Part shown: positions 1 through 64,000 of the stretch, one piece after another
How the letters are laid out: every line of letters begins with the position of its first letter
Position numbering within the stretch: position 1 is the first letter of the stretch
Source: an uncultured Candidatus Saccharibacteria bacterium
GTDB taxonomy: Bacteria; Patescibacteriota; Doudnabacteria; UBA920
Reading direction: 5' to 3'
Length of the DNA stretch: 64,000 bases
Assembly (NCBI GenBank): GCA_964490395.1
Contig: CAZBAS010000001.1
Location: 147,815-211,814 of the forward strand
The notes under the pieces: model-generated
What the model was told of the DNA's origin: nothing
The model's input: the letters and a program-made list of their open reading frames with translations, nothing else
Databases searched by the model: none
Program-made: the position numbers and the translations under genes

Positions 1-14
1 GAAACCAAAAACGT

Positions 15-605
15 ATGATTCTGTCCGACCGTGACATAAAAAAAGCTATTTCAGAAGGGCGTATAGTAATTGACCCAATGTTTCCCAATAGCCTTCAACC
101 AGCTTCGGTTGATGTGCATTTGGCAGCAGAGTTTTTGATATTCAAAAACAGTGAGCACCTTTGCATTGATCCAAAAGAACCCATTGACGAAATGATGGAA
201 GAGGTAGTAATTGGCGATGAAAAGCAATTTATCTTGCACCCCGGTGAATTTGCTCTGGGCATGACTTATGAGGTGCTTGGCGTTGCCGATGACATGGTTG
301 GTCGTTTGGAAGGTAAGTCTAGTCTCGGTCGAATGGGGCTCATAATTCATGCGACGGCCGGATATCTAGATCCCGGCAACCAGCTTAAGATGACCTTGGA
401 ACTTCACAACATTTCAAACTTACCTATAAAGCTATATTACAAAATGCCCATCGCCCAAATATCATTCACCCCACTTTCTGGGCATGCCGAACATCCTTAT
501 GGAAAAGATGCTTTAAATAGTAAGTATTACAAAGCAGCAAAACCTCAAGCAAGCCAGTACTACAAGAATTTTTTAAAAAATAACGATTGGATTACGTTTA
601 AGTGA
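15..605 (+). CDS. dcd: dCTP deaminase
   Basis: 196 aa, ATG start. The N-terminus MILSDRDIKKAISEGRIVIDPMFP...ASVDVHL matches the Dcd/dUTPase-superfamily N-terminus. First gene of a thymidylate operon. Confidence 0.8.
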   Translation: MILSDRDIKKAISEGRIVIDPMFPNSLQPASVDVHLAAEFLIFKNSEHLCIDPKEPIDEMMEEVVIGDEKQFILHPGEFALGMTYEVLGVADDMVGRLEGKSSLGRMGLIIHATAGYLDPGNQLKMTLELHNISNLPIKLYYKMPIAQISFTPLSGHAEHPYGKDALNSKYYKAAKPQASQYYKNFLKNNDWITFK

Positions 606-679
606 CATACATATAATTCAGGCCGCAGGTTACTTTTGTCACTGTTGCCCATTTTTGTTCAATTTTATTACTTCCTCTT

Positions 680-1132
680 ATGATTTCTCAAATAAAACTA
701 ATTAAGCTTCTGCAAGAAGGCGTGCTCGGCATAGACCCATTTATGCCAGAAAACATTAAAGGCCCCGCCATAAAAATTCACATTGGTACTTGGTACCAAA
801 TGCCACAGGAAAAAGCTATAGACGTAGATATGCTCCATAGCGTTCCCGCGCCAACTAAAATAGAAGCAACCGAGCTTCACATACTGCCAAACCAGATGGT
901 ACTCGCCAAAACGCTTGAGCATATTCGCATACCAGAAGGTTATGTTGGCTGGCTTGAAACTCGCGGCACCGCTGCAAATGTCGGTCTCCAGGCACACCTA
1001 ACAGACGCCCACTTAGATCCCGGTACCGACATGCAGCCATGGCTCCAAATAAAAAACCAGAGCGACCATACCCTAGTACTCCGCCATGGTACCTACGTAG
1101 CAAAGTTGTATTTATTTGAGCTAACGGATTAA
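680..1132 (+). CDS. dCTP deaminase-like paralog (dUTPase superfamily, shorter)
   Basis: 150 aa. MISQIKLIKLLQEGVLGIDPF...IKIHIG resembles the Dcd N-terminus but is more diverged. It lies between dcd and dut. Confidence 0.55.
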   Translation: MISQIKLIKLLQEGVLGIDPFMPENIKGPAIKIHIGTWYQMPQEKAIDVDMLHSVPAPTKIEATELHILPNQMVLAKTLEHIRIPEGYVGWLETRGTAANVGLQAHLTDAHLDPGTDMQPWLQIKNQSDHTLVLRHGTYVAKLYLFELTD

Positions 1133-1172
1133 TGTTAGGTACCAATATACCAATTAATACAAAACATATTGT

Positions 1173-1628
1173 ATGAAAGCGAAAATTACTAGAGTGCTTC
1201 CAGATGCAGAGTTGCCACAGTATCATACAAAAGAATCTGCAGGATTTGATATTGCGGCAGCTGAAGATGTAATCATAGAGCCTGGACAAGTGGTAAAGGT
1301 GCGTTCAGGTTTAATTATAGAGGCGCCAGAGGGGTATTTTTTAATGCTTACCTGTCGGAGCAGTCTTTCTTCTAAGAAGGGCCTGCACCTGGCGAATGGA
1401 GTTGGTACCATAGATCGCGACTTTAGTGGGCCAGAAGACGAGTTTAAAATAATTTTGCATAATTTTACCAACCAACCCGTAAAGGTAGCTAAAGGCGAGC
1501 GACTCGTGCAAGGAATATTTTTACCGGTAAATCAAGTAGCGTGGGAAGAAGTAGAGCAGATTCGCAATGAGAGTCGTGGCGGTATGGGGAGTACGGGTGG
1601 CTATGCAGAAGCAATTTCCAATGTCTAA
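1173..1628 (+). CDS. dut: dUTP diphosphatase (dUTPase)
   Basis: 151 aa. Motifs AGFDI, RSGL, GTIDRDFSG and a C-terminal RGGMGSTG are typical trimeric-dUTPase motifs. Confidence 0.85.
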   Translation: MKAKITRVLPDAELPQYHTKESAGFDIAAAEDVIIEPGQVVKVRSGLIIEAPEGYFLMLTCRSSLSSKKGLHLANGVGTIDRDFSGPEDEFKIILHNFTNQPVKVAKGERLVQGIFLPVNQVAWEEVEQIRNESRGGMGSTGGYAEAISNV

Positions 1629-1659
1629 TTTCTAATATCTAATGTTAGGAGAAAGAGAT

Positions 1660-2331
1660 ATGAAACAAAAAGGAAAACTCATTGTTATAGATGGAACAGA
1701 TGGTAGTGGGAAGGGCACGCAGGTTGCTCTTCTTTTGCAAAGGCTTAAGAAAGAAAAATATAAAACATATTTAGTTGACTTCCCTCAGTACGGAAAAAAA
1801 TCTGCTGGCGCTGTAGAGGAGCTGCTCAATGGAAAATACGGAATGCTAAACCCGTATGCGAGTTCTCTCCTGTATGCCGTAGACAGGCTTGATGCCTCAT
1901 TTGGTATACGCAAAGCCCTTGCTGAAGGAAAGGTGGTTATTGCTAACAGATACACAACAGCCAACGCAGGGCATCAGGGTGCGAAAATAGCAAGCAGGGG
2001 GGCGCGCAAGAAATTCTTCGCTTGGCTCGATGAGTTGGAGTTTAAGATTGTCGGGCTGCCGCGTCCCCATATGACCATTTTATTGCATGTACCATATAAA
2101 ATTGCTTACGGGCTCATTGGAAAGAAAGAAGCGAGGGGCTACCTAAAAGGTAAAAAGCGAGATATCGCGGAAAAAGATAAAAATCACTTACGGCGTGCAG
2201 AGGAAACATATTTAGAAATAGCAAAGACATTTCCGAAGGTGGCTATTGTAGAGTGTGTAGAGAAAAATGTGCTTTGCACACCTGAGCAAATCCACGAGCT
2301 TGTTTGGAAAAAAGTGAAGTCATTAATCTAA
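1660..2331 (+). CDS. tmk: thymidylate kinase
   Basis: P-loop GKLIVIDGTDGSGKGTQ at the N-terminus. The start was re-assigned to the ATG at 1660 (MKQKGK) with an AGGAGAAAGAG ribosome-binding site. The track's 1642 start lies inside the CTAAT repeat. Confidence 0.85.
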   Translation: MKQKGKLIVIDGTDGSGKGTQVALLLQRLKKEKYKTYLVDFPQYGKKSAGAVEELLNGKYGMLNPYASSLLYAVDRLDASFGIRKALAEGKVVIANRYTTANAGHQGAKIASRGARKKFFAWLDELEFKIVGLPRPHMTILLHVPYKIAYGLIGKKEARGYLKGKKRDIAEKDKNHLRRAEETYLEIAKTFPKVAIVECVEKNVLCTPEQIHELVWKKVKSLI

Positions 2332-2343
2332 GCAGAAACCCAT

Positions 2344-4014
2344 ATGTTCACTGACGAAGAAAAACAACTTTTGCAGAAGTATGTTACCTCAACCGAGAGC
2401 AATGTGTATGCGGTAAAAGGTATGGAGGGGATGGTCGGTGCAGCATATGCTCGGTACTCACGAGCGAAAGGTGGTTTCCGCGAAACTCTGCTCAAAGAGT
2501 TCATAAAGGAAGGGGCTGTGGACCCAGCACATGCTGAGCAGCTCATTGAACGAATTCTCATAGCCTATGGTGATGATAGTGTGGGCGAGCTGGAAGGCGC
2601 TCATGTAAGCTTTGAGAATATTTCCTGGGTTGCGGAAAAGTCCGTGGTGGACCACCGCATTGGGGGTGCATTCATAACTCAGTCTACGCGCTACGTGCTC
2701 TATGACGAAAAAGACGAACAGGGCCATTGGCTCTATTACCGCGGTCCTGAACTCACGGAATCCACATTCGGCGCGCAATATGTGGAAACCATGGACTTTT
2801 GTTTTGAAACCTATGCGAGTTTAGTTGGGCCGCTCAAGGCGCACCTGGAGAGCCAAAAACCAATCGAAGAAGCTGAATATGATATAAACGGCGATGGTAT
2901 TAAAGAGCGACTTGCAGATCTTACGGAAGAGCGACACATAAAAGATTTTAAACGTACATATACGTTTGACCTTCGCGCCAAGGCTTGTGATATTTTGCGC
3001 TACTTACTTCCGCTTTCTGCATTCGCAAATGTAGGTGTATACGGCAATGGGCGCTTTTTTCAGAACATGATTTCCAGCATGCTTACGAGTAGCTTGCCAG
3101 AAGATCGGAATATGGGTGTGGGTGCAGAAGCAGCGCTGAAACAAATTATTCCGGTATATGTACGCAGGGCAAAGCGGAATGAGTACGTTGCAAGTACTCA
3201 TGTTCGCATGCGGGAATTGGTGCGTACACTTAATCTTCCCACAGAAGAAAGAGTGGCTGAGCCAGAGTACTTACTGGCGGACTTTTCCGGGACAGTCGAA
3301 CTACTCGTTAATCATGGTAGGCCAGTTCGAGTTGCTATGGAACAAGCGCGAGACGTACAGACGCTCGCGCAAATGATATACCCATACGCGCAGTGCTCAC
3401 TGGAGCATATAATAGAGGTTGTATTAAAATTAGATATAAACGCTCGGACAACTATACAACAAACGTATATTGGTGAGCGTGCTACCAGAAGAGATAGGCC
3501 GGGCCGTGCACTAGAAGAAGGGTATCCGTATACATTTGATTTACTCACCGACTTTGGGGTATATAAAGACTTACAACGCCACCGCATGTCTACGCAGCAA
3601 AGGCAACTCTATACCGTACGGCATGGGTTCCTCATGCCCGAAGAATTAATAGCATTGGGCAAACAGGCAGAAGTGGAGGAGTGTATACGTCGCAGTGAAG
3701 CGTTGTTTGAAACTATGTACACGCAGAGTCCTGAGCTTGCTCAGTATGCAGTCTTGCATGGTCACTTAGTGCGCTGGACCATAGGTCTTAATGATCGTTC
3801 AGCAATGCATATGTTTGAACTCCGAAGTACGCCGCAGGGGCACCCGCACTATCGTAAGGCAGCGCAGGCAATGCACAAGCTCGTGTCGGAACGAAGCTCG
3901 TGGCGGGGTAGCGCAATGCAGTTTGTGGATCATAACGACTACTACTGGTCACGCGCGGACAGCGAAGCAAGGCAGCGGGTTAAAGAAGCTGCTCTGGAGA
4001 ACAGGAGTAAATAG
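2344..4014 (+). CDS. thyX: flavin-dependent thymidylate synthase ThyX, tandem-duplicated long form
   Basis: 556 aa, about twice the canonical ThyX length. The C-terminal half carries the canonical RHRMSTQQRQ (RHRx7S) signature. The N-terminal half carries a degenerate DHRIGGAFITQSTRY copy. Confidence 0.7.
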   Translation: MFTDEEKQLLQKYVTSTESNVYAVKGMEGMVGAAYARYSRAKGGFRETLLKEFIKEGAVDPAHAEQLIERILIAYGDDSVGELEGAHVSFENISWVAEKSVVDHRIGGAFITQSTRYVLYDEKDEQGHWLYYRGPELTESTFGAQYVETMDFCFETYASLVGPLKAHLESQKPIEEAEYDINGDGIKERLADLTEERHIKDFKRTYTFDLRAKACDILRYLLPLSAFANVGVYGNGRFFQNMISSMLTSSLPEDRNMGVGAEAALKQIIPVYVRRAKRNEYVASTHVRMRELVRTLNLPTEERVAEPEYLLADFSGTVELLVNHGRPVRVAMEQARDVQTLAQMIYPYAQCSLEHIIEVVLKLDINARTTIQQTYIGERATRRDRPGRALEEGYPYTFDLLTDFGVYKDLQRHRMSTQQRQLYTVRHGFLMPEELIALGKQAEVEECIRRSEALFETMYTQSPELAQYAVLHGHLVRWTIGLNDRSAMHMFELRSTPQGHPHYRKAAQAMHKLVSERSSWRGSAMQFVDHNDYYWSRADSEARQRVKEAALENRSK

Positions 4015-4118
4015 TTGTAGGTGTGTGGCGGCGAGTTTGGTCTAACGGTGATGGTTGTATGGCCCTAATACCTAAAACTTCATACCATACTGGCCGCTCC
4101 AAACATTTAACCACCATT

Positions 4119-4670
4119 ATGAAAGTAACTGAAATAATTTCATATGAAGTAAAACGGTATAAGCGCGCAAAGCATGTGCGTATTTCAGTGAAACCTGGTG
4201 GTAGGGTGGTGGTTACTCTGCCGTGGCGCGCGCCAAAATATTTGGCAGACGAGTTTGTACAAAAGCAAATGGCCTGGATAGCGAAGGCCAGAGAAAAGAT
4301 GGTCCAGGTGGAGCCAGTAAAACGCTCGGGAACTACGGAGGAGTATAAAAAATATAAAAAAGAAGCGTTAAAAGTTTTTACCCAGCGGTTGGCAGAGATA
4401 AATACGTACTATCAATTCTCATACGCACGCGTTTCTGTGCGTAACCAAAAAACCCGTTGGGGGAGTTGTTCTAAAACGGGTACACTCAGTTTTAGCTATC
4501 GGTTATTACTACTGCCACAAGCAGTGCGCGACTACGTGCTTGTGCATGAACTCTGCCATACAAAAGAAATGAACCATTCAAAAAAGTTTTGGGCGCTGGT
4601 GGGGCAAACTATCCCAGACTATAAACAACTTAGACGGCAACTGCAAACGTATAGCAATGTGCCCATCTAA
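4119..4670 (+). CDS. YgjP/DUF45-like (M48/WLM-type) zinc metallohydrolase
   Basis: HELCHTKEMNHS HExxH-type motif near the C-terminus. Start re-assigned to the ATG at 4119 (MKVTEIIS). The track start at 4023 is GTG. Confidence 0.6.
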   Translation: MKVTEIISYEVKRYKRAKHVRISVKPGGRVVVTLPWRAPKYLADEFVQKQMAWIAKAREKMVQVEPVKRSGTTEEYKKYKKEALKVFTQRLAEINTYYQFSYARVSVRNQKTRWGSCSKTGTLSFSYRLLLLPQAVRDYVLVHELCHTKEMNHSKKFWALVGQTIPDYKQLRRQLQTYSNVPI

Positions 4671-4727
4671 AGATAGACCCCTAGAGCATCTGTTGCCTGG
4701 TGGGTCTATTTTTGTCATCATGTGTAC

Positions 4728-5666
4728 ATGAATCTCTTACTTACGCTATTTTTCGCAATGTGGCCGCTGTATATCTTGGTTTTGTTAGGGGTGGTGGCTA
4801 AGCGGTTTCTCGCAGTTGAGTCCAAGTCCATTGCATCCTTGGTTGTGTATATACTTGCTCCCATAATTACGTTTCATGCTGTTGCAACGACACCGTTGAC
4901 CGTTGGTGCACTTTCCTTGCCAGTAGTCATGCTTGCCATTGCGCTTATAAGTTCGGCCCTGTTTTTTGCAGTAGGAGCTTGGGCATTTGGGAAAGGGAGC
5001 AGTCGGCAGTATTTACTGGCAGCTACCGCAGGAAGTAGCAATGCAGGCTATTTTGGTCTTGGCCTTGCGCTAGTACTGTTTCCAAAAGACCAGGTTAATT
5101 TAGTTATTCTTTCTATACTTGGTTCCATAGTGTTTCTCCATACATTTGGATTTTATCTGACTGCGCGCGGTAAGTTTACTGCCAAAGAGTCTTTCCATAG
5201 ACTGCTGCGTTTGCCAGTTATATACGCCTTTCTCCTTGGCTTGCTCGTTCATGCCGTACCTGTTTCATTTGGTCCTCACTACCTGGAAGTTATGAGTTGG
5301 TTCCGCGGGTCGTATACTGTACTTGGCATGATGATAGTCGGCTTGAGTGTTGCGACTATAGGGGGAGAGGTGTTCGATAAAAGATTTACCGCACTTTCTC
5401 TTGTGGCAAAGTTTCTGCTTTGGCCTTTGTTGGCCCTAGGGGTGCTGTGCGTGAATAGATACTATGTTCACTGGTACAACGCGCAGGCACAAGAAGTGAT
5501 ATGGCTTCTCTCCATAGTTCCCATAGCCACCAACACCGTCACGTATGCTAACCTACTAGAAATACATTCGGACGTGTCTGCCGTAAGTGTGCTCGTAAGT
5601 ACCATGCTTGCGCTGGCGTATATTCCGCTTATGTGGCCCGTAGTGCATTTGTTTGCTACCCGATAG
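4728..5666 (+). CDS. AEC-family (auxin efflux carrier-like) membrane transporter
   Basis: About 310 aa, roughly 10 predicted TM helices, with the composition and length of the AEC/malate-permease family. ATG at 4728 follows the track's GTG at 4722. Confidence 0.45.
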   Translation: MNLLLTLFFAMWPLYILVLLGVVAKRFLAVESKSIASLVVYILAPIITFHAVATTPLTVGALSLPVVMLAIALISSALFFAVGAWAFGKGSSRQYLLAATAGSSNAGYFGLGLALVLFPKDQVNLVILSILGSIVFLHTFGFYLTARGKFTAKESFHRLLRLPVIYAFLLGLLVHAVPVSFGPHYLEVMSWFRGSYTVLGMMIVGLSVATIGGEVFDKRFTALSLVAKFLLWPLLALGVLCVNRYYVHWYNAQAQEVIWLLSIVPIATNTVTYANLLEIHSDVSAVSVLVSTMLALAYIPLMWPVVHLFATR

Positions 5667-5722
5667 TATGCCAATTTAAAAAACCATTCCGTTACGCGGA
5701 ATGGTTTTTTATAATGGAGGGT

Positions 5723-6223
5723 TTATGCTTGCGGTTTGCTGTCTTCACCGCGCCAGGCTTCGGCAGTGCCTATGTCGTGGCGACCGGACGCTTTTATATA
5801 GAGGAAGAATTGCATGCGGTATGCTGCCATATTCTTTAGAACATTGTCTATGAGCAACACACCTTTTGGCTGCGCGTGGCCGCTGCCCCACATGTCGAAC
5901 TCTTTTGCTATGTCGGAGTCACTCAGAGATGCGAGTAAATCTTGAATCTTTTTTCCCTCTGCATCCATGCGCTCGGCGAAGTTCTCTGCGGTAGTTTCTG
6001 CAGCGTATGCTCCAGAATTGGACAGCACTTCTCGGTTCTCCGTAACAATGAGCTCTAACAATGTGCCGCCAATATGAGACAGATACTGCATAAGTTCCAG
6101 CAGGGAACGTTGTTTTTCTGTAGGGCGATAGTCCAATGTGCCGGGGAGTATCTTGGTTGCTAAATGTTTTATTACCTTCACTTCATGAAGAAGGCTCTGT
6201 TCGTACTGTTGCTTCGTTATCAT
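5723..6223 (-). CDS. hypothetical protein, DinB/YfiT-like helical bundle (degenerate)
   Basis: 166 aa. The C-terminal segment NMAAYRMQFFLYIKASG parallels the HHRGQ region of the DinB-family protein at 17692, but the His residues are missing. Confidence 0.3.
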   Translation of the reverse strand: MITKQQYEQSLLHEVKVIKHLATKILPGTLDYRPTEKQRSLLELMQYLSHIGGTLLELIVTENREVLSNSGAYAAETTAENFAERMDAEGKKIQDLLASLSDSDIAKEFDMWGSGHAQPKGVLLIDNVLKNMAAYRMQFFLYIKASGRHDIGTAEAWRGEDSKPQA

Positions 6224-6610
6224 GGGGCTATGTTATTACTGATATTGCCTGAATATCTTACCAAATGCTTCTTCATGTGCGCAAATGCTTCATATATTTT
6301 TCACCACTTTTTTATAAAATAACCAGGTAGGATGTGAAAGGACTCATATGCATACACAAAGCCAAGAGCAACTTTCTTGACTGGATATCCGCTCAGAATC
6401 TACTACCCACAAACAACCGTGGGAGAAATGGATTAAGAGCGAGGAGGGTAACATAAAAGAACAACCCGAGCCGCACTATTGGTGGGAAGACATGAATTAA
6501 CTCTAGTGTGGAAAATAACAAGTACGTATAAAGCCGCCCGCACAGGCGGCTTTTCTGCTCTCTGGGTTAGCGTGGTACACTATGAATGCATTTTGTTTTA
6601 ACCAAAATAC

Positions 6611-6988
6611 ATGCTGCGTATATATATACGAAAATTTGAATCACGCGTACACTTGCTCCAGCAGCATAACTACAAATGGCGACCATTCAAACGCGCCCAT
6701 AAAGAACTCGTAGGAAAGACGTACCCGGACGAGATTGTTATACAGTGGAACGCAAAGTTAAAACTCCTGGTAGCGGCAGCTGCGTGTACAACCTTACTAT
6801 TTGGTGTTGGCATTGTGTATATTACCTGGTTCGTAAAAGGAGGGCGTACAGGTCTGATAATGCTTGCTTTGTTTATAGTAACTGCTCCTGCGTTATTTGT
6901 AGACGCTTTGGGGCTGGGTCTTTTGCTCTCGTTTCCTTTTCGCTGGGCGAGGCGGCGGGCTAAAAGGCGGGAAAATACCCAAATTTAG
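6611..6988 (+). CDS. hypothetical small membrane protein
   Basis: 125 aa with two hydrophobic segments. It is preceded by an intrinsic terminator-like hairpin at 6531-6556. Confidence 0.35.
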   Translation: MLRIYIRKFESRVHLLQQHNYKWRPFKRAHKELVGKTYPDEIVIQWNAKLKLLVAAAACTTLLFGVGIVYITWFVKGGRTGLIMLALFIVTAPALFVDALGLGLLLSFPFRWARRRAKRRENTQI

Positions 6989-7095
6989 GATTGGGAGACA
7001 CTTGATTTTTATAGCTATTTGTTGTAATATACGTAAGCAAATTGAATATTCGCTCCAACTTCCTTGTATATAAAAGCATAAATATTTTTCTTGGG

Positions 7096-7170
7096 GGCGC
7101 TATCATCTAATGGTTAGGATATGTGGTTTTCATCCACAAAATCCGGGTTCGATTCCCGGTAGCGCTACCA
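7096..7170 (+). tRNA. tRNA-Glu (anticodon UUC), CCA encoded
   Basis: Hand-folded cloverleaf. Acceptor GGCGCTA/TAGCGCT with G1-U72, D-stem ATCT/GGAT, anticodon stem TGTGG/CCACA with loop TTTTCAT (34-36 = TTC), T-arm CCGGG-TTCGATT-CCCGG, discriminator A, then CCA. Confidence 0.8.
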
Positions 7171-7197
7171 AGAAAAATATTTATTCTTGCACCATCC

Positions 7198-7542
7198 ATG
7201 AACATAGAAGAAAAAATACACATAGCGGAAATGGAAAAGTTTCTAGAGCGCTATGAGTTACAGCATTTTCATGTAGACGTATGGGAGAGAATCATTACCC
7301 TTGTTATAGCTGCGCTGGGCCTTATAGCAGCGCTGGCGTGGGACAAGGCCCTGCATCATGTTTTTGAAAAAATATCCGGTCATGCGGGAAGCATTCCAGA
7401 AGAGTTAACCTATGCTGTGACCATTACTGTGTTTGCAGCGCTGGTCTCTGTTCGGTTAGGTAGACTTGCCACTTCTCGGCAACAGAAATTACACCGGGCG
7501 CACGAGGTACAGAGCGCAGACCAAGACAGTGCCAGTAAGTAA
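7198..7542 (+). CDS. hypothetical small membrane protein
   Basis: The track ORF at 7123 overlaps the tRNA. Start re-assigned to the ATG at 7198 (MNIEEKIH). One TM segment. Followed by a terminator. Confidence 0.4.
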   Translation: MNIEEKIHIAEMEKFLERYELQHFHVDVWERIITLVIAALGLIAALAWDKALHHVFEKISGHAGSIPEELTYAVTITVFAALVSVRLGRLATSRQQKLHRAHEVQSADQDSASK

Positions 7543-7575
7543 TTGTTGCTAGCGGCATCGGTACGCATGTTCATC

Positions 7576-7606
7576 AAAAGCACCAAACATACCGTTTGGT
7601 GCTTTT
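7576..7606 (+). terminator. Rho-independent terminator
   Basis: AAAAGCACCAAAC-ATACC-GTTTGGTGCTTTT followed by GATTTT. Confidence 0.6.
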
Positions 7607-7821
7607 GATTTTATACAGTACGTAAGCCGTAGCATAACTATTGGTAGTGTGCACAGGCTCAAGGCGGGTTGTCATTGTACACCTTTTCCAGTAAAGATGC
7701 TGAGGTTTGGCGGCTAAAGTTTGGTTAACGTAAAATTGTTTTTGTTGTTTACAGAAAACAAAAAAGATGGTTTAATTAAAGTCTAGAAATTCACATTTAA
7801 AGAAATAAATAGAGTACACCT

Positions 7822-8403
7822 ATGAATATACGAAATATAGTTGTGGTGGCTACTGCTGTGTGTTTGCTGGCGGCGGGCTGCTCCAAGACTAAAACGGAAA
7901 CGCAAACACCTCCACCCGCTGCTACGGGGGATAGCGCTACTGCGTCAATAAACATAGCTAAAGAACTGGACCCAACCCAAAACTGGATTCGGTTTTACCC
8001 GAGCGAGACAGTAAAGCTTAATTTACTTTTCCCTCTTACTTGGTTTGGTGATGAAGACAACGACGACACTCACTTCATACTGCGCACCCGAAAAGGTGCA
8101 GATGGAAGCAGGGTAGATGACGTTATTATGGACTTTACGGTAACTTCGTTAACTGCCAAAACTCTTACCGATCAAGTTACAGCCGACATGAAAGGCTCTA
8201 AAGATATGAGCCCTGTTACCACGACCATGACGGATAGTGGTACAACTTATGCATTTGCTACCTATGTAAATACTTCGGGTAAGCCCACGCTCGGTGTAGC
8301 AGTACCTTACCAGAACAACCAGTATATACACCTCAAGGTTACCGGTAACATTGCTCACCCATATGTGGGCAGAATTATACAAAGCCTAACCATAACTAAG
8401 TAG
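7822..8403 (+). CDS. lipoprotein, function unknown
   Basis: Signal peptide with lipobox LLAAGC (MNIRNIVVVATAVCLLAAGCSK). Confidence 0.5.
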   Translation: MNIRNIVVVATAVCLLAAGCSKTKTETQTPPPAATGDSATASINIAKELDPTQNWIRFYPSETVKLNLLFPLTWFGDEDNDDTHFILRTRKGADGSRVDDVIMDFTVTSLTAKTLTDQVTADMKGSKDMSPVTTTMTDSGTTYAFATYVNTSGKPTLGVAVPYQNNQYIHLKVTGNIAHPYVGRIIQSLTITK

Positions 8404-8421
8404 GGTAAAGGATCCATAGCT

Positions 8422-10251
8422 ATGAAACAGAATACGGATATAGAAAAGCAGGAGAGGGGTCTGCGGCAGGCTCTAAGCTCCCGCATGCGGAAAAGCAAAG
8501 TCTTCATGGCCGCTGTGCTTATAAGCATGGTTGCTGGCTTGCTACCTATAATAGTAGATTCTCCAAAAGTGGCAGAGGCGGATATGATTTCAGTGCTTAA
8601 GGCCGCTTTCAATGGCTACAGTACAAGTCAGAACCCAGGAGTAGCGCCGCGTGCTACAAATACAAATACATCTGCTGATGCTACTGCAGCAGCCGCCGCT
8701 GCTGCGTACAAATTTGTTTGTCCAGACGGGCAAGTAGAAAGCGGTCGCGTTGAACGTGAAGGCGCCATTCGTTGTGTGCCGTGTCCAGTGGGAACTGTGC
8801 GCATGTATGTTGGTGGCGGTGAAGCGTGCCATCCGCCGGGATTTAAAGTTGACTACAGCAACATCCCCGCTGGCTACGAAGTTGGTATGAATGGTCAAAT
8901 TTGTCGCTCCGACGGCCAGTCATATGCAGGCTCTTTTAACCGCCGTTATAAAAGCACGCAGCCGAATTTTGGTGAATGCTGCAATGGTGGATTTCGCGAT
9001 ACCAAGCCAGTGGTGGCGGGTAGTAGTGTAGCCTTGTTTATTTGCGGGGGTAACAACCCTGCGCAAAAGCCCACCCCACCTCCTTCAGGTGGCACGGGTG
9101 GTACTGGCCAAGGCGGAAGTACAGGCGGTAGCGGAAGCGGTGGTTCTGCTGGCGGAAGCGCTGCCCCTCATACCTTTGTTTGTCCAGACGGGCAAGTAGA
9201 AAGCGGCCGCGTTGAACGTGAAGGCGCCATTCGTTGTGTGCCGTGTCCAACGGGTACTGTACGCATGTATGTTGGTGGTGGCGAGTCGTGCCACCCACCA
9301 GGGTACAAGGTAGATTACAGCAACTTACTACCTGGCTATGAAATAGGTGCTAACGGACAAGTGTGTAGGTCCGATGGCCAGTCGTATGCAGGCTCATTTA
9401 ACCGCCGCTATAGAAGCACACAGGCAAATATGGGAGAGTGCTGTAATGGTGGATATAGAGATAGCAAACCAATAGTGGCGGGTAGTAGTGTGGCCTTGTT
9501 TATTTGCGGTGTGCCTACTGCAGCCCAAGCAGCTGCGGCAGGGTCGGTAGTGCCGCCATCTGCAGGTACCCAGGCAACCCAAGTTTCAAGACTGAGTGGT
9601 TCGTTTGACGGTGCCTCGTGTACTCAATTCTCGGGGTGGGCAATAAATAGCGCAGACCCTTCCGGCACTGTTACTGTGAAATTTTATTCAGGCGGGTCGC
9701 TTCGTGCTGGTAACCTCATAGGTTCTGTAACTACTACAGTGCAGCGAGACGATGTGAACGCTGCCAAAGGAGTTACGGGCACTCACGGGTTTACCTTTAC
9801 TGTCCCAGCCGGCACATTTACCGCTGGACAGACTTATCGGGTAGACGCCTATGCTGTTGGGTCTACAGACCAATTACTATCTGCTAGTCCAAAGACCGTT
9901 ACCTGTACTGCAGGTACTGGCACTCCACCTCCACCCGTACCTGACGCAACATATAAAGGTGGGCCAGTAGACCCAAATGCTACCTTTGTTATTAGTACTC
10001 CTGTAGATGGGAGTGTACTCTCTGGCTCAAGTTTTGACGCCACGTACTACTCCACAGCAGACTTGCTCTCTGGCGACTATATTATTTTCCAGTTGGACAA
10101 TCAAACGCCCGTAGGCGTAGCTGCCCCGGGGAGTGTATACCGATTCTCCAATGTCGCACCAGGTACCCATACGCTTCGAGGATATATTTCTCATGCAGAT
10201 GGAACGAAAGTTCCTGGTACGAGCACAAGTCGCACATTTACTACGCAGTAA
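8422..10251 (+). CDS. membrane-anchored Cys-rich surface protein with an internal tandem domain duplication
   Basis: 609 aa. N-terminal TM anchor. Two copies of a roughly 112-aa, 8-Cys domain (FVCPDGQVESGRVEREGAIRCVPCP...ECCNGG...ALFICG) separated by a Gly/Ser/Thr linker. C-terminal Thr/Gly-rich beta-type region. Confidence 0.6.
   Translation: MKQNTDIEKQERGLRQALSSRMRKSKVFMAAVLISMVAGLLPIIVDSPKVAEADMISVLKAAFNGYSTSQNPGVAPRATNTNTSADATAAAAAAAYKFVCPDGQVESGRVEREGAIRCVPCPVGTVRMYVGGGEACHPPGFKVDYSNIPAGYEVGMNGQICRSDGQSYAGSFNRRYKSTQPNFGECCNGGFRDTKPVVAGSSVALFICGGNNPAQKPTPPPSGGTGGTGQGGSTGGSGSGGSAGGSAAPHTFVCPDGQVESGRVEREGAIRCVPCPTGTVRMYVGGGESCHPPGYKVDYSNLLPGYEIGANGQVCRSDGQSYAGSFNRRYRSTQANMGECCNGGYRDSKPIVAGSSVALFICGVPTAAQAAAAGSVVPPSAGTQATQVSRLSGSFDGASCTQFSGWAINSADPSGTVTVKFYSGGSLRAGNLIGSVTTTVQRDDVNAAKGVTGTHGFTFTVPAGTFTAGQTYRVDAYAVGSTDQLLSASPKTVTCTAGTGTPPPPVPDATYKGGPVDPNATFVISTPVDGSVLSGSSFDATYYSTADLLSGDYIIFQLDNQTPVGVAAPGSVYRFSNVAPGTHTLRGYISHADGTKVPGTSTSRTFTTQ
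8713..9509. repeat. in-frame tandem duplication (462-bp period) inside CDS 8422..10251
   Basis: Copies at 8713-9047 and 9175-9509. The first roughly 75 nt of each copy are nearly identical (tttgtttgtccagacgggcaagtagaaagcgg...). Confidence 0.8.
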
Positions 10252-10279
10252 CGCTCTGGGCGTTGCCTATCACACAATT

Positions 10280-10314
10280 AAGCCACTTCACGTATATACG
10301 TGAAGTGGCTTTTG
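10280..10314. terminator. bidirectional Rho-independent terminator
   Basis: AAGCCACTTCACG-TATATA-CGTGAAGTGGCTT, a 13-bp stem flanked by A/T, lying between convergent genes. Confidence 0.7.
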
Positions 10315-10346
10315 ATTGTATCCGTACCTAATGAATACATAAATAT

Positions 10347-11075
10347 TTATGTATCTATACCTTGCTCTTCAAATTCTTTTATAACCTGCTTAACGCCAAA
10401 TATCCAATTGGGGCTACCGGGCTGCACATAGAGACCAATAAACTTTTCTGGGGGTACGTCTTTATAACGTTTTTCGAGAAGCGCATCAAAATCTTTTACC
10501 CATTCAGCGTAGCTATTGTATTTGCGTAGGTTCGGAGGCGTACCGCCAATGCCACTGCAGTTGTAGTAGTAGCAATGTTGTCCATACGTGCTTTCTACAA
10601 ATGATATAGCCACCATCATGCGCATATTTTTAGATTCGACAAATGCATCCAGGGTTGCATCTTCCTGGGCAAAGGGTGAGTGCTTGCTTTCTAAATAGGC
10701 TTTGAGTTTTGCTTTGCGGATTGTTTTTTGGTCCACTGGAACTTCCGCAACCTCTCTATTTTCTTTTACAAACCTGGTGAATACAGGAGAAGTAATATCT
10801 ATAACTTGTTGTGAAAATACGCGAATCCCTTCCTCAGTCGTTGCTTCGGCCGCAGCATACAGCTCGCTGTTGGCAATGGGCTCGGAGAGTCGTAGGACAA
10901 ACATAACACCACTGGCAAAAGACAATACAACCAAACAGAGCATGGCGAGCACAGCTCGTTCCGCAAACCATGCTATGGTAGTCGAGTACCCATAGGGTAT
11001 ACCCGTAGCTTCAATGAGTCTGGTAACAAGCTTGGTTCCTTTTTTTATTTTTCGTTTTGTTTTTGGATGAAGCAC
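10347..11075 (-). CDS. membrane-anchored GH73-like (glucosaminidase/FlgJ-like) peptidoglycan hydrolase-like protein
   Basis: N-terminal TM. MVAISFVESTYGQ...YYNCSGIG...EWVKDFDALLEKRYK parallels GH73 LESGWG...NLFGIK...FxDYxxLL. Paralog of 38847..39668. GTG start at 11075 is tentative. Confidence 0.45.
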   Translation of the reverse strand: MLHPKTKRKIKKGTKLVTRLIEATGIPYGYSTTIAWFAERAVLAMLCLVVLSFASGVMFVLRLSEPIANSELYAAAEATTEEGIRVFSQQVIDITSPVFTRFVKENREVAEVPVDQKTIRKAKLKAYLESKHSPFAQEDATLDAFVESKNMRMMVAISFVESTYGQHCYYYNCSGIGGTPPNLRKYNSYAEWVKDFDALLEKRYKDVPPEKFIGLYVQPGSPNWIFGVKQVIKEFEEQGIDT

Positions 11076-11165
11076 GTGTATATGTGTTAGTGCTTATAGT
11101 ATATCAAATTACGCTTTCCATTTTGCACCTCAGCTAATATCCCTGTAGAATATGAGCGAGTATAT

Positions 11166-12560
11166 GTGTTAAGCAGAAACAAAACGCGTTTGTCTACTGA
11201 ATCAGAACAAGTTAAAAAATATAGCATCGCCTTACTCATCCTACTCATTGCTTTTGGGTGCGTGTTTGGTATGGTGTACCTACTCATGCAGCGCCGTATG
11301 CATGCTCCGAGCTTTTCTGCGAGTGAGCAAGTAAAACGCATATATACAGTAACGTATACCGACAGCGGGTACAGCCCGAGTTCGTTAGAAGTACCGCTTG
11401 GGGCAACAGTAGTATTCCAAAACGATTCTACCATGCCCATGTGGACGGCATCTGATCCCCACCCGACTCACACCGATTATGCAGAGTTCGACTCCCACGC
11501 AAATACTCTACCTGGTGAATCGTACTCTTTTATCTTTGCCAAGAGCGGTACATTTGGCTACCACAACCACGCACGATCAATTCATAGAGGTATCGTACGA
11601 GTGCTCAGCAAGTCGCAGCTACCAAGCATAGACAAGACCGTAGAGGGGAAGCGCGCAGTGCGGGATGGATATATGAGCCAGTTTGTACCGGGCGATCCAA
11701 GTTCTATTTACGCTGTTATGGACGCTATAGAGGCGAACAGTGCTTTAGCGCGGGATTGTCATGACATGGCGCACGATCTTGGTCATCGTGCCTATGAGCT
11801 GTATGGTTTTTCCGGTGCCATGACGTTTGGTGATCCAAATAGACTGAGCAATACATCCACGGACGACATTTGCGCAGGCGGTTACATGCACGGCATTCTG
11901 GAAGAGCTGTTCCTGCACCAGCCAGAGCTTAAGGATGCGCCTGGGAGTGTGTGCGCGGGTGTGCCCTACATAAACCGCGGCAGCTGTTTTCATGGGGTAG
12001 GTCATGGCCTTATGTTTGCAAACAAGCGTGATGTCCCAGCATCGCTTGCAACCTGTAAGGGTCTTGCACATAGGGAAGATGCGCACCGCTGCTACGAAGG
12101 GGTGTGGATGGAAATGTTCTGGGGAAATGTAGAGCATGCAGGTAGTAACTCACTTGGGTGGACTCTAGAAGACCCGCTTGCTCCTTGTAAGCATGCAGGC
12201 CTAGAAGAAAAACCCGCGTGCTTCCTCTATGCCCACCTCGGGTACCTGCGGACACACAAGGCAGACTACGCAGGAATGGTAGCGCTATGCACTACAAACA
12301 ACCTTGAGAAAAAAGACGAGCAATTTTGCCTGAAAGGTGTTGGTATAACCATGATGAAGCACTTTAGTAGTCATCGCCTAGAAAATACTGAGTCTCTGGT
12401 GGCTGGTCTAGACCATGACAGTAAATACGCGTACTATCAAGGAGTAATTGGCTACTCCAGACTCTCTGCGGTAAGCGAACCAGACCTCCATACTTTTTGT
12501 ACTTGGCTCAAAACCGACCGCGTCATATGCGAAGACGTCCTGCGAAATGGTACGGATTAA
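11166..12560 (+). CDS. membrane-anchored protein with a His-rich beta-sandwich (cupredoxin-like) domain and a 6x Cys/His repeat domain
   Basis: 464 aa. TM near the N-terminus. TVVFQNDSTMPMWTASDPHPTH...GTFGYHNHARSIHRGIV, then six roughly 40-aa-spaced motifs C-x2-G-x2-H/M-G (CAGGYMHG, CFHGVGHG, CYEGVWME, CFLYAHLG, CLKGVGIT and others). GTG start. Confidence 0.45.
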   Translation: MLSRNKTRLSTESEQVKKYSIALLILLIAFGCVFGMVYLLMQRRMHAPSFSASEQVKRIYTVTYTDSGYSPSSLEVPLGATVVFQNDSTMPMWTASDPHPTHTDYAEFDSHANTLPGESYSFIFAKSGTFGYHNHARSIHRGIVRVLSKSQLPSIDKTVEGKRAVRDGYMSQFVPGDPSSIYAVMDAIEANSALARDCHDMAHDLGHRAYELYGFSGAMTFGDPNRLSNTSTDDICAGGYMHGILEELFLHQPELKDAPGSVCAGVPYINRGSCFHGVGHGLMFANKRDVPASLATCKGLAHREDAHRCYEGVWMEMFWGNVEHAGSNSLGWTLEDPLAPCKHAGLEEKPACFLYAHLGYLRTHKADYAGMVALCTTNNLEKKDEQFCLKGVGITMMKHFSSHRLENTESLVAGLDHDSKYAYYQGVIGYSRLSAVSEPDLHTFCTWLKTDRVICEDVLRNGTD

Positions 12561-12574
12561 GCACGTAAAACAAT

Positions 12575-12600
12575 AAAAAAGGTGTCTGGCACCTTTTTTA
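12575..12600. terminator. terminator hairpin, family AAAAGGTG-N5-CACCTTTT, copy 1
   Basis: AAAAAAGGTGTCTGGCACCTTTTTT. Confidence 0.65.
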
Positions 12601-12620
12601 TTGTTTGGTATAATGGCCAT

Positions 12621-13262
12621 ATGATGGAAGCAAAAAACCTGCCTCGTATGGTCATTTTTGACTTTGATGGGGTTATAATAGACTCTCTTAAGGTGATAGA
12701 ACAGTTTGACCAATGGTTATATCCGGGTCTTACAGACGAGGAGTGGAAAGAGACTAATTACGGAAACTATTTTCAAAAAATGCACCCGCACGAACATAAG
12801 AGAAGGGTGGTTACTGACGACCAAATGCACCAAAAGCGGGAAGAATTTTATACCATCAAAAGCAAGTGCGCTATATTTCCCGGTCTGAAAGAGTGCATAA
12901 TGAATATTCCAGAAGACACAATTTGTGTGTTAAATTCCAATTCCAAACTTGGCGGCGTGTTGCCATTTTTGCAGATTCATGGTTTGGATAAGAAATTCTC
13001 TTTTTTGGCAACCAAAGAGGTTTCCCCTTCTAAGCAGGATAAACTATTGTTGTCTCTAGAAAAATACAATGTTAAAAAAGAAGATGCTGTATTTGTAACA
13101 GATACTGTTGGTGACTTGCTAGAGGGTGAGGCAGTTGGAATAAATGTCATAGCAGTTACGTGGGGTATTCATTCAAAACAAGACTTTCTCGAATATGGGC
13201 CGTACAAAATAGCGGAGAATGCGGAAGAATTACGTAAAGTTATAGCAGATTACCTTATCTAG
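12621..13262 (+). CDS. HAD-family hydrolase (phosphatase)
   Basis: Motif I MVIFDFDGVIID and a C-terminal VTDTVGD. Start re-assigned to the ATG at 12621. TATAAT at 12609-12614 lies only 6 nt upstream, suggesting a leaderless mRNA. Confidence 0.7.
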   Translation: MMEAKNLPRMVIFDFDGVIIDSLKVIEQFDQWLYPGLTDEEWKETNYGNYFQKMHPHEHKRRVVTDDQMHQKREEFYTIKSKCAIFPGLKECIMNIPEDTICVLNSNSKLGGVLPFLQIHGLDKKFSFLATKEVSPSKQDKLLLSLEKYNVKKEDAVFVTDTVGDLLEGEAVGINVIAVTWGIHSKQDFLEYGPYKIAENAEELRKVIADYLI

Positions 13263-13265
13263 TGA

Positions 13266-13290
13266 AAAAGGTGTCAGGCACCTTTTATTT
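13266..13290. terminator. terminator hairpin, family copy 2 (bidirectional, between convergent genes)
   Basis: GAAAAAGGTGTCAGGCACCTTTTATTTTTTT. Confidence 0.65.
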
Positions 13291-13305
13291 TTTTATACTT
13301 AGTAC

Positions 13306-14079
13306 CTATCGGGGTAATCCTTCAGGTAGAATGTGCCACATGGTAAGGAACCAGTGAGTCATTATTTTGGCTATATCCTCTGACTCAATAATAACAGCAT
13401 GAGGGTCTTTACTGTTTTCAAAGGAGAATATGGCAGTGATGTTTCCGCCACATGTAACATCGCCACTAAATGCGAGTGCACTGCCTGGTGCAAACTTATA
13501 GTGGGCGAGTGGCTCTGCAATACGGCCACTGGCTACAGCAGTTCTATCGTCCAGCGGATAAATAAGATGTGCTTTTGTGTTGTTTTGAACACGACGTTCT
13601 ATCCACCGTCTAAAATATCTGGGCATGACTGCGTATATTTGCGAGCCGTGGCTAATGGCGTAGCAGTTTTTAACTGACTTCTTCTCAAAATGTTCGATAA
13701 CCTCATCCCAAGCCTTCTGAAGTCCAGCCATACCTTTGTATACCCGAACATCTACGGCATGGTTTTTTATGGGAACAATATGTTCAAGTGCTGGTAGTAG
13801 TTCGCTCGTTATGCGCTGCCTCTCCTCTAGGTCCTTTTTCCAAACGCTGAAAGATGCAGGTACGTAGACCCGTTTTTTATTTTGTATGCTTGAGCGGACC
13901 AGGCCCCTCTCGACTAGGTTTTCGAGTGTGGCGTATGCAGTACCGCGAGGTACTCGCATTGCCTTACTTGCTTCATAGCCTGTACTTTGTACGTGGCCTA
14001 CTAGCCACACGTAGAGGCGGGCTTCAGCTTGAGTAAGGCCTAGCTGCATTAAACTATCGGTAAGTTCAGGTGTTTTCAT
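13306..14079 (-). CDS. TrmB-family transcriptional regulator
   Basis: N-terminal winged HTH (LGLTQAEARLYVWLVGHVQSTGYEASKAMRVPRGTAYATLENLVERGLV) plus a roughly 170-aa C-terminal domain. Start re-assigned to the ATG at 14079. Confidence 0.55.
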   Translation of the reverse strand: MKTPELTDSLMQLGLTQAEARLYVWLVGHVQSTGYEASKAMRVPRGTAYATLENLVERGLVRSSIQNKKRVYVPASFSVWKKDLEERQRITSELLPALEHIVPIKNHAVDVRVYKGMAGLQKAWDEVIEHFEKKSVKNCYAISHGSQIYAVMPRYFRRWIERRVQNNTKAHLIYPLDDRTAVASGRIAEPLAHYKFAPGSALAFSGDVTCGGNITAIFSFENSKDPHAVIIESEDIAKIMTHWFLTMWHILPEGLPR

Positions 14080-14236
14080 AACGATGACTAATATATGACA
14101 TAGTAGCAAATAGCGTCAGAAAAGTCGACGCCTAAATACTAAATATATGTCTTATAAATAAGACAAATGTATAAATATTATATATTTTATTCAATAAAAA
14201 AAGTACATATTCCAGTGATTTGTTTATTATTGTGGC

Positions 14237-15049
14237 ATGGCACGGAAGTACGCACATGCTAAGCACTTACCCCAAGGGGTATCACTCGAAAGCCACCAGG
14301 TAGCGTGGGATTTTGTTGCTGCCCAATATGCTGGCGGCACTGCTCTGCCTGCGTGGGGTACCAGGGGTGAGTTGCAATACGAACAAATCTTAGAAGATGT
14401 AAAAGGTAGGCGAGTATTGGAAATAGGGTTTGGTTCGGGAGATTCTATTATATATCTTATCCGCCAAGGAGCGGGCTCGGTTGTGGGGATAGACTTTAGC
14501 AAGGGTCAGCATGCCTTGGCCAGCAGCCGCATTGCACGTTCGTTTAAAAACTCACCAAAGCTTATGGCGAAGGTTGAGCTGCGGACACAGTCAATGGATT
14601 CAGAGTTGCCAGCCGGTCCGTTTGACGCTGTTATTGCTGTGTATAGTGTGGGGTGGTCAGAACAACCTGAACAGCTCTTTCGTAAGATATATACTGTTTT
14701 AAATCCGGGCGGTTATTTTTATTTTTCATGGGACCATTACCTAAGCCGAGTCGCGGAGTACGGTGAGGGAGGTGTTCGCATAACTAAAAGTTACCATGAA
14801 CCAATGCCACTCATACGAGAGGATTGGAAGGGAAGTGGTCAGATTATTGAAACGCACCAGCTCAGGCCCAGTGATTGGTTTGCTCTATTAATTAAAGCTG
14901 GTTTTGTGGTTGATGGCTTTTGGGAGCCAAAACCAAATCGTGATATTCCGTTGCAAGAAGTATATTCACAAGCATATGCAAATGAGATTGGCGTCTTGCT
15001 GCCCACATGTGTTGTGTTTAGAGCGCGGAAAGGGGGTCCCGCTTTATGA
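14237..15049 (+). CDS. class I SAM-dependent methyltransferase
   Basis: Motif I VLEIGFGSGDS. 270 aa. Confidence 0.7.
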   Translation: MARKYAHAKHLPQGVSLESHQVAWDFVAAQYAGGTALPAWGTRGELQYEQILEDVKGRRVLEIGFGSGDSIIYLIRQGAGSVVGIDFSKGQHALASSRIARSFKNSPKLMAKVELRTQSMDSELPAGPFDAVIAVYSVGWSEQPEQLFRKIYTVLNPGGYFYFSWDHYLSRVAEYGEGGVRITKSYHEPMPLIREDWKGSGQIIETHQLRPSDWFALLIKAGFVVDGFWEPKPNRDIPLQEVYSQAYANEIGVLLPTCVVFRARKGGPAL

Positions 15050-15651
15050 GTATCCCCACAAAGACCATAGCTCTTGTAGGTAAATCAATGGTGCCGGTTC
15101 AGGATCCTGCGTACAAGTTTATAAAAGAATTGGCATACAACTTAGTGGCTTCCGGTTATGCTATTCGTCATGGGGGGTATGGTGGAGGTATTATGGAAGC
15201 CGCAGCAGAAGGGGCGGCTTTGGCAATTCTAGAAAATAACTTACATGCCTCTTGCAACATTGGAGTGCCGGAATCGGGATTTGATATAGATTATGCTCGC
15301 GTTAAGAGTGGCGTGTTTCTAGAGCCTGCAAGAGATATATGTGATCGACTACGCAGTTTGGTACTAAGCTCCAACTATATGATTGTGGCTCCACGGGGTG
15401 GTGATGGTACTATGCTTGAGCTGCAATTGGCGCTACATGAGAATTTGGTTAGAGATGTAGGGAGTGCCCGCCCTATTATTCTTTGTGAGTTGCCCGGTGG
15501 AACGCGTTGGAGCGATATTCTTGCCACCCAACTAAATTTGCTTGATAACGATACGCATTCGTTACACAACCATTTGTGGGTGTATGTTGCGCATAGCGTG
15601 AAAGAAATAATAGATTTGTTGGCTTTTTATGAAGCCAGCGTGAGGCCATAA
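15046..15651 (+). CDS. LOG-family (TIGR00730/SLOG, nucleotide 5'-monophosphate nucleosidase-like) protein
   Basis: GGYGGGIMEAAAEGA and PRGGDGTMLEL correspond to the LOG GGGxGxMG / PGGxGTxxE motifs. ATGA overlap with the upstream methyltransferase. Confidence 0.55.
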   Translation: MSIPTKTIALVGKSMVPVQDPAYKFIKELAYNLVASGYAIRHGGYGGGIMEAAAEGAALAILENNLHASCNIGVPESGFDIDYARVKSGVFLEPARDICDRLRSLVLSSNYMIVAPRGGDGTMLELQLALHENLVRDVGSARPIILCELPGGTRWSDILATQLNLLDNDTHSLHNHLWVYVAHSVKEIIDLLAFYEASVRP

Positions 15652-15712
15652 CGCAATTTCTTGCGTTAGTTTCAATAATGTGAAATTCTATCGTAGAAGG
15701 TAGAAAATCCAT

Positions 15713-16306
15713 ATGAAAAAATATTATGCTTTTATAATTGTGGCCGGTGTATTGGTTATTGGTGCAGCGTATGCCTGGCACCGAAATGAACCTGCTGCAA
15801 ATACGCCTGCCGTGGCTCCAGTGGTAGTGGTTTCTGCTGAACAGCAAGTGCAAAATGCAAAAGCAGGAGTGTTTACACGTCCTACAGATGGAGAAATAAA
15901 AGCAAAACTTACGGCACTCCAGTACCATGTGACTCAAGAGCAGGGGACGGAAACACCGTTTCAGAATGAATATTGGCACAATGAACAGGTAGGGTTATAT
16001 GTAGATATAGTTTCCGGCGAACCACTCTTTTCCTCTAAAGATAAATACGATTCAGGTACGGGTTGGCCCTCGTTTACCAAACCGCTCAAACCGAATGCAG
16101 TACTAGCGCGGACCGATACGCTCCTTGGCACGCCGCGCACAGAAATTATGAGCGCTATAGCCAAGTCGCATCTGGGACATGTGTTCAATGATGGGCCACA
16201 GCCTACGGGCAAACGGTACTGCATGAATTCTGCTGCTCTGCGCTTTATTCCGGCTGCGCAACTTGAAGCACAGGGGTATGGTGCGTATGTAGAACTATTC
16301 CAGTAG
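15713..16306 (+). CDS. msrB: peptide-methionine (R)-S-oxide reductase MsrB with an N-terminal membrane anchor
   Basis: SelR motifs [17 protein letters not shown] and [10 protein letters not shown]-terminal TM ([19 protein letters not shown]). Confidence 0.8.
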
Positions 16307-16317
16307 AAAGTACAACT

Positions 16318-16920
16318 ATGGATGTAAGCACTTCAGACAAAATACGACTAACCAGATTTTACGAAGAGGCCTTGCTTAAGTATGGCCCAGACAGCGCCCA
16401 GGCTTTGCAGTGGAAAAATCGAAAGAGCCAGCAGGTACGGTTTGCCGCGCTTTCTCAGGCGGCAAACCTTGCAGGAAAGAGTGTGCTCGATGTAGGGTGC
16501 GGGGTGGGGGATTTATACAAATATCTCCAAAACTCATTTGGGCGCGTGGACTACTGCGGACTAGATGTAGTGCCTGGTATGATTGCGGCTGCAAAACAGA
16601 AATACCCGGGTGCGCGCTTTGTGCATGCAAATGTGCTAGATTTTACCGAGCAGTACGACTATGTCTTAGCATCGGGCGCGCTGACCTACAATATGCAGGG
16701 CGGCAAGGAGCTGTATTTTGAGATTATAAAACACATGTACGCTCTGGCAAAAAAGGGCGTTGCATTTAATGTGCTGGACAACGATGTCTATGCAACTGAC
16801 CACGAGTACCTTACGTACACCTACGCAGAAATAGCTGCTCTTTGCGAAACGCTCAATTGCCAATTTGTGGTTTCTACTGAGTACGAAGTAGGGGATTTCA
16901 CAGTGTTTTTGTATAAGTAG
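16318..16920 (+). CDS. class I SAM-dependent methyltransferase
   Basis: Motif I VLDVGCGVGDL. 200 aa. Confidence 0.7.
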   Translation: MDVSTSDKIRLTRFYEEALLKYGPDSAQALQWKNRKSQQVRFAALSQAANLAGKSVLDVGCGVGDLYKYLQNSFGRVDYCGLDVVPGMIAAAKQKYPGARFVHANVLDFTEQYDYVLASGALTYNMQGGKELYFEIIKHMYALAKKGVAFNVLDNDVYATDHEYLTYTYAEIAALCETLNCQFVVSTEYEVGDFTVFLYK

Positions 16921-17019
16921 ACAACCCCAGTTTATGAGCAAACAAAATCACCCGTCCACCGAGCGTGGTGGAGGGTGAGGTTTGTGCAAGTGTTATAGCA
17001 GTAAAATGTAAGGAGCTTT

Positions 17020-17112
17020 TTACTTCTTAACTTCTGGTGCTTTTACATCCGCTGTTTTCGGGGTTTGGTTTGAATGCGTTTGTGGCCCGGTTGGTTTCGT
17101 TTCCTCGTTCAT
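17020..17112 (-). CDS. candidate small protein (30 aa, MNEETKPTGPQTHSNQTPKTADVKAPEVKK)
   Basis: Not in the ORF track because it is under 60 aa. AAGGA lies 8 nt upstream of the ATG. A nested GC hairpin plus T-tract (16958-16990) lies immediately downstream on the same strand. Confidence 0.25.
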   Translation of the reverse strand: MNEETKPTGPQTHSNQTPKTADVKAPEVKK

Positions 17113-17318
17113 ACTCTTAATCCTTGTTTAAGCTATATCCTCTTCTCCGGAAGAATAACCATGTTGCTAACACTGTAACCTTACTCTTGCGACATGACGC
17201 GTATATGATTATTCATCTAGGAGGTCGGTATTCCGCAGCCCGCTGCAAGAAATTTCTGATTTCGTTATAATGCATAGTAAGGTATTATTGTATATATAAC
17301 TAGAGAAAGGAATACTAT

Positions 17319-17618
17319 ATGATAGTTGTTCATGATATATTTGTGTGCAAGCCGGGCAATGCTTCTAAATTGGCTAAGCTTTTTAAGGAGTGGGCAGAAA
17401 TTTTGCCTAAGAAGAATGGATCGGTTATGACTGACCTGACCGGACAGTTCCACAGAGTCATAATGGCTACGAGCTACGAAAGCCTTACGGAATACGACGA
17501 AGTAATGAAGAACATGGGTAAAAACATGTCAGATGCAGAGAAGGCTATGATGGACAAGTTCAAAGATATGAATGATATGTATGTTTCTGGCAGTAGGGAA
17601 ATGTATAAGGTTTGGTAA
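17319..17618 (+). CDS. hypothetical protein (possibly an ABM/Dabb-like small alpha+beta protein)
   Basis: 99 aa. AGAGAAAGG ribosome-binding site. No diagnostic motif recognised. Confidence 0.3.
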   Translation: MIVVHDIFVCKPGNASKLAKLFKEWAEILPKKNGSVMTDLTGQFHRVIMATSYESLTEYDEVMKNMGKNMSDAEKAMMDKFKDMNDMYVSGSREMYKVW

Positions 17619-17691
17619 TACCGCTAAGGCAGGGTCGAAGGTCGTCACATCTTAAGGTCTATAATGCAAGATAATAATTCCATATCATTAA

Positions 17692-18195
17692 ATGTATACC
17701 AATATGACACTAGGGCAGCAGTTTTTAACAGAGCTAGAAGCAGAGGCTCCAGCGACACGAAAGTGTTTAGAGCGAATACCCGAAAGCTTGTTTGAATACA
17801 AACCACATGAAAAATCTATGGCCATGGGCTACTTGGCTCTTCTGGTAGCAGAGATACCGTTATGGACGCACGTTATGGCTACCACCAGCGAAATAGATTT
17901 TGTAACCTTTAACCACTTTCAAGCAAAAACAACAGCAGAGCTAGTGAAACATTTTGATGATAATATGGCACTGGCACGCGAGTCGCTATCGACTGTTTCA
18001 GACGAAGTGCTCCAAGAGAAGTTTGCACTAAAGGCCAATGGGCAGGTAATGATGGAATCCACGAAGGAACAAAGTATAGGTCCCTCGCTCAATCACATGG
18101 TGCACCATCGCGGCCAGCTTACCGTGTATATGCGTCTGAATAATTTACCGGTACCTTCCATTTACGGCCCTTCCGCAGACGAGGGCGGGTTCTAG
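17692..18195 (+). CDS. DinB-family (YfiT-like) metal-dependent helical-bundle protein
   Basis: C-terminal NHMVHHRGQLTVYMRL hallmark. Confidence 0.6.
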   Translation: MYTNMTLGQQFLTELEAEAPATRKCLERIPESLFEYKPHEKSMAMGYLALLVAEIPLWTHVMATTSEIDFVTFNHFQAKTTAELVKHFDDNMALARESLSTVSDEVLQEKFALKANGQVMMESTKEQSIGPSLNHMVHHRGQLTVYMRLNNLPVPSIYGPSADEGGF

Positions 18196-18251
18196 TTAAC
18201 TTGGTTCTACACAAATGCCAACCAGCTGGTTGGCATTTTTAGGGTATACTT

Positions 18252-18800
18252 ATGGTACGATTGTTTACACCTATGTCATTCGACCACATACTCTTTTACA
18301 AAATCAACCACTTACCGCATAACGGTTTTCTCAATGGCTTGGCCACACTAGTGAGCTACTCTACGTATTGGGGCGCAGCGTTTATGGTGCTGTGTCTTTT
18401 TAACTTCGCTATGCCAAGCATGGAGCGTAAGCTGCTCGCAAAAGCTGGGGCGCTGGCTATGCTGGTTGCTGGGTTGCTCAACGATGGAGTGTTCCACTTT
18501 TTTATTCATAGAGCGCGGCCCTTTGTAGTTCTTTCAGAGGTTGTAACAGTTGGCTATGCACCGAGCAGCTATTCATTTCCCTCGGGTCATACAGCACTTG
18601 CCTTTGCTATGGCAGCCGCATATTGTATGGTATTTCCTCATCGCCTTGAGTCGTACATCGTGGTGTGCGCCGCGCTATTGGTTGGCTTTTCTAGAATATA
18701 TATGGGAGTGCATTACCCGAGTGATGTACTCGCAGGCATGTTCTTGGGCTCTTTCTGTGGTGTAGTGTGCACTATGTTCGTGCGAAGGTATCTTCCATAA
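18252..18800 (+). CDS. PAP2-family lipid phosphatase
   Basis: KX6RP (IHRARPF), PSGH (SFPSGHT) and SRX5HX3D (SRIYMGVHYPSD) motifs. Confidence 0.7.
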   Translation: MVRLFTPMSFDHILFYKINHLPHNGFLNGLATLVSYSTYWGAAFMVLCLFNFAMPSMERKLLAKAGALAMLVAGLLNDGVFHFFIHRARPFVVLSEVVTVGYAPSSYSFPSGHTALAFAMAAAYCMVFPHRLESYIVVCAALLVGFSRIYMGVHYPSDVLAGMFLGSFCGVVCTMFVRRYLP

Positions 18801-18839
18801 TGCCACAGCGCTGTGTGATACAATAAATCATAGTTTCCT

Positions 18840-19448
18840 ATGGGTATATATACAATAAAACCAAAGTTTCAGCAGTTTCTTTCGCCCGTGACGAACATGT
18901 TTATTCGCCACAAAGTGAGCCCTACAACCATAAATGTGTGGGGTCTGCTATTGTCTCTGTGCGCCGGAGCCTGCTTATATTTTTCGCTCGAGCGACCAGT
19001 GCTTCTGCTTGCTGTGCCTGTTCTGGTATTTGTGCGCACCGCCTTTAATGCGCTCGATGGTCTTGTCTCCCGCAGTCTTGGAGTGGCTTCAAGGTTTGGG
19101 GAAGTGCTTAATGAATTTTTGGACCGCATTTCGGACGCGGCTATTTTCTTTGGGTTGGCACTCGCGCCATTCTCTTACATAGTACTTGGCAGTGTGGTCG
19201 TGATAGTTATTTTACTGAATAGCTACTTAAGTATAGTGAGTAAAGCAGCAGGCGGCTCCCGGCAATACGGGGGAGTCATGGGTAAAGCAGATCGTATGAT
19301 ATATGTAGGACTCATGTCTTTTGTGGTGTTTTTCACAAATAATACACATCTTTGGTATTATTTTTCCTGGTTTATCTTGATTGGTACGTGCATTACCTTG
19401 GTACAGCGCTATAGAGCAACTAAACGAGAACTTGCTACACATGCCTGA
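18840..19448 (+). CDS. CDP-alcohol phosphatidyltransferase
   Basis: DGLVSRSLGVASRFGEVLNEFLDRISD matches D-G-x2-A-R-x8-G-x3-D-x3-D. Confidence 0.7.
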   Translation: MGIYTIKPKFQQFLSPVTNMFIRHKVSPTTINVWGLLLSLCAGACLYFSLERPVLLLAVPVLVFVRTAFNALDGLVSRSLGVASRFGEVLNEFLDRISDAAIFFGLALAPFSYIVLGSVVVIVILLNSYLSIVSKAAGGSRQYGGVMGKADRMIYVGLMSFVVFFTNNTHLWYYFSWFILIGTCITLVQRYRATKRELATHA

Positions 19449-20397
19449 TTCAAACTTTGTAAACCCTTTTGCCAACCCAATATTTATTACTATACTTTTG
19501 CGCACCGCTGCGGTATTGATTGCTGGGTTTGTACTACTCCTGTCTGTAAAAAAGTTCAGAGCAAAAGAGTTGCTCGAGAGCAACATAGGAAAAATATACA
19601 TTGGGTGGCTTGTGCTAGCGCCGCTATACTTGCTCGGTATATTTCTGGGCGGTATTCCCTCGCTCGTAGTACTGTTTGTGCTTACTGGGCTGGCTCTTGG
19701 TGAAGTAGTTCGTTTAGCGCAATTGCCTCGTGTATATTTTGTTACGCTCCTGTTTCTTTCGGTATGGAGTATAGTAGTAGCAAGTTTCTTTTCGGGCTAT
19801 TTTTATAGTCTGCCGTTGTTTTATTTTATTGTCATTACCGGCGTTGCAATCCGTGCGAACGATGCGGCTAAGGGGTTGTATAACGCTGCTGTTTCTTTAT
19901 TTGCGTCCATATGGATAATCTTTGCCTTGAGCCATGGGGTGTTGCTCGGGCATTTGAACAATGAATTTGATACAACCAAATCGCTCCTGGTGCTTATAGT
20001 CTTCGCTACATCGCTGAGCGATATTGGCGCCTATGTATTTGGTAAGTTGTTCCATAAACTGAATTTTCTTGACCAGTATAAAATTGCGTCAAATATAAGT
20101 CCGAATAAGACCTACGTAGGTATTTTAGGTCACGTGTTAGGAGCAGCTGCGGGTATAGCCCTCGTATATTTTGCGGTGCGCGAATATTTACCAGCATATC
20201 ACTGGATAATTTTATCCGTGGTTATGGGAGTCTTTGGTCTGGTGGGAGGGCTCACTAACTCTCTCTTTAAACGGTACTACAACAGCAAAGATAGTAGCCA
20301 TCTTATCCCAGGACATGGTGGGGTGCTTGACCGCATAGACAGCATAACTCGGGTGGTAGTAGTTCTGTACTATTATGTACTACTCTTTCACAAGTAA
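19441..20397 (+). CDS. cdsA: phosphatidate cytidylyltransferase
   Basis: C-terminal signature SLFKRYYNSKDSSHLIPGHGGVLDRIDS. Start re-assigned to the ATG at 19441, which overlaps the upstream stop by 8 nt. Confidence 0.75.
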   Translation: MPDSNFVNPFANPIFITILLRTAAVLIAGFVLLLSVKKFRAKELLESNIGKIYIGWLVLAPLYLLGIFLGGIPSLVVLFVLTGLALGEVVRLAQLPRVYFVTLLFLSVWSIVVASFFSGYFYSLPLFYFIVITGVAIRANDAAKGLYNAAVSLFASIWIIFALSHGVLLGHLNNEFDTTKSLLVLIVFATSLSDIGAYVFGKLFHKLNFLDQYKIASNISPNKTYVGILGHVLGAAAGIALVYFAVREYLPAYHWIILSVVMGVFGLVGGLTNSLFKRYYNSKDSSHLIPGHGGVLDRIDSITRVVVVLYYYVLLFHK

Positions 20398-20733
20398 TGC
20401 CGTTACCACAGCAAAAGCATACGCGCCGTCGTGAGAAATGCTACAGTCTATAGATACAATGTTTTTTGTTAGTTCGGTAGATGCAAAAGAAAGATATGGT
20501 TTGCCGGTTTGTTCGTGGAGGACTTCCATATCGAGCCAGCTGCCAGCTGGTAGGCCAAGCGCCTTACCTGCGGCTTCCTTTACGGCAAATATGCCGGCTG
20601 CATGTTGGGCGTCCGGCCGCAGTAGTTCACTCTTGTGAAATATCTTTTGCACGGCGGTTGTATGTAAAAGCAGAGCAGCTACCCGTTCTACTAGGACAAT
20701 ATCGCACCCAGTACAAACACGTATAGTATTCAT
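20380..20733 (-). CDS. acpS: holo-ACP synthase (4'-phosphopantetheinyl transferase)
   Basis: GCDIVLVERV and FAVKEAAGKALG motifs. ATG at 20733; the track's TTG is at 20745. Confidence 0.7.
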   Translation of the reverse strand: MNTIRVCTGCDIVLVERVAALLLHTTAVQKIFHKSELLRPDAQHAAGIFAVKEAAGKALGLPAGSWLDMEVLHEQTGKPYLSFASTELTKNIVSIDCSISHDGAYAFAVVTALLVKE

Positions 20734-21636
20734 ATGACACCTCAAAAATTATCTGTTAGTAATCCAGCCTACTTCGACGAAAAAAGAAATAGCATAAACC
20801 AAGGTCTGCAAGCTATTTTTGGAGAAGAGCTTCAAAAATACGGTCTGGAAAAATTAGTGCACGCCATGGAGTACACGCTTATGGGGCAGGGCAGGCGTTA
20901 CCGGCCATTGCTCGCTGTAGCAGTATACGAGCTCTTTCATGCTACCAGTGACGTAGTTATACAACCTGCCTGCGCCATTGAGCTTATTCACACGTCTTCC
21001 CTTATGTTAGATGATCTTCCCTGTATGGACAATGCTACTGTCCGGCGGGGCCGTGGGGCGAGCCATGTGGTATTTGGGGAGTCTACGACCATATTGGCCA
21101 GCGCTGCGTTGTTTGCTTCTGCGTTTAAATTGTTTGCAGATATCCACTCGGTAGCCATAAACGATATTGTAGGCCAAGCAGCTGACTCCATAGGGGGGAA
21201 CGGTCTCATTAAGGGACAGTTTATAGATGTAGAGTCTTTCAATACCGTCCAAACCGTAGAAGAGCTCGATGCGTGTTATTACTTAAAAACAGCAGTGCTG
21301 TTCCAGTTGTCTGCAAAGCTCGGAGCCGTCATGGCTGAGGCAACTCCAGATCAGGTTAACCTGCTTGAGCGTATGGGCAGCGAGCTCGGGCTCGCGTACC
21401 AAGTTCGTGATGATATACTCGACGCAACACTTACATTGCAGCAGGCAGGTAAGGATGTTAAAATAGATGCAAAGAATGGCAAGCCAACCTACGTGAGCAT
21501 CTTAGGTTTGGAAGAAGCAACGCGCAGATTCCATGTCATGCTTGCTCAGCTGGAGACAACCATTGCCCTGCTCGAGAAACAAAATTTACACACATCATTT
21601 TTAAAAGATTATTTTCATAGTCTTGCACTTACATAA
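20734..21636 (+). CDS. polyprenyl diphosphate synthase (IspA/GGPPS family)
   Basis: GRRYRP, first DDxxD (MLDDLPCMDN...RRG) and second (VRDDILD) motifs. Confidence 0.75.
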   Translation: MTPQKLSVSNPAYFDEKRNSINQGLQAIFGEELQKYGLEKLVHAMEYTLMGQGRRYRPLLAVAVYELFHATSDVVIQPACAIELIHTSSLMLDDLPCMDNATVRRGRGASHVVFGESTTILASAALFASAFKLFADIHSVAINDIVGQAADSIGGNGLIKGQFIDVESFNTVQTVEELDACYYLKTAVLFQLSAKLGAVMAEATPDQVNLLERMGSELGLAYQVRDDILDATLTLQQAGKDVKIDAKNGKPTYVSILGLEEATRRFHVMLAQLETTIALLEKQNLHTSFLKDYFHSLALT

Positions 21637-21641
21637 ATACT

Positions 21642-22649
21642 ATGGCACAAGAACCATTGGAGGAGTATGTTCAAAGGGCGTATGCCGCTGGACTCAGTTC
21701 TAGTGATATTTCGTTGCAATTAGCCCAGGTAGGGTGGGGGGAAGAGCAGATTGCTGCGGCTTTGCAAAAAACTTCGATTGACGCATCTACTTCTTCCATT
21801 ACGCCGGCTCCGCACGCCCCCACCAACTCAAAGCTAGCAACATATACAACATGGATAACGTGTTTGATAATCATGCGCTTGCTACTCATCCCGTTCCAGT
21901 ATGTATTGGTCTCGCTCATACTCACTCACGACTTTTTCAATTCCGCCTACGCTTTAAATTTCAACACCTTTTCGAACTCGCTGCCGCTGCTCTGGCTTAT
22001 ACCGCTTGGCCTCTTCAGAAAGAAAGATCGCAATGCGTATGTTCTATCTATCATTTTCGCTTCGGTCTTAATGTTCCTAAACATTTTTGGACTCGCATCG
22101 TTTGAGAGCCAGCCTGCGTTTTGGTTTGTCTCGTTTATTTATGTTTTGAGCGGCGCTGCCATTGCTGCTCTGTCAATTCTCTCGCTACGACTGTTGCCAA
22201 AGAAAGTTGAGGCCCAGACAAGCCAGGTCATTGCTGTGCGGCCTTCTGGTGTAAAAATGTGGGAAATTATTTTGGGGGCTATATTTGGGCTCGCCGCGAT
22301 ACTGCCAGCGTTCAGTGGTCTTGCCGGTTCTATGGGCGATCTTATGGATAACGACATGGGCAATCCATTCTTTCCTTTTGCTGTATCATTGGCACTCGGC
22401 GCAGCATTGGGTTGGCTTTGTGCAAAAGGGTTTGCCTTTAGTATTTCTAAAAAGCAGCGAACATTTATGCTGGGCAAAGGTTTGTGGTATGGCGGACTGC
22501 TTGGTGCGGTTGCACAAGTACCACTCTATGGTTTCAGTGCTATATTGCTAATCGCCATGCCCATAGGGGCAATGATCGGCGCAGTTATTGGGCTGTTTGC
22601 CTCCGTGCTTGTGGGATATCTTATGGAGAAGAGTATAGTCGCACGGTAA
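21642..22649 (+). CDS. hypothetical polytopic membrane protein
   Basis: Roughly 80-aa soluble N-terminus followed by multiple Gly-rich TM helices. Confidence 0.35.
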   Translation: MAQEPLEEYVQRAYAAGLSSSDISLQLAQVGWGEEQIAAALQKTSIDASTSSITPAPHAPTNSKLATYTTWITCLIIMRLLLIPFQYVLVSLILTHDFFNSAYALNFNTFSNSLPLLWLIPLGLFRKKDRNAYVLSIIFASVLMFLNIFGLASFESQPAFWFVSFIYVLSGAAIAALSILSLRLLPKKVEAQTSQVIAVRPSGVKMWEIILGAIFGLAAILPAFSGLAGSMGDLMDNDMGNPFFPFAVSLALGAALGWLCAKGFAFSISKKQRTFMLGKGLWYGGLLGAVAQVPLYGFSAILLIAMPIGAMIGAVIGLFASVLVGYLMEKSIVAR

Positions 22650-22652
22650 ATT

Positions 22653-23462
22653 ATGAGCTATGCATTCTTCTGTGAACTAAGTGCCTTGGTGTCGGTCCTG
22701 TATATGTTTGTATACAGCTATAAAAAGCGCGAACTCGCGCTTTTTTGCTTTTTACTATTTGATGCATGGGTCTTTGAATGGGCAATTTTGCATATGCTGC
22801 ACGAAGTCACGTATAGCAACTCATTTTCTACAACTCTCGGAGGTGTTCCTCTTGCCATAATCTGCGGTTGGGCAATATTGCTCTACAGCCTACACGACCA
22901 GTTTCGTCATTCAAAAAGTATCTATAAGAACGCTCTTTCTGTGGCCGTGCTCATGGTGCTTTTGGACTTAGTGCTAGAGCCGGTAGCCGTATATGTAGGT
23001 CTGTGGCAGTGGGGCCATGCTGTAGGGTACTATGGACTGCCTTACAATAATTTCTTTGGCTGGTTCCTATATGCGTTTTTGGTTGTGTTTGCCTTGCGTA
23101 AATTTGGTGCCAGCAGGGGCTTGGCCAAATATATGTATATGTTTAGTTTTATTACCATACTAGGCCTTATACTTGGCCTGCTTTGGTATGTAGTGCCCGT
23201 GGTTGCCCAGTCAGTGGCGTGGTGGTGTGGTTTCGCCGGCATATTGTTACACGTTGTGCGCCAACAGAGCGAGTTACCCAAAAGGCTATTGGGTCTGATG
23301 CTGCTTTTCCCGCTGCTGATATTTCTTACTTCATTTGCAGTCACGGCCCTGCATGCAGAGCAATTTTCCAGTGTGCAGATAGGTGTTTCTCTTTTATGCT
23401 TTATGTGTTGGACATGGCTCATGTTAAGGGGCCGTGCAAAGCCCGTTACTCAGCGATCGTAA
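22653..23462 (+). CDS. hypothetical polytopic membrane protein (possibly lycopene-cyclase-domain/carotenoid-type)
   Basis: 269 aa, 7-8 TM. LDLVLEPVAVYVGLWQW segment. Family assignment is speculative. Confidence 0.3.
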   Translation: MSYAFFCELSALVSVLYMFVYSYKKRELALFCFLLFDAWVFEWAILHMLHEVTYSNSFSTTLGGVPLAIICGWAILLYSLHDQFRHSKSIYKNALSVAVLMVLLDLVLEPVAVYVGLWQWGHAVGYYGLPYNNFFGWFLYAFLVVFALRKFGASRGLAKYMYMFSFITILGLILGLLWYVVPVVAQSVAWWCGFAGILLHVVRQQSELPKRLLGLMLLFPLLIFLTSFAVTALHAEQFSSVQIGVSLLCFMCWTWLMLRGRAKPVTQRS

Positions 23463-24540
23463 ACTTATATACATTGCTATAGCTCGCGGTCATTTCTCTC
23501 TTTGTAAGCTGCGCGGATGCTTCCGGGAAATATATAAACTGCGGTCGAAGCGCGGGTGAAGGAAAAACCTGCGGGGCAAAACTGCGGTAAGAGATAAGCG
23601 CCCCTGGTGCTGCAGTGCGTATAACTGCCTGCCAGAGAGCTTCTTGCCTTGCCTTTGATAAAAATTCTACTACATCGGATAAGGAAAATTTTGTTATAGA
23701 ACGCTCGGGTGTGCGATTGAGCGCTGTGGTGAGCGTGCCATCTACAATGGTTATGGCAGCTGCCCGCGTTTGTAAGAGCGCAAAGTTTTCTTCCTTTAGG
23801 TAGTCTGGACAATGCTGGTTGTCTCTATAGTAGCCAAAAAAGATGAAATGCCAGAAGAAGTTATCTCTCATGGCAACTGTACTAAAGAGTTCACGCTGCT
23901 TAGTTTTATAGAGATCTTTCAGAAAAAATTTGCCTGCGCGCATGCAGTAATACATCTGCCGTGGATGCACACCATAAGGCCACATAGTAGGGGTAGGGAT
24001 GTGCGCGTAAACAAAATTCCACAAGCGTGGCTCTATCTGTGCTGTGTAAAAGTCTCTTTGTGCTGCTGTAGAAGTCATGTCCGCAAAAGTTCGTAGGGTG
24101 TCGCTACCTACTGCTCGGTATATCCACTTACGGAGAAGGGCAAGCCGCGCTAGGGCCCCTACTGTATAGAGCCCTTTTTTAAATATGTGGATATGTGCAT
24201 CCCAAAATTTTTGGCTTTCAGGCGGTAGCGCAGGCCGCAAGCTATCGGTATACAGCTGGGTGTAGGCTGCATGTGTTCCCACTCCAAAGAGCTGCCAAAA
24301 TTCTGCATACGGGAGGGTTTGTACTGCTGCGAGTTTAAGTCTGAGCAAGTGATTTTGCGCGGGGTTGGCATCTACAGCGATAATGCTTTTGGGGCCGGCA
24401 AGAGCGGCATGTAAAATATTGCACCCACCAGACGTGAGCGCAACCAATGTGTCTGCTTCCGTTAGTTCTAAGAGTTCTTTGTCTACAGAAAAATCTTCCC
24501 AGGTTTGGTTATAGACAATCTTTGGCTCGGCCAATTTCAT
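23446..24540 (-). CDS. DUF3419 / BtaA-like protein (SAM:diacylglycerol 3-amino-3-carboxypropyl transferase family), tentative
   Basis: 364 aa. N-terminal IVYNQTWEDFSVDKELL and TSGGCNILHAAL match, as I remember them, the BtaA family N-terminus. Sits inside the lipid cluster. Confidence 0.4.
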   Translation of the reverse strand: MKLAEPKIVYNQTWEDFSVDKELLELTEADTLVALTSGGCNILHAALAGPKSIIAVDANPAQNHLLRLKLAAVQTLPYAEFWQLFGVGTHAAYTQLYTDSLRPALPPESQKFWDAHIHIFKKGLYTVGALARLALLRKWIYRAVGSDTLRTFADMTSTAAQRDFYTAQIEPRLWNFVYAHIPTPTMWPYGVHPRQMYYCMRAGKFFLKDLYKTKQRELFSTVAMRDNFFWHFIFFGYYRDNQHCPDYLKEENFALLQTRAAAITIVDGTLTTALNRTPERSITKFSLSDVVEFLSKARQEALWQAVIRTAAPGALISYRSFAPQVFPSPALRPQFIYFPEASAQLTKREMTASYSNVYKFTIAE

Positions 24541-24569
24541 ACAAGCTGCTCTTGCGATATACTTAGTGT

Positions 24570-25151
24570 ATGCATTATACAGCGCTTGCGCAGTTTGGAA
24601 AATCTAAATTTGGAAAGGGCCTGGCCTTTGTGTGGGGGCTGGCAGAAGGGTTGCTCTTTTTTGTAGTCCCGGATGTATATTTGAGTTTTATCGCTTTGTT
24701 TAGTGTGGCCGGAGGGCTGGTAAGTGTGGCGTACGCGTTGCTTGGCTCACTGTGTAGCGCGGTGATTGTTTACGCGCTCGCGCCCTTTATGGGCGGCATG
24801 TACCATAGAATACTGCTGGCCATACCTGGTATTTCTGAGGCCATGCTTCGTACTGTAACAACCGGGCTTGCGCAGCACGGGGTCCAAAATATTATTGCGG
24901 GTCCATTTAGCGGCATACCATATAAGATTTACTCTGTAGAAGCAGCGCTCCAGCACCTTCCCATTGGCTCGTTCTTGCTGTGGTCTATTCCAGCGCGGCT
25001 TGAGCGCATGCTACCAGTAACCCTGGTCGCACTCGTGCTCGGGTATGTGTTCCAAAAAAATATAAAGAAGTATACTACCTACTGGATACTCGGTTTTTTG
25101 TTGGTATGGGCGCTTATCTATATACAGTACTATTATTCGCTTGGGCAGTAA
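24570..25151 (+). CDS. hypothetical membrane protein (DedA/VTT-like?)
   Basis: 193 aa, 4-5 TM. LLFFVVPDVYLSF resembles the VTT-domain entry motif. Low confidence. Confidence 0.3.
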   Translation: MHYTALAQFGKSKFGKGLAFVWGLAEGLLFFVVPDVYLSFIALFSVAGGLVSVAYALLGSLCSAVIVYALAPFMGGMYHRILLAIPGISEAMLRTVTTGLAQHGVQNIIAGPFSGIPYKIYSVEAALQHLPIGSFLLWSIPARLERMLPVTLVALVLGYVFQKNIKKYTTYWILGFLLVWALIYIQYYYSLGQ

Positions 25152-26436
25152 TTCTAGAAATTATTGGATTGCGTTTTCCCGACGCTGTTTTGAGAAGTTG
25201 CTCTTCTGTTACTTGATCTATGTGTACTGTTGTTCCCAAGAGTCGCTCAAGGCGGCTTTTTATGTCAGTGACACCGTCTTTCGAAAGGGCGTGCTTGCTT
25301 ACTACTTGCATGCGGACTACATCTGCCGACTCCTGTATAAGGCAGAAATCGAGAATGTCTATGTGGCCGGTAAGTAGTAAGTCGTATACCGTATCAAGGA
25401 GGTATGCAGATGTTAGTGTACGGCCATGGGTGAATGTAAATGCATCATTCTTTCTTCCGAGGAACGTGTTTAACACGCGGCCGGTGCGGCCACATGCGCA
25501 GGTGTTGTTTGCATCAATTATTCCCAGGTCACCTTGTTCGTAGCGGATAAATGGCATGGCAAAATTATGCAAGTTTGTGCCAACCAGGTTGCTCGCAGTT
25601 CCTGCGGTTACTGTTTCTATATAACTAATATCTTCCCAGAGGTGGTAGCTCCCTTGTTCACACTCCGCTGCTATCCAGCCTAGTTCTTCTGAAGAATATT
25701 CATCAAGTACCGGACAATTAAAAAACTTCGCCAGGGTAGCGCGCTGCGCTTTGGTTGAAAGTTCGGAGCCAACGCTTATGAGTTTAAGTCGCAAGCTTTG
25801 TGCTTCATCTGCGCTGAGGTGCTGCATGAGGGCGAGCAGGTGAGAGGGGTATGAGCAGATAATAGAAGGTTTTAGCGACAGTATGCTCCTTGCAGTATTT
25901 GCGAGTTCGTTTAGTGTTGGAATAAAGTACGACTTATACAGTCCAAGGAACGACGCTGCTGGGTAAGGCGAAGTATAAATATAGAGACATGTGTCCCATG
26001 GTTTATACGTACCGAGCGAGTTAAGTATGCGAAACCTTCCTAGCGCGTAGCTCCAGGTATCTTTGGGGTTATGCACAATGGTTATAACTTTGCCCGATGA
26101 CCCAGAACTTACCGATGGTATGCATTCACTTTGGTTAACGGTGTCTGAGATGGCCCCTTCAGGGAATGCGTCAATAATTTCCTGTTTGGTTACCGTAGGG
26201 AATTTTTCAAGATCGCTGAGACTGGCAAAGTCTTCCGGACTTACTCCAGCATCCTGGTATTTCCTTCGATAGAGTTCTGTGGTGGAATACGCATGCGCGA
26301 GCAATTTTTTTATTTGCTTTTCTTGATAGGCTTTCGTTGCTGCTGAGCTTCGCCAAGGCCCATGATAAAACCACGGAGCGTGTAGTACCGCCCTGGCTAT
26401 GACTTGTATATATTCAGCCGGAGTGTACGATCTCAT
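25114..26436 (-). CDS. PaaK/F390-synthetase-like adenylate-forming enzyme
   Basis: 440 aa. SSGSSGKVITIV (TSGTTGKP-like) P-loop. ATGA overlap with the upstream fusion gene. Confidence 0.5.
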   Translation of the reverse strand: MRSYTPAEYIQVIARAVLHAPWFYHGPWRSSAATKAYQEKQIKKLLAHAYSTTELYRRKYQDAGVSPEDFASLSDLEKFPTVTKQEIIDAFPEGAISDTVNQSECIPSVSSGSSGKVITIVHNPKDTWSYALGRFRILNSLGTYKPWDTCLYIYTSPYPAASFLGLYKSYFIPTLNELANTARSILSLKPSIICSYPSHLLALMQHLSADEAQSLRLKLISVGSELSTKAQRATLAKFFNCPVLDEYSSEELGWIAAECEQGSYHLWEDISYIETVTAGTASNLVGTNLHNFAMPFIRYEQGDLGIIDANNTCACGRTGRVLNTFLGRKNDAFTFTHGRTLTSAYLLDTVYDLLLTGHIDILDFCLIQESADVVRMQVVSKHALSKDGVTDIKSRLERLLGTTVHIDQVTEEQLLKTASGKRNPIISRITAQANNSTVYR

Positions 26437-28931
26437 AAAGTGGCTACAGCACGCTGAATAAGTTTGGTAATTTCAATATACGAAGCATCTGCTGGTATGT
26501 GCACTGGTTTTCCAAATGTAATATGCGCCGTGCCTTTCGTGGGTAGGGTAGCGCCTCGTGGTAAAATGTGGAAGTTTCCCGATATTTTAATGGGCACCAC
26601 AGGCACTCCCATTTCCTGGGCAATTATACCAATGCCTTTTTTAAATTCGCCTAGCTGCCCAGCTTGACTCCTTGTGCCCTCTGGGTATATGAGCACAGAA
26701 TGCCCGGCATTGAGTAAACTGCCCACATGGCCCAAGCTCTCTCGCACGTTTCCGTCTCTGTCGAGGGGGAATGCGTTAAAAAGTAGCTGCGCCCAGAAGG
26801 CTGTAAATGGGTTTTTAAAAAAATAATCTTTAGCAGCTGCCACACAGAGGTTAGCTCGTATGTGCTGCGGGAGCAAACGGAATATGGTGGGAGTGTCTAA
26901 GTGGCTCTCGTGGTTTGCCACAAGCAGAAATGGACCTCGCGGTAAGTTTGTGGCCGCTCCCTGCGTTCCTTGTAAGGTTTGGAATGACTGGATGGCTAAA
27001 AACAAAAACCATTGCATAACTGCGCGAATTGGTTTTACTATGTGCCATCGTGGCCAGGAAGCTATGTGAATGGCTTTGCTTCTTTGTTCGGAGTGCTGTA
27101 GGAGCTGCATAAGATCGCCAACTGTGCTGGTTTGGGATATGCTCGTTTCTGCTATTTCTATGCCTAACTCATCTTCTATTCTGGAGACTAGCTCTAGTCG
27201 CTTAATAGAGTCTAAATGCAGATCTGTAACAAAATTTGCATTTGGTGCTATGGCCGCGCTCTCCATACCAGTTATTTCGCTTATAATGTGGGTGAGCGGG
27301 TCGGTGCTGACGGGTTTTTGCTGCGCAGATATTGGCGTGGGAGAGTGTTCTTCTGCAATAAGAAATGCTGCTACTTCAGGCCTAAGGATTTTTTTTGTTG
27401 TGGTCCGGGGAAAGTCTGCGAGCGGCCACAATACTAGTTTTTGAATTTGCTGGTGAGATGCTAGGTGGTTGTTTGCGCGCTGCATGATTTCTTCAGGGGA
27501 CGGGGTGTCTGTATCTGTTAACACTGCCGCAACGAGTAAAGTGGATGTGTCTTTTTTTATACCGCACACTACGGCTTCTTTTACTCCTCCAAATTCTCTT
27601 AGTGCTTGTTCTATGTCTTCAGGGTATATGTTCATACCCGAGTCGCTTATAATGGTGTTCTTTTTTCTTCCTTGTATATATACATACCCGTCTGCATCTA
27701 TGGCGCCTACATCGCCAGAGTGAAACCAGCCATTGGCGAACGCGTTTGCAGTGGCCTGCTCATTTTGAAAATATTCACGGGTAAGGTTTGGTCCCTGGAG
27801 CAACAACTCTCCATCGTCCGCGACCTGTACAGATATACCGGGTAGTACCCGGCCAACAGAACGAGGCTTATGAGCCTGGAGCGAACTTGCAGTAATGAGG
27901 GGCGATGCTTCGGTGAGGCCGTATCCCTGAAGGGGGACAATGCCTAGCCTGGTCCAAAACAGCTCAAGGCTTACATCGAGGGGTGCGCCGCCCACGTAAA
28001 ATTCTTTCAGAGATAGACCGAGCTTGGTTCTTATTCGGTGGAAAAGTAGCCTACGTATGGCTACGGGAAAACGTTCTGCCCTGCTGAGTGCCTGCGAAAA
28101 TTGCGTTGTTTTGTGGGCGGCCTCCACAGTTCGCATGATTGAGTTTTTAAGCAATTGCAGCACTGCAGGAACGCACACTATGGAAGTTATGCGTTCGTTT
28201 TGCAGTGCTGCAACCATATACTTTGGTTTTATGGTGTAGGGGTACACAATGCTTGCTCCCCAGAATAAGGGACTAAAAAGACCACCGGTTTGTTCCAGCA
28301 TGTGGCTCAACGGTACCAAGGAAAGGAATTGGTGAGTACTGCTCAGTGGCGCCACCTGTGAAAGCATATATACATCGGAGCAGACGTTTGCATGGGTGAG
28401 CACGACTCCTTTTGGCTCACCCGTACTTCCCGAGCTGAAGACAATTTCTAGTGTATCGTTTGGCTCAATGGTGGGCACGCTAGCAATGGCCGCACTGGGC
28501 AAGCTATCAAAAGGAATATCCTCAATATATACAATGGGTGTATAAGGGCTTGGTGTGAGCGGGGAAAGCGTGTGCGAAGTAAAAATAATTTTTGCACGTG
28601 TCGTACGCGCAATTGTATCTATGAACTCCGGAGTTGAGTTACTGTCCAGGGGCACTACTACCACGCCGAGACTTGCACACGCAAAAAAGATGCAAGACCA
28701 CTCAGGGGAGTTGGGTGTGCGCAGTATAACTGTATCTCCCTTGCGTAGCTGTTGCTCGGCAAGAAAACTGATTGTGCTATCAACTTTTTGTTTTAGCTCG
28801 GTATATGTCCAAACAATTCTTCGAAATTTTCGGTGTTGTATAAATGCTACTTCGGTACCAAAGGCATTGCATGCATTAAGAAGTAGTGCGGGTACTGTAT
28901 GGGGCTGTGTCATATAGGTAGTATATAACAT
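26433..28931 (-). CDS. tri-domain fusion: acyl-AMP ligase (acyl-ACP synthetase) / acyl carrier protein / 1-acylglycerol-3-phosphate O-acyltransferase (PlsC)
   Basis: 832 aa. AMP-binding motifs SSGSTGEPKGV, YGLTE, SGD and GRKKNTII. ACP-like DLHLDSIKRLELVSRIEDELGIEI with a DS phosphopantetheine-attachment Ser. PlsC motifs NHESHLD, FPLDRD, YPEGTRS and VPVVPI. Confidence 0.7.
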   Translation of the reverse strand: MLYTTYMTQPHTVPALLLNACNAFGTEVAFIQHRKFRRIVWTYTELKQKVDSTISFLAEQQLRKGDTVILRTPNSPEWSCIFFACASLGVVVVPLDSNSTPEFIDTIARTTRAKIIFTSHTLSPLTPSPYTPIVYIEDIPFDSLPSAAIASVPTIEPNDTLEIVFSSGSTGEPKGVVLTHANVCSDVYMLSQVAPLSSTHQFLSLVPLSHMLEQTGGLFSPLFWGASIVYPYTIKPKYMVAALQNERITSIVCVPAVLQLLKNSIMRTVEAAHKTTQFSQALSRAERFPVAIRRLLFHRIRTKLGLSLKEFYVGGAPLDVSLELFWTRLGIVPLQGYGLTEASPLITASSLQAHKPRSVGRVLPGISVQVADDGELLLQGPNLTREYFQNEQATANAFANGWFHSGDVGAIDADGYVYIQGRKKNTIISDSGMNIYPEDIEQALREFGGVKEAVVCGIKKDTSTLLVAAVLTDTDTPSPEEIMQRANNHLASHQQIQKLVLWPLADFPRTTTKKILRPEVAAFLIAEEHSPTPISAQQKPVSTDPLTHIISEITGMESAAIAPNANFVTDLHLDSIKRLELVSRIEDELGIEIAETSISQTSTVGDLMQLLQHSEQRSKAIHIASWPRWHIVKPIRAVMQWFLFLAIQSFQTLQGTQGAATNLPRGPFLLVANHESHLDTPTIFRLLPQHIRANLCVAAAKDYFFKNPFTAFWAQLLFNAFPLDRDGNVRESLGHVGSLLNAGHSVLIYPEGTRSQAGQLGEFKKGIGIIAQEMGVPVVPIKISGNFHILPRGATLPTKGTAHITFGKPVHIPADASYIEITKLIQRAVATL

Positions 28932-28977
28932 CAGTGCGCTTTAGGCATACAAACACCTGGTTTAGAGTGTTGGCTAT

Positions 28978-29451
28978 TTAGTCTAGTCCGTAGTTAATTT
29001 CTATATCGTAGTTTGTAATTTTATTCTGCTGCACTGTTGCTGTGCAGAGGTTGTATGATCCATCAAATGTAGTGCAGTATTCCTCTCCTTTTTCTTTTAC
29101 AAATATACTGTAGGTGCCCGGGGCGAGTTCGGTCTTGTAAAAACCTGCACTATCCGATTTTACTGTTTTGACTAGAGGTGCGAGTTCGCGCTGTGCGCCC
29201 TTATCTGGAAATCGTTGTTTTGTAAGTTCTCGTATATACACAGTTCTGGACGCAGGAGTATTCAGGCATGGGTTTTCGTCTGGTGTAGGCTGTTCCGTGA
29301 GGGTTCTGGGCATGCAATTCCCGGTGCGCAGAGTAATTTTTCCGGAAATGCCCTGGGTAATGGGCTTTGAGGATGCATCGCGTTCCAGAAACAAATATCC
29401 GCCTATGCTGAGGCCAATAATGATAACAGCTCCTAATATGTATTTTTGCAT
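28978..29451 (-). CDS. hypothetical membrane-anchored/secreted protein
   Basis: N-terminal TM (ILGAVIIIGLSIGGYLF). 157 aa. Confidence 0.35.
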   Translation of the reverse strand: MQKYILGAVIIIGLSIGGYLFLERDASSKPITQGISGKITLRTGNCMPRTLTEQPTPDENPCLNTPASRTVYIRELTKQRFPDKGAQRELAPLVKTVKSDSAGFYKTELAPGTYSIFVKEKGEEYCTTFDGSYNLCTATVQQNKITNYDIEINYGLD

Positions 29452-29522
29452 TGTTCTATATATCTTGTCGTGAAAAGTCTTATATGGGTATATACGATGC
29501 AGTCATAGATTAGTAACAAAAT

Positions 29523-29545
29523 AAAAGGTGCTAGGCACCTTTTAT
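29523..29545. terminator. terminator hairpin, family copy 3
   Basis: AAAAGGTGCTAGGCACCTTTTATTTT, downstream of zwf on the minus strand. Confidence 0.6.
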
Positions 29546-29673
29546 TTTCGTTTTATTATAGACATACCGCCGTACTTGCTTGGTTTGCGCAGGGATGCGC
29601 CAGAGAGGTGCATGCGTTTCCGATTTTTTACTTCTCGTTTTTCTGCCTTAAGATTTGTTTTCGTTTTTCTCAT
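29542..29673 (-). CDS. candidate small, highly basic protein (43 aa, MRKTKTNLKAEKREVKNRKRMHLSGASLRKPSKYGGMSIIKRK)
   Basis: Not in the track because it is under 60 aa. It begins 17 nt after the zwf stop and ends exactly at the terminator hairpin. K/R make up 18 of 43 residues, a ribosomal-protein-like composition. No clear SD. Confidence 0.25.
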   Translation of the reverse strand: MRKTKTNLKAEKREVKNRKRMHLSGASLRKPSKYGGMSIIKRK

Positions 29674-29690
29674 AACAAAAAATTAGTTTG

Positions 29691-31037
29691 TTATATACTT
29701 TGCGCGAGTACTTCATCCGGCGTACTACCCGGTGAGTAAGAAGCAAGGTCGTTACCAGACATTTCCCAGGAGCGTTGGATAGGGTCGAGAATTTTCCACG
29801 ACTCAAGGACTTCTTCGCCAGAGGTAAATAGAGCGTGGTCGGACTTTATGGCACTGAAGAGTACTTGTCCATATGGTTCTGGGAGTCCTAGTTCGCGGTC
29901 GCCGAATACAAACTTTACTTTATGTTGGGTAAGCTCATGTTCGTACCCGGGCCGCTTTGCCCAAATGCATAACTCAACGCCTTCGTCTGGCTGCAAACGG
30001 AGTGTTAGCTCCTCTGGCTCTTCACCTGCATCTTTTTTATAAAAAATTCGGATCTCAGTGTATCTACTTTTAAGAGCTTTACCAGTCGTGAGCACAATGG
30101 GCACGCCTGTCCATTTTTCATCTTGCGATTCTAAACGAACAGATGCAAATGTCTCAACCATGCTTTGAGGGTTTTGTACTTCTTCTCTGTAACCTGTATA
30201 TTGCCCGCGGTATGCGAAGTCCGTAATTGCATTCGCGCCGGTGGGGAAGCGTAGTTGCTGTAGCGCTTTAAGCCGTAGCTCTGGCACTTGTTGCATGTTG
30301 CCTTTTGGGGGGGTGTCCATGAGTGCGAGGGCCGCCAGCTGGAGTAGGTGGCTTTGCATAAAGTCTCGGAGGGCACCGGTCTGTTCGTAAAAAAGCGCTC
30401 GGCCTTCTATGCCTATGGCCTCACTAGCGGTAATTTCAATGCGCTCTATGAACTCTTTGTTCCAGGTTCGTTTAAACAGTGGGTTGTATTCCCGAAATAT
30501 AACTAGGTTCTGAGCGGTGTCCCGCGCAAGATAGTGGTCTATGCGGTATATTTGTTCTGAAGTGAAATAGCGATCTATGTGTTCTATAAGATCCTTGGCA
30601 CTTTCCAAATCTGTGCCAAATGGCTTTTCAAGTAAAAGTTTTGTCTGAGGTTTCTTTGCTAAACCGGAGGTGCCCAAGTGCTCTATAATTGGTTTTGAAA
30701 CCTGTGGCGGTACTGAGAGGTAAAAGAGTCGCTGCGGCTGTTGACTAAAAGTATCTCCGAGGGTTTGCAAATAGTTCGTTAGCTTTCCATAATCTTCCTC
30801 ACTTGTTAAGTCCATTTGAAACAATTCAGTGTGTTCGGTAATATATGCGGCATGTTCTGTTTTACTTAGCAATGACTCAACAGTTACATCGCTTTTTCGG
30901 GTAATACCTACAATGCGAAACTCCTCTGGTAGTGCTCCGGCAAGTGCCATTTTACCAATAGCAGGCAACAGCTTTCGCTGCGCTAAGTCACCGGTTATAC
31001 CAATGATTATGAGGATGGTAGGGGAGGCTGAATTCAT
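29691..31037 (-). CDS. zwf: glucose-6-phosphate 1-dehydrogenase
   Basis: ILIIIGITGDLAQRKLLPAI matches the G6PD N-terminal signature GASGDLAKRKLxPAL. RIDHYLARD motif. Confidence 0.85.
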   Translation of the reverse strand: MNSASPTILIIIGITGDLAQRKLLPAIGKMALAGALPEEFRIVGITRKSDVTVESLLSKTEHAAYITEHTELFQMDLTSEEDYGKLTNYLQTLGDTFSQQPQRLFYLSVPPQVSKPIIEHLGTSGLAKKPQTKLLLEKPFGTDLESAKDLIEHIDRYFTSEQIYRIDHYLARDTAQNLVIFREYNPLFKRTWNKEFIERIEITASEAIGIEGRALFYEQTGALRDFMQSHLLQLAALALMDTPPKGNMQQVPELRLKALQQLRFPTGANAITDFAYRGQYTGYREEVQNPQSMVETFASVRLESQDEKWTGVPIVLTTGKALKSRYTEIRIFYKKDAGEEPEELTLRLQPDEGVELCIWAKRPGYEHELTQHKVKFVFGDRELGLPEPYGQVLFSAIKSDHALFTSGEEVLESWKILDPIQRSWEMSGNDLASYSPGSTPDEVLAQSI

Positions 31038-31058
31038 AGAATGAGTAATAATAGAAAT

Positions 31059-31141
31059 GCCTAATACCTAATTTCTAATGTGTGATGAAAGACGGGAGAA
31101 TATTCCGGACATTAGATATTAGGAATTGGAAATTAGACATT
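31059..31141. repeat. family-A palindromic element (CTAAT heptads), copy A2
   Basis: GCCTAATACCTAATTTCTAATG, a 30-nt spacer containing GAATATTC, then ATTAGATATTAGGAATTGGAAATTAGACATT. Upstream of zwf. Confidence 0.7.
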
Positions 31142-31154
31142 GTGTCTTTAACAC

Positions 31155-32057
31155 TTACTTATTTATCTTATGGCCGCCAAAGGCGTTGCGCATGGCCGCA
31201 AGAAGTTTAGTGGCAAAGTTAGTGCGGCCTTGTTGTGACGCCAGTCGTACGTCAAACGAGGCTTGTATGGAAGGCATGTCTATATTCATGTCTTTTGCTA
31301 CTTCAAGCGTCCATCGTGCTTCCCCAGACTCAGCTACATACCCGTCTATACCCGCAAGCTCTGGGTTTTCTTTGAGTGCGTCCCGGCTCAGTTCGTTGAG
31401 CCAGGAGGTAATAACGCTATGGTGTTGCCAGACTTCTCCAGCAGCAGCGAGGTCTAAGTTTTTATATGGACCTTCTTTCAAAAAGCGATAGCCCTCAGCA
31501 AGGCTTTGCATCATGCCATACTCAATGGCGTTGTGGGTCATCTTTACAAAATGGCCGCTACCGCTGTCTCCAAAGTGGTGGTAGGCGCCCTCGGGTAGTG
31601 CAAGCGTTTGTAAGACTGGTTCCACTGTTCTAAAACTCTCTGCGTCACCGCCGGCCATCATGGAAAAACCATGTGCGTACCCCCATATGCCCCCACTTGT
31701 TCCTACGTCGAGGAGGAGGGAGCCATGTTCTGCGACTCGCTCTGCGCGAATTTTAGTTTGGCGAAAGTCCGAATTGCCGCCGTCTATAATAATACTCTTG
31801 GCTGGGACGAGCGCCAGCCAGGCAGCCAGCTCCGCGTCTACTACATCCGCAGGAACCATGAGCCACAGCACTATTTGGTCGCCGCCAAATGCCGCAACCA
31901 CTTCTTCTTTGCTGTAGGCAGGGGTTGCCCCTATGGCCTTCATTTCATCTATTGGCTCTTTACTTCTGTTGTGCGCGATAACGGTATGTCCGCCTTCTTG
32001 TAGCTTGCGGGCAATTTGCATGCCCATTCGTCCGAGGCCTGATATTGCTATTTTCAT
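31155..32057 (-). CDS. gnd: 6-phosphogluconate dehydrogenase (decarboxylating), short ~300-aa form
   Basis: MKIAISGLGRMGMQIARKL Rossmann N-terminus. Confidence 0.8.
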   Translation of the reverse strand: MKIAISGLGRMGMQIARKLQEGGHTVIAHNRSKEPIDEMKAIGATPAYSKEEVVAAFGGDQIVLWLMVPADVVDAELAAWLALVPAKSIIIDGGNSDFRQTKIRAERVAEHGSLLLDVGTSGGIWGYAHGFSMMAGGDAESFRTVEPVLQTLALPEGAYHHFGDSGSGHFVKMTHNAIEYGMMQSLAEGYRFLKEGPYKNLDLAAAGEVWQHHSVITSWLNELSRDALKENPELAGIDGYVAESGEARWTLEVAKDMNIDMPSIQASFDVRLASQQGRTNFATKLLAAMRNAFGGHKINK

Positions 32058-32218
32058 AAAAGTTTATATTTAAATGGTTATGGCATTAAGGTCTTATCAT
32101 TGCCTGAAGTCATCGACGAAGCAATCTAATAATAATTATGTACAAATGTTAGATTGTCACGATCCGATCCAGGCATCGAATCTCGCAATGACAGAGCAGA
32201 GAAAGATGGCTCTATTTT

Positions 32219-32884
32219 TTAAGATTGAAAATCGGTAAAGAGTGTGAACGTTGGAATCTGCTTTAACAATTGCGCTGGCTGCTCGGTAACAGGTGTATTG
32301 CTGGTAAGTAAAGTTGCAAGTGTTGGCCATTTTGCTTCCCCCGCAGCAAAGGCTATTGCTTCGGAAAGTTTGAGAATTGTCGAAGGAGTTGTGGTAATGC
32401 GTTCATAGCCGCCACCGTCATAAGTAACCGCATACTCGTGAGCATCTACGGCAGGGCTGTGGGGGAGTATGCCAGATGTGTGGCCATCTGCGCCTATTCC
32501 GAAAAAACCTATAGCGTAATTTGTTTGCGCCAGCTCAGTTTTCAGAAACGCATTAAACTGCTCTGTGGTGGTTGCTCGATCGTGGCCGCGTAGTACAGGC
32601 GCAAGTGTTGCATGAGGAAGGCTAAATCCCGCGTGTAGTAATTGTTCCCAGTTTGAATCTGTATGGGCTATGGGGCCATAACGTTCGTCGGTAAGGGTTA
32701 TGACGAGCTTTTGCTGCTCCTCTATGTGTATGAGTTTCGCCGCCTCTACAATGATGGGGATACAGGAGCCACCTGCGACTAACCATGTCACATGTTTCCC
32801 CGCGGAGAGCTGCTTCATAATTTGCCCCGCAAGGAAGCGTGCTATTTCCCGCTGGTCCGTAGTGGTTCTTACTTCTATATTCAT
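32219..32884 (-). CDS. pgl: 6-phosphogluconolactonase
   Basis: NagB/Pgl family. GIGADGHTSGILP motif. Adjacent to gnd and zwf. Confidence 0.7.
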   Translation of the reverse strand: MNIEVRTTTDQREIARFLAGQIMKQLSAGKHVTWLVAGGSCIPIIVEAAKLIHIEEQQKLVITLTDERYGPIAHTDSNWEQLLHAGFSLPHATLAPVLRGHDRATTTEQFNAFLKTELAQTNYAIGFFGIGADGHTSGILPHSPAVDAHEYAVTYDGGGYERITTTPSTILKLSEAIAFAAGEAKWPTLATLLTSNTPVTEQPAQLLKQIPTFTLFTDFQS

Positions 32885-32933
32885 ACGTATATAGGTATTC
32901 TACAAGGTATTATTGGAGTTGGCTATTGGCAGT

Positions 32934-33059
32934 CATGAAAACATATAAGCATACAAACATGTAAACAAAAAGCATGTAAACATATAAACATGGCTCCCGA
33001 AGAGGCTCTGCCTTTTGTTTAAATGCTTACATGCTTGCATGTTTGTATATCCTGCTTCA
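32934..33059. promoter_or_regulatory. large imperfect inverted repeat in the pgl/glgP divergent intergenic region (candidate operator)
   Basis: The left arm ATACAAACATGTAAACAAAAAGCATGTAAACAT pairs with the right arm ATGCTTACATGCTTGCATGTTTGTAT. Both are built from CATGTAAAC-type motifs. Confidence 0.45.
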
Positions 33060-33113
33060 TTAGGCGCCTAGGGCCATCTTTGGTATGCTTACTTATACAG
33101 AACAATACACTTT

Positions 33114-34841
33114 ATGAACTTCAAAGACATACAAAACAAATGGCCTGCAGTGGCCGAGCTCAAAGCCCATCCCGTAGCATATTTTTGTGCTGAATTTGCG
33201 CTTTCAGATGAATTGCCCATATACTCGGGCGGCCTTGGCGTACTGGCCGGAGATGTGATTCGTGAAGCAAATGTTGCCAACATGCCGTTAGTTGGCGTGG
33301 GGTTGTTTTATAAAGAGGGCTACTTTAGGCAAGTGATTACGGAGGCGGGGCTCCAAGATGAATTGCCCGCCTATCACGAGCTTGCGCATCTACCCATTGC
33401 TGTTGTTACAGATGCTGTGGGTAATGAAGTTCGCATTAAAATGTATATTGGCAACCGCATTATAGTAGTACGCACATGGAAATACATGGAAGGAAATATT
33501 CCAGTGTATTTGCTCGATACCGATCTTCCTGAAAATATGGAGCTTGATCGTCGCCTGACCTTAAGCCTCTATCCAACCGATAATGAGTGGCGTATACAGC
33601 AAGAAATAATCTTAGGCATAGGCGGTGTAAAGCTGCTACACCACTTGGGCATTACGCCTGGCGTGTACCACTTAAACGAGGGTCATTCCGCGTTTGCTAT
33701 ATTGGAAATTGCGCATAAGTATTTAAAGAACCACCCAGTTAGTTTTTCTGAGGCCCTGACCTATGCCCGCAGTAGGACTGTGTTTACCAATCATACTCTT
33801 ATTTCCTCTGGGAATGATGTGTTTAGCAGCGAAACAGTAGCGAGGCTGTTGAAAGAATACGCAGACCATCTTGAGCTGCCGGTAGATGATATTGTGCGCA
33901 TGGGTGCGGTTCCTGGTCAGACTAATTTATTTTCCATGACGCACTTGGCTCTTTCTGCGAGCAATAGGGTAAGTGCAGTGAGTAAGACCCATGCTGAGTT
34001 TGCGAAAATCACCTGGCCAGACCGAGAACTTATGCCCATTACCAACGGTGTGCATGCACCATTTTGGCAAGCTCCGGGGTGGCAACATATAGCAGATCAG
34101 CTTGCCCGAGGGTTCGATGTAACCGATGCGGAAATATGGCGCACGCATCTTCAGTACAAAGCTGAATTACTTGCTCACCTCGAGCGGGTAACCTCATCTT
34201 CGTTTAGTCCAGAAGCGCTGACTATTACGTGGGCACGGCGCATTGCTGCGTACAAACAGCCGCTATTGTTGTTTTCTGATATTGCCCGCCTTAAGGCCAT
34301 TATCTATAACAGTGAACGCCCTGTACAAATTGTTATAGCAGGTAAAGCCCATCCAGGAGATGCTGCGGCAAAAGGCATGATTACCGAACTCTTGAACCTG
34401 CTTAAATCACACGATTTACATGACAGCATTGTATTTGTGCCAAACTATAATTTGCAGCTTGCACGTCTCTTGGTCGCGGGGAGTGATGTCTGGCTCAATA
34501 CGCCTATTCGCGGTCAGGAGGCGTGCGGCACGTCGGGTATGAAATCTGCCATGAATGGTGGTTTGCAGTGCGCTATTTCCGATGGCTGGACAGATGAAAT
34601 TTCTCTACAAGATCTAGGGTTTCTCGTGAGTCCCGTAGACTCAGCTACCAGTTTATACAATAGCTTAGAGCAAACCATAGCCCCGCTCTACTATAGTGGA
34701 CAAGTAACGCAGGGCATACCAACAGAATGGGTTTCGCGTATGCGTCAAACCGTACACGTAGTAACTCAGGGCTTTTCTTCAGAACGCATGTTACAAGAAT
34801 ATATAGAAAAGCTATACGTTCCAACTATGGGCAATGGCTAA
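33114..34841 (+). CDS. glgP: alpha-glucan (glycogen/maltodextrin) phosphorylase, short GT35 form
   Basis: YSGGLGVLAGD and EACGTSGMK (PLP-Lys) motifs. 575 aa. Confidence 0.8.
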   Translation: MNFKDIQNKWPAVAELKAHPVAYFCAEFALSDELPIYSGGLGVLAGDVIREANVANMPLVGVGLFYKEGYFRQVITEAGLQDELPAYHELAHLPIAVVTDAVGNEVRIKMYIGNRIIVVRTWKYMEGNIPVYLLDTDLPENMELDRRLTLSLYPTDNEWRIQQEIILGIGGVKLLHHLGITPGVYHLNEGHSAFAILEIAHKYLKNHPVSFSEALTYARSRTVFTNHTLISSGNDVFSSETVARLLKEYADHLELPVDDIVRMGAVPGQTNLFSMTHLALSASNRVSAVSKTHAEFAKITWPDRELMPITNGVHAPFWQAPGWQHIADQLARGFDVTDAEIWRTHLQYKAELLAHLERVTSSSFSPEALTITWARRIAAYKQPLLLFSDIARLKAIIYNSERPVQIVIAGKAHPGDAAAKGMITELLNLLKSHDLHDSIVFVPNYNLQLARLLVAGSDVWLNTPIRGQEACGTSGMKSAMNGGLQCAISDGWTDEISLQDLGFLVSPVDSATSLYNSLEQTIAPLYYSGQVTQGIPTEWVSRMRQTVHVVTQGFSSERMLQEYIEKLYVPTMGNG

Positions 34842-34973
34842 GTCTGGCGTTATGGCGTATAGTACACACAGGGGGCGACGTGCCCCCTTTTAGTATGCGC
34901 AAATAGGGTCGCTGCGCAGTGGTATAGTAGCTTGGCCAAATTGTACGACCCGTAATGCAGTCCCCGAAATTTT

Positions 34974-36449
34974 ATGAAAATACTATTTATAGCCGCGGAA
35001 AATGCACCATATACACAGGTTGGGGGTCTTTCTCAAGTGGTGTCATTCCTGGCGCGGGCACTTCGTAAGCAGGGACATGATGTGCGAGCATTCACACCGA
35101 AGTACGGGATTATCAATACTCGAAAATACAGACTTGCTGTAGATACAAAAGAGCTTATTGTACCGACCGGTCATAAAAAAAGCGCTCACACTCCTTCGGA
35201 GCTTGTGTGCAGTGTAAAATATCGGGATGCAGACCCATTGTTTCCCCCTGCCTATTTTTTAGAAAACAAAGAATACTTTGAGCAGCGAGCAAATGTCTAT
35301 GGCTATGGTGATGAGCACGTGCGGTTTTACTTGCTTAGTTTAGGGTGTTTGGAGTGGTTGCTTAAGCAGAAAGCTACGGGTGGTTTTGTACCGGATGTAA
35401 TTCATGCCCACGATTGGCATACGGGGTATATAGTTGAACTCATAAAAAAGAATCCGCGCTATAAACTGCTGAGAAAAATTAAAATACTATACACCATACA
35501 CAACTTTAGGTACCAGGGGAACTATGACTTTTTGTATACGCCGAACCCCGACACAGGGAAGTCTCCGCTCTTGCCGCTGTTTGACCCGCACCAGCGCATG
35601 CAAAACCCGTTGCTCCGCGGTATGCTCTATGCTGACCACGTAAATACCGTTTCCCAGAAGCATGCCCTGGAAGTGCAGACGTCCAGAAGGGGGGAGCGAC
35701 TGGAGAAATATACAAAACGAATTGCCTACAAACTCTCGGGTGTTGCAAATGGCATAGACACGCAAGAGATGGATCCTGCGACCGATGTGCATATTGTATC
35801 CAATTATAATTTTAAAAATATTGCGGCACGGAGGCCAAACAAACCAGCCCTGCAAAAACTGTTCAATTTGCCCGTATCGCACAGCACCCCGGTAGTCGGG
35901 TTTGTGGGCAGGTTGGCTGCTCAAAAAGGTGTGGAACTGATATTTAAGGTTCTCGAACGCATAGACTCCTTGCCGCCCGTTCAATTTGTATTTTTAGGTG
36001 GGGGAGAGGATGCTCTTATAAGCGAGCTCACGCGTATATGCGCTGCTCATCCAACGCAAGTGGCTGCCATTTTGCATGGAGATTTTATCTTGCCTCGTAA
36101 AATGTTTGCAGGGTGCGATATGCTGCTTATGCCGAGTCGGTTTGAGCCTGGTGGTATAGTCGCCATGGAGGGATTGCGCTATGGTGCGGTGCCTATAGCG
36201 TCAGATACGGGAGGGTTATCGGAGACAGTAGTGCAATTCAATCCTAAGCTTGGCACTGGCAATGGATTTTTGCATGATCCTGGTGATATGTGGGGTTTGT
36301 TTGTGCAGCTTGTTTCCGCATTGCAGCTCTATGCTATACCCGATGTATGGAATGTACTCGTAAAAAATGCCATGGCCTGCGATTTTTCCTGGGATCACAC
36401 AGCAGTAAATTACGAGAAGCTCTACCGGCAATTATTGCGGGCGAAGTAG
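34974..36449 (+). CDS. glgA: glycogen synthase (GT5)
   Basis: MKILFIAAENAPYTQVGGLSQVV N-terminal ADP-glucose-binding motif (KTGGL-like). Confidence 0.8.
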   Translation: MKILFIAAENAPYTQVGGLSQVVSFLARALRKQGHDVRAFTPKYGIINTRKYRLAVDTKELIVPTGHKKSAHTPSELVCSVKYRDADPLFPPAYFLENKEYFEQRANVYGYGDEHVRFYLLSLGCLEWLLKQKATGGFVPDVIHAHDWHTGYIVELIKKNPRYKLLRKIKILYTIHNFRYQGNYDFLYTPNPDTGKSPLLPLFDPHQRMQNPLLRGMLYADHVNTVSQKHALEVQTSRRGERLEKYTKRIAYKLSGVANGIDTQEMDPATDVHIVSNYNFKNIAARRPNKPALQKLFNLPVSHSTPVVGFVGRLAAQKGVELIFKVLERIDSLPPVQFVFLGGGEDALISELTRICAAHPTQVAAILHGDFILPRKMFAGCDMLLMPSRFEPGGIVAMEGLRYGAVPIASDTGGLSETVVQFNPKLGTGNGFLHDPGDMWGLFVQLVSALQLYAIPDVWNVLVKNAMACDFSWDHTAVNYEKLYRQLLRAK

Positions 36450-36491
36450 GTAATGAAAAAACACGGCTGCATAGCCGTGTTTTTTTATAAT

Positions 36492-37325
36492 TTACTTTTG
36501 TCGTTTTTGTAAGAAGAAATTCTTCTGGTCTTGCTTATTGATCTGCTCACTGTTCGCGTCTTCCGAGCTTGCGCCCTCTTGCTTTGTGTTCTTGTTGTCT
36601 TGCTTCTGTGTAGGATCAAAGTTGCTCCGGCGGTCTTCTCGCCAGCTTCTTACATTTACTTTGTTTTTGAGCTTGGTAATAGTAGCGTCCAGGTCTTCTG
36701 CTTCACCTCGTTTGCCTTCGTGGTTAAGGTTTTTTTTGGTCTGCTCTAGGGTGCCTATGGCTTTCAGTACTTCCCGCCTGGCTCGCACTTCTGCTTCGGA
36801 GTGGGCAGTAGGTTTTTCTTCGTCGTCTGGCGCTATAGTTGTTCGAACAGTGGTGGTAGCTGCTTCGGGTGCCGTTAACGTAGCTGCTGTAGGCGCGGCG
36901 ATAGTTTTCTTTGGTGTCTGTTTAGCTTCTGGTGCTTTTGTTTCAAGGGTGTCTAGCTCACGAATACGTTCCTCTGTAAATTGCACTTGTAGTTTTGCTT
37001 TTGACTCAGGGGTCGAAGCAAAGGAGAGGCGAGCGCCTTCTACTGCCCGTTTAACCGAGTAGAGTGTGTCGCCGGGCATTGAACTACCAGAGGCGTAGGC
37101 AGTCCCTGAAAGGACAGCGAGAATTAACACCGCAAACGAGGAAACACGGACCAGCGTAAGAGACCATGCTCTGCGTGGGCTTGTGTGCTGGGCAGCTTGG
37201 TCAGGTCCTGCTGCAATACGAGCCAGTACCCGCTGCTTAATCTGTTCTTTTGCAGAAATAGACAGGCTAGGGGTTCCGCGTTCGGAATACTTTTTATAGA
37301 GATGGATTAACTTATCTTGTTTCAT
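36492..37325 (-). CDS. putative anti-sigma factor (single TM, Lys/Glu-rich extracytoplasmic tail)
   Basis: Overlaps the ECF sigma gene by 14 nt. Cytoplasmic N-terminus, TM (FAVLILAVLSGTAYA), and a low-complexity charged C-terminus. Confidence 0.4.
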   Translation of the reverse strand: MKQDKLIHLYKKYSERGTPSLSISAKEQIKQRVLARIAAGPDQAAQHTSPRRAWSLTLVRVSSFAVLILAVLSGTAYASGSSMPGDTLYSVKRAVEGARLSFASTPESKAKLQVQFTEERIRELDTLETKAPEAKQTPKKTIAAPTAATLTAPEAATTTVRTTIAPDDEEKPTAHSEAEVRARREVLKAIGTLEQTKKNLNHEGKRGEAEDLDATITKLKNKVNVRSWREDRRSNFDPTQKQDNKNTKQEGASSEDANSEQINKQDQKNFFLQKRQK

Positions 37326-37866
37326 GGTGCTTGAATATGCGTTCTAGTTTTTTCATGGCGCGGTGCTGGAGTACTCGGACCGATACACTATTTTTCTTGA
37401 GCGCTTTCGCTGTTTCTTCTATAGAGAGTTCTTGAATAAATCTTAACTCGAGTACTTGTTTATAGTTTATAGGAAGTTGGCTTAATGCTTTATGCAGGAG
37501 TACGGCATCCAGGGAGCTATTTACTAAATCGCTCGTATCATTGTCTGCGGCGGTATCAAAGGTGGGGTCTAGGGAAACGGTTTGCGGTCTGCGATATACC
37601 TTACGAAAATGATCATTGACCGTATTTGAAGCGACGGTGTAGAGCCAAGCAGAAAAATTTAAATCTTTCAATTCTAACTTTTTACAACCGTGCCATGCCT
37701 TTACAAAAACCTCTTGAAGCAGGTCCTCTGCATGCTCTGGGTCCGATGTTTTAAAAGATATAAATTTATATATTCTATCCGCGAATTCATCGTATAAGCT
37801 TGCAAACGCCTGTTCGCTTCCTTGCTGGACCTCGGCAACTAATTTTTCAATGTCAGCTTTTTCCAT
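37312..37866 (-). CDS. ECF (sigma-70 family) RNA polymerase sigma factor
   Basis: Region 2 (FASLYDEFADRIYKFISFKTSDPEHAEDLLQEVFVKAW) and region 4 HTH (LSIEETAKALKKNSVSVRVLQHRAMKKL). Confidence 0.8.
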   Translation of the reverse strand: MEKADIEKLVAEVQQGSEQAFASLYDEFADRIYKFISFKTSDPEHAEDLLQEVFVKAWHGCKKLELKDLNFSAWLYTVASNTVNDHFRKVYRRPQTVSLDPTFDTAADNDTSDLVNSSLDAVLLHKALSQLPINYKQVLELRFIQELSIEETAKALKKNSVSVRVLQHRAMKKLERIFKHHETR

Positions 37867-38046
37867 ACTATATATCGTACACGAAAGTCTATTGTTTCAC
37901 TATGTATACATTCCTGCACCGAATACTGATGTTAGGGCTATAACCGCTTAAATAAGCAGTAAATTTGCTGTAACATACCCGTTTTCCGAGCGATGTATAC
38001 AGCAAGGGGGATTTACTCACTATAAACTAAACGAAAGGATATTGCT

Positions 38047-38721
38047 ATGACGAATACATATAAATTTCCAGCGTTGCTTGCTGCTGCGCTCGTAGTTGCT
38101 TTGACCGTACCGGGCCTCGCATCTGCCCATGGTAATGACAGGAAAGACGATAAAGGCTGGGGCCGCGGTAAAAACATGAAGCAAGAACGCCGTACTTCTG
38201 AAGTAAATGAATTTGGAGTACGCGTTTGGAATGATGGCGCTATCCAGCTTCCAGGTGGTATATTCCACAAGGGTGCTGTCACTGCTACTTCAAGCACTGG
38301 CTTTACTTTTAAAGAAGGAACTACTACCTATACAGTTACTACTAGCTCCGCTAAGTTAGTGCAATTGCCTCATACAGTTATTGGTCTTTCTAACATTGCA
38401 GTAAACGACTCTGTATCCGTAACTGGTACAGTGACCGGTAGTACCATAGACGCAAGTGTGGTGTTTGTCACTAAGGCAAACGTAAAGCCCGCCACTACCA
38501 AAGGTACGGTAACTGCAGTCAGTGGAAACACAGTAACGGTGCAGACGAAAGATAACAAAACCGTCACTGTAAATACCGATAGCAACACCCAGGTTGTGAA
38601 AAAAGATGGTACTACTGGTACCGTAGCAGCCGATGTTACTACGAATAGCAAGGTGAAACTCTTTGGTCTTTGGGATGGCGTACTCCATGTATTCAACGCT
38701 ATAAAGATAAAGATTAAGTAA
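38047..38721 (+). CDS. secreted DUF5666-like beta-repeat protein
   Basis: Signal peptide ALLAAALVVALTVPGLASA. Repeated TGTVTAVSGNTVTVQTKDNKTVTVNTDSNTQV-type motifs. Confidence 0.45.
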   Translation: MTNTYKFPALLAAALVVALTVPGLASAHGNDRKDDKGWGRGKNMKQERRTSEVNEFGVRVWNDGAIQLPGGIFHKGAVTATSSTGFTFKEGTTTYTVTTSSAKLVQLPHTVIGLSNIAVNDSVSVTGTVTGSTIDASVVFVTKANVKPATTKGTVTAVSGNTVTVQTKDNKTVTVNTDSNTQVVKKDGTTGTVAADVTTNSKVKLFGLWDGVLHVFNAIKIKIK

Positions 38722-38846
38722 TTCCGGCCTCTCGCTGATTATGTACAAAACATTCCTACATTCTTAAGAATGTAGGAATGTTTTTCTATATCAGACACAT
38801 CCGTGGTAACAGTTAAAATTCATCTGTTTTCTATATACTTCAGCGT

Positions 38847-39668
38847 ATGAATGTTCCGAGTATTGATGGCGTAGTACTTAAAAAAAGAATACAGAAACCA
38901 CGGGGTGTAAGCGTAACAGTGCGTGTAGTAACAGAACAGGGGAGCGCCCAAATTCCTCCCAGGCTATCTCATCTGCGCTCTAGTAACCATCTACCAAAAG
39001 TGCGTCCGCGCATGTTTAAAGGTTTTCCAGCATTTAGTGTAGTTGCCATGGTGGTAATTTCATTTGCTGCTGGTTTATTTGCTATGTGGCAGACTCGTGC
39101 GTCTCTGGCTGAGAATACCCCCCAGGTGGTAGAGGGCGGGCAAACGCCTCCAGGAACCATAGCTATACGTGTCGAAAACGAAACTGTGCCCTCTACTGTG
39201 CCAGCCTCGAACACCGCAATATATACTATGAGCCTTGAGCAGCTGGAATACTATTTGCAGGAAGGATATAAAACGCCGGAAATGCGTCAGGCTGAATTAC
39301 TTAGGCTCCGTGCAGAAAAAATTCGTACGTACTTAGCAAGTAAAAAGTCGCCTCTGGCAGATATTGCCAATACGCTTGCTAGCTTGCGGCATTGGCGTGT
39401 AGTTATTGCTATTTCCAATTCCGAAAGCTCCCTTGGCAAGCGCTGTGCAGATAATAACTGCAGTGGCATTGGCGTAGAGCCGGGACATCCACTCTGGCGA
39501 GAATATGAAACAAAGGCAGACTGGGCAAAAGATTTGGATGCGCTTATAGAAAAGCGGTATAAAAACTGGACACTTGAACAAATGAACGGGGTATACAACA
39601 ACCCCGGAAGTGAAAACTGGGTGTTTGCTGCCCGGCAAATTCTAGATGATTTAAAAGACGTAGAATAG
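38847..39668 (+). CDS. membrane-anchored GH73-like peptidoglycan hydrolase-like protein (paralog of 10347..11075)
   Basis: VVIAISNSESSLGKRCADNNCSGIGVEPG...DWAKDLDALIEKRYK...PGSENWVF aligns with the paralog and with the GH73 LESGWG / NLFGIK / FxDYxxLL pattern. Confidence 0.45.
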   Translation: MNVPSIDGVVLKKRIQKPRGVSVTVRVVTEQGSAQIPPRLSHLRSSNHLPKVRPRMFKGFPAFSVVAMVVISFAAGLFAMWQTRASLAENTPQVVEGGQTPPGTIAIRVENETVPSTVPASNTAIYTMSLEQLEYYLQEGYKTPEMRQAELLRLRAEKIRTYLASKKSPLADIANTLASLRHWRVVIAISNSESSLGKRCADNNCSGIGVEPGHPLWREYETKADWAKDLDALIEKRYKNWTLEQMNGVYNNPGSENWVFAARQILDDLKDVE

Positions 39669-39735
39669 ACAAACGCCAGCACAACAGTGCTGGCGTTTAT
39701 AGTGTGTGAAATAACCAATAAGCACATGGACTTAT

Positions 39736-40755
39736 TTATTTTTTGATCCGACCTACGAATCTTTTTACAGTTTTACCATAGAGCGCATGGCCTTTTCTAA
39801 GGAGGGTGGCTCGGTGCTTCTTTGCTCCTTTGCGTATCTTGTGGAGGAGGCTCGCGCTGTTCTTACGCGTATTCACTTTACATTCTTCAGGGCAGATTGC
39901 GGTTCTTTCTGTAGAGTGTTCACATTCCTCGCATACTATAAGCTGCCGGTAACAATTCTTGCAGTTGCTAAAGCGTTCGCTTGGTTTGCCGCACGAAACA
40001 CACTTTCCTACAATTTGATGTTTTGGGTCGTCTGTATAAAAACCCATCATCATGCGGTTATCGAATACATAGAGTTTTCCAAGAAAATCTTCGTTTGGGT
40101 ATGCGGCCATGTAGCTTACTATGCCGCCATCGAGCTGATAGACATCTGTAAACCCATTTTCAAGCAAGTATCCGGACGCCTTTTCGCAGCGCACACCACC
40201 AGTACACACCGTGACTACGGTTTTGTTTTTTAAATGTGCAACGGACCGCAAAAATTTTGGTAGGTCGCGAAAATTATCCATTGGAGGAACAATAGAATCT
40301 TTAAAGTGTCCTACTTGATGCTCATACACATTGCGCATGTCTACAATGTAGAACTCTTTGTCAGAATGGATCCACGTATGAAGCTCGGCAGGGGAGAGGT
40401 GTATGCCGGTGACTACATTTGGGTCTATGTCACATTTGCCGAGGCCTAGGGTAACTATTTCTGGTCGAACTTTGACCGATGTTTTGGGAAATGCATTGCC
40501 AGTGCCCGGACTTCGTTTTATGTGCGTGGTAGCAAACCTGGGGTCGCTTAAAAACACCTGCAAGTATTCTGCAATGTGTTCTTTTGTTCCTTCTAGTGTG
40601 GCATTGATGCCTTCACTGGCAATAAGCGTGCGGCCGCGGAGCTGGAGCCTATTTTGTAGCTCGCGTTGCTCCTCGGCAAACTGCTCCGGGTTTACTATAT
40701 GGACGTATTTATAAAAAAGGATTATCTCAAAATTTGCTGGTTCTTGCTCGTTCAT
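39736..40755 (-). CDS. trhO: tRNA uridine(34) hydroxylase (rhodanese-domain, YceA/TrhO family)
   Basis: ILFYKYVHI...LIASEGINATL N-terminus, rhodanese Cys (VCTGGVRCEKA), C-terminal Cys-rich zinc ribbon. Confidence 0.75.
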   Translation of the reverse strand: MNEQEPANFEIILFYKYVHIVNPEQFAEEQRELQNRLQLRGRTLIASEGINATLEGTKEHIAEYLQVFLSDPRFATTHIKRSPGTGNAFPKTSVKVRPEIVTLGLGKCDIDPNVVTGIHLSPAELHTWIHSDKEFYIVDMRNVYEHQVGHFKDSIVPPMDNFRDLPKFLRSVAHLKNKTVVTVCTGGVRCEKASGYLLENGFTDVYQLDGGIVSYMAAYPNEDFLGKLYVFDNRMMMGFYTDDPKHQIVGKCVSCGKPSERFSNCKNCYRQLIVCEECEHSTERTAICPEECKVNTRKNSASLLHKIRKGAKKHRATLLRKGHALYGKTVKRFVGRIKK

Positions 40756-40831
40756 AACTAGGGTATTTTAGCAGAAAGTGAACCTGTACGTATAGTATAG
40801 AAAAATGAACCAAAAAGTGGTCTGATAGTGC

Positions 40832-40872
40832 CTATAAAAATAAAATCACCCAGCAAATATCTGGGTTCGTTG
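40832..40872 (-). terminator. Rho-independent terminator of the TPM gene
   Basis: Minus-strand ACCCAG-ATATTTG-CTGGGT followed by GATTTTATTTTTAT. Confidence 0.55.
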
Positions 40873-40943
40873 TCTATTGCAACACGTGTGTGCAATCTTT
40901 TGTTCGCTCGCTTGTTGCCTCCTACAAGTTGTGCGTACCGTGG

Positions 40944-41861
40944 CTAGAGATTTTTCGCTAGCCGCTCTGCTTCATCTAATTTGCTGTTTATGGCTTCATA
41001 GATTCTGCCGAGCTCCCGGTATTCTCGTGTCGAGAGGTTTGGGTCTTCGGGCTGTTGATGAATGGTGCTTGGGCCATACGCAAGGTAGGTTGACCAAGCT
41101 TCGTCGAATAGTTGTTGTGCTCTGCGTACGTGCTCCGGTGCTTCTTCCGATATATCGTACTTTCCTTCGGTAAGTCGCAGGGTTGCTCGTTCTTTGCTGC
41201 TGGCCGCTGCGAGCCGCGCTGTTGTCCGCTCTTCCTCTTGTTCTCTTCTCCGTCTGAGTAGGATGGTGCTTCCCCAAAGCACTAGAATAGTACAAGTGAT
41301 GAGTGTGATGAGTACGAGCGCTTGTCCTATGCCTTGTGCATTTATAACCGTTGTATTTGGTTTTGGGTGTAAGTGCATGTCGAGCACCCGATGTGTTTCT
41401 TCCATGCCAGCAGTGAATGCTCCAGCAAAATCGTTTTGCCTAAAGTGTGGTCGCATGTGATCGGCGATAATGCGGGCATAATTGGCATTTATTGGCTCCT
41501 TAAACGTAAGCCCTGAAAAGATGCCTGCTGCTCGTTCTTGTCGTACATGTACGAACACTAGTAAATTGCCTTTGCGGCCTTGCGGTGTTTTCCAGGAAGG
41601 ACATTGCTGCTCTACGGTTTTGATGAAGGTGTCTAAATTGCCGCTGCCTTGCATGGTTTGGTACGTCCGTACTCGCACATCTGCTCCGAGACTCGTGAGC
41701 TTTTGTGCTGCTTGTTCAACTTCCTGAACGTGTCCGGTGAATACCTGCGATTCATCTACCACCAGAGCGTCGCAGCTTTGTGCTGCTACTGCAAGGTTTG
41801 GATATAGACAGGCAAACCCTAGGACCAGAGTTACACATACCATTCGCATATAGTTCCTCAT
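40944..41861 (-). CDS. TPM-domain (YgcG/TLP18.3-like) membrane protein
   Basis: Signal peptide, roughly 150-aa TPM-like domain, one TM (ALVLITLITCTILVLWG), charged C-terminal tail. Confidence 0.5.
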   Translation of the reverse strand: MRNYMRMVCVTLVLGFACLYPNLAVAAQSCDALVVDESQVFTGHVQEVEQAAQKLTSLGADVRVRTYQTMQGSGNLDTFIKTVEQQCPSWKTPQGRKGNLLVFVHVRQERAAGIFSGLTFKEPINANYARIIADHMRPHFRQNDFAGAFTAGMEETHRVLDMHLHPKPNTTVINAQGIGQALVLITLITCTILVLWGSTILLRRRREQEEERTTARLAAASSKERATLRLTEGKYDISEEAPEHVRRAQQLFDEAWSTYLAYGPSTIHQQPEDPNLSTREYRELGRIYEAINSKLDEAERLAKNL

Positions 41862-41894
41862 ATTTGTTTCTCCTTTTTTGTTGTATGTTCGCTA

Positions 41895-42090
41895 GTGATT
41901 GTTTCTGCTGTTTTAGCTGCCACCACAACCGCCACCACCACAACCGCCACCGCCACAGCTACTGCCACAACTACTCCCACCACCGCAACTGCTTGCACTT
42001 CCGCCACCGCCACAGCTGGGGCTGGACCCAGAACTGCTTCCGCCACAACTACCAGACGAGGTGCAGCCGGCTACAGAAGATAGTGTAGTC
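41895..42090. repeat. low-complexity GCC/ACC/ACA codon repeat encoding the Gly/Cys/Ser tail
   Basis: ccaccaccacaaccgccaccgccacagct... It generates spurious ORFs in all frames. Confidence 0.8.
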
Positions 42091-42620
42091 GGGGCATCTG
42101 ACATGACAATAAGGTTGCCGCAACTACTGTTGTTGCTTACGCTGCTTCCGAATTCTTGCTTTCGCAATTCTCTGCTTCGTTCGTCGGCTTTTTCCTGCGC
42201 ACCCGGGGTAAGCTTTAGCTCTGGGTTGTGATGGATAAAGCGACCAAACAAGTATTCGCAATCTGCTTGGTACTTAGCAGTATGCTGTATGTGGTAGTGC
42301 CACACTATATCGCAGTCTTCAGATAGCGGAGCAAGGGTTTCGTCCGGGTATTTGCCAAAGAGCACCAAAAGCTGCCGGTATTCTAACTCTGCTTTGTGAA
42401 GTCGCTTTTTGCCCCATCGCTGTTTCGCTTTGATCTTAGCGATAATGGGCGAGAGGTCCAGCAGCGCTGCTTTTTGCTGCACGGACTCAAGTGTTGCGGC
42501 TTTGGCAATGAGGTACTCTCGTCTGTTTCGCTCTTTCACTCTTCTCTGGAACCGCGCTCTCAGTAGTGCCAGCGCTAACAGTGTGAACATGCCAACTATG
42601 ATCCATAACAAAACTTCCAT
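41913..42620 (-). CDS. GRDP/DUF1399-like protein with an N-terminal TM and a C-terminal Gly/Cys/Ser-rich tail
   Basis: DCDIVWHYHIQHTAKYQADCEYLFGRFIHHNP resembles the DUF1399 core as I remember it. The tail is SSCGGGSSCGSSCGGGGCGGGGCGGS. Confidence 0.4.
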   Translation of the reverse strand: MEVLLWIIVGMFTLLALALLRARFQRRVKERNRREYLIAKAATLESVQQKAALLDLSPIIAKIKAKQRWGKKRLHKAELEYRQLLVLFGKYPDETLAPLSEDCDIVWHYHIQHTAKYQADCEYLFGRFIHHNPELKLTPGAQEKADERSRELRKQEFGSSVSNNSSCGNLIVMSDAPTTLSSVAGCTSSGSCGGSSSGSSPSCGGGGSASSCGGGSSCGSSCGGGGCGGGGCGGS

Positions 42621-42955
42621 ATGTTTCTCCTTTGTCTGTAATTCAGTGTTTCAGTATGAGGAAATATGCGCGTATAGATACGTACATTGTTGTCCCCGTG
42701 TAAGTTTTCAAAGTGCTGCGAAAGGTTTTTGGCGTTTGCCTCTCCTTTCACCCCCAGCGTATGTTGTAAGGGGTTTAGTGTCAATGCTCTAGGGGCTTGA
42801 CCAGTATAGAATGTGGTATATACTTATAGAGTGGCTTCTAGAGGGTCACAAAAAACCGGCAGCAGTGCCAGGTTTTTGTTTTTTTATATGCCCTACATTC
42901 TCAATGTATTAAGGTTAGTTTGATATACTAGATATATTCTTACCATACATTTTTC

Positions 42956-43933
42956 ATGGCCCTATTTGTTCATATAGTATTGTTTATTGCCTCCGCTGCG
43001 GTTATCTGGTTTTTTGCAGGAATGCTTGTGGAGGCTATTAACAGAGTTGCGCAGAGGTTTTATTTGAGTGGCTTTACGGTGGCCTTCTTTGTGCTTGGGT
43101 TTCTCACGTCCATAAGTGAGATATCGGTCATGGTGAATTCCACTATAGATAAAGCGCCCCAGATTTCTTCGGGTAACTTAATTGGGGCGTCATTTGTTAT
43201 CTTGCTCTGCATTATTCCCTTGCTCGCAGTGGCCAATAATGGTATACGCCTTTCCAATACCTTACACAAAACAAATTTGGCTCTTGCGCTTGTTGTGGTT
43301 GTGCTGCCTGTACTCCTTGTGCTGGATGGAACAGTTACACAAAGCGAAGGGGCGGCGTGCTTGCTCTTGTATGCTTTGCTTGTGTACCGTATTCGCCGCC
43401 AAGTATCTACTACGGTCCCCAGAGTCTTAAAAGCAGTGGAGACCAACCTGGTGCATAAGCGCAAAGTCACTATTGTTGACATTGCCAAGATTGGCATTGG
43501 GGCGGTGTGTATATTCGTGGCAGGGAATTTGCTTGTGGATGAATCCATATATTTTTCAAACGTACTAGGTATTCCAAGCTCAATCGTTGGCCTTCTGGTG
43601 CTTTCAATTGGTACGAATATACCGGAAATAGTTATAGCAGCTCGCTCGCTTCTAAAAAAACATACGGACATTGCCTTTGGAGACTATCTTGGCTCAACCG
43701 TGGCCAACACACTTATTTTTTCCTTTCTGCCTTGGCTCAATGGGAACTTTGTAGTTGAGCGTACTGAATTTTTATTTACTGCTGTGCTCATGGTAATCGG
43801 TCTTATTGGGTTTTATGTAGCAGCACAATCAAAGAACAGCATAAGTAGAGCAGAAGGTGTGGGCCTTATTGCGTTATATATACTATTCGTTATTACTCAG
43901 TCCATTACCTTTATAAGATTCGCAACAGATTAG
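42956..43933 (+). CDS. Ca2+/cation antiporter (CaCA, YrbG-like)
   Basis: Two alpha-repeats (SISEISVMV and GTNIPEIVIAARS). 10-11 TM. Confidence 0.6.
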   Translation: MALFVHIVLFIASAAVIWFFAGMLVEAINRVAQRFYLSGFTVAFFVLGFLTSISEISVMVNSTIDKAPQISSGNLIGASFVILLCIIPLLAVANNGIRLSNTLHKTNLALALVVVVLPVLLVLDGTVTQSEGAACLLLYALLVYRIRRQVSTTVPRVLKAVETNLVHKRKVTIVDIAKIGIGAVCIFVAGNLLVDESIYFSNVLGIPSSIVGLLVLSIGTNIPEIVIAARSLLKKHTDIAFGDYLGSTVANTLIFSFLPWLNGNFVVERTEFLFTAVLMVIGLIGFYVAAQSKNSISRAEGVGLIALYILFVITQSITFIRFATD

Positions 43934-44025
43934 GCGCGTGTCTGAAAGTGATTGCAAAAAATACAGCCGTCTATTGTTCTGCAATAGACGGCTGTATGAA
44001 TTCAGCTGTGTGGTAGTATGGGTGA

Positions 44026-44610
44026 TTAGTTGGTTTTCGTTCCTGTGGTTTGGTCTAGAGGGGCCCCGGTGCCGCCAAATCCAGGGCCGCCGTGTCCGCC
44101 TCGCCCGCCATGTCCTCCGCCAAGGAACATAAGGTATTGCTCAGGAATATTATTTTGAGTGGCCCATGTTTTTAAGGCGTCGCGCTCGGCAGTCATTTTT
44201 GCTTGGCGTTCAGCCTCGGTAAGGTTTTGGAACGTGTCCTTTTGTGCCTTGCGCGCTGCTTCCAGCTCTGCTTTTTTCGCAGTTATTGCATTGGCCTGCG
44301 CTTGGGTGAGTGTGCCGTTAGTTACTGCAGCTGCAAGCCTGCTTGCTTCTTCAGCTTTGTGCTGCGCTTCCATGTGCGTACGCTGTTCATCGAACACAGC
44401 TTGTACATCGGTCGTACTTACATTAAATTTTTGTGCAATTGCGGAAATAAGCGACTGCATTGGGTTCGGCCTGCTCGCGACCGTGCCGGTGCTTTGAGTG
44501 GTGGTGGCACTGGTATTGGACGCGGCATGGGTTACACCAAGGCCAAGTCCGGCAAGTCCAAGCGCCACACCTGCGGTGGCAATAAGCGTAGATGAGTTTG
44601 GTTTTTTCAT
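44026..44610 (-). CDS. secreted hypothetical protein with a Gly/His-rich C-terminal tail
   Basis: Start re-assigned to MKKPNSS at 44610. Signal peptide. LTQAQANAITAKKAELEAARKAQ helical region. GGGHGGRGGHGGPGFGG tail. Confidence 0.4.
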   Translation of the reverse strand: MKKPNSSTLIATAGVALGLAGLGLGVTHAASNTSATTTQSTGTVASRPNPMQSLISAIAQKFNVSTTDVQAVFDEQRTHMEAQHKAEEASRLAAAVTNGTLTQAQANAITAKKAELEAARKAQKDTFQNLTEAERQAKMTAERDALKTWATQNNIPEQYLMFLGGGHGGRGGHGGPGFGGTGAPLDQTTGTKTN

Positions 44611-45108
44611 AGGGTATATATTACTGCTAAAGAAAATAAAACAGCATCGTAAAACAGTAGATAGTTGTGCGGTATCCATTATTCATCCCCTCCATCTCTC
44701 CCTCAGTAGGGGAGAGGGCAGGAGTATGAACCCACAGCATGTGTCTACATATCCAGACTTACGGCCGATAAGTCCAGACTGCAACGTTGTTTTATAAGTA
44801 TGGAATAATCAAAGAAGTGAGTAAGTAAGAGTGAAGTTTTGAGCGTAAGCGCTGTGTAAAACTTTTTGAGGCACTGCGTACTCTATGCTCCTCGTACATG
44901 CAATTCATTTCTGTGATTGTACATATACACTAAAACAATCCTAGTGAAGGAAGCATGAAGCACAGTATAGAAATGACAAAAGTTAAAAAAATAAATAAGT
45001 GATCCACCGTCGCCAAGGCTATGGCGGACGGGCAAAAATTTTTGCTTTGCCCCCCGAAGCTTTAGCGTAGGAGGGTCACTTTTACTTATTTTTGTTCACT
45101 TTTATCAC

Positions 45109-46149
45109 TTACCTTAGTGGTATACGCAATGTAACAGCTGTGCCTTTTCCCGGTTCGCTTGTTATATCTATAGTGCCGCCCAAACGGTCTACCGAAGACT
45201 TAACAATGGCAAGTCCCAGACCGCTTCCTCCACTTTGCCTAGACCTGCTTTTGTCTACCCTGTAAAACCGTTCAAAAATATGATGTAGTTCTTCTTTTGG
45301 TATGCCAATGCCTGTGTCCGTTATGATAATGGCAGCCTCTTTTGCATCTTTTTTTAAAGCTACGGAGACTGTGCCGTTTGGTACATTGTACACAATAGCG
45401 TTCTTTATTATATTGGTCAGGACACGGCTAAGGAGATCTTCGTGAGAGTGTATCTGTACTTCTTTTTCCGTAAGGCTTGGATCGGGGATAAGTGTCACTG
45501 TTTGCTTGTCTGCAAGAGGCTGCAATCGAGCGAGAATATTGTTCGTAAATGCACCTAGCTCTATGGGTACGAGCGTGTGGGGCTTGGTGTGATCTTCGTC
45601 CATGCGGGAAAGTACGAGCAGGTCTTCTACTAAGTGGCTCATGCGCTCCACCTCTTCAAGGTTGCTCCTGGCACGTTCTTTGGTTTTTGGGAGACTGGTA
45701 GCATCGCGAGCTTCGGTTTCCAAATCCATTCGCAAAATGCTGAGCGGAGTGCGTAGCTCATGCGAGGCATCGCCTAAAAATTGTCGTTGCCGCTGGTACG
45801 ATTCATTCAGTGGCTCCAGAGTTATTTGCGCAAGCAGATAACTGGCGGCTCCTGCAACAACAAGTAATAGGCCATTGACCAATATGAGAGAATATATTAA
45901 ATCTTGCTGTACTTCTTCTTGCGAAGGCGGGTGAATGGAAAGCACAAACTCCGGAGGAGTTGCTTTCATGCTGCGAAACCTATGGTCAAGGCGGTTAGAA
46001 AAAAACGAATACAAAACACTACTCGACAAAAAAAGTATAATGGCGAGCAGTGCTACATATATTAACGTAAGTTTGACCAGTGAGAGCTGGAACCGACGAT
46101 TAAACGAGCCGGTAGCCTTTGCCCCAAACAGTTTGGATGCGTTTTGCAT
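45109..46149 (-). CDS. sensor histidine kinase
   Basis: Two N-terminal TMs. HisKA H-box (SHELRTPLS). HATPase_c (DTGIGIPKEELHHIFERFYRVDKSRSRQSGGSGLGLAIV). Start tentative at the ATG at 46149. Confidence 0.8.
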   Translation of the reverse strand: MQNASKLFGAKATGSFNRRFQLSLVKLTLIYVALLAIILFLSSSVLYSFFSNRLDHRFRSMKATPPEFVLSIHPPSQEEVQQDLIYSLILVNGLLLVVAGAASYLLAQITLEPLNESYQRQRQFLGDASHELRTPLSILRMDLETEARDATSLPKTKERARSNLEEVERMSHLVEDLLVLSRMDEDHTKPHTLVPIELGAFTNNILARLQPLADKQTVTLIPDPSLTEKEVQIHSHEDLLSRVLTNIIKNAIVYNVPNGTVSVALKKDAKEAAIIITDTGIGIPKEELHHIFERFYRVDKSRSRQSGGSGLGLAIVKSSVDRLGGTIDITSEPGKGTAVTLRIPLR

Positions 46150-46762
46150 AGTCTTTCGGTAGTTTCTTTCGTACATTTTTCAAGTGCACATCTACTACGT
46201 TGCTAAATGAATTAAATTCTCTATCCCACACGTGTTCAAGTATGTCGTCTCGAGTTAGTACTGCACCTTTATTTCTGAGTAGATATTCCAAGAGTCCATA
46301 TTCTCGAAGCGTAAGCTCTACTGCTTTCCCTGCAATGGTGACCGATTGCGACCGGGTGTCTATGTGTAAATCGTCGAGCTCTAGTATGTCGGTAGTAGCG
46401 AGTGGGGGACGGCGGAGCAGGGTACGGATGCGCGCGTGTAGTTCATCAAAAGAAAATGGTTTAACTAAATAGTCGTCAGCTCCGGAATCGAGCCCAGTTA
46501 TGGTATCTTCGGTTGCGTCTTTTGCAGTAAGCATGAGTATGGGAGTTTGCTTGCCAGAAGCCCGAAGATTTTTTGCTACAACGAGACCATCTCGTTTCGG
46601 CATCATAATGTCGAGCATAATAAGGTCGTACGTATTCCAGCGGGCAAGCTTTTCGCCCTCCTCGCCATCGAACGCAGAGTCAACTGCATACCCGCGAGAT
46701 TGAAGCCCTTCGGTAAGGCCTTTATTCAATTTTGGTTCGTCTTCTACAACGAGAATTCTCAT
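46100..46762 (-). CDS. OmpR-family response regulator
   Basis: MRILVVEDEPKL...LDIMMPKRDGL receiver domain. Winged-helix C-terminus (VWGKGYRLV). Confidence 0.85.
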   Translation of the reverse strand: MRILVVEDEPKLNKGLTEGLQSRGYAVDSAFDGEEGEKLARWNTYDLIMLDIMMPKRDGLVVAKNLRASGKQTPILMLTAKDATEDTITGLDSGADDYLVKPFSFDELHARIRTLLRRPPLATTDILELDDLHIDTRSQSVTIAGKAVELTLREYGLLEYLLRNKGAVLTRDDILEHVWDREFNSFSNVVDVHLKNVRKKLPKDYAKRIQTVWGKGYRLV

Positions 46763-46922
46763 ATACTTTTGTGTTCTGCGCTATCTGTGTGTGGTTCCAA
46801 GCGCATTATTGCTAATGTGATAGCGCCTTGCCGTATAATCGCAGACACTATCCATACATGCACTATATGCCGAACTTTGTGAAGCAAATATGAAGACTTC
46901 TGTAGTATAGTATATAGAGGGT

Positions 46923-47342
46923 GTGGGCCATTGTATACGGCGCTCACCCATACTATTGGCATATATGATTACCTTTTTTATTACGTTGTATAGGTTTCTT
47001 CGTTCCGTGTGGCGTGGGTCCAAAGACAAAGAATTTCGTGGACTCTTGGAATTTGCAGTGCTCATTTTAATTTCCGGAACATTTTTCTATCATACGGCAG
47101 AACATTGGGGCTGGCTCGACTCGCTCTACTTTAGCGTGACCACTCTAACCACTGTTGGGTATGGCGACTTGCACCCTACGAGTGATATATCTAAAATATT
47201 TACCATTGTTTACATTTTTGTTGGGCTCGGGGCAATTTTGGGTTTTATAAATGCCATCGCAGTACATGCGCGTTCTGTAAGAGAGGAAGTAGGCAGTGCG
47301 GCGCAACCTAAAAAGAGTAAGAAAATTTTGCAAAAGAAATAG
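46923..47342 (+). CDS. two-TM potassium channel (KcsA-like)
   Basis: Selectivity filter TLTTVGYGD between two TM helices. Confidence 0.65.
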   Translation: MGHCIRRSPILLAYMITFFITLYRFLRSVWRGSKDKEFRGLLEFAVLILISGTFFYHTAEHWGWLDSLYFSVTTLTTVGYGDLHPTSDISKIFTIVYIFVGLGAILGFINAIAVHARSVREEVGSAAQPKKSKKILQKK

Positions 47343-47700
47343 CTATATGCACAAAGACCCCCTGATGTGTGCGCAGGGGGTCTTTGCTATCTATCAGATT
47401 TTGCAGGTCGAACATCTACTGGTCCATTGCTGCATCGGTGCTGCTGGTGCTATCGTCACGGCGACCATGGCGATCGTTTTGTCCGCCAGTTGTGTTGGCC
47501 TGTTTGCTGTTGTCGTTGTTATCGCGTGCCATATGCGTATCTCCTATATTTCTGGCCCGTGTGTGGGCGAGAAATAATTTAATAGACACTAGTACTATAC
47601 TGCTCGCGCCTGATAAAAAGATTAGGAAGATATGTATGGGCGTACGTAAGTAAGCATAAAAATATTATTCCGGCCATGGGCATAAGCAATAATAGGAGTA

Positions 47701-47775
47701 TAATTTCCGATTACCAATATCTAATTTCTAATGAAATGTCCAATGCAGAATATCGGATCATTGGAAATTATTTCC
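47701..47775. repeat. family-A palindromic element, copy A3
   Basis: TAATTTCCGATTACCAATATCTAATTTCTAATG, then a spacer, then CATTGGAAATTATTTCC. Lies at the 3' end of rlmI. Confidence 0.6.
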
Positions 47776-47779
47776 TCTA

Positions 47780-48961
47780 CTACTCTACATAAAGTAAAAG
47801 ACTCTTTAAATAATCACCTTCAGGAAAAAATAGATTAACAGGGTGGTCAACTGCCAGGAGGTGGTTACTAAGTATTTTTATCTTTCGGTTTGCGTCTTTT
47901 GCTGCCTGGAATACAATGGTTTGAAATGTTTGTACGTCTATGTGCTGTGAACACGAAGAGGTGAGAAGAAGGCCTCCCGCAGGAAGGTGCTGCATAGCCA
48001 TACGGTTTATTTCTCTATATCCTCTTGTGGCGTTAGGTATGTCGCTTGCGCGTTTCGCAAATGCGGGGGGGTCAAGAATTATAAAGTCATAGGTGTGGGG
48101 TAATGTTTGACGGCTTAAAAAGCGGAACACATCTTCGCAATAGAACGCGCTGTTTTTCGCGCTGAAACCGTTGAGTGTTATATTCTCTTGTGCTGCTGCA
48201 ATAGCATCTGGGTCAAGGTCTAGGGTGTCGGCTCGCTTTGCCTTACCAGATAATGCATACGCACTAAAGCCCCCTGTGTACCCAAAACAGTTGAGCAGTG
48301 TTTTACCTTTTGAGAAATTTTTTACCAGTTGACGCATTTCTCTTTGGTCTAAAAAAAAGCCAGTTTTTTGACCCTTAGAAAAATATACTTTGAATGCAAT
48401 GCCGTGTTCCAGTACTTCTATAGGTTCGGTGGCTTTGCCGTGAATCCAGGCCGACACATCTTCAAGCCCCTCTTTTCTCCGTGTGGGGCTGTTAGATTTT
48501 TCGTATATTGCTTTTGGTTTTATTTCTGCAATAAGAATTTCAAGAACCATGGGCTTTAACTTTTCCATGCCCAGCGTGTTTATTTGAACAACAAGCACTT
48601 TCCCATATTGGTCTACTATGAGTCCGGGCAGGTTATCGCCCTCACCGTTTATAAGTCTATACGCTGTTGTATCGGCGGGGGCATACTGTTTTCTCAGAGT
48701 TAATGCACTGAGAATGCTTTCCCGAATGCTTTCGAGCGGATCCTGCTCGCTAAAACTAACCATGCGCCCCATGATTGACTGTCCTTTGTTAAAATACGCA
48801 TACCCAATGAACTGACCATATGCAGTGTGCACGGGAAGAATGTCGCCATTTTCAAATTCCGGGGTGCTGCCTACTGCTCCCATGAATATCCAGGGGTGTC
48901 TATTGCGTGCGTGCACTTCGCGTCCTGGTTTAAGAACTACTGCTTTTTGCTGGGTATCCAT
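47780..48961 (-). CDS. rlmI: 23S rRNA (cytosine-C5) methyltransferase RlmI-like (PUA + class I methyltransferase)
   Basis: N-terminal VVLKPGREVHARNRHPWIFMGAV. Methyltransferase motifs LLNCFGYTGGFS and ILDPPAFAK. Confidence 0.75.
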   Translation of the reverse strand: MDTQQKAVVLKPGREVHARNRHPWIFMGAVGSTPEFENGDILPVHTAYGQFIGYAYFNKGQSIMGRMVSFSEQDPLESIRESILSALTLRKQYAPADTTAYRLINGEGDNLPGLIVDQYGKVLVVQINTLGMEKLKPMVLEILIAEIKPKAIYEKSNSPTRRKEGLEDVSAWIHGKATEPIEVLEHGIAFKVYFSKGQKTGFFLDQREMRQLVKNFSKGKTLLNCFGYTGGFSAYALSGKAKRADTLDLDPDAIAAAQENITLNGFSAKNSAFYCEDVFRFLSRQTLPHTYDFIILDPPAFAKRASDIPNATRGYREINRMAMQHLPAGGLLLTSSCSQHIDVQTFQTIVFQAAKDANRKIKILSNHLLAVDHPVNLFFPEGDYLKSLLLYVE

Positions 48962-49260
48962 GGGTGTATATGGGGCATTAATAGGGCTGACTGTATACAG
49001 TATACCGGGTTCGCATGTACACGAAAAGACGCCTCCTTTGAGGCGCCTGTCGGAAACTTGGGTTCTACATTTCCGATTCTTCTCTTTGGCGAAGGACCTG
49101 TTCGCTCAGGGTGGCAAGTTGCTCCTCGCTCATAACTTTTTCTGCTTTGGGAAACATTTCTGTTTCTTCTTCGACACAGTCTTCAATATTTTTCTTACTC
49201 TTTGCCTCTACTAACATAGCTCGTGTACGTTGTGCGTGGGGATTCGTTGGATATGAGCAC

Positions 49261-49659
49261 CTACGCTCTTCGAAGTACCCAGATTATCAAGACAACTATG
49301 AGTGCGCTTATGGCTACGCATAAAGTTGCTAGTCCGAAACTAAGCAAGAAAATGGTCCTTTTGAATTTTGCAATAGTAACGGAAAGTTCAGCGCCAGTTT
49401 CCGCCAGCACTTCCTGGGGAATGTAGCGCATGGCAAGCCAAATGCCCGCGGGTACTATGAGTAGGTCATCTACCCAACCGGCAAAGGGGATAACGTCCGG
49501 TATGAGGTCAAATGGTAAGACAGCGTATAACAGCACCAGTAAGGGCAATGCTTTAGCGTACCAGGGTGTCCGTGAATCTAAGAGCGCTTTAGTAAGTGCA
49601 GAGAAAGCTCCGCGAGTGGCATTTGCGCGTTCGGCATTGGATGTAGAGGGTGTATTCAT
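49261..49659 (-). CDS. DUF1232 (YkvA-like) membrane protein
   Basis: LPFDLIPDVIPFAGWVDDL signature. Confidence 0.55.
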   Translation of the reverse strand: MNTPSTSNAERANATRGAFSALTKALLDSRTPWYAKALPLLVLLYAVLPFDLIPDVIPFAGWVDDLLIVPAGIWLAMRYIPQEVLAETGAELSVTIAKFKRTIFLLSFGLATLCVAISALIVVLIIWVLRRA

Positions 49660-49750
49660 ACTATGTAGTATACGTTAATGGGTTGAAATATGTATGAGGC
49701 CACATATTTGACAAAAAATAGTTATGGGTATATATTCATAATATAGAGGA

Positions 49751-49806
49751 AATTCCTAATTCCTAATTCCTAATTCCTAATTCCTAATTCCTAATTCCTA
49801 ATTCCC
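49751..49806. repeat. (TAATTCC)x8 heptanucleotide microsatellite abutting the start codon of the DUF134 gene
   Basis: Directly visible as aattcctaattcct...attccc followed immediately by ATG at 49807. Confidence 0.9.
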
Positions 49807-50088
49807 ATGACCAGACCACAGTGTGACAAAAAAATAGGATATTGTCCTTCTTGGAAAGGCTTTAAGCCATTTGGTGGTAAGTCTTCCGGGGCAGGTGTGG
49901 TGGAAATAACCAAAGCGGAAGTGGAAAGTCTTCGGCTAAAGAACATAGAAGAGCTGGATCAAACACACGCAGCAGAACAAATGGGCATTTCGCAAAGTAC
50001 ATTTCAGCGTCTCCTTGCCAGTAGCTACAAAAAAGTTTCAGAAGCGCTGGTAGAGGGGAAAGAGCTGGTAATTGTAGAAGACAAATAG
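49807..50088 (+). CDS. DUF134/UPF0251 predicted DNA-binding protein
   Basis: C..P..FKP.G...(V)EITKAEVESLRLKNIEELDQTHAAEQMGISQSTFQRLL...ALVEGKELVI closely follows the UPF0251 consensus. Confidence 0.65.
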   Translation: MTRPQCDKKIGYCPSWKGFKPFGGKSSGAGVVEITKAEVESLRLKNIEELDQTHAAEQMGISQSTFQRLLASSYKKVSEALVEGKELVIVEDK

Positions 50089-50179
50089 TAGTACTACCTA
50101 TACATATATGCGCCTTGGCTGGTGTATAGAACCAGTGAATTTACATATGACTAAATTGTAATTTTGAAAGGACACCTGT

Positions 50180-50800
50180 ATGAATGAAGAAAAGTGGACA
50201 ACAGTCCCTAGTGGCGAAGTGCTGCAAAAAACAATGGCAGCACTGAGAGAAAATGGTATAGAGGCTCTTCTCGCAGAAAATTCAGATGACGCAAAAGCAA
50301 AAGCCTTGGCTCTTATCCCTGAAGGTGGTGAAGTTATGACCATGACTTCAGTAACATTGCACGAACTTGGGGTAGACGCAGAACTGAACACCTCAGGCCG
50401 CTATCAGCCTGTACGAGACAAGTTATATAGTATGGACCGTGCCACGCAGGACGTAGCTATGCGTAAGCTCGGCGCTGCTCCGGAATATGTTATTGGCAGT
50501 GTTCATGCTGTAACCGAGCAAGGGCAGCTTGTTATTGCCTCCAATACCGGGAGTCAATTGCCTGCAGAAAGTTATGGTTCAGCGCATGTGGTGTTTGTTG
50601 TTGGTGTGCAGAAAATAGTAGCAAGTTTAGACGAGGCTATGAAGCGCGTATATGAGCATAGCTTGCCCCTGGAAGCAGAACGGGCGAAAAAAGCGTATGG
50701 TACTACGGGGAGCAATGTAAGCAAGTTGCTTATTATAAATAAAGAAGTGCAGCCAGGGAGAATAACCGTTGTATTAGTACCAGAAGTTATAGGGTACTAG
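50180..50800 (+). CDS. LUD-domain (LutC/YkgG-like) protein
   Basis: 206 aa. Overall LUD-family length and pattern (GSVHAVTEQGQLVIASNTGS...HVVFVVGVQKIV). Confidence 0.5.
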   Translation: MNEEKWTTVPSGEVLQKTMAALRENGIEALLAENSDDAKAKALALIPEGGEVMTMTSVTLHELGVDAELNTSGRYQPVRDKLYSMDRATQDVAMRKLGAAPEYVIGSVHAVTEQGQLVIASNTGSQLPAESYGSAHVVFVVGVQKIVASLDEAMKRVYEHSLPLEAERAKKAYGTTGSNVSKLLIINKEVQPGRITVVLVPEVIGY

Positions 50801-50832
50801 GGCCGGAAGAATGGTGCATAGAATAAGAAGTC

Positions 50833-50866
50833 GGAAAGAGGAGCGCAGGGCGCTGCAACTCTTTCC
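50833..50866 (-). terminator. terminator hairpin for the minus-strand minigene
   Basis: GGAAAGAG...CTCTTTCC outer stem with an inner GCGC-AGG-GCGC stem, followed by a U-rich tract on the minus strand. Confidence 0.45.
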
Positions 50867-50899
50867 GATTGTTCACGCAAGGGGCCTCATGGCGGAGAT

Positions 50900-51178
50900 T
50901 TATATCTCCTCAGACCCCGTACTACTGAATGCCCAGACCGCGAACAGTCCAAGGGCAGTGCATACATGCGCTACGCTTATGTGCGACACCACTCTCGTTA
51001 TTTCCGAGGCGTGCGCAACCATGATAAGCATAGTCACTGCATGAGGAATCATCTTGCTTGCAGAGTGGATTCTGCCAAGCTTGCCGGTTTGTGCGCTGAC
51101 TTTCGCGCTGCGATGCTGCAGCCGGTCCGCTACAAAAGCGACTATGACGACCCCAAGTAGGGCGAGGAAGATAGCCAT
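50900..51178 (-). CDS. hypothetical small membrane protein in a GC-rich self-contained unit
   Basis: 92 aa. Strong SD (AAAGGAGCCTACC-ATG). Own promoter and terminator. Three hydrophobic segments. Confidence 0.35.
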   Translation of the reverse strand: MAIFLALLGVVIVAFVADRLQHRSAKVSAQTGKLGRIHSASKMIPHAVTMLIMVAHASEITRVVSHISVAHVCTALGLFAVWAFSSTGSEEI

Positions 51179-51282
51179 GGTAGGCTCCTTTCTTTAGTCC
51201 GACGTAACGCCGGACCCCTCCGTTAATTTATGCACCCAAGTGTTCCGGCCTTTCGGCCGCTGGAACGGCGGGTGGCCTGCAA

Positions 51283-51310
51283 GTATAACGCTATAGTTGA
51301 CAGGTGTCAA
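51283..51310 (-). promoter_or_regulatory. near-consensus sigma-70 promoter (TTGACA-17-TATACT) on the minus strand
   Basis: Minus-strand TTGACAcctgtcaactatagcgtTATACT, with a 28-bp GC palindrome immediately upstream (51313-51340). Confidence 0.55.
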
Positions 51311-51343
51311 GGCCCCCGCCTATTATGAATAGGCGGGGGGAAT

Positions 51344-51426
51344 GTCTAATTCCTAATATCTAATTTCTAATGTCTCGGGCACTCTATAGTTTTTTATTTA
51401 GGCATTAGAAATTGGAAATTAGATAT
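51344..51426. repeat. family-A palindromic element, copy A5
   Basis: GTCTAATTCCTAATATCTAATTTCTAATG, a 30-nt spacer, then CATTAGAAATTGGAAATTAGATAT. Upstream of trxB. Confidence 0.7.
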
Positions 51427-51469
51427 TTTTAATACACTGAACTTAGCTGTACTAATTTAGAATGATTTT

Positions 51470-52402
51470 ATGGAAAATGTTGATATCCACAACGTAGTAA
51501 TAATCGGTTCTGGGCCCGCTGGTCTGACTGCTGCGTTGTATGCTGCTCGGGCGGAACTAAAGCCAGTGGTGATAGCTGGGCTTACCCCTGGGGGTCAGCT
51601 TACCCAAACTACTGAAGTGGAAAATTTTCCGGGTTTCCCCGAAGGCGTACAAGGTCCGGATTTAATGCAAAACATGACCAAGCAGGTTGAGCGTTTTGGC
51701 ACGGAAATAATCTATGAGAGCGTTACGAGCGTAGATTTTACGCAAAAACCGTTTACAGTAAAAACGGATACTAAAGAGCTGAAGGCGAAGGCTGTCATAA
51801 TAGCCACTGGTGCTGATGCAAACTGGTTGAACTTGCCAAACGAGCAACGGCTTCGGGGTAAGGGTGTGTCTGCATGTGCGACCTGTGATGGCTTCTTCTT
51901 TAAAGGAAAAGATGTTGTGGTAATTGGCGGCGGCGACAGTGCTATGGAGGAGGCAAATTTTCTTACTAAGTTCGCAACTTCCGTAACTATTATTCATCGC
52001 CGCGCCGACTTTAAAGCATCTAAGATAATGCTCAAGCGCGCGCAGGGTAATCCTAAGATTAAATTTGTCACGAATGTGACGGTTGTTGACGTACTAGGGG
52101 AGACGACGGTAGAGGGTGTACGAGTAAAGGATAACGACACTGGTGAAGAACAGACTATACCCGCAGGTGGGTACTTTGCTGCCATAGGCCACACTCCTGC
52201 TACCAAAGTCTTTGCAAATAGTGGTATAGAAATAAACGACAAAGGCTATATAGTACCAAAAGAATTTACAGAGACAAATATTCCTGGTGTGTTTGTTTCC
52301 GGTGACGTACATGACCATCGTTACCGTCAAGCCATAACCGCTGCGGGTGAAGGTTGTAAAGCGGCCCTGGATGCCGAGAAGTATTTAGCTGAACACGAAT
52401 AA
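51470..52402 (+). CDS. trxB: thioredoxin-disulfide reductase
   Basis: GSGPAGLTAALYAAR FAD motif, CATCDG redox CxxC, VIGGGDSAMEEA NADPH motif. Confidence 0.85.
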   Translation: MENVDIHNVVIIGSGPAGLTAALYAARAELKPVVIAGLTPGGQLTQTTEVENFPGFPEGVQGPDLMQNMTKQVERFGTEIIYESVTSVDFTQKPFTVKTDTKELKAKAVIIATGADANWLNLPNEQRLRGKGVSACATCDGFFFKGKDVVVIGGGDSAMEEANFLTKFATSVTIIHRRADFKASKIMLKRAQGNPKIKFVTNVTVVDVLGETTVEGVRVKDNDTGEEQTIPAGGYFAAIGHTPATKVFANSGIEINDKGYIVPKEFTETNIPGVFVSGDVHDHRYRQAITAAGEGCKAALDAEKYLAEHE

Positions 52403-52462
52403 TTAACTATCATAAAAAAAGCGGCGCATCTAGTGATGCGCCGTCTGTATTGCAGCTATGTG

Positions 52463-53659
52463 CTACTGTGGTCGATGCCTTCTTGCAGCGAATGTACAGG
52501 CGAGCAGGCATAGGCCAGAGGCTACCCAGGTGTAACGTACGTTCCACATTGACGCAGCACCCCCACTGATTAACAGGCCTATGACCCCACCAAGATGATG
52601 CGGCATAGAGCTGATCGATTTAATGGTCGAACGTTTTCGGTTCGGTGCATGTTGCTGAATATAGTCAATTTGTATGGTCTGAAATGCACCACGAAATAAC
52701 TCGTGGAGTAAAAACAGAGTGATACTCAGGACTACGTTGTGGGTTGCAGCGCATAATACCATACAGCATCCAACGCTTGCGAGAAGCCATTGCATGCGTA
52801 TCGCATCATGTTTCCAGGATCTGCTTATGACTGCCCCAATAACCATAGCACACGATATGCCACTCCCTAATATGCCTAGCTTAGTACCTGCGCCTACTGT
52901 GGGGAGATAGTATAGTGTCCATTGCATATTTAACGCTTGTACTGAGCAGGCAAATCCAATTGACACCGCAAAGTTGTACTTTAGAGCTGGTGATTGCTGT
53001 ACCAGGGTGATTGATCGGCTAATTTTTCGTTTGAGGCGGGCTATCATTACCGCAAAAGCAATCGTTCTGCCGTTATGCGCCGGGGTAGTACGTGGAAGTA
53101 CTAACCATACGGCAAGTCCATTGCAGATAGTAATGCTACCACTGAAAAGCCAGGGTAGCTTAGAATGCGTGTTGCCGTTTGCCAGGGCTGCTCCCAAAAT
53201 GCCTCCAAGCATACTGAGGCTGCTGCGCACGATATATTCCAGACGGAATGTATCGCGACGCGTTTGAGCGCTAGCACCAAGCTCGGACAGTTTATTGCTC
53301 ATCCATCCGTCAAGGCAGCCATTGGCCAGGGTTCGTCCTAGGGCAGAAATAATTTCCGCGGCCACACATGCTGTAAAAGTCGTAGCGTGTGCGTAGTAGA
53401 TAAAACCACTGCCAAAAATAATGCTTGACCAGATGTATGCCTTTTTTTGTCCCAGCACATCAGCCACCGCGCCCGTTGGCCCTTCTGCCAAAAAGTTGGT
53501 AGCAAAGAAGAACGAGTTAATTGCGCTTCTTTGGAAATCATCCATGCCTTGAGCCTTTAAAAATGGCACATAGGTAGACATGATAAATGATCCCGCAAAA
53601 GACGATACTGCCGTAAAGATCACGTAAAGTGTGCGTACCCGTTTGACCGTAAGTTGCAT
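52463..53659 (-). CDS. MFS transporter
   Basis: 12-TM pattern. Start re-assigned to the ATG at 53659 with an AGGAGG ribosome-binding site. Confidence 0.65.
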   Translation of the reverse strand: MQLTVKRVRTLYVIFTAVSSFAGSFIMSTYVPFLKAQGMDDFQRSAINSFFFATNFLAEGPTGAVADVLGQKKAYIWSSIIFGSGFIYYAHATTFTACVAAEIISALGRTLANGCLDGWMSNKLSELGASAQTRRDTFRLEYIVRSSLSMLGGILGAALANGNTHSKLPWLFSGSITICNGLAVWLVLPRTTPAHNGRTIAFAVMIARLKRKISRSITLVQQSPALKYNFAVSIGFACSVQALNMQWTLYYLPTVGAGTKLGILGSGISCAMVIGAVISRSWKHDAIRMQWLLASVGCCMVLCAATHNVVLSITLFLLHELFRGAFQTIQIDYIQQHAPNRKRSTIKSISSMPHHLGGVIGLLISGGAASMWNVRYTWVASGLCLLACTFAARRHRPQ

Positions 53660-53980
53660 CTTTTCCTCCTGATGAAAAGTGTTGTAGGGTTGATTTTTTC
53701 TAGACAATAAAAAACCTCGGCTTGTCTAGCCAAGGCGTTCTTTTTATAGAGAAATTATTCAAAACTAAAAAGTTTGGAAATGCTCATGAACAGCGCCTGG
53801 GTCAGACAAACGGAAAACCGCCTGGTAGATGGTGGCTACCTGGGAAGTCCAGCGGCTGTTCATTTGTAAGCATTTTCCTAACATAATGGCGTTATAATAC
53901 CATACATATAGCCATATGTCTATAGCTGCGTAGTTGTAATTTCGGCGCTTCCGCTAATTCACCATGGTACGTATGCAAGG

Positions 53981-54020
53981 TCTACTATAAAAACGCGCGG
54001 CCGCGCGTTTTTATAGTAGA
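53981..54020. terminator. perfect 40-bp palindrome / bidirectional terminator containing GCGGCCGC
   Basis: TCTACTATAAAAACGCGCGG|CCGCGCGTTTTTATAGTAGA. The reverse complement of the left half equals the right half exactly. Confidence 0.7.
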
Positions 54021-54063
54021 CGCACTCTGGATGTCACATGCATTATATGGAGTAGCAAAAAAT

Positions 54064-54097
54064 AAAAACCTTTCAGAGCTTGCTGAAAGGTTTTTAT
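54064..54097. terminator. bidirectional Rho-independent terminator (3' of the RsmC-like gene)
   Basis: AAAAACCTTTCAG-AGCTTG-CTGAAAGGTTTTT. Confidence 0.7.
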
Positions 54098-54125
54098 TTT
54101 TTGCGCTTTAGTAATACGTATTTTT

Positions 54126-55313
54126 TTAGTCTTCAAAATCTTCTACGTCTTGGACTATAAGTTTGTCTATGTCACGAACGTCGATGAACCCAGCTTCTTC
54201 GAGGGTGCGTTTTTTCTTGAACTTTTTCTTTTTTGGTCTTTGGACAGTAGGGGTGTAGACAGTTTCAAGAATTTTATATTTATTTGTTCTGGAAACTGTT
54301 TTTACGTAGCCAAACTGTTCTTCTATGAGTTGTTCGTAGCGCAAAAATATATTTGCTACCACACGGAGGTGGCCGTGAGGCTCTAAATGGCTTTTTGCTT
54401 CGCGAATAAATAGTTCGCTATCGGTATAATAGGTGTCGTGGCCTTTGTGAAATGGGGGGTTGGCAACAATGAGGTCGTATAGTCCTTCGGCTTTTGAAAA
54501 TACATTACTAGCAAACACTGTGCAGTTCGATATAGCATTTTCTGCAAGTGTCTTTTCTGTAGAGGCAAGTGCTAGGGCGTTTGTGTCTACCATGTCTACG
54601 TGTGCCAGCGGCTCGCTCAGTGCCAGCGTCATGCCTATGGTGCCAGCGCCGCAGCCCCAATCTAGTACGCGTTTTGCGGTACCCGTATCCGTAAAGGTTT
54701 GTAGCAGGAGTTCTGTTCCTTCGTCTAGTTTACCATGACTGAAAACGCCCGGGAGAGAGAACACAGTAAGAGAGGGTAGAGGCGAGAGATTAGTGGAGAG
54801 AGTAGATACGTCTACTGTATAAGAGTGCCACCAGTCGTTTAAGTTAAAGGGTTTGAGCGCAACTGTTTTATTGGCTGCATAAAATGAGGAGTGGCGAGCA
54901 GAGTCACTAAACACTACGGGGCCAATAAGTTTTTCCAACGTTTTTTTGGCAGATTTAATGCCTGCATTATTTTGCCCTACTACAATAACTTCAGCGCTGG
55001 GATTTTTTTCCAGGGCTTCGCTTATCCAGTGGAGGGTCATTTCTATTTCCAAATCACTCTTGGGTAAGAAGAGGATAATCTGATTGAACTTTTTTTTACC
55101 TAGGAAGTGTGTTCCAAAACTTGCTTGGTATGTTTCAGTAAGCGCTTCCGTGTACAGGCCGTAGTCTGTGGTTTGCACCTCGGTGAGTGAATTTGTTGCT
55201 GCAATGGCTGCTACAGCGGCAAGTTCTGGTGGGTTCACCAAAAGAACTGAACCGGTAATTCGTTCAATATTTCGTATTATTAACTGGGTAGACGGATGTA
55301 ATTCTGTGCTCAT
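54126..55313 (-). CDS. rRNA (guanine-N2)-methyltransferase, RsmC/RlmG-like
   Basis: VLDWGCGAGTIG motif I and the NPPFH motif. Lys-rich C-terminal tail. Confidence 0.65.
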   Translation of the reverse strand: MSTELHPSTQLIIRNIERITGSVLLVNPPELAAVAAIAATNSLTEVQTTDYGLYTEALTETYQASFGTHFLGKKKFNQIILFLPKSDLEIEMTLHWISEALEKNPSAEVIVVGQNNAGIKSAKKTLEKLIGPVVFSDSARHSSFYAANKTVALKPFNLNDWWHSYTVDVSTLSTNLSPLPSLTVFSLPGVFSHGKLDEGTELLLQTFTDTGTAKRVLDWGCGAGTIGMTLALSEPLAHVDMVDTNALALASTEKTLAENAISNCTVFASNVFSKAEGLYDLIVANPPFHKGHDTYYTDSELFIREAKSHLEPHGHLRVVANIFLRYEQLIEEQFGYVKTVSRTNKYKILETVYTPTVQRPKKKKFKKKRTLEEAGFIDVRDIDKLIVQDVEDFED

Positions 55314-55446
55314 AGGTAGCTATATATTACCCGAACCTGGCCCATGTTACAATTGTTACAGAGCCTGCTTTAGGTCTATGTGCCTGACGACGCCGGTGGG
55401 CGTTTTATAGGCTATTTTACTTGATTCATAATTCTGCATTTAGCAC

Positions 55447-56361
55447 ATGTACGACGTAATCATAATAGGTGGTGGTCCCGCTGGTATGACAGCGGCAATT
55501 TATACAGCTCGCAAAAAACTTAAAACATTGCTTCTTGCCAAGCAAATGGGTGGGCAAATGGTGTGGAGTAGTGACGTAGAAAACTACACTGGTTTTTCCA
55601 TGCTTTCAGGTGCGGACTTGGCTTTGAAATTTGAGGAACACCTCAAAAGCATTCCAGAGGACTTAGAGGTAAAGGATGGTACTGAAGTGGTACATATAGA
55701 GCGCAACATTACCACTTTTGAAGTGCAAACCAAGACCGAAGAAACATTCTATGCTAAAGCAGTTATTATTGCTTCAGGTAAGGAGCCTCGGCATTTGGGT
55801 ATACCAGGGGAAGAAAAGTTCTACGGCCGTGGTGTTGCCGTTTGCGCTACCTGTGACGCGCCGCTGTATAAAAACAAAGACGTTGCAGTGGTAGGCGGTG
55901 GCAACAGCGCCATGGACGCGCTTCTTGCATTGTCTAAGGTTGCACGAAAGATATACAGCATAAACGTAAATGAACAGCTTACTGGTGATAGTGTGCTTAA
56001 GGCAAAGATTGAAAGTAATCCGGCCATTTCTTTTTACACTGCAACCAAAACACTTGAGGTGCAAGGTGAAAAGGGGATAACTGGATTGGTGGTGCAAAAA
56101 GCGGGTGGCGCCCCAGAAACAGTGCCAGTGTCAGGAATATTTGTAGAAATAGGATACTCGCCCTCAAACAGTTTTGATCGCCTGAGCGATAAAAACGAAA
56201 AAGGGGAAATAAAAGTAGATGGTAATTTGCAGACCTCTATCCCTGGACTCTTTGCTGCGGGCGACATAAATGATGCCTGGGGTGAGCAAATAATTATTGC
56301 TGCGGGCGAAGGCGCAAAAGCTGCTTTGGCCGCCGCAAACTATGTAAATGGAATCAAATAA
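55447..56361 (+). CDS. thioredoxin reductase-like flavoprotein (second TrxB paralog)
   Basis: GGGPAGMTAAIY, CATCDA and VVGGGNSAMD motifs. Confidence 0.75.
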   Translation: MYDVIIIGGGPAGMTAAIYTARKKLKTLLLAKQMGGQMVWSSDVENYTGFSMLSGADLALKFEEHLKSIPEDLEVKDGTEVVHIERNITTFEVQTKTEETFYAKAVIIASGKEPRHLGIPGEEKFYGRGVAVCATCDAPLYKNKDVAVVGGGNSAMDALLALSKVARKIYSINVNEQLTGDSVLKAKIESNPAISFYTATKTLEVQGEKGITGLVVQKAGGAPETVPVSGIFVEIGYSPSNSFDRLSDKNEKGEIKVDGNLQTSIPGLFAAGDINDAWGEQIIIAAGEGAKAALAAANYVNGIK

Positions 56362-56435
56362 GTAGAAAGTTCATAAAGTACATAAAGTCCGTAAAGTAAT
56401 ACTTTATGAACTTTCTACTTTATGACTTTATAAAC
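56361..56435. repeat. family-B palindromic element (TAAAGT units), copy B1
   Basis: AGTAGAAAGTTCATAAAGTACATAAAGTCCGTAAAGTAAT|ACTTTATGAACTTTCTACTTTATGACTTTATAAAC. Fills the trxB2-purF intergenic region. Confidence 0.7.
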
Positions 56436-56439
56436 CTGT

Positions 56440-57858
56440 ATGGAGTTAAACGAAAAGTGCGCGGTATTTGGAATATATGGTAGGGATATAGACGTGGCGA
56501 GGCTTACCTTTTTTGGGTTGTATTCGTTGCAGCATCGTGGCCAAGAAAGTTCGGGTATAGCAGTGAGTGACGGAAGCGAACTGTATTGCTACAAAAACAA
56601 TGGGCTTGTTGCGCACGTGTACGACGAAGTACATATTCGTGCTCTGAAGGGCCATATAAGCGTGGGGCACAATCGCTACTCTACTTCGGCTGGTAGCGGC
56701 TTGCATCATGCGCAGCCCATTCTTACAGCTGGAAATAAAGTTGCAGTAGCGCACAATGGTAATTTGCCCAGCGTGGTTGCGTTGCTCGCATTTTTGAAGA
56801 GCGTGGAAAGAAACACCGAAGGGAAATCTGACTCTGCACTGATAGCGGATGCAGTAGGGTATTACGTTGAGCAGGGCATGGCTCTTGCAGAAGCGGTTGA
56901 AAAAGTATTTCCTCTCATGACCGGTGCGTTTTCCCTGCTATTTATGGACGCACAAACGCTGGTTGCGGTGCGAGACGGCTTTGGTATTCGCCCGTTGTGC
57001 CTTGGCCAAATAGGGGAAGCGCATGTAGTTTCGTCTGAGACCTGCGCGCTCGATGCCATTGGTGCTACCTATGTGAACGATGTTGCGCCAGGAGAGCTCG
57101 TTGCCATTAACGCCAGCGGTCTTACCAGAAAACAGCTCGTGGCCCCCGACCAAAAAATGGATATATTTGAATATATCTATTTTGCGCGCCCCGATAGTAT
57201 GTTGCTGGGGCAATCTGTATATGAGGTGCGATGCAGGTTTGGTAAACAGCTGGCAGCAGAGTATCCCGTTGATGCAGATATAGTAGTGCCTGTTCCAGAA
57301 ACTGCAAACCCCATGGCTATAGGGTATGCGCGCGAGTCTGGCCTGCCGTTTGAAATGGGTCTCATTAAAAACAGGTATGTGCATCGAACGTTCATTGAGC
57401 CCGACCAGCATATACGTGACCTCGGCGTTAAGATGAAACTGAATCCACTCCCGTCCGTGCTGAAAGGTAGGCGCGTGATTGTGGTTGATGATTCCATTGT
57501 TCGTGGTACTACGTCGCGGCAAATAGTACGCATGTTATTCTCGGCTGGTGCTACAGAAGTTCACTTTTTGGTTAGTTCGCCGCCCGTGCGATTTCCAGAT
57601 TTTTACGGCATAGACTTAGCGAGTCAATCGCAGATGCTGGCGTTCCGAAAGTCGGTAGAAGATATGCGTGTGTTTTTAGGCGCTACTTCCCTTGGGTTTT
57701 TGTCTTACGAAGGCATGATTGCTGCTACAGGGGTCCCTGAGTCGAGCTTGTGTACCTCCGTATTTACCGGGCACTATCCTTTGCCTATTCACGAACGAGA
57801 AGCGGATGTGTCACATACGGTGTTGCCAGACGCAGATGCATCGCGAGTAATTGTATAG
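56440..57858 (+). CDS. purF: amidophosphoribosyltransferase
   Basis: N-terminal nucleophile context EKCAVFGIYG. GHNRYSTSAG. PRTase motif VIVVDDSIVRGTT. Confidence 0.85.
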   Translation: MELNEKCAVFGIYGRDIDVARLTFFGLYSLQHRGQESSGIAVSDGSELYCYKNNGLVAHVYDEVHIRALKGHISVGHNRYSTSAGSGLHHAQPILTAGNKVAVAHNGNLPSVVALLAFLKSVERNTEGKSDSALIADAVGYYVEQGMALAEAVEKVFPLMTGAFSLLFMDAQTLVAVRDGFGIRPLCLGQIGEAHVVSSETCALDAIGATYVNDVAPGELVAINASGLTRKQLVAPDQKMDIFEYIYFARPDSMLLGQSVYEVRCRFGKQLAAEYPVDADIVVPVPETANPMAIGYARESGLPFEMGLIKNRYVHRTFIEPDQHIRDLGVKMKLNPLPSVLKGRRVIVVDDSIVRGTTSRQIVRMLFSAGATEVHFLVSSPPVRFPDFYGIDLASQSQMLAFRKSVEDMRVFLGATSLGFLSYEGMIAATGVPESSLCTSVFTGHYPLPIHEREADVSHTVLPDADASRVIV

Positions 57859-57929
57859 CCAAAAGCTTCAATTTTTCATCGCGACAAGGCTTTGCGAAGA
57901 GGCAACCTAAAGTTTGTATATAGGACACG

Positions 57930-58856
57930 TTGGATTGCCGCGTCGGATGCAAGGCCAATCTGATAAAGATAAAAGTTTTCTCATATTTTTACTTTTTCCT
58001 CATGCACAATTTCTTTCTTACCATAATTTTTTGGATAGATCGGTTCCTCCAGCTGCTTGGTTTAAGACGACAGCGGCAGCTTGGGGTTATTTACGATAGT
58101 GTTACCAAGCAGCCCATAGACCCAGTTGTGGTGAAACTTATAGATGTGCATACATCCAAAGTTATTGCTTCGAATATTGCCAACATGCAAGGCGAGTATG
58201 GGTTCATGGCAGACCCGGGTTTGTACCAAATATATGTGCAGCGCCCGCACTATGCATTTCCCTCTACGCGCATACAAAGTTTACGTGATGGCGTGTACTA
58301 CCCCGTGTACCATGGAGAAAATTTTGAGTTCGTCGGTGGTAAGGACGTTATTTCCATGAGTATACCGCTGGACCCCATTGCGGCTGACTGGAACCAAGAA
58401 GCCAAAAAAGCCACCATGCCTGTGCATCCAGTGCTCCAATATGCCATTAGTGTAATACTGCGAATATTGTTTTGGTCTGCATTGCTACTCACTGTTATAA
58501 CATTCCTCGCAACAAGGGCTGACCTATGGGTGTATGTGCTCGGTGCGTATGTTTTGGTTATTTTGCTCGCGCTTATTACTCCTCGTGTGCGCTTGTGGGG
58601 GAGGGTGCGCGTTAAAAAAGGCGGGCTACCTGTTGTGGGCGCAAGTGTAGAAGTGTCTCATGCAAAACTCCCCGGAGTTATAATAGCCAAAGCAGTAACC
58701 GTAACAGATGGTAAGTTTTTTATCCGCATTGGCCGAGGCTCATATACCGTAACGGTAAAAGTGCCTCCACTTAAAGACGGGCCTCCCGCACCGCCCATAG
58801 AATTCAGCATCCACGCTGGCTCAACTGGCGTTTTAAACCGGGAATTTTATATATGA
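57930..58856 (+). CDS. membrane protein with two carboxypeptidase-regulatory-like beta domains
   Basis: GVIYDSVTKQPIDPVVVKL... and GRVRVKKGGLPVVGASVEV...TDGKFFI are separated by 2 TMs. The start may be the internal ATG at 58002 (MHNFF). Confidence 0.4.
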   Translation: MDCRVGCKANLIKIKVFSYFYFFLMHNFFLTIIFWIDRFLQLLGLRRQRQLGVIYDSVTKQPIDPVVVKLIDVHTSKVIASNIANMQGEYGFMADPGLYQIYVQRPHYAFPSTRIQSLRDGVYYPVYHGENFEFVGGKDVISMSIPLDPIAADWNQEAKKATMPVHPVLQYAISVILRILFWSALLLTVITFLATRADLWVYVLGAYVLVILLALITPRVRLWGRVRVKKGGLPVVGASVEVSHAKLPGVIIAKAVTVTDGKFFIRIGRGSYTVTVKVPPLKDGPPAPPIEFSIHAGSTGVLNREFYI

Positions 58857-59192
58857 TCCCTCATCCTCAAACCCCTCTCGGGCAGCCTTATAGCCTTTAC
58901 AAGTTGGCTAAAACATGGTATTATAAGCGGTCCCAAATGGACCAAAAACAAAACTTGCACCACTGCAAGTTTTTAGTTTGTACTTTTACATATAAACGGG
59001 GGAGTTATTTTAGAGAGGTTAGTGTATGAATTTTGGACTTACCAGCAACGCGAAAAGTATTACAAAAGTTTGTGGAATATTTTTTGCGTTGTTGGTTTGT
59101 GCGTAATAAAAAATGTGCTGCGAGCAGTGCATCAATAAATACGCGTTTTGCATTTCCATTGAGCGCTCGTAAGGCGCTGTAACTCGGAGGGT

Positions 59193-59978
59193 GTGATGGC
59201 ATTTGCTCTTTGTTGTCTGAGAACGGCCGTTGCTGTTCTCGCGTTGTTTGCGTGCGTGTTTTCTTGCGCGCTGGCGCAACAGCAAAACCCAGCTATTCAG
59301 CTTGGCGTTGCCGTGGCTGATGGCAATGGTAACGCGACCGTTGCCGTGGGCCTGCAGTCCTCGGGCCAGGTGGCCGGGTATGGATTAAGCGTTTCTTATG
59401 ATTCCACTGAATTGGAATTTGTAAAAGCGAGCAATAACACGCAGAATTTGAGCTGTAATTTTAATTCTGCACGGCTTGGTGTTGTGGGCGTTGCCTGTGC
59501 GTTTCTTGGCTTGCCAACTTTTCCGACGGGTTATGTTGAGCCCGTAAGTCTGGTCTTTCAGACAAAGAAAAAGGGTGGTGTCTTTGTGCTGGGCACCGGA
59601 GACTTTCCAGTGCAGCAGCAAATAAGCGACTCGCGTGCGCGCGAGTTATACGCCAAGTTTGACGGCGGGTTTATTCTCGCACACCAGCCAACGGCGTACG
59701 TCAGCGCCCATCTACCCTCCAGCAACTCTACCACTCCGGTGGCGTATGTGTTTGCTGGCGGCTTACGAGATGCTGACTACGCCGAGGTCTGGGTAGATAA
59801 TAACTATGGAAGTTACATCATAGATATTATTTACCCTGGGCATGGTGATAGTCGGTCCGCATTTATAGCGCCCGGGCAAGTCAGCAGAATTCGCGTTGTG
59901 CCCGTTGTGCGGGGCCGTCGCTTAAACACGGTGGCAACAGTTTTCGTTGTCACCAGTATGCCGTTTGGCATACAATAA
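59193..59978 (+). CDS. secreted hypothetical protein (high-GC gene)
   Basis: Signal peptide AVAVLALFACVFSCALAQQ. Roughly 57% GC, well above the surrounding sequence. Confidence 0.4.
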   Translation: MMAFALCCLRTAVAVLALFACVFSCALAQQQNPAIQLGVAVADGNGNATVAVGLQSSGQVAGYGLSVSYDSTELEFVKASNNTQNLSCNFNSARLGVVGVACAFLGLPTFPTGYVEPVSLVFQTKKKGGVFVLGTGDFPVQQQISDSRARELYAKFDGGFILAHQPTAYVSAHLPSSNSTTPVAYVFAGGLRDADYAEVWVDNNYGSYIIDIIYPGHGDSRSAFIAPGQVSRIRVVPVVRGRRLNTVATVFVVTSMPFGIQ

Positions 59979-60416
59979 ACTTCTCTTCCTAAGACGCGGC
60001 AGGCTGGTACTTACTACAGTTTGCCGCGTCTTTTCGTTTGGGTACTTTTGATAATGAATTCGCACTTTTATCATGTTTAAGCCATGTCTAGCTATTTACA
60101 ATATACTCATTATATTGTATAATAGTAAAGTTGCGTAAATAGCAACAGAAACAAAAACTTGTTGGGAAACCTCTCAAGTTTTTTTATTTGTTCTTTTCAA
60201 TATTTAGGGGGATTTATTTTAGAGAAGGTTATTTTTAATTGTTTCATTGTTTTTGGTTTTATGGTACTACGAGAAGTAGGAAGAGCGCGGATAATATTAC
60301 CCGCTTTATTTCTACCTCTCGTATACCACTTACGGCGCAATTGGTGCGTTCGTGTAGTGGTAGGTAACAAACTTAGCAGTCCAACCCGTCCGCGGTGGAA
60401 AGCCCGGACAAGGAGT

Positions 60417-61247
60417 ATGCAGACAATGAAAAAGTATCCGACATTTCCCAAGCTTGCAGCACTCTGCTGCGCAATCGCCATGGCCGTGATCACGCTCTGT
60501 TCAGCCACCACAGCCCAAACCCGTAAACCTGTCGAAACCATTATTGGTCAACTGAACGCGGACCCGACCACTGCCCTGAGTCTGGTTCATGCAGTGAGTG
60601 GAAATGACGAGTTTGGTGTCTACATGGCACCGACATTCAGTACGTGGTTGAACGATGGGCTCAACAGTTATGGGGTTCGTTTTTTGAAGTCCTACGCAAA
60701 GCCGGCACGTTTGCAAATCGTTCAGTACAAGCTGGACTACGATGGCAGATTCATTCCCCTTGGTCAGTTGAATATCAAAGCAGATTTGAGCGGCGGGCTC
60801 AAAGAGCGCAAAATCGAAGACATCGCGCAGGCGTTCATGAACCCTCGTACAAACGGGGGAACGCCGATAATGTCCGTTTTCTTTCTCAGTGCTGAGGAGG
60901 GTGGTATTCTTGACGCCGCTATAATTTATCAGTATCACAGGCAAACTTACACCATGGCCGGAGATTTTTTTACGGACTATAGCGTGAAAGGTTTGTCTGT
61001 GAGCTTTGCTGGGCGCTTTACTCCCAACACAGCGTGGCGCTATGCGGTCATTACGAGTAATGGTGACGTAATTGATTCGGGCGACGCGGCCATGGTTAGC
61101 GGACCAGACGGTATTGGTATAAAGGTCAACATTCGGCCCGACCGTCTTTACGCCGATTTCATGGCTGTCTCAATCGTGCTTACTAACCGTAATACGGCGC
61201 AGGTTTTGTTTGCGCCGGACGTAACCGTCATTGGTCAGACTCGCTAG
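60417..61247 (+). CDS. secreted hypothetical protein (high-GC gene)
   Basis: Start re-assigned to the ATG at 60417 (AAGGAG ribosome-binding site). Signal peptide LAALCCAIAMAVITLCSATTAQT. Confidence 0.4.
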   Translation: MQTMKKYPTFPKLAALCCAIAMAVITLCSATTAQTRKPVETIIGQLNADPTTALSLVHAVSGNDEFGVYMAPTFSTWLNDGLNSYGVRFLKSYAKPARLQIVQYKLDYDGRFIPLGQLNIKADLSGGLKERKIEDIAQAFMNPRTNGGTPIMSVFFLSAEEGGILDAAIIYQYHRQTYTMAGDFFTDYSVKGLSVSFAGRFTPNTAWRYAVITSNGDVIDSGDAAMVSGPDGIGIKVNIRPDRLYADFMAVSIVLTNRNTAQVLFAPDVTVIGQTR

Positions 61248-61359
61248 TCTGGCCGCCTGAATAACCTTCCCTCACCCTAGGGCGTGGATAGCTATCTTTA
61301 TGGAGTTAAACACTTCGTAACACTAGCAATCCACGCCCTTTGTATTTTTATATTTTTAA

Positions 61360-61401
61360 TTATTAGAATTCTACTCACAATTGTGAGTAGAATTCTAATA
61401 A
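61360..61401. repeat. perfect 42-bp palindrome containing ATTAGAA/TTCTAAT heptads
   Basis: TTATTAGAATTCTACTCACAA|TTGTGAGTAGAATTCTAATAA. Confidence 0.85.
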
Positions 61402-61472
61402 TTAATATATTTTGTATAGATAATAAAACCGGCAGCCGCTTCGTTGGTGCTGAAGTGGTGTCGGTCGGGAGA

Positions 61473-61745
61473 TTATGGTCTTTTTATACGGTTTGCTTCG
61501 GCCTCGGGCATGCCGAGAGTTTCCGCTGCCAAATAAATTTGTACTGCCTCATCGTCCTCAATGGCCTTATTTGCCATGAGGTCTACGAGTATTCCCTTGC
61601 ATGATCGCATGGAGAAGAATTTGAAGAGCACTCGTTCGACCCCATGCTCACATGTAATAAATACATATGCATGCGGCATGAAGTCTGCAAAAAGGCAGTT
61701 CGTACATCTGGCTACTCGCCAGCGAGGCTGAGAGTTGTCTGCCAT
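61473..61745 (-). CDS. hypothetical Cys-rich small protein
   Basis: 90 aa, CTNC...C.HG. Possible zinc ribbon or Fe-S binding. No family recognised. Confidence 0.3.
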   Translation of the reverse strand: MADNSQPRWRVARCTNCLFADFMPHAYVFITCEHGVERVLFKFFSMRSCKGILVDLMANKAIEDDEAVQIYLAAETLGMPEAEANRIKRP

Positions 61746-61976
61746 GAGCTTCCCTCCTTATGGCTGTTGGTCGTCTCGTGGCTATTTTGAGACGGGGAGT
61801 TTTAATTTGGTCACGAGTTTCTGAGTAGGGTAGTGCGTACCTCTGGAGATGCGCAGCAACTACTCACAAATTGGGACAGTTTTGGTTTGACGTCCCATTA
61901 TAGATGATTGATGAGGGTTTTGGAAGGGGCGGTTAAAGGTGCCTCTCCCAACCCTCTCCACGTAGGAGAGGGGAAT

Positions 61977-62004
61977 ACAAAAGACTGCCATAAGGCAGCC
62001 TTTT
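61977..62004 (-). terminator. Rho-independent terminator of efp
   Basis: AAAAGACTGCC-ATAA-GGCAGCCTTTT followed by GTATT on the minus-strand sense. Confidence 0.6.
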
Positions 62005-62061
62005 GTATTGGGTACTGAAAGCTAAAAAGCTAATCAGCTAAGAAGCTACTAGCTATGTATG

Positions 62062-62619
62062 CTAGTTCGCGCGTTCTATGTATTCCCGGGTGCGGGTGTC
62101 TACAACAATGGATTCACCTTCTTTTATAAAGAGAGGAGCGTCTACTACAAGGCCGGTTTCGAGCGTGATCTTTTTGGTAACAGAACCGCCAGAGTCACCG
62201 CGAATGCCTGGAGGGGCATCGGTAACTTTGTACACAACCTTTATAGGAAGTTCAATGGATACAGGCTGGCCGTTGAAGCGCAGCACAGAGACTTCTATGC
62301 CTTCTTTGAGCAATGGTTCCTGCTCCTCGGTAACTTCTTTGTTAAAGTCTATTGGCTCAAACGTTTCGTTGCTCATAAAGTGAGTACCGTCGCTGTCTGT
62401 GTAGAGGAAGTTTGCTTTCTCGCGTGATACATCTGCTTCGTCTATTTTTTCACCAAACTTGAACGAATATTCCATTACCTTGCCGGTAATAACGTTACGC
62501 AACTTAGTTTGCATAACTGGCTTGCGCTGAGCAGTGCGCATGCGGTTGGACCAAATTACCTGAAACGGATCGCCGTTGTACAGGATAATGGTCCCGACTT
62601 TCATATCGTTTAAATCCAT
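62062..62619 (-). CDS. efp: elongation factor P
   Basis: 185 aa. KOW-like N-terminus and two OB domains. Typical EF-P length and pattern. Confidence 0.85.
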   Translation of the reverse strand: MDLNDMKVGTIILYNGDPFQVIWSNRMRTAQRKPVMQTKLRNVITGKVMEYSFKFGEKIDEADVSREKANFLYTDSDGTHFMSNETFEPIDFNKEVTEEQEPLLKEGIEVSVLRFNGQPVSIELPIKVVYKVTDAPPGIRGDSGGSVTKKITLETGLVVDAPLFIKEGESIVVDTRTREYIERAN

Positions 62620-62631
62620 GGGTCTAGTAAT

Positions 62632-62691
62632 TAGTTGTCAGTAGTCAGTTGTCAGTGTGAAACTGACCACTGACTACTATATTCTGACTAC
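62632..62691. repeat. family-C palindromic element (GTCAGT units), copy C1
   Basis: TAGTTGTCAGTAGTCAGTTGTCAGT-GTGAAA-CTGACCACTGACTACTATATTCTGACTAC. Ends 6 nt before the rpsR stop. Confidence 0.75.
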
Positions 62692-62696
62692 GTATT

Positions 62697-62936
62697 TTAT
62701 GCAGCTACAAACGGGAGGAAGGCCATGTGGCGAGCGCGCTTGAGAGCCAAGGTTATCATGCGCTGGTGCTTTGAGCAGCTGCCGGTTTTCTTCCGGTTCA
62801 TTATTTTAGCGTGCGGGGACATAAAGCGGCGCAGAGTCTGCCCGTCTTTATAGTCTACTGTCGTAATCTTGTTTGTGCAGAAGTAACAATTCTTCTTCAC
62901 AACTGGGATGTCTTTATCTCTCTGTTGAGGTCTCAT
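62697..62936 (-). CDS. rpsR: 30S ribosomal protein S18
   Basis: CYFCTNKITTVDYKDGQTLRRFMSPHAKIMNRKKTGSCSKHQRMITLALKRARHMAFLP is the S18 signature. Confidence 0.9.
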   Translation of the reverse strand: MRPQQRDKDIPVVKKNCYFCTNKITTVDYKDGQTLRRFMSPHAKIMNRKKTGSCSKHQRMITLALKRARHMAFLPFVAA

Positions 62937-62948
62937 AAATGTAAGTAC

Positions 62949-63008
62949 TTAGTTGTCAGTAGTCAGTTGTCAGTACAAAACCGACTACTGACCACTATAT
63001 TCTGACTA
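62949..63008. repeat. family-C palindromic element, copy C2
   Basis: TAGTTGTCAGTAGTCAGTTGTCAGT-ACAAAACC-GACTACTGACCACTATATTCTGACTAC. Starts 13 nt after the rpsR start. Confidence 0.75.
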
Positions 63009-63012
63009 CTGT

Positions 63013-63495
63013 TTAAAATGGTATATCTTCTACTTGAATGTCGTCGGCTTGGATGGTGGGGAGCTCGTCGTTATTGTCCAGAGCTTCGCCGCCTTTGCTT
63101 GGGCCCTGTGATGCAGCTGGTGCTTGCTGAGAGAAACCTTCTCCCGCATTTCCACTGCTACCACTTGGCTTGCCAAGCATAATCATGTTATCAGCAATAA
63201 TTTCGGTGCGGTATTTCTTTTGTCCGTCCTGTGCATCCCAGCTTCTGGTTTGCAGGCGTCCTTCCAAATATACTTGCGTACCTTTTTTCAAGTACTGTGC
63301 TGCAATATCTGCAAGTTTGCGCCAGAGGACTACGTTATGGAACTCAGTCTGCTCAACCTTTTGGCCTGTTTGCTGGTTGGTGTATGCATACCCAGTCGCT
63401 ATGCTTAGCTGGCATACGTTTACTCCGGAAGGAGTGGCGCGTAGCTCAGGGTCGCGGGTAAGGCGACCAATGATCATAACTTTGTTTAAGTCCAT
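63013..63495 (-). CDS. ssb: single-stranded DNA-binding protein
   Basis: OB fold (MDLNKVMIIGRLTRDPELR...). Gly/Ser-rich linker. Acidic C-terminal DIPF. Confidence 0.85.
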   Translation of the reverse strand: MDLNKVMIIGRLTRDPELRATPSGVNVCQLSIATGYAYTNQQTGQKVEQTEFHNVVLWRKLADIAAQYLKKGTQVYLEGRLQTRSWDAQDGQKKYRTEIIADNMIMLGKPSGSSGNAGEGFSQQAPAASQGPSKGGEALDNNDELPTIQADDIQVEDIPF

Positions 63496-63507
63496 ATAAG
63501 TTAGTTT

Positions 63508-63574
63508 GTAAAGTTCATAAAGTAGAAAGTTTATAAAGTAATACTTTACGGACTTTATAAACTTTATGAACTTT
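63508..63574. repeat. family-B palindromic element, copy B2
   Basis: GTAAAGTTCATAAAGTAGAAAGTTTATAAAGTAAT|ACTTTACGGACTTTATAAACTTTATGAACTTT. Fills the rpsF-ssb intergenic region. Confidence 0.7.
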
Positions 63575-63578
63575 TTAC

Positions 63579-64000
63579 TTATTTTATAATATCTTCAGAA
63601 AGAGCGGCTTCAATTTGTTTGTCCAGGTCTTCGGAAGAAATAGCGACCGGTTCCTTCTTTGGCGCTGGTTCTATTTCTATTGCAGGTGCTTCTTCTACAG
63701 CAGCTACGGGTGCTTCCTCTACTGGAGCTGGAGCAACCGGGGTTGCCACTGGAGCAGGGGACTCAGCTTCGCTCCCATCTTCAGGACGCTTGGAAAGTTT
63801 GCTCTGGGCAACAGTATCTATTTCCGTACGACGAATGTGCTCGTCCAAGTTCACAAGTAGGTGGCGAATGATAGTACCGGTTTGGGTACGAATCTTTGCA
63901 TCTAGCTCGTTTACTTTGCGGCTATCCATAGTAAACTGCACCACAACGTAAAAACCGTTGCGGGTCTTCTTGATTGGGTATGCGAGTTTCTTTTTACCCA
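63579..64000 (-). CDS. rpsF: 30S ribosomal protein S6 (N-terminus may run beyond the window end)
   Basis: S6-like core with an acidic/Pro-rich C-terminal tail. No in-frame ATG is seen before the window end; the track used GTG. Confidence 0.7.
   Translation of the reverse strand, partial: GKKKLAYPIKKTRNGFYVVVQFTMDSRKVNELDAKIRTQTGTIIRHLLVNLDEHIRRTEIDTVAQSKLSKRPEDGSEAESPAPVATPVAPAPVEEAPVAAVEEAPAIEIEPAPKKEPVAISSEDLDKQIEAALSEDIIK

Follow-up and report, generated by a model that had tools for sequence, protein, structure and literature searches.

Tandem heptanucleotide repeats, including a CTAATGA-type unit, have long been known. TAACTGA repeats were described in Beggiatoaceae, Cyanobacteria and Bacteroidetes (PMC4679880), and heptanucleotide repeats are reported to be the most abundant class of long simple-sequence repeats in prokaryotes (Mrazek 2007, as cited in PMC4679880). 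In Nostoc PCC 7120, eight copies of GAC(C/T)AAT, a CTAATGA-type unit, lie upstream of recO (bioRxiv 10.1101/2022.06.06.494920), and CTAATGA arrays occur in Nostoc, Microcoleus and Tychonema. The REP/BIME/REPIN elements of Proteobacteria are short imperfect palindromes that are strictly intergenic and commonly found just past stop codons or between cistrons; they occur in many copies, whose arms are conserved and whose centre varies, and they are lineage-specific, turn over fast and are tolerated inside operons. MITEs, such as Nezha in cyanobacteria and Correia in Neisseria, are small, non-coding elements with terminal inverted repeats and presence/absence polymorphism. Heptads are also read by proteins: the ribbon-helix-helix repressor omega of plasmid pSM19035 binds operator and centromere arrays of contiguous 7-bp WATCACW heptads, direct and inverted, at the few plasmid promoters that it controls.

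In this study, five non-coding copies of an element built from CTAAT heptads were analysed in a 64-kb stretch of DNA (hereafter the window) from the genome of an ultra-small, Doudnabacteria-like CPR bacterium. With roughly even confidence, we favour the reading that these copies belong to a dispersed, fast-turnover, REP/MITE-like family of non-coding repeats in CPR/Patescibacteria chromosomes. The elements resemble cyanobacterial STRR/heptanucleotide repeats in their 7-nt unit and in their intergenic arrays, which often abut start or stop codons, and the (TAATTCC)8 leader array of the window is of this kind. Unlike STRR repeats, most CPR copies are imperfect, with five of seven positions fixed and two free; a unique centre separates the two inverted arrays of an element, whose defined ends are AAT...ATT; heptad hairpins are found in CPR bacteria, and whole elements stand at unrelated loci. 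All the REP/BIME/REPIN properties listed above are shared, but the arms are arrays of 7-nt units instead of a fixed 20–35-nt sequence with 5′ GTAG, copies are less dense, the outer positions of the arms lack complementarity and no RAYT gene was seen; we know of none for CTAAT-heptad elements. The MITE properties are likewise shared, and one subfamily has near-identical copies between non-homologous genes; in contrast to MITEs, the inverted repeats are internally periodic, the loops of the window copies differ, and there is no clear target-site duplication or cognate transposase. Like omega sites, the elements consist of adjoining 7-bp units, direct as well as inverted, whose core is conserved, but they are chromosomal, dispersed, adjoin 3′ ends and define no regulon. 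The family is best read as a form of the known heptanucleotide (STRR-type) repeats, and the initial annotation, which did not recognise the unit as a described element, was right only for the hairpin form: our literature search for the CTAAT-heptad hairpin form, or for its presence in CPR bacteria, found no description, and this form is apparently undescribed in the literature searched.

The five copies and three near-consensus promoter-like sites, located 10–15 nt ahead of three of the five, are as follows.

1613-1643, plus strand, solo direct array of 4–5 direct units without an inverted arm
31056-31141, no strand assigned, hairpin-type element, 3 CTAAT units in the left arm and 4 inverted units (ATTAG/ATTGG) in the right arm, separated by a 31-nt spacer
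47677-47704, promoter-like site (10/12 matches) near the degenerate hairpin
47701-47775, no strand assigned, degenerate hairpin-type element with inner CCAAT units
49708-49736, promoter-like site (11/12 matches, TTGACA-17-TATATT) ahead of the (TAATTCC) array
49751-49806, plus strand, perfect tandem array, (TAATTCC)x7.9 by TRF
51297-51326, promoter-like site (11/12 matches) just ahead of the trxB element
51341-51427, no strand assigned, hairpin-type element, 4 CTAAT units in the left arm and 4 inverted units in the right arm, separated by a 25-nt spacer

Heptad enrichment in the window was pronounced. CTAATNNCTAAT matched 15 times versus 0.20 expected, a count reached in none of 100 shuffles, and the hairpin pattern CTAATNNCTAAT-N10-40-ATTRGNNATTRG gave 6 matches at 2 loci versus 0 expected. 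Of all 5-mers in the window, CTAAT alone showed enrichment at periods 7 and 14. Clusters of 7-nt-phased AAT/ATT numbered 11 in the window versus 1.4 in shuffles, and a search for further loci in the window by means of these clusters revealed none beyond the known sites. Heptads had been claimed at six sites, with at least six copies; five sites were retained, and the count in the window is therefore five. The sixth site (given as 61360-61401) is an unrelated perfect palindrome, which was rejected as a family member because it lacks the heptads and any heptad periodicity.

61356-61405, no strand assigned, perfect palindrome (non-member), 23-bp arms flanking a 4-nt loop

This palindrome contains one ATTAG and one CTAAT in reversed order relative to the heptad family, has a predicted MFE of −30.1 kcal/mol (z −10) and lies between the convergent genes 60159-61247 (plus) and efp (62062-62619, minus).

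The five copies have arms in common and differ in their loops. The spacer of 25–30 nt and the length of roughly 80 bp proposed earlier fit the two clean hairpins (31056-31141 and 51341-51427), and copies indeed lie both upstream and downstream of genes. The solo array reads AAT-TT-CCAAT-GT-CTAAT-TT-CTAAT-AT-CTAAT; the dut stop codon TAA (1626-1628) is inside its second heptad, and AGGAG and the tmk start (1660) follow downstream. The element at 31056-31141 lies 13 nt past the stop of a gnd-like gene (31155, minus) and 18 nt ahead of the zwf start (31037, minus), with a predicted MFE of −31.7 kcal/mol (z −6.6). The degenerate hairpin reads CCAAT-AT-CTAAT-TT-CTAAT, next the junction GAAATGTCCAATG and after it ATTGGAAATTAT, and GAAATGTCCAATG was found again in metagenome copies; this element ends 4 nt short of the stop (47780-47782) of a PUA/SAM methyltransferase gene on the minus strand. 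At 51341-51427, ATATTTTTAA follows the inverted units, the trxB start (51470) is 43 nt downstream, and the predicted MFE is −30.2 kcal/mol (z −5.3). The (TAATTCC) array spans the gap from its promoter-like site to the ATG of a DUF134 gene (49807-50088), and its RNA is predicted to be unstructured.

Metagenome contigs were scanned for 3–5 heptads, 15–45 nt and 3–5 inverted heptads, and this hairpin design was found at at least 120 loci. The family is thus frequent in environmental metagenomes and not restricted to the window, and a clear consensus was obtained, AAT-NN-(CTAAT-NN)n ... (NN-ATTAG)n-NN-ATT, where conservation is limited to AAT/CTAAT in 7-nt phase and two spacer bases are free. The phase-defined AAT outside the pattern-forced units was present in 92–95% of copies, and NN spacer positions carried about 0.1 bit. 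Solo direct arrays also exist in the family, and CPR bacteria of different classes have the same CTAAT core. In a Saccharibacteria MAG (L100), a copy upstream of ruvC aligns with the whole trxB element of the window at 76% identity. Density was 5 copies per 64 kb in the window and elsewhere mostly one per 10–14 kb contig. The proposal that the imperfect palindromes form a dispersed intergenic family was borne out. All 120 listed copies are intergenic, and none lies inside an ORF. The median distance of these 120 copies was 11 nt to the nearest stop versus 97 nt to the nearest start, and in 23 of 117 abutting genes the stop is a TAA within a heptad. Convergent contexts outnumbered divergent ones (15 versus 4), no orientation bias relative to transcription was detected among the listed copies, and no function was common to the flanking genes (111 upstream, 59 downstream). 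Copies also occur inside operon-like spacers, and some abut the genes of ribosomal proteins S7, L14 and S11.

Comparison with relatives revealed rapid turnover. The trxB copy is kept in position and sequence in a 92% relative (L122, 9878-9953), its site is empty in an 83% relative (L125), and in a 97% relative every contig breaks off 50 nt ahead of trxB. The element at 47701-47775 is missing from the orthologous site in L122. At the gnd-zwf site, a 98% relative has unrelated DNA of similar length, and the spacer is just 34–37 nt in 83% relatives. The orthologous DUF134 leader array in L122/L124 is (TAACTCC)x~5 versus (TAATTCC)x7.9 in the window; the unit has thus changed in concert, and the copy number has changed. 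Whole elements also stand between non-homologous genes: L161, L172 and L176/L222 have arms and loop in common over about 100 nt. In L158, two copies whose arms are nearly identical lie 900 bp from each other. In the one informative metagenome subfamily, TA on both sides at one locus pair is suggestive of a target-site duplication; none was evident in the window, and the search for a mobilising gene, such as a transposase or RAYT, gave none. The REP/MITE-like character proposed by the initial annotation is supported by the intergenic position of all 120 listed copies, by presence or absence in close relatives and by whole elements between non-homologous genes.

Under the REP/MITE-like reading, an element would comprise a short central palindrome between two inverted arrays of 3–5 heptads each. 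Replication slippage, as seen in the solo (TAATTCC) array, would make arrays grow, shrink and homogenise, and whole elements would reach further intergenic sites by copying or replacement; this result is observed, and transposition or recombination may be the route. Elements would persist at the least harmful places, a few bases past a stop codon. With three heptads, each reading frame contains a TAA, or a TAG on the opposite strand, so a gene running into an element would be closed at once. The elements probably serve as AT-rich hairpins, formed by DNA or by mRNA, in intercistronic or 3′-end positions, and are probably modulators or stabilisers at most, neither strong terminators nor sites of a specific regulon. 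AAT/CTAAT kept in strict 7-nt phase while the spacer bases drift implies a sequence-specific constraint, which could stem from a mobilising or binding factor or from the unit itself. Several observations count against the REP/MITE-like reading: no mobilising gene was found, target-site duplications are not evident in the window and suggestive at one metagenome locus pair, the loops of the window copies differ, unlike those of a young MITE family, copy density is modest, some hairpins keep conserved positions in the rpsF-ssb-rpsR-efp cluster (described below), and neither slippage nor structure alone accounts for a specific 5-nt core kept across CPR classes.

An unlikely alternative is that the elements are factor-independent terminators or 3′-end/intercistronic RNA hairpins, with selection on a stem-loop that stops RNA polymerase or blocks 3′ exonucleases and heptads that are incidental. 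Elements directly after stops, the excess of convergent contexts and the stable predicted folds (family mean about −27.5 kcal/mol; z = −5 to −6.6 in the window) agree with this. About a quarter of copies are preceded by an A-run and followed by a T-run, the pattern of bidirectional terminators, and TTTTT follows the trxB copy, but about 77% of copies lack the T-run. Covariation at the innermost stem positions (P = 0.002–0.017) also agrees, but it was detected within the central palindrome only; the outer NN positions showed none, their pairing in mirror register (13–17 of 40 sequences) was not above chance, and the spacer alone had no more structure than shuffled sequence. Moreover, the sense strand was not the more stable one (sense 36 versus antisense 49, p = 0.13), orientation is unbiased, copies lie in operon-like spacers such as gnd-zwf and beside the ribosomal protein genes, and same-site conservation fails in the 98% relative. 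Structure alone also leaves the conserved CTAAT core unexplained.

This core invites another explanation, which we regard as quite unlikely, namely periodic sites for a heptad-reading protein, either omega-like on dsDNA (a nucleoid, roadblock or partition factor) or HutP/TRAP-like on RNA. HutP/TRAP-like ring proteins read RNA triplets at fixed spacing, and the right arm as RNA would be UAG-N4-UAG-N4-UAG. A core and an AAT phase that are conserved beside free spacer bases have the signature of a contact motif. Inverted outer arrays with non-complementary spacer bases, strand symmetry, solo direct arrays and one core across different CPR classes also fit. However, the regulator-site option of the initial annotation fared poorly: flanking genes show no regulon signal, elements occupy gene 3′ ends beside stop codons, not promoters, and are not kept between close relatives, including the 98% one. 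The strand bias expected of the RNA version is absent, no candidate protein was found, and the other iterated-motif families, with other motifs in relatives, would require many readers.

Purely neutral simple-sequence repeats, made by slippage wherever tolerated and with coincidental inverted arrays and resemblance, are very unlikely. The reported abundance of heptanucleotide repeats (as cited in PMC4679880) and the classic simple-sequence-repeat behaviour of the DUF134 leader array speak for this, as do tandem CTAATNN x4 arrays, which are common across many phyla and in viral contigs. Nevertheless, the hairpin pattern had no match in 2.9 million viral contigs, the hairpin form has defined AAT...ATT ends and a covarying centre, and whole copies stand at unrelated loci. 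Decay after slippage should strike all seven positions equally, whereas only the two spacer positions vary.

Small RNA genes or structured 5′ leaders, with a promoter just upstream and acting in cis or trans, are highly improbable. The promoter-like sites ahead of three window copies would suit them, but in the wider family few element sides, about 5 of 220, have such a site (at least 10/12 within 30 nt), strand bias is absent, Rfam gave no match even at E ≤ 1, and the elements are not kept in close relatives. Guide arrays of CRISPR or TIGR type are contradicted by the anatomy and can be virtually dismissed, in line with the earlier rejection of a CRISPR array: TIGR-Tas systems are frequent in CPR bacteria, some with hairpin-type arrays (PMC12045711), but the present copies stand singly at dispersed places and have arms with a 7-nt period, versus the long runs of 36-nt units in TIGR, and the Pfam-scanned genes flanking window and metagenome copies included neither a Nop-domain (Tas) gene nor a cas gene.

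Apart from the heptad family, the same genome contains at least three further families of iterated-motif hairpins, and in relatives the same spacers are occupied by different motifs. Several hairpins, those of the parallel families included, occupy positionally conserved spacers in the rpsF-ssb-rpsR-efp cluster, which hints that they have a function under selection and are not purely selfish.

The sequence CTAATNNCTAAT occurred 15 times in the 64-kb window, compared with 0.20 occurrences expected, and the two-armed pattern of the CTAAT family, in which CTAAT heptads are followed by a spacer and inverted heptads, was found at 2 loci with 0 expected. Among 5-mers of the window, CTAAT alone gave an excess of self-matches at periods 7 and 14. 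With an anchor reduced to AAT/ATT in 7-nt phase, 11 clusters were detected versus 1.4 in shuffles, and the family loci recovered were the same five as in a chain search of the window that tolerated one mismatch per core. These loci, with their array extents in the chain search, are as follows:

1613-1643, solo array: 4 units (1618-1643); the TAA stop of dut (1626-1628) falls within a heptad
31056-31141, two-armed element between the gnd-like gene and zwf (both minus strand): array 31061-31079 and inverted array 31111-31136; 13 nt past the gnd-like stop and 18 nt ahead of the zwf start
47701-47775, element 3: array 47714-47732; the element ends 4 nt before the methyltransferase stop
49751-49806, tandem array: 7 exact units (49756-49802); (TAATTCC)8 occupies the leader from a promoter-like site to the DUF134 ATG
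51341-51427, two-armed element between a promoter-like site and trxB: array 51346-51371 and inverted array 51397-51422

At period 7, TRF reported 1613-1643, 49751-49805, 51341-51375 and 51404-51427, with 100% unit identity for the 49751-49806 array only; the other window copies varied at spacer positions. The initial annotation had listed heptad elements at six sites between 1623 and 61401 as one family. Heptads were present at five of these sites, and the sixth (61360-61401) is a heptad-free perfect palindrome with 23-bp arms that does not belong to the family. The window is ordinary chromosome, and the genes neighbouring the elements were dut, tmk, zwf, the gnd-like gene, an ion channel, a PUA/SAM methyltransferase, DUF1232, DUF134, a LUD-domain gene and trxB. 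The nearest named relatives of trxB were Candidatus Doudnabacteria (74-83% identity), and the relatives of zwf were Patescibacteria too. No Shine-Dalgarno sequence was recognisable between element and start for DUF134 (49807-50088), zwf (31037), trxB (51470), purF (56440), efp (62619) and rpsR (62936); tmk (1660), unlike these genes, has AGGAG.

The anatomy of the family was analysed in metagenome copies selected by a pattern that forces three exact left cores, and conservation was therefore estimated from unforced positions only. Copies were grouped by loops and by flanks because periodic arms join everything in whole-element BLAST clustering. In the unit just outside the three forced units, an in-phase AAT was present in 92-95% of the 118-120 copies listed, while C and T each reached approximately 40% and the spacer bases approximately 0.1 bit. 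This defines the two ends of the element as AAT-NN-(CTAAT-NN)n and (NN-ATTAG)n-NN-ATT. Elements were 60-110 nt long, carried inverted heptad arrays at both ends and had no coding capacity. In a 40-sequence alignment, arm pairing in the mirror register was 83.6% versus 83.5% in column shuffles, covariation was 0.091 versus 0.085, and no more than 13-17 of 40 sequences had a standard pair at the outer spacer positions. For the outer units, complementarity of the spacer dinucleotides between the arms was not supported by permutation, mirror-register or shifted-register tests. Complementarity beyond chance was confined to the innermost spacer position and the three bases beside the innermost cores (P = 0.002, 0.003, 0.002 and 0.017), so the true palindrome is central and the outer arrays are inverted but non-complementary.

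Simple ORF calls with approximate start codons were used for the metagenome loci. None of the 120 copies listed lay inside an ORF. Flanking genes were co-directional at 69 of the copies listed, convergent at 15 and divergent at 4, and the median distance was 11 nt to the nearest stop and 97 nt to the nearest start codon; 111 gene ends and 59 gene starts lay within 200 nt. A TAA inside the first to third heptad served as the stop of 23 of 117 abutting genes (distances -4, -11 and -18), as expected because every frame meets a TAA, or a TAG on the other strand, within three heptads. Orientation relative to transcription was unbiased when judged by the junction motif, by unit counts or by the CCAAT and ATTGG wobble variants.

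Four exact tandem CTAATNN units were found in GTDB representative genomes, where no fewer than 119 stretches carried them, covering Cyanobacteria (mostly CTAATGA), Bacteroidota, Planctomycetota, Acidobacteriota, Chloroflexota and Patescibacteria, and in at least 120 viral contigs of IMG/VR. The viral carriers (L254-L333) include giant-virus MAGs. Such widespread tandem arrays therefore form a generic simple-sequence class that is not diagnostic of family membership. The two-armed form was detected at no fewer than 120 loci in metagenome contigs, many from 0.1-um groundwater fractions, and had 0 matches in the viral contigs of IMG/VR. Among the 119 genome loci listed, which were seeded on four tandem units before the two-armed filter, the strict pattern (gap ≤60 nt) matched 4: a Saccharibacteria MAG just upstream of ruvC (L100), an unclassified MAG (L051) and two cyanobacteria with TG/GG spacers. 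L100 was 76% identical to the trxB element across the whole element. The annotation of a dispersed family is thus upheld, as copies extend well beyond the window and share a consensus with AAT in phase.

A presence/absence comparison across relatives, proposed in the initial annotation, revealed copies that were kept, lost or replaced at 83-98% identity. The trxB element was kept with a few substitutions in a 92% relative (L122), and an 83% relative (L125) lacked it. For a 97% relative, no fewer than three independent Logan assemblies (L127-L129) broke off at one shared position within degenerate AATT-phased sequence, 50 nt upstream of trxB; the repeats break short-read assemblies. Element 3 was absent at the orthologous site of L122. 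The gnd-zwf element was missing in a 98% relative (L250), where unrelated sequence of similar length lay between the same flanks, and in two 83% relatives the gnd-zwf spacer measured 34-37 nt. No CTAAT chains were found in 21 kb of each relative compared at gnd-zwf (98% and 83%). In the DUF134 leader, (TAATTCC)8 of the window corresponded to (TAACTCC)~5 in L122/L124, with the same position altered in every unit and a different copy number; slippage demonstrably reshapes the arrays. As a side observation, L250 9594-9731 and window 31038-31154 hold two unrelated spacer sequences of approximately 100 nt although zwf is 98% identical, and both spacers are bounded by the gnd stop on one side and ATTTCTATTATT on the other. 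On sequence comparison, this looks like a cassette-type replacement of intergenic DNA.

Dispersal was also evident among the metagenome loci. In L158, two copies separated by 900 bp had different centres, whereas their arms were nearly identical, down to irregular CGAAT units. L161, L172 and L176/L222 had an element of approximately 100 nt in common, arms plus centre, and their flanking proteins shared no blastp similarity. The loops of the window's own copies were unrelated, and near-identity across loci was not seen among the five. TA bordered both ends of the element in L222/L176 and a single end in L161 and L172, and the window copies had none; in AT-rich flanks, this is weak evidence for a target-site duplication. 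No transposase-encoding autonomous relative was seen between paired copies or enriched among the surveyed flank genes; the genes between paired copies were ordinary (a ribulose-phosphate epimerase in L149, a protein without Pfam match in L158). No RAYT (Y1 HUH transposase) was found among 28 window proteins scanned, a subset of the window ORFs.

These data are more consistent with a dispersed repeat family that is selfish or near-neutral than with a regulatory site or a dedicated RNA structure, and a REP/MITE-like nature of the CTAAT family has, in our judgement, an about even chance of being correct. It is preferred because the elements are always intergenic, crowd after stops and are strand-symmetric, because their neighbours have no common function and sites are gained, lost and replaced between near-identical strains, and because whole units recur at unrelated loci and slippage reshapes the arrays. 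Heptanucleotide SSR/STRR are the closest known kind: head-to-tail 7-nt units are present here too, and copy number and unit change between close relatives, as at the DUF134 leader. Classic SSR have identical units, whereas the CTAAT elements, except 49751-49806, have free spacers while AAT is kept. The GAC(C/T)AAT x8 array of Nostoc recO has the same unit as CTAATGA (bioRxiv 10.1101/2022.06.06.494920). REP/REPIN and MITEs come next. Like REP/REPIN, the elements are short, intergenic, imperfect palindromes in many copies after stops, but the 5' GTAG consensus is missing, as CTAAT arms with AAT...ATT ends contain no GTAG. Like MITEs, they are small and non-coding with terminal inverted repeats, and L161, L172 and L176/L222 provide near-identical copies at non-homologous loci. 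The elements fail defining features of REP, classic SSR, intrinsic terminators and TIGR/CRISPR, and match no Rfam family. No description of heptad-armed palindromes in CPR bacteria was found in the non-subscription literature, and a search on CPR terminators or palindromic repeats returned nothing relevant.

A role of the elements as terminators or RNA hairpins is fairly unlikely but still competes with the REP/MITE-like reading. The two clean window hairpins had predicted single-strand folds of -31.7 and -30.2 kcal/mol (z = -6.6 and -5.3), with the plus strand folding better because ATTGG-CTAAT pairs via G-U; the (TAATTCC)8 array was unstructured. Location agrees with intrinsic termination (a median of 11 nt past the stop, convergent to divergent 15:4), although several copies lie inside operon-like spacers. 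The terminator hallmarks of U-tract and strand bias are lacking. At least six T in the 8 nt downstream were found in only 26 of the 113 metagenome copies listed, and only about one quarter of the copies listed were followed by a T-run or preceded by an A-run; the stems are AT-rich with unpaired spacer positions. Among 85 copies abutting a single 3' end, the sense strand folded better in 36 and the antisense strand in 49 (p = 0.13), so the plus-strand advantage in the window is not general, and this absence of sense bias speaks against RNA-level selection. With Rfam 15 at the gathering threshold, only a tRNA was detected in the window, and scans of the elements at E ≤ 1 gave only chance-level matches, far under gathering scores.

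The REP/MITE-like reading leaves unexplained the strict phase of AAT/CTAAT with free spacers across CPR classes, which points to a sequence-specific constraint. Such a constraint might come from a factor that mobilises or binds the arrays, or from selection acting on the unit as such, which supplies stops in all frames on both strands. A periodic protein-binding role of the heptad arrays is a further competing reading, though a rather improbable one. Nor does the REP/MITE-like reading account for the conserved positions of iterated-motif hairpins in the ribosomal-protein cluster. The window holds three further hairpin families with arms of iterated short motifs:

62625-62690 and 62945-63010: GTCAGTW x3, short loop, ACTGACY x3; approximately 85-90% alike by eye
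56364-56432 and 63508-63575: AAAGT/ACTTT at 7-9-nt spacing; the two copies are reverse complements of each other
32934-33050: AAACATRT/AAGCAT arms with a GC-rich centre, between pgl and the glucan phosphorylase gene

The GTCAGTW/ACTGACY copies lie on either side of rpsR (62697-62936, minus strand), each ending 14-16 nt ahead of the efp or rpsR start. Their unit is similar to the TAACTGA heptanucleotide repeats described in Beggiatoaceae (PMC4679880). The AAAGT copies and their neighbouring genes are both reversed, and therefore this family, in contrast to the CTAAT family, is oriented consistently with respect to transcription. The AAACATRT arms were present with unit changes in the 98% relative L250 and missing in two 83% relatives (L252 and L253). 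In the 83% relative L125, the S18-EFP and S6-SSB spacers (10292-10400 and 11191-11297), orthologous to hairpin-bearing window spacers, contained long TACGAA/TTCGTA-armed hairpins (-42 and -39 kcal/mol), and the 97% relative L127 had a different, ATACGAAT-type motif upstream of efp (10362-10477, the only spacer read). Hairpin position is therefore conserved and the motif lineage-specific. A motif is common to several loci per genome and differs between close lineages (CTAAT, GTCAGT, AAAGT and AACAT in the window versus TACGAA in the 83% relative). Such concerted motif evolution, together with strict AAT phase and defined CTAAT ends, would fit a heptad reader or homing hairpin-replacing elements. 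It is a speculative and rather improbable proposal that CPR bacteria possess a system in which spacers, including the conserved rpsF-ssb-rpsR-efp ones, are filled by hairpins of 5-6-nt motifs at 7-9-nt phase, consistent with a heptad reader that binds or mobilises them or with hairpin-replacing mobile elements that home to intercistronic hairpins.

Other candidates were rejected. The regulator-site alternative of the initial annotation was abandoned: flanking genes showed no Pfam enrichment (111 upstream genes over 155 families, 59 downstream over 60), and sites were lost or replaced in 83-98% relatives, which speaks against an operator or regulon site. Association with promoters, seen in window copies, was not borne out across the family, as strong promoter-like sites were rare upstream of metagenome copies. 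Phage carriage of the hairpin form was rejected for lack of two-armed matches in IMG/VR. A TIGR/CRISPR array was ruled out on anatomy: the copies occur singly at dispersed sites, have a 7-nt period and lack a series of spacers, as already annotated for CRISPR, and TIGR arrays have 36-nt units adjoining a Nop-domain gene (PMC12045711).

The reason why bacteria accumulate heptanucleotides has been a standing question since the description of STRR in cyanobacteria. To our knowledge, no reader or function is known for these repeats. The CPR copies add five of seven positions held in phase with two drifting, defined ends, a covarying centre, and movement or replacement between 98% identical strains; the phase-held core, the defined ends and centre and the strain turnover make the question testable. 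In practice, the elements break CPR assemblies, and their heptads supply stop codons of neighbouring genes, which matters for CPR gene calling.

Two further structures were observed in the window. At 51282-51340, the palindrome TTGACAGGTGTCAA forms the shared -35 hexamer of two divergent promoter-like sites (11/12 matches each) with a GC-rich hairpin, GGCCCCCGCC...GGCGGGGG, after it; all of this stretch is kept in the 92% relative L122. At 61356-61405, the perfect palindrome (23-bp arms, 4-nt loop, MFE -30.1 kcal/mol, z -10, AT-rich flanks) lies between the convergent genes 60159-61247 (plus strand) and efp (minus strand), and it looks like a bidirectional terminator or an operator.

Follow-up and report, generated by a model that had tools for sequence, protein, structure and literature searches.

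A rare Patescibacteria gene cassette encoding a predicted lipoprotein and a protein with two eight-cysteine units kept similar by gene conversion

To our knowledge, the ways in which CPR/Patescibacteria recognise and attach to their hosts are little understood apart from type IV pili, and most of their exported proteins are without annotation. Repeat-type Gram-positive adhesins are built from many short, cysteine-free repeats evolving in concert, and carry an LPXTG anchor. The TNF-receptor cysteine-rich domain (TNFR_c6/PS00652) contains six cysteines in about 40 amino acids, in the pattern C-x(4,6)-[FYH]-x(5,10)-C-x(0,2)-C-x(2,3)-C-x(7,11)-C-x(4,6)-[DNEQSKP]-x(2)-C. A cultured Saccharibacterium cannot grow as an epibiont without its secreted FN3 and glycan-binding proteins (Wang et al., Cell 2023, PMC10633639).

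The gene described here (nucleotides 8422–10251 of the window, the whole 64,000-nucleotide stretch analysed; like all other features below, on the forward strand) is an open reading frame for a protein of 609 amino acids with 18 cysteines. Comparison of direct repeats and cysteine spacings locates two in-frame units of 112 amino acids and eight cysteines each, unit 1 (residues 98–209, nucleotides 8713–9048) and unit 2 (residues 252–363, nucleotides 9175–9510), which start exactly 462 nucleotides apart and are separated by a linker of mainly Gly, Ser, Thr and Pro (residues 210–251, nucleotides 9049–9174), in agreement with the initial annotation. The cysteines of unit 1 are residues 100, 118, 121, 136, 161, 186, 187 and 208, and those of unit 2 are each located 154 residues further on. 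The direct repeat as such (8697–8996 and 9159–9458, again 462 nucleotides apart) has a nucleotide identity of 81%; between the units, 97 of 112 amino acids and 279 of 336 nucleotides (83%) are identical, with 12, 7 and 38 mismatches at first, second and third codon positions, respectively. The near-identical stretch of about 75 nucleotides noticed earlier is present, 8713–8787 differing from 9175–9249 by a single base (74/75), and the longest exact run shared by the units is 42 nucleotides. Tandem Repeats Finder missed this repeat, because the linker separates the units. An assembly artefact was rejected as the source of the repeat: the copies are 17% diverged, and repeated units are present in every complete homologue. 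Copy-number variation, which the initial annotation proposed to look for, does exist among the relatives, which have 1.5, 2 or 3 units.

Each unit is made up of two four-cysteine modules, A and B, a division that was recognised because relatives with an A-B-B architecture exist. Modules A1 (Cys100–Cys136, nucleotides 8719–8829) and A2 (Cys254–Cys290, nucleotides 9181–9291) have the spacing C-x17-C-x2-C-x14-C and the consensus C-P-x-G-Q...C-x-P-C-P-x-G-T...C. Modules B1 (residues 158–208, nucleotides 8893–9045) and B2 (residues 312–362, nucleotides 9355–9507) have the spacing C-x24-CC-x20-C and contain the motifs DGQSYAG, CCNGG and GSSVALFICG; module B is the best conserved part of the protein, at 73–77% amino acid identity compared with about 50% for the Ig-like domains. 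All cysteines (18 in the window protein) are invariant, and their number is even in complete proteins (16–28), barring one cysteine in a pre-sequence. Each A module and each B module probably contains two disulfide bonds. A metal-binding site was considered and rejected, the histidine beside the fourth cysteine not being conserved. A motif search found no thioredoxin-type CxxC oxidoreductase among the open reading frames of the 64-kb window; MdbA-like oxidoreductases with VKOR are commonly encoded by CPR bacteria (bioRxiv 10.1101/335083).

The cysteine pattern belongs to no named family, as had been suspected. Neither the full protein nor 13 isolated repeat units had a significant match in Pfam, NCBIfam or PHROGs, and no enzymatic domain was found in these libraries; profiles of the complete protein, of the unit and of the lipoprotein described below matched nothing in the PDB, or gave one spurious L9 match; and no description of the family was found in the literature, searched for the motifs and for cysteine-rich proteins or lipoproteins of CPR bacteria. 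The weakest Pfam matches, to Ephrin_rec_like and NCD3G, reached about 13 bits against cut-offs of 23–39. For Ephrin_rec_like (PF07699), the full protein scored 13.3 bits (E 0.071, 13 residues; gathering cut-off 23.1 bits), and the 13 repeat units scanned singly gave no match. The Pfam TNFR model matched neither the full protein nor the repeat units even at E ≤ 10, and a regular expression of the PROSITE PS00652 pattern, in the form given above, matched none of 13 family proteins.

In AF2 models the A and B modules have a pLDDT below 50 when the full-length protein is predicted (7-sequence alignment) and of 53.5 when the unit is predicted in isolation (13 rows), and structure prediction of one repeat gave no confident match to a well-known adhesin or enzyme fold. 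With the latter model (pLDDT 53.5) as query, the best-ranking Foldseek matches, from two libraries, are almost without exception TNFR-type cysteine-rich domains (CD40, OX40, GITR, HVEM, DcR3, UL144 and poxvirus TNFR decoys), plus the cysteine-rich domain of CaSR, at E-values of 0.24–1.4 and probabilities of at most 0.63. The likeness of module A to TNF-receptor cysteine-rich domains is a lead only. Like them, module A is predicted as stacked beta-hairpins pinned by disulfides, and TNFR, ephrin-receptor-like and NCD3G domains occur outside the cell, in tandem, as binding or spacer modules without enzymatic activity. However, module A has four cysteines where the TNFR domain has six, and its host is a bacterium, while the TNFR-type domains come from animals or viruses. 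Module B resembles nothing among known domains.

Beta-type domains had been proposed to follow the units, and the AF2 model indeed contains beta-strands there, the carboxy-terminus being modelled as two Ig-like beta-sandwiches. The first, D3 (residues 390–497, nucleotides 9589–9912), has an all-beta fold predicted with a pLDDT of 62–75, Ig/FN3-like Foldseek matches, invariant cysteines 400 and 495 and the motif GWA..D...V.FY..G...R.D.N...G.HGF. Nearly all of the best 150 of 3,033 profile matches (E ≤ 1e-3) align to D3. Its homologues form a 'GWA' repeat, of which, among the matches listed, a giant protein has up to 15; other domains of the giant proteins with this repeat are of the T9SS sorting, CBM60 or laminin-G type, and no Pfam model covers the D3 family in any of the sampled members scanned. 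The second, D4 (residues 518–609, nucleotides 9973–10248; pLDDT 70–90), resembles Big_7. This link is transitive: the profile matches P0099 (whole-protein E 2e-31) at residues 387–484, a stretch that includes the Big_7 domain (PF17957) assigned by Pfam to residues 394–460, and Pfam gave no direct Big_7 match for the window protein at E ≤ 1. D4 aligns with P0099 repeat units that are Big_7 according to Pfam, and the units of P0103, unscanned, look similar. Ig-like domains of the D3 and D4 type point to an extracellular location, without indicating a function. No further copy of any domain of the protein was found in the window by tblastn.

At the amino-terminus, residues 1–53 (nucleotides 8422–8580) comprise a 26-residue basic n-region, a 19-residue hydrophobic segment and the sequence SPKVAEA/D, and probably form a Sec signal peptide cleaved at AEA/D, the cleavage having been judged by eye. 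The mature protein is predicted to start with the motif DMISVLKAAFNGYSTSQNP (residues 54–72, nucleotides 8581–8637), which is conserved in distant homologues: 22 of 36 residues around it are identical, compared with 3–5 of 19 in the hydrophobic segment. Of 13 relatives, 11 keep a pattern of P(-6), A/V(-3) and A(-1) after this segment, a sign of probable cleavage by signal peptidase that makes the earlier description of the protein as membrane-anchored doubtful. In a type II membrane protein, by contrast, the amino-terminus would remain as an uncleaved anchor, and the lipoprotein could be a foldase, chaperone or co-receptor. This is a possible but clearly less probable alternative, which is favoured by the lengths of the basic region and the hydrophobic segment, long for a signal peptide, and by a single long helix (residues 3–39) in the AF2 model, of low confidence. 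Besides the conserved -6/-3/-1 pattern and the poorly conserved hydrophobic segment, it has against it the two members of the other subfamily, which have ordinary short signal peptides (VYA/ED and VSA/TH) and yet keep the lipoprotein partner. The protein ends in ...SRTFTTQ, and no LP.[TSA]G is found in the last 60 residues of any family member; judged from its sequence, it carries no anchor itself, whether of the membrane, sortase or cell-wall type.

Directly upstream (nucleotides 7822–8403) is a gene for a protein of 193 amino acids with the lipobox LLAAG-C20-SK, a Thr/Pro-rich tether and an orphan domain of about 140 residues, followed by an 18-nucleotide spacer (8404–8421) with an AAGGA Shine-Dalgarno sequence. 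A candidate sigma-70-like promoter, TTGGCG-18-TAAAAT (7707–7736), is a match to the consensus only; a hairpin with a T-run at about 7580–7610 closes the preceding gene, and a hairpin resembling an intrinsic terminator, with a 14-bp stem followed by TTTTGATTGT, is located at the end of the cassette (10280–10311). The neighbouring lipoprotein gene had earlier been taken to point to a cell-envelope or host-attachment locus, of which host attachment is a possible role only; its link to the cysteine-module gene is shown by the relatives: a homologous gene for a lipoprotein of about 190 amino acids is located directly upstream in 13 of 13 loci, with a spacer of 15–30 nucleotides in all of them and an (A)AGGA motif in 11 of 13. 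Even in the subfamily that has diverged furthest the pairing is kept, its lipoprotein being recognised by hhalign with a probability of 99.6% (E 1.4e-24). The two genes are a bicistronic cassette and the pairing is obligate, which is a new result. The lipobox has the form [LMV]-A-[AV]-G-C-S-K in 21 of 21 lipoprotein clusters, and there are weak matches to the LPAM_1 and YfmC signal peptides; by the lipobox the product of the partner gene is a bacterial lipoprotein, with lipidation predicted. Its domain of about 140 residues has no match in Pfam, NCBIfam or the PDB. The lipoprotein is conserved at 54–61%, compared with 48–52% for the cysteine-module protein.

The family is rare, with about 13 loci across public data and 4 of 185,579 species genomes. 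Relatives with an organism name given by the depositor are all Patescibacteria MAGs, labelled Doudnabacteria or Saccharibacteria. Metagenomes scanned with alignments of the unit and of the lipoprotein gave no match, and a viral-contig scan gave no match to the family. As to a phage link, PHROGs gave no match for the window proteins, and tblastn none among 50,697 phage records. A foreign origin of the DNA was rejected for the cysteine-module gene, the GC3 of which is 0.41, as in neighbouring genes; its higher total GC content is due to its Gly, Ala and Pro content. The wider surroundings of the cassette consist of housekeeping genes. The following gene (10347–11075) had been called peptidoglycan-hydrolase-like, which is not upheld: the match to Glucosaminidase (PF01832) scores 14.8 bits (E 0.045), below the cut-off of 30.2 bits, no NCBIfam, PHROGs or PDB match was found, and the gene is present beside the cassette only in the closest relatives.

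Taken together, we favour, with a probability of about 0.5, a secreted, disulfide-rich binding protein that the partner lipoprotein would retain on the cell surface. One cassette would supply a small lipoprotein and a Sec-exported, disulfide-rich, multi-domain protein which, once mature, would consist of the 19-residue amino-terminal motif, an A+B unit, the flexible linker, a second A+B unit and the two Ig-like domains. Most probably, the lipid-anchored lipoprotein would bind the A and B modules and so keep the secreted protein on the cell. Tethering by this contact is suggested because the protein has no anchor of its own, and because the lipoprotein and the A and B modules alone are conserved across both subfamilies; other possible roles of the lipoprotein are those of a chaperone or an immunity protein, or a function unconnected with its neighbour. 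Thus retained, the protein might act as a non-enzymatic adhesin or ligand receptor, with binding presented by the rigid cysteine modules and the Ig-like domains.

A more specific proposal, which we regard as doubtful, is a previously undescribed two-component surface receptor of a small Patescibacteria clade. In it, the lipoprotein would dock a secreted stalk made of novel disulfide-ladder modules (A distantly TNFR-like and B with a new fold), these A and B modules or the distal Ig-like domains would recognise the host cell, and gene conversion together with the number of units (1.5, 2 or 3) would vary or tune the receptor between strains.

A purely structural role in the envelope, as an S-layer protein or a scaffold of the cell wall without a specific ligand, is improbable. 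Lineage-restricted, exported, beta-rich Ig-like proteins rich in Gly, Ser, Thr and Ala are typical of surface layers, and the narrow distribution would suit a fast-evolving envelope protein; however, S-layer proteins are classically cysteine-poor, while this protein has 18 invariant cysteines, Pfam reveals no SLH, LysM or other wall-binding domain, and even related CPR genomes seldom have the protein (4 of 185,579 species genomes). A toxin-immunity or bacteriocin-like pair, with the cysteine-rich protein as effector and the lipoprotein as immunity protein, is quite improbable. Some secreted antimicrobials have lipoproteins as their immunity factors, and such a pair would explain both the strict two-gene linkage and the rapid change of the repeat region between near-identical strains. 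Yet Pfam, NCBIfam and PHROGs give no toxin, peptidase, nuclease or pore-forming domain, the surroundings are housekeeping genes without mobile-element or secretion-system genes nearby, and the two Ig-like domains better fit a surface protein. Two further features are atypical of arms-race pairs: the A+B units are under purifying selection, with a dN/dS of 0.125 between the two copies and of 0.04–0.07 between orthologous units, and the lipoprotein is equally or more conserved than its partner.

The two A+B units stem from an old tandem duplication and have been kept similar by recurrent intragenic gene conversion. Gene conversion is the reading retained because identity varies sharply along the unit, unlike what a single duplication would leave. 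Within the window, the dS between the two copies is 0.26 in module A, the first half of the unit, compared with 1.26 over the rest; over the whole unit it is 0.73, and the dS between orthologues ranges from 1.4 to saturated. Identical third codon positions cluster non-randomly along the units (permutation p = 0.005). The most recent conversion tract, copy 1 of which is 8713–8787, is the near-identical stretch mentioned above; over aligned unit columns 1–81 (72 bases, starting 6 nucleotides into the tract) there are 3 mismatches between the paralogous units, compared with 12–17 between orthologues. In relative L005, the copies are identical over the same columns and have 3 mismatches in the next 114 and 36 in the last 144. 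In the unit comparison of close genomes, 24 nucleotide sites are genome-specific and 2 position-specific. Of 1689 nucleotides compared between L003 and L012, 86 differ, 84 of these being within the stretch from B1 through the linker to B2, and module B1 of L003 has moved towards its own B2 (0.81 against 0.63). Some of the evidence for conversion derives from MAGs built from short reads, which may thread repeats wrongly. Gene conversion also alters the number and sequence of units from lineage to lineage.

Of the "recent duplication or gene conversion" initially proposed, the second part therefore stands and the first does not, as the duplication predates the split of genomes with a saturated orthologue dS. 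A recent tandem duplication in this lineage would account for the 83% identity of the copies with their 75-nucleotide near-identical stretch, and for the paralogous units of the window and L001, which resemble one another more than they resemble the orthologous units, but it is highly improbable: the two-unit architecture and orthologous flanks are common to L001, L005, L004, L008 and L017, the orthologue dS of which to the window is saturated, the linker is orthologous between genomes (34 of 42 residues identical to P0001), position-specific differences (F/Y, T/S) at the 3' end of the unit are common to all three close genomes, the B modules of L001 and L005 group by position (0.82/0.80) and not by genome (0.79/0.75), and the change in dS along the unit fits conversion tracts.

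The cassette is a clean unit: two genes, an orphan pair of disulfide-rich modules bearing invariant motifs, an obligate lipoprotein and natural variants with 1.5, 2 and 3 units. If it were a host-contact device, it would provide a new class of module for bacterial surface biology and a marker of one CPR lineage. Even with a mundane function, it is a compact case of one bacterial gene with internal concerted evolution, and it illustrates why repeat genes of this kind fragment in short-read assemblies. Its general importance is limited by the great rarity of the family.

When the window protein is compared with the repeat-containing Gram-positive adhesins, both have in-frame units homogenised by intragenic recombination, the number of which differs between lineages, and in both the repeat region is where most differences between near-identical strains are located. 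Unlike these adhesins, the window family has only 1.5–3 units, which are about 112 residues long, disulfide-rich, spaced by linkers and without a sortase signal. The Saccharibacteria epibiosis proteins (PMC10633639), which are presumed to touch the surface of the host cell, belong to the same superphylum and are likewise exported, multi-domain and Ig/FN3-like, with no enzymatic domain. They bear VCBS, dockerin and FN3 domains, whereas the window protein has orphan cysteine modules and an obligate lipoprotein, and the likeness seen is one of architecture; by analogy with them, a binding role at the cell surface is suggested for the window protein.

The gene for the cysteine-rich protein is an open reading frame at 8422-10251 on the forward strand (609 amino acids), containing a direct repeat of 300 nt (8697-8996 and 9159-9458, 81% identity) whose copies start exactly 462 nt apart. 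Residues 98-209 (unit 1) and 252-363 (unit 2) are identical at 97 of 112 residues and 279 of 336 nucleotides, and each unit has eight cysteines at the same offsets, so the two in-frame repeats described in the initial annotation are real. Both the Gly/Ser/Thr linker (residues 210-251) and the beta-rich carboxy-terminal half that it had described are also present. At the 5' ends of the units (8713-8787 and 9175-9249), one base in 75 is mismatched, and a run of this length without third-position differences would rarely arise by chance (permutation p = 0.005). Mismatches between the units number 12, 7 and 38 at the first, second and third codon positions (29 synonymous and 15 non-synonymous codon differences), and this pattern, with a dN/dS of 0.125, points to purifying selection on both units.

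Each unit, previously taken as one eight-cysteine domain, does contain eight cysteines, but these are divided over two four-cysteine modules, A (C-P-x-G-Q-V...C-x-P-C-P-x-G-T...C) and B (C-[RL]-x-D-G-Q-S-Y-A-G...C-C-N-G-G...G-S-S-V-x-L-F-I-C-G). The cysteines are all invariant across the family. Complete proteins have an even number of them, between 16 and 28, with one exception that has a single cysteine in the pre-sequence. Module B is the best-conserved part, with 73-77% identity to distant homologues versus about 50% for the carboxy-terminal domains. Repeat copy number varies among relatives: the layouts are X-A-B-B (L003, L012, P0004 and L015, with fragment P0006 consistent with it), (X-A-B)x2 (L004, L008 and L017) and (A-B)x3 (L010), where X is an extra two-cysteine hairpin, while the L013 fragment contains one B-like module only. 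The initial annotation did not recognise the cysteine pattern as a named family, and the unit indeed has no sequence match in Pfam, NCBIfam, PHROGs or the PDB. The module motifs are absent from the literature searched, and no described family includes the unit on sequence grounds.

A search of 5.8 billion proteins revealed six relatives only. When 1.84 billion cluster representatives were scanned exhaustively with HMMER, one more full-length protein containing the cysteine unit (P0022) and two fragments came to light, and the total becomes 13 distinct loci once neighbours of partner-gene homologues are added. The A/B-module family is very rare, the unit being present in only 4 of 185,579 species genomes. 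Relatives bearing organism names are metagenome-assembled genomes (MAGs) labelled Candidatus Doudnabacteria or Candidatus Saccharibacteria, and on this basis the window probably derives from a Patescibacteria/CPR genome.

The units are followed by two predicted beta-sandwiches (AlphaFold2 pLDDT 62-90), D3 (residues 390-497, window 9589-9912) and D4 (residues 518-609), and Foldseek returns tandem Ig/FN3-like matches for this part. D3 contains the invariant residues C400 and C495. The family profile matches 3,033 cluster representatives at E<=1e-3, with D3 as the aligned part in nearly all of the best 150, and on these profile matches the D3 family is very large. Its members, among them P0007, P0008, P0013, P0017, P0023, P0049 and P0143, have the motif GWA.D...V.VY.DG...R.D.N...G.HGF, frequently flanked by two cysteines. 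Giant surface proteins have up to 15 copies of the domain, and some of them also contain T9SS sorting, CBM60 or laminin-G domains; in the members scanned, it is matched by neither a Pfam model nor a PDB sequence. D4 matches repeats of P0099 that Pfam calls Big_7.

Of the new results, the partner gene is the strongest. Located at 7822-8403, 18 nt upstream of the cysteine-module gene, it encodes a lipoprotein of 193 amino acids with the lipobox LLAAG-C; an AAGGA ribosome-binding site lies in the spacer. The pair is preceded by a promoter-like site (7707-7736) and followed by a terminator-like hairpin with a 14-bp stem (10280-10311). A partner homologue is located 15-30 nt upstream of the cysteine-module gene in all 13 loci, and the pairing holds in the most divergent subfamily (cysteine-module genes at L010:5830-7815 and L013:5024-5530), in which the carboxy-terminal domains are unrelated (lipoprotein hhalign probability 99.6%, E 1.4e-24). 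The lipoprotein family consists of 21 clusters, each with a lipobox, and is an orphan, with no family match in Pfam, NCBIfam or the PDB. The two genes very probably form a bicistronic cassette, made up of a lipoprotein and an exported, cysteine-rich, non-enzymatic multi-domain protein.

The amino-terminus of the cysteine-module protein starts with a basic stretch of 26 residues and a hydrophobic segment of 19 residues, followed by SPKVAEA and then DMISVLKAAFNGYSTSQNP. Proline at -6, alanine or valine at -3 and alanine at -1, together with the next 19-residue motif, are kept in 11 of 13 relatives, the hydrophobic segment not being conserved; the other two have ordinary short signal peptides. 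In P0022 and the L013 fragment, which make up the divergent subfamily, the DM.SVLK..FNGY.TSQNP motif is absent and a small C-x-G-S-x-T-A-C loop comes directly after the signal peptide instead. The cysteine-module protein contains no LPXTG motif and seems to lack any other anchor. We propose that it would be exported via Sec, with the signal peptide probably cleaved. That the hydrophobic segment stays uncleaved as a type II anchor is rather unlikely, and would be a variant of our explanation, not a contradiction of it.

The 18 cysteines would form nine intradomain disulfides. MdbA-like/VKOR systems are common in CPR bacteria (bioRxiv 10.1101/335083), and a CxxC motif check revealed no disulfide oxidoreductase within the 64-kb window. 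The protein seems to lack its own anchor, and conservation across subfamilies is limited to the lipoprotein and the A/B modules. This suggests that the lipid-anchored lipoprotein binds these modules, probably holding the protein on the cell surface. Outward-facing modules might then bind a ligand on a host cell or in the environment; a cultured Saccharibacterium cannot live as an epibiont without its exported glycan-binding and FN3 proteins (PMC10633639). This tether-plus-binding mechanism is tentative, and for the whole explanation, description and mechanism together, we estimate a probability of roughly 0.5. A structural envelope protein is improbable, and a toxin-immunity pair slightly more so.

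The remaining neighbours differ from lineage to lineage: some loci have ThyX, a YgjP-like protein, a transporter, a HAD hydrolase and TrmB, others UvrD/KsgA or an ECF sigma factor together with DUF5667. The divergent-subfamily cassette follows uvrD and ksgA and is not in a window-type neighbourhood. PHROGs, phage-record tblastn, a viral-contig scan and GC3 gave no sign of phage or foreign origin. For the neighbour once called PG-hydrolase-like (10347-11075, reverse strand, 242 amino acids), the Glucosaminidase match reaches 14.8 bits, below the cut-off of 30.2. NCBIfam, PHROGs and the PDB give no match for this protein, and its conservation is limited to the closest relatives. Two genes downstream of the cassette, and conserved in the close relatives L001 and L005, a predicted membrane-anchored protein (11166-12560, forward strand, 464 amino acids) has a sub-threshold cupredoxin/plastocyanin-like amino-terminal domain (Pfam E 5.7e-4, NCBIfam E 0.006) and a Cys/His-rich carboxy-terminal region (CHDMAHDLGH..., C..GVGHG). 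On the other side, tRNA-Glu(UUC) (7096-7170) overlaps the 5' end of the DUF5654 reading frame listed at 7123-7542, so its true start is probably a downstream ATG (MNIEEK...); a hairpin with a T-run follows this gene at about 7580-7610. In L005 (3431-6016) and L008 (7211-9814), the first or second gene after the cassette encodes a large exported protein of 861-867 amino acids, absent from the window; that of L005 has C-type lectin, Big_5, purple-acid-phosphatase-N and faint PG_binding_1 domains, and that of L008 is similar by eye. In the Doudnabacteria loci L003 (3599-4953) and L012 (7348-8703), an opposite-strand DUF5667 protein and ECF-type sigma-70 factor come after the cassette; an equal-sized pair in the window (36492-37866, reverse strand, 277 and 184 amino acids), 26 kb from the cassette, is likened to them by size only.

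Repeated units are present in every complete homologous gene, and the linker and flanks are orthologous across genomes (34 of 42 linker residues are identical to P0001). In the three closest genomes, dS between the two units of one gene is 0.41-0.82, versus 1.4 to saturated between orthologous units. Among the window, L001 and L005, 24 nucleotide sites are genome-specific, with both units alike in each genome but different from genome to genome, and only two are position-specific, both near the unit 3' end. Identity is patchy: the L005 units have no mismatches in aligned columns 1-81, three in the next 114 and 36 in the last 144. The near-isogenic L003 and L012 genes (1801-3489 and 5550-7238) differ at 86 of 1689 nt, 84 of them inside B1-linker-B2 (differing segment nt 545-1080) and none in the first 540 nt, with L003 B1 shifted towards its own B2 (identity 0.81 versus 0.63 in L012); this reflects either an inter-strain recombination hot spot or repeat mis-assembly in one MAG. 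Several compared sequences are short-read MAGs, in which repeats can be mis-threaded, and the repeat is the exact breakpoint of two short-read contigs from the same lineage as the window. L014, a 1601-bp Logan contig, stops at residue 107, at the start of unit 1, and P0176, a 273-residue fragment on a 932-bp contig, begins inside B2. This fragment represents the cluster of the window protein, which may be why the latter is missing from word-indexed search matches. The dS contrast within the window, 0.26 in module A versus 1.26 over the rest of the unit, is independent of these assemblies. Taken together, the shared architecture, dS contrast, genome-specific sites, patchy identity and L003/L012 pair indicate an old duplication, with unit similarity kept up by recurrent intragenic gene conversion. 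Purifying selection acts on the units, while gene conversion both homogenises and reshuffles them. Of the two origins offered initially, gene conversion stands, and recent duplication is highly improbable given the homologue architecture, the orthologous linker and flanks and the paralog versus orthologue dS.

The AlphaFold2 model of the unit has an overall pLDDT of 53.5, with module A, two beta-hairpins, at 56-79 and module B below 50. Almost all top Foldseek matches of this low-confidence model (PDB and viral library) are TNF-receptor-type and CaSR cysteine-rich domains, none of them significant (E 0.24-1.4), and faint Pfam matches to Ephrin_rec_like and NCD3G point in the same direction. 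The family proteins do not contain the TNF-receptor signature pattern, and module B resembles nothing known; the TNF-receptor-type resemblance of the modelled unit is a lead, not a result. Exported surface proteins with repeats and Ig-like domains are familiar; new here are the orphan A/B cysteine modules, the obligate pairing with a lipoprotein and the well-documented concerted evolution with unit-number variants.

Follow-up and report, generated by a model that had tools for sequence, protein, structure and literature searches.

A conserved methyltransferase–SLOG gene pair of Patescibacteria with a possible role in making a methylated nucleobase

The methyltransferase MT1 and the LOG-family protein SLOG, encoded by overlapping genes in the window (the whole 64-kb stretch of DNA that we analysed), are a genuine, deeply conserved functional unit. 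In regard to what this unit does, we tentatively favor a joint reading in which the two genes form a TrmB-controlled, translationally coupled operon, the core of a module specific to CPR/Patescibacteria, with a methylated free nucleobase as its predicted product, likely made from cytosine nucleotides. All five genes of the original prediction (a TrmB-like regulator, MT1, SLOG, MsrB and a second methyltransferase, MT2) were found as open reading frames (Table 1); its interpretation held for the pairing, the catalytic Arg and Glu of SLOG and the TrmB partner, but not for MsrB and MT2 as members. The host lineage of the window is an ultra-small bacterium of the CPR/Patescibacteria, and the surroundings of the module are housekeeping genes (DnaN, PBPs, aminoacyl-tRNA synthetases, RuvC, Mur ligases).

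Table 1. Features of the MT1–SLOG locus and the basis of each assignment
Feature	Position	Strand	Basis
TrmB-like regulator gene	13306..14079 (ORF listed as 13306-14109)	-	PF01978 profile match
Putative operator dyad	14114..14130	.	CGTC-N9-GACG
Perfect palindrome, divergent promoter region	14148..14165	.	TGTC-N10-GACA
MT1, class I SAM-dependent methyltransferase, 270 aa	14237..15049	+	Several Pfam models
SLOG, divergent LOG-family protein (SLOG cluster 4-like), 201 aa	15046..15651	+	Clade profile, AF2 fold
Hairpin across SLOG stop codon	15641..15674	+	RNA fold
MsrB with N-terminal signal/anchor segment	15713..16306	+	TIGR00357
MT2, second class I methyltransferase, 200 aa	16318..16920	+	Generic methyltransferase Pfam matches

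Conservation of the methyltransferase–SLOG pair

The predicted ATGA overlap is present at 15046-15049, where MT1 ends GCT TTA TGA and SLOG opens ATG AGT ATC in the other frame, with a Shine-Dalgarno-like AAGGGGG run 9 nt 5' of the SLOG ATG. We sampled 16 SLOG lineages with less than 90% SLOG identity between them, and in 16 of 16 a class I methyltransferase gene lies upstream of the SLOG gene on the same strand, visible in L010 only as a 26-aa fragment. The two genes are either directly adjacent, from a 4-nt overlap up to a gap of a few tens of nucleotides, or have only a Thy gene between them; they are translationally coupled at many loci, and the pairing is retained down to about 30% SLOG identity. 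In one lineage (L016) the two proteins are fused (methyltransferase::SLOG, P0012), and a divergent TrmB gene is found there as well. Adjacency in other genomes, on which the original prediction turned, is therefore conserved far beyond chance.

The SLOG-paired methyltransferases of the sampled lineages fall into two unrelated families, and the persistence of the pairing across both argues for a functional requirement rather than inherited synteny. The family of MT1 is small, at 11 clusters, and by hhalign the Group B partners of L012, L014 and L015 belong to it as well (98.4%, E=6.7e-15, in an alignment that reaches through the C-terminal lid). Profile classification places both MT1 and MT2 in class I by way of generic Pfam models, those for MT1 being Methyltransf_11/25/23/12/31, all above cut-off, and a search of NCBIfam profiles gave MT1 no equivalog near its cut-off. 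The solved structures nearest the AF2 model of MT1 (pLDDT 78.5) are 3bkw, 3g5l and 3l8d, all of unknown function, followed by SpnF, AtmM, MitM, RebM, ToxA and NNMT. Judged by these neighbors, which are likewise small-molecule enzymes, the first gene of the bicistronic unit appears to encode a small-molecule-type SAM methyltransferase. Two Taylorbacteria loci (L022 and L023) retain TrmB and MT1 with no SLOG or Thy gene within 16.8 kb, which suggests that MT1 is able to work without the glycosidase.

SLOG chemistry and the divergent regulator

The SLOG clade is a rare, divergent branch of the LOG family. An exhaustive HMMER search among 1.84 billion representatives returned 56 relatives at E<=1e-3, 20 at <=1e-10 and 5 at <=1e-30, and all named relatives are CPR/Patescibacteria. 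The window protein itself falls below the curated cut-offs of PF18306 (23.9 vs 26.3) and TIGR00730 (19.2 vs 96.35) and has no match to PF03641. Its assignment to the LOG family is rescued by relatives in the clade that do pass PF18306, by the clade profile, which aligns to solved LOGs (E=5e-15) and places R101 and E125 on the LOG ERK and GGxGTxxE residues, and by the fold. The AF2 model (pLDDT 93.5) has YgdH, type-II and type-I LOG and PpnN as its top Foldseek matches (probability 1.0, TM about 0.7), at 17-24% identity to solved LOGs.

Y45, R101, T122 and E125 do not vary among 17 SLOG sequences from the 16 lineages. The predicted LOG motifs, PGGxGT and GGGxG, were confirmed by profile and fold, albeit in divergent forms and in a protein that fails the curated LOG cut-offs. 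SLOG shares with the LOG/PpnN family (PF03641, TIGR00730; YgdH/PpnN; cytokinin riboside 5'-monophosphate phosphoribohydrolase) its Rossmann-like fold and the aligned, invariant catalytic Arg and GGxGTxxE Glu. It differs in its first motif, which is HGGY-GG-M with an invariant Tyr (HGGYGGGIM in the window) rather than GGGxG, in the displaced Pro of its second (R/L/I-GGDGT in the clade; RGGDGTMLE for PGGxGTxxE), and in being linked to or fused with a methyltransferase. To our knowledge, such linkage or fusion is no described feature of LOG or PpnN. The retained catalytic residues of nucleotide N-glycosidases agree with the nucleotide chemistry first proposed for SLOG, and the protein is predicted to be a nucleoside-5'-monophosphate N-glycosidase that, like the family, would convert NMP to free base and ribose 5-phosphate. 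The molecule name of PpnN among the structure matches, 'pyrimidine/purine nucleotide 5'-monophosphate nucleosidase', indicates that LOG-family enzymes are capable of hydrolysing pyrimidine NMPs.

The predicted divergent regulator next to MT1 is likewise a conserved partner, accompanied by a conserved operator-like dyad. It scores 53.8 bits against PF01978 (GA 25.6), and its true start is likely the ATG at 14079 (MKTPEL..., 257 aa), in agreement with 257-aa orthologue calls, although the reading frame could extend to a TTG at 14109. Divergent TrmB-like genes occur in 7 of 12 lineages: in L001, L007 and L022 an orthologue with 65-67% identity lies upstream of MT1 in divergent orientation, and L011, L013, L016 and L021 have more distant orthologues. 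The window protein resembles the sugar-sensing TrmB family in its N-terminal PF01978 winged helix, its length and its two-domain layout. The alignment to TrmB of P. furiosus (3qph) is confined to that winged helix; the C-terminal effector domain has no detectable relative and shows no detectable similarity to the TrmB sugar-binding domain.

As in the TrmB family, the regulator may control the adjacent divergent operon through a palindromic site. The putative operator, GCGTC-AGAAAAGTC-GACGC in its full form, lies 35 nt from the TrmB start codon, and TrmB would bind there; L001, L007 and L022 carry CGTC-N9-GACG as well, there 41-42 nt away from the start of the TrmB gene, and in L011 and L013 the site reads TGTC-N9-GACA at a distance of 11 nt. 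NGTC-N9-GACN has a background density of 0.153 per kb, so that about 0.024 copies would be expected in each intergenic region, and the window holds 3 dyad matches against 0.28 expected. The nearby palindrome, TGTCTTAT-AA-ATAAGACA, is conserved in L008 and is a possible second operator half-site pair; L007 and L022 carry a second GTC-N9-GAC dyad at +117.

Proposed function and alternatives

In 7 of the 16 lineages (L001, L007, L011, L012, L013, L014 and L015) the module operon also contains a distinct thymidylate synthase (TS) paralogue, Thy(Asp), whose gene often overlaps, or lies 2-10 nt from, that of the methyltransferase or SLOG. Its signature, K126', P147, N176, D177, Q205 and E207, replaces R, H, F, N, D and H of canonical TS, in a comparison that included CPR and DPANN enzymes. 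The change of Asn177 to Asp is of the cytosine type, Asp being the mark of cytosine substrates in the TS family, and Lys126' is common to the ribo-specific MilA and BcmA (PMC5175136). Thy(Asp) is nevertheless 39% identical to CPR TS, has real TS as its best PDB matches and retains the TS C-terminus and folate-site residues, and it may be a methylase rather than a hydroxymethylase, or even the lineage's thymidylate route. This paralogue, which lies outside the window and was missed by the original prediction, is the strongest functional clue that we encountered.

We propose that the MT1 and SLOG genes act as a bicistronic coupled operon under the divergent regulator. SLOG would split the N-glycosidic bond of a nucleoside 5'-monophosphate to give a free base and (deoxy)ribose 5-phosphate, and MT1 would methylate the released base, or the nucleotide just ahead of cleavage. 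In the three-gene relatives, about half of those sampled, Thy(Asp) would supply C5-(hydroxy)methylated CMP or dCMP, and its cytosine-type Asp points to cytosine nucleotides as the likely substrate class. The pairing recurs in all 16 lineages sampled, so its probable role is to make or remove a methylated free nucleobase, probably one derived from cytosine. Gene order, coupling, conservation, the fusion, the fold, the catalytic residues, the TS-paralogue signature and the operator-like footprint are what the sequences and models show directly, whereas substrates, step order, product and regulator ligand are inferred. The presence of two methyltransferase families among the partners means that one shared substrate may not hold. 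The window genome has the two-gene version, with the C5-modifying enzyme elsewhere in the genome or absent: the 64-kb window has no TS-family gene and the 357,935-bp source contig showed no close Thy(Asp), so the cytosine link rests on relatives.

Alternatively, the pair may serve housekeeping salvage or pool sanitation, although we consider this unlikely. SLOG would then be a PpnN-like general NMP nucleosidase, recycling ribose 5-phosphate and bases in a nucleotide-scavenging organism, or a remover of aberrant or modified (d)NMPs taken up from host or phage nucleic acid, while the methyltransferase would detoxify or mark the base or be only loosely related. The position of the module among housekeeping genes rather than in a biosynthetic island, the lack of a transporter, the closeness of PpnN and YgdH to SLOG in structure, the NUDIX gene after the pair in L021 and the occurrence of MT1 without SLOG in L022 are all consistent with salvage. 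However, a general enzyme would have no need of a methyltransferase that is strictly linked in all 16 lineages and sometimes fused, the clade is very rare for a core salvage role, and the presence in the operon of a TS-family enzyme that makes a cytosine nucleotide modified at C5 points to production of a modified base, not its removal.

Canonical LOGs act on N6-substituted AMP, and LOG activates cytokinins. Since LOG enzymes are the closest sequence and structure matches of SLOG, which retains their catalytic residues, MT1 could instead methylate AMP or another purine nucleotide from which SLOG would free a methylated purine as a diffusible signal between episymbiont and host. This purine reading seems to us improbable, because the sole recurrent third partner is a TS-family enzyme acting on pyrimidine nucleotides, no purine-modifying gene such as an isopentenyltransferase lies near the sampled loci, and the altered first glycine-rich motif with its inserted invariant Tyr45 suggests that the base pocket differs.

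The definition of the SLOG superfamily drew largely on conflict systems, and PADLOC gave weak matches to the STALD domain of ThsA (E=3e-4) and a mad2 methyltransferase domain. An anti-phage system in which SLOG would be the sensor of a nucleotide signal and the methyltransferase an effector or modification component is nonetheless very hard to credit: these are only generic domain matches, an effector domain of the nuclease, TIR, SIR2 or pore type is lacking, no relatives lie on viral contigs, the loci keep stable chromosomal positions in housekeeping surroundings, and the invariant LOG catalytic residues argue for an enzyme, not a sensor.

MsrB and MT2 are bystander neighbors outside the conserved module, since they co-occur with the pair solely in a ~96%-identical strain: MsrB follows the pair only in L008/L009, and MT2 is found elsewhere only in L008, at 100% identity. 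In other lineages that slot holds the TS paralogue, NUDIX, glyoxalase or unrelated genes. The hairpin between the two gene pairs has the core AACGCAA-TTTC-TTGCGTT with no clean U-tract, and its region (15640-15712) folds at -21.6 kcal/mol (z = -4.9; 0 of 200 shuffles as good). A consensus terminator scan did not call it, given its weak T-tail, and it is a possible terminator, attenuator or stabiliser. A single five-gene cluster, such as a unit for oxidative stress or envelope repair, fits the common strand and short gaps (SLOG-MsrB 61 nt and MsrB-MT2 11 nt in the window, and also short in L008), yet is most unlikely given the different genes carried there by other lineages, the strong hairpin and a kinship of MT2 to MT1 confined to the generic Rossmann core (hhalign 93%, 77 columns).

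Comparison with known systems

MsrB scores 197 bits with TIGR00357 (cut-off 113), and its strongly hydrophobic residues 4-22 (Kyte-Doolittle 1.90) support the N-terminal membrane segment that had been predicted. Such a segment is not unusual, however, as the surface-exposed SpMsrAB2 of S. pneumoniae, with its Etrx lipoproteins, is a precedent (PMC3914529). In both, a hydrophobic signal or anchor at the N-terminus precedes the MsrB catalytic domain, whereas the window protein consists of MsrB alone and has one Cys (C170, in RYCMNS), no Zn-binding CxxC motifs and no adjacent thioredoxin-like or CcdA partner.

Closer to the proposed function of the pair is the bacimethrin route, CMP to hmCMP to 5hmC to bacimethrin, which uses the TS-like CMP hydroxymethylase BcmA, the N-glycosidase BcmB and the methyltransferase BcmC (Cooper et al. 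2014, summarised in PMC12345177, PMC4081090). The same three enzyme classes share one operon in 7 of the 16 related lineages, where Thy(Asp) resembles BcmA in its cytosine-type Asp and its MilA/BcmA-type Lys126'. Unlike BcmA, Thy(Asp) derives from canonical TS and has its own changes, H147P and H207E, with Ser167 kept. The window itself has no TS-like gene, and the sampled loci carry none of the ThiD2, thiaminase and transporter genes of described bacimethrin clusters.

In mildiomycin biosynthesis, the CMP hydroxymethylase MilA and the hmCMP N-glycosidase MilB (PMC5175136, PMC4081090) follow the same logic, in which an Asp-bearing TS-family enzyme modifies C5 and the modified cytosine base is then freed. 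That pathway, by contrast, lacks a methyltransferase step, its genes sit inside a large Streptomyces antibiotic cluster, and MilA carries Ala176 together with a large extension at its C-terminus. If our reading of the MT1–SLOG module is correct, these ultra-small bacteria would employ bacimethrin- and mildiomycin-like enzyme logic in which a LOG-family glycosidase replaces one of the NDT family, to which BcmB belongs (PMC4081090).

Gene order around the methyltransferase-SLOG pair

The five genes placed by the original prediction were all found at their coordinates in the window, and the ATGA overlap that it had proposed is real, with nucleotides 15046-15049 common to the stop codon of the first class I SAM methyltransferase (MT1) and the start of the divergent LOG-family gene that follows it (SLOG). 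A Shine-Dalgarno-like AAGGGGG lies 9 nt upstream of the SLOG start. The base composition of the MT1-SLOG locus is unremarkable and gives no sign of a recent horizontal transfer, and the Rfam content of the window consists of one tRNA and no other family.

Genes of the window and thymidylate synthase paralogues, Thy(Asp), at related loci
Feature	Location	Strand	Description
TrmB-like gene	window 13306-14109	minus	PF01978 winged helix; likely start ATG 14079, giving 257 aa as in orthologues
MT1	window 14237-15049	plus	class I SAM methyltransferase
SLOG/LOG-like gene	window 15046-15651	plus	201 aa; start overlaps MT1 stop
MsrB	window 15713-16306	plus	TIGR00357
MT2	window 16318-16920	plus	class I SAM methyltransferase
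Thy(Asp)	L001:2640-3476
Thy(Asp)	L007:4616-5308
Thy(Asp)	L011:5154-5993
Thy(Asp)	L012:5086-5910
Thy(Asp)	L014:6617-7534
Thy(Asp)	L015:2410-3246

We compared 16 SLOG lineages, less than 90% identical to each other, drawn both from assembled metagenomes and from MAGs named as Saccharibacteria, Campbellbacteria or Paceibacterota; a metagenome profile scan yielded one further locus, L015, among the matches listed. The adjacency of methyltransferase and LOG genes recurs well outside the window, with a class I methyltransferase upstream of the SLOG gene on the same strand in 16/16 sampled lineages (in L010, just 26 of its residues are visible). Where the two genes meet directly, they overlap by up to 4 nt or stand no more than a few tens of nucleotides apart; otherwise a thymidylate synthase (TS)-family gene alone lies between them, and in L016 the two genes are fused to encode a single protein of 479 aa, P0012. 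A divergent TrmB-like gene is present in seven of the 12 lineages having visible upstream DNA. The methionine sulfoxide reductase gene MsrB and the second methyltransferase gene, MT2, had been counted as module members, yet L008/L009, a ~96%-identical strain, is the one case in which they come after the pair; elsewhere their position is taken by a TS-family gene, NUDIX, glyoxalase, DUF6190 or unrelated genes. In the window, a strong hairpin (-21.6 kcal/mol, z = -4.9) extends across the SLOG stop codon. From the lineage comparison and this hairpin, we therefore regard TrmB plus MT1-SLOG as the conserved unit and MsrB and MT2 as bystanders, and a single five-gene cluster, as the gene order of the window and its closest strain might suggest, is very improbable.

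MsrB itself scores far above the family cut-offs (TIGR00357, 197.2 against 113.05; PF01641, 158 against 24.9). Its N-terminus is strongly hydrophobic, and its only Cys, C170, lies in RYCMNS, which corresponds to the RxCxN catalytic motif. A membrane anchor on such an enzyme is less unusual than had been supposed, as surface Msr enzymes are already known (PMC3914529).

A Taylorbacteria MAG (L022:7070-8801 and L023:1232-2963) keeps the divergent TrmB-MT1 arrangement, at 67% and 60% identity and with the same operator dyad, and no SLOG or Thy gene was found within 16.8 kb. A SpoU-type methylase gene on the opposite strand follows MT1 there.

Several further features of these neighborhoods were recorded. 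In L021 the SLOG gene is followed directly by a gene for a NUDIX hydrolase (6614-7024), and in L015 the pair has a gene for a C5 cytosine DNA methylase upstream of it (115-999). The MT1 of L006 (3-490) is split over two frames, 3-341 and 257-490, possibly as a pseudogene or through an assembly error. An unannotated ORF of ~151 aa precedes the methyltransferase in L017 (4738-5196) and L018 (4736-5191), at the end of a run of peptidoglycan-synthesis genes; with the TrmB-module profile, the L017 copy gives a weak match (E=2e-6). The repeated occurrence of peptidoglycan genes near the module (L001, L011, L013, L017, L018) was judged not to stand out clearly from what chance would give in small CPR genomes. 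Gene order is the same in the window and the L008 contig (~98-99.6% identical) apart from a single cassette just 3' of the TrmB gene that has been swapped (window 12560-13306, L008:2279-2905); this cassette holds a HAD_2 phosphatase gene in the window (12582-13262) and a gene for a 194-aa NTP_transf_5/Aminoglyc_resit-type nucleotidyltransferase in L008. Window positions 11166-12560 hold a 464-aa ORF, 99.6% identical at the DNA level in L008, with a hydrophobic N-terminal segment and a Cys/His-rich C-terminal part; one region weakly resembles cupredoxins (PF13473, 20 bits, under the cut-off), and the ORF matched no family.

The SLOG protein and its partner methyltransferases

The original prediction of LOG motifs held in part. 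Curated LOG cut-offs are missed by the window protein, which scores 19.2 bits with TIGR00730 (cut-off 96.35) and 21 with the PpnN profile (cut-off 450) and has no match to PF03641 in a Pfam profile search; some clade members reach PF03641 weakly (P0012, 28.7; P0010, 22.8). The SLOG cluster 4 profile PF18306 (LDcluster4) comes closer, at 23.9 bits against a gathering cut-off of 26.3 over the N-terminal part only, and is passed by the clade relatives P0009 (28.8) and P0012 (33.3) and present as a precomputed annotation on P0001-P0006. The clade is rare, because an exhaustive HMMER search of 1.84 billion representative proteins returned just 56 relatives at E<=1e-3, of which 20 were at <=1e-10 and five at <=1e-30.

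Profile comparison nevertheless ties the clade to solved LOG enzymes (E=5e-15 for a 23-sequence alignment). Both catalytic residues are in place because the clade motif 'dRlr...GGdGTllE' aligns with LOG 'eRK...GGfGTldE'. Invariant residues of this alignment are G43, G44, Y45, G48, M50, R101, G119, G121, T122, E125 and W155, and Y45, R101, T122 and E125 are also invariant in all 17 locus-derived sequences. R101, in DRLR and about 20 residues upstream of the GGxGTxxE motif, corresponds in the alignment to the ERK or aRK arginine of 9us2, 5zi9 and 5wq3. The motifs are variants of the familiar ones: where the LOG family has PGGxGTxxE and GGGxG, the window clade has R-GGDGT-xxE and HGGY-GG-M. In the window the second motif reads RGGDGTMLE (residues 117-125), keeping GGxGTxxE with the Pro one position off (APR), and minor variants occur in L015 (GGDET) and L016 (AGMGT). 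The AF2 model (pLDDT 93.5) has as its best Foldseek matches YgdH, type-II and type-I LOG, TT1465 and PpnN (probability 1.0, TM 0.65-0.74). From the clade profile, the predicted fold and the invariant R101 and E125, we conclude that the SLOG protein is a divergent LOG-family member with an intact catalytic dyad, not a canonical LOG, and phosphoribohydrolase activity on NMP is predicted.

Profile classification confirmed that MT1 and MT2 are class I SAM methyltransferases but took neither to a substrate subfamily, as no specific NCBIfam equivalog came near its cut-off. The MT1 family is small (11 clusters, one labelled 'UbiE' by its source). Among the methyltransferases adjoining more distant SLOG genes, one set (group B: L012, L014, L015) belongs to the MT1 family, with an hhalign match (98.4%, E=6.7e-15) extending through the C-terminal lid, while another (group C: L017, L018, L020, L021) matches MT1 over the Rossmann core only (~93%, E ~3e-7). 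A single family for all SLOG-adjacent methyltransferases is ruled out, since group C matches no better than the MT2 control. Because the SLOG-methyltransferase link thus spans two methyltransferase families and a fusion, these comparisons argue for a functional requirement over inherited synteny. The MT1 model (AF2, pLDDT 78.5) lies nearest to uncharacterised structural-genomics methyltransferases (3bkw, 3g5l, 3l8d), followed by the natural-product and small-molecule methyltransferases SpnF, AtmM, MitM, RebM, ToxA, NNMT and ArsM; structure comparison found no resemblance to DNA, RNA or protein methyltransferases.

A thymidylate synthase paralogue and a putative operator

In seven of the 16 lineages (L001, L007, L011, L012, L013, L014 and L015) the operon contains a TS paralogue with a cytosine-type Asp, Thy(Asp), which lies between methyltransferase and SLOG or directly after SLOG, usually overlapping its neighbor or 2-10 nt from it. 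The copy in L013 (5121-5962) is split in two ORFs, 5121-5528 and 5729-5962, and may be a pseudogene or an assembly error. The clade comprises more than 60 clusters at at least 52% identity and remains nearest to genuine TS (best PDB matches E ~1e-58; TIGR03284 ~200 bits), with the TS C-terminus kept. Numbered as in E. coli, its coordinated active-site signature consists of R126'K, H147P, F176N, N177D, D205Q and H207E, whereas R, H, F, N, D and H are retained by the canonical TS that came up in the same search, those from Parcubacteria, Patescibacteria and DPANN among them; a second group of 292-aa paralogues has K, P, F, D, N and E. At the 177-equivalent position, Asp marks cytosine-nucleotide enzymes (MilA D186, BcmA, T4 dCMP hydroxymethylase D179) and Asn marks uracil enzymes, and Lys at 126' is common to the ribonucleotide-preferring MilA and BcmA (PMC5175136). 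The sugar-binding His of the TS family, described as extremely conserved (PMC5175136), is Glu in this clade. On these residues the clade is predicted to act on cytosine nucleotides and, with K126', P147, D177 and E207, it appears previously uncharacterised within a heavily studied drug-target family.

No TS-family gene was found anywhere in the 64-kb window, and none of the close Thy(Asp) clusters mapped to its 357,935-bp source contig, an indirect test. A phage origin of Thy(Asp) was rejected, since viral contigs held no close member of the clade and an alignment-based scan of viral loci (L024-L103) found generic phage TS-family genes only, 80 matches at <=40% identity and none with the CPR signature. 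An Asp-type pattern, R-C-H-S-Y-D-D-H-Y at positions 126, 146, 147, 167, 176, 177, 205, 207 and 209, occurs in 52/80; with Tyr 176 and Asp 177 in an otherwise canonical background, these phage genes probably encode dCMP-modifying enzymes distinct from the CPR clade.

The regulator resembles TrmB in its N-terminal domain only, with a winged helix well above cut-off (PF01978, 53.8 bits against 25.6, residues 20-87 of the long ORF) that aligns to residues 5-93 of TrmB 3qph. The NCBIfam equivalogs for TrmB and TrmBL1 cover no more than the first ~100 residues, scoring 25 and 17 bits where the cut-offs are 600 and 650, and the C-terminal sugar-binding effector domain of TrmB found no match in searches with NCBIfam profiles and against the PDB. 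Several TrmB-family paralogues per contig were seen (L006:1940-2644, 5993-6796 and 8863-8990; L013:2641-3453; L022:3915-4679), and regulators of this type may thus form a major class in these CPR genomes.

The 157-nt TrmB/MT1 intergenic region holds a dyad, GCGTC-N9-GACGC, at 14114-14130, 35 nt from the TrmB start. In L001, L007 and L022, where the intergenic sequences are otherwise diverged, CGTC-N9-GACG recurs at a distance of 41-42 nt from the TrmB start, and in L011 and L013 TGTC-N9-GACA stands 11 nt away from that start. The background of NGTC-N9-GACN is 0.153 per kb, or ~0.024 expected per intergenic region. These recurrences form a phylogenetic footprint that would fit a putative TrmB-like operator. 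A second perfect palindrome, TGTCTTAT-AA-ATAAGACA, lies at 14148-14165. A consensus promoter/terminator scan was uninformative about the divergent promoter, as it returned 10 promoter-like sites where 8.2 were expected. Across the window, CGTC-N9-GACG occurs three times against 0.28 expected. One further exact copy (12521-12537), at 1.6 kb from the putative TrmB/MT1 operator, is found shortly upstream of the variable HAD cassette, and the cassette might belong to the TrmB regulon; the other (58331-58347) lies inside an ORF and may be due to chance.

Proposed pathway and its known counterparts

We propose that the SLOG enzyme would release a free base from a nucleotide and that MT1 would methylate either the released base or the nucleotide immediately before cleavage. 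MT1-SLOG would then be the two-enzyme core of a pathway to a methylated free base, most likely cytosine-derived, a proposal that we draw from the match of enzyme classes to the bacimethrin route and the precedent of PpnN. The two-step idea of methylation plus N-glycosidic processing is in this way supported and sharpened, and the substrate class is one that we infer. We put forward this general mechanism tentatively, as a reading with a little less than an even chance of being correct. Its fullest form, which we consider unlikely, is a previously unrecognised LOG-based three-enzyme pathway of CPR bacteria in which CMP or dCMP is modified by a unique TS paralogue and, with a LOG-like N-glycosidase and a SAM methyltransferase, a methylated free base of the 5-(hydroxy)methylcytosine type is made, which might serve as a bacimethrin-like antimetabolite or signal directed at the host or competitors, with a TrmB-like switch and with the window holding a two-gene core.

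Other functions can be envisaged for a methyltransferase paired with a LOG-like enzyme. A housekeeping role in salvage or pool sanitation is the best placed of these, if rather unlikely, and production of a cytokinin-like purine signal is more doubtful again. Participation in a conflict or defence system is highly improbable: PADLOC-DB does return matches, but they are generic only (a mad2 methyltransferase domain, weak ThsA-STALD at E=3e-4 and a weak Csa3/CARF HTH), and profile searches found no SLOG-clade relatives on viral contigs. These three readings, like the five-gene cluster, are less well supported than the MT1-SLOG methylated-base proposal.

CPR bacteria (Patescibacteria) are ultra-small and host-dependent, with minimal metabolism and, to our knowledge, nearly no secondary metabolism. 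For this reason, a dedicated, regulated modified-nucleobase pathway would bear on the interaction between episymbiont and host. If correct, the proposal would also explain what a rare LOG/SLOG superfamily branch, restricted to CPR, does and reveal a second, non-homologous build of the TS-like/N-glycosidase/methyltransferase route to modified pyrimidine bases. Such chemistry underlies the thiamin antivitamin bacimethrin and, likewise, the mildiomycin base.

The bacimethrin route runs from CMP to 5-hydroxymethyl-CMP to 5-hydroxymethylcytosine to bacimethrin (PMC12345177), and the mildiomycin base is formed by MilA and MilB, a TS-like enzyme and a nucleotide N-glycosidase (PMC4081090, PMC5175136). 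Several observations count against a strict bacimethrin assignment: the TS-type hydroxymethylase of those loci has a counterpart in seven of the 16 related lineages but not in the window, MT1 also occurs without SLOG in one lineage, two methyltransferase families are involved, the module flanks are housekeeping genes, and no ThiD2, thiaminase or transporter genes were found at the window locus or the related loci examined. The glycosidases also differ, as MilB and BcmB are of the NDT family (PMC4081090) whereas the candidate here is, by profile and fold, of the LOG family, for which PpnN provides a precedent as a LOG-family enzyme that cleaves pyrimidine NMPs. We found no description of a LOG + methyltransferase or LOG + TS pairing in the literature searched. 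The TS-like enzyme, N-glycosidase and SAM methyltransferase of bacimethrin synthesis represent the same enzyme classes as the three-gene operon of the relatives. We read the system as a LOG-based variant of the route from TS-like enzyme through N-glycosidase and methyltransferase to a modified base, placed under a TrmB-like regulator and found to date in CPR bacteria only.
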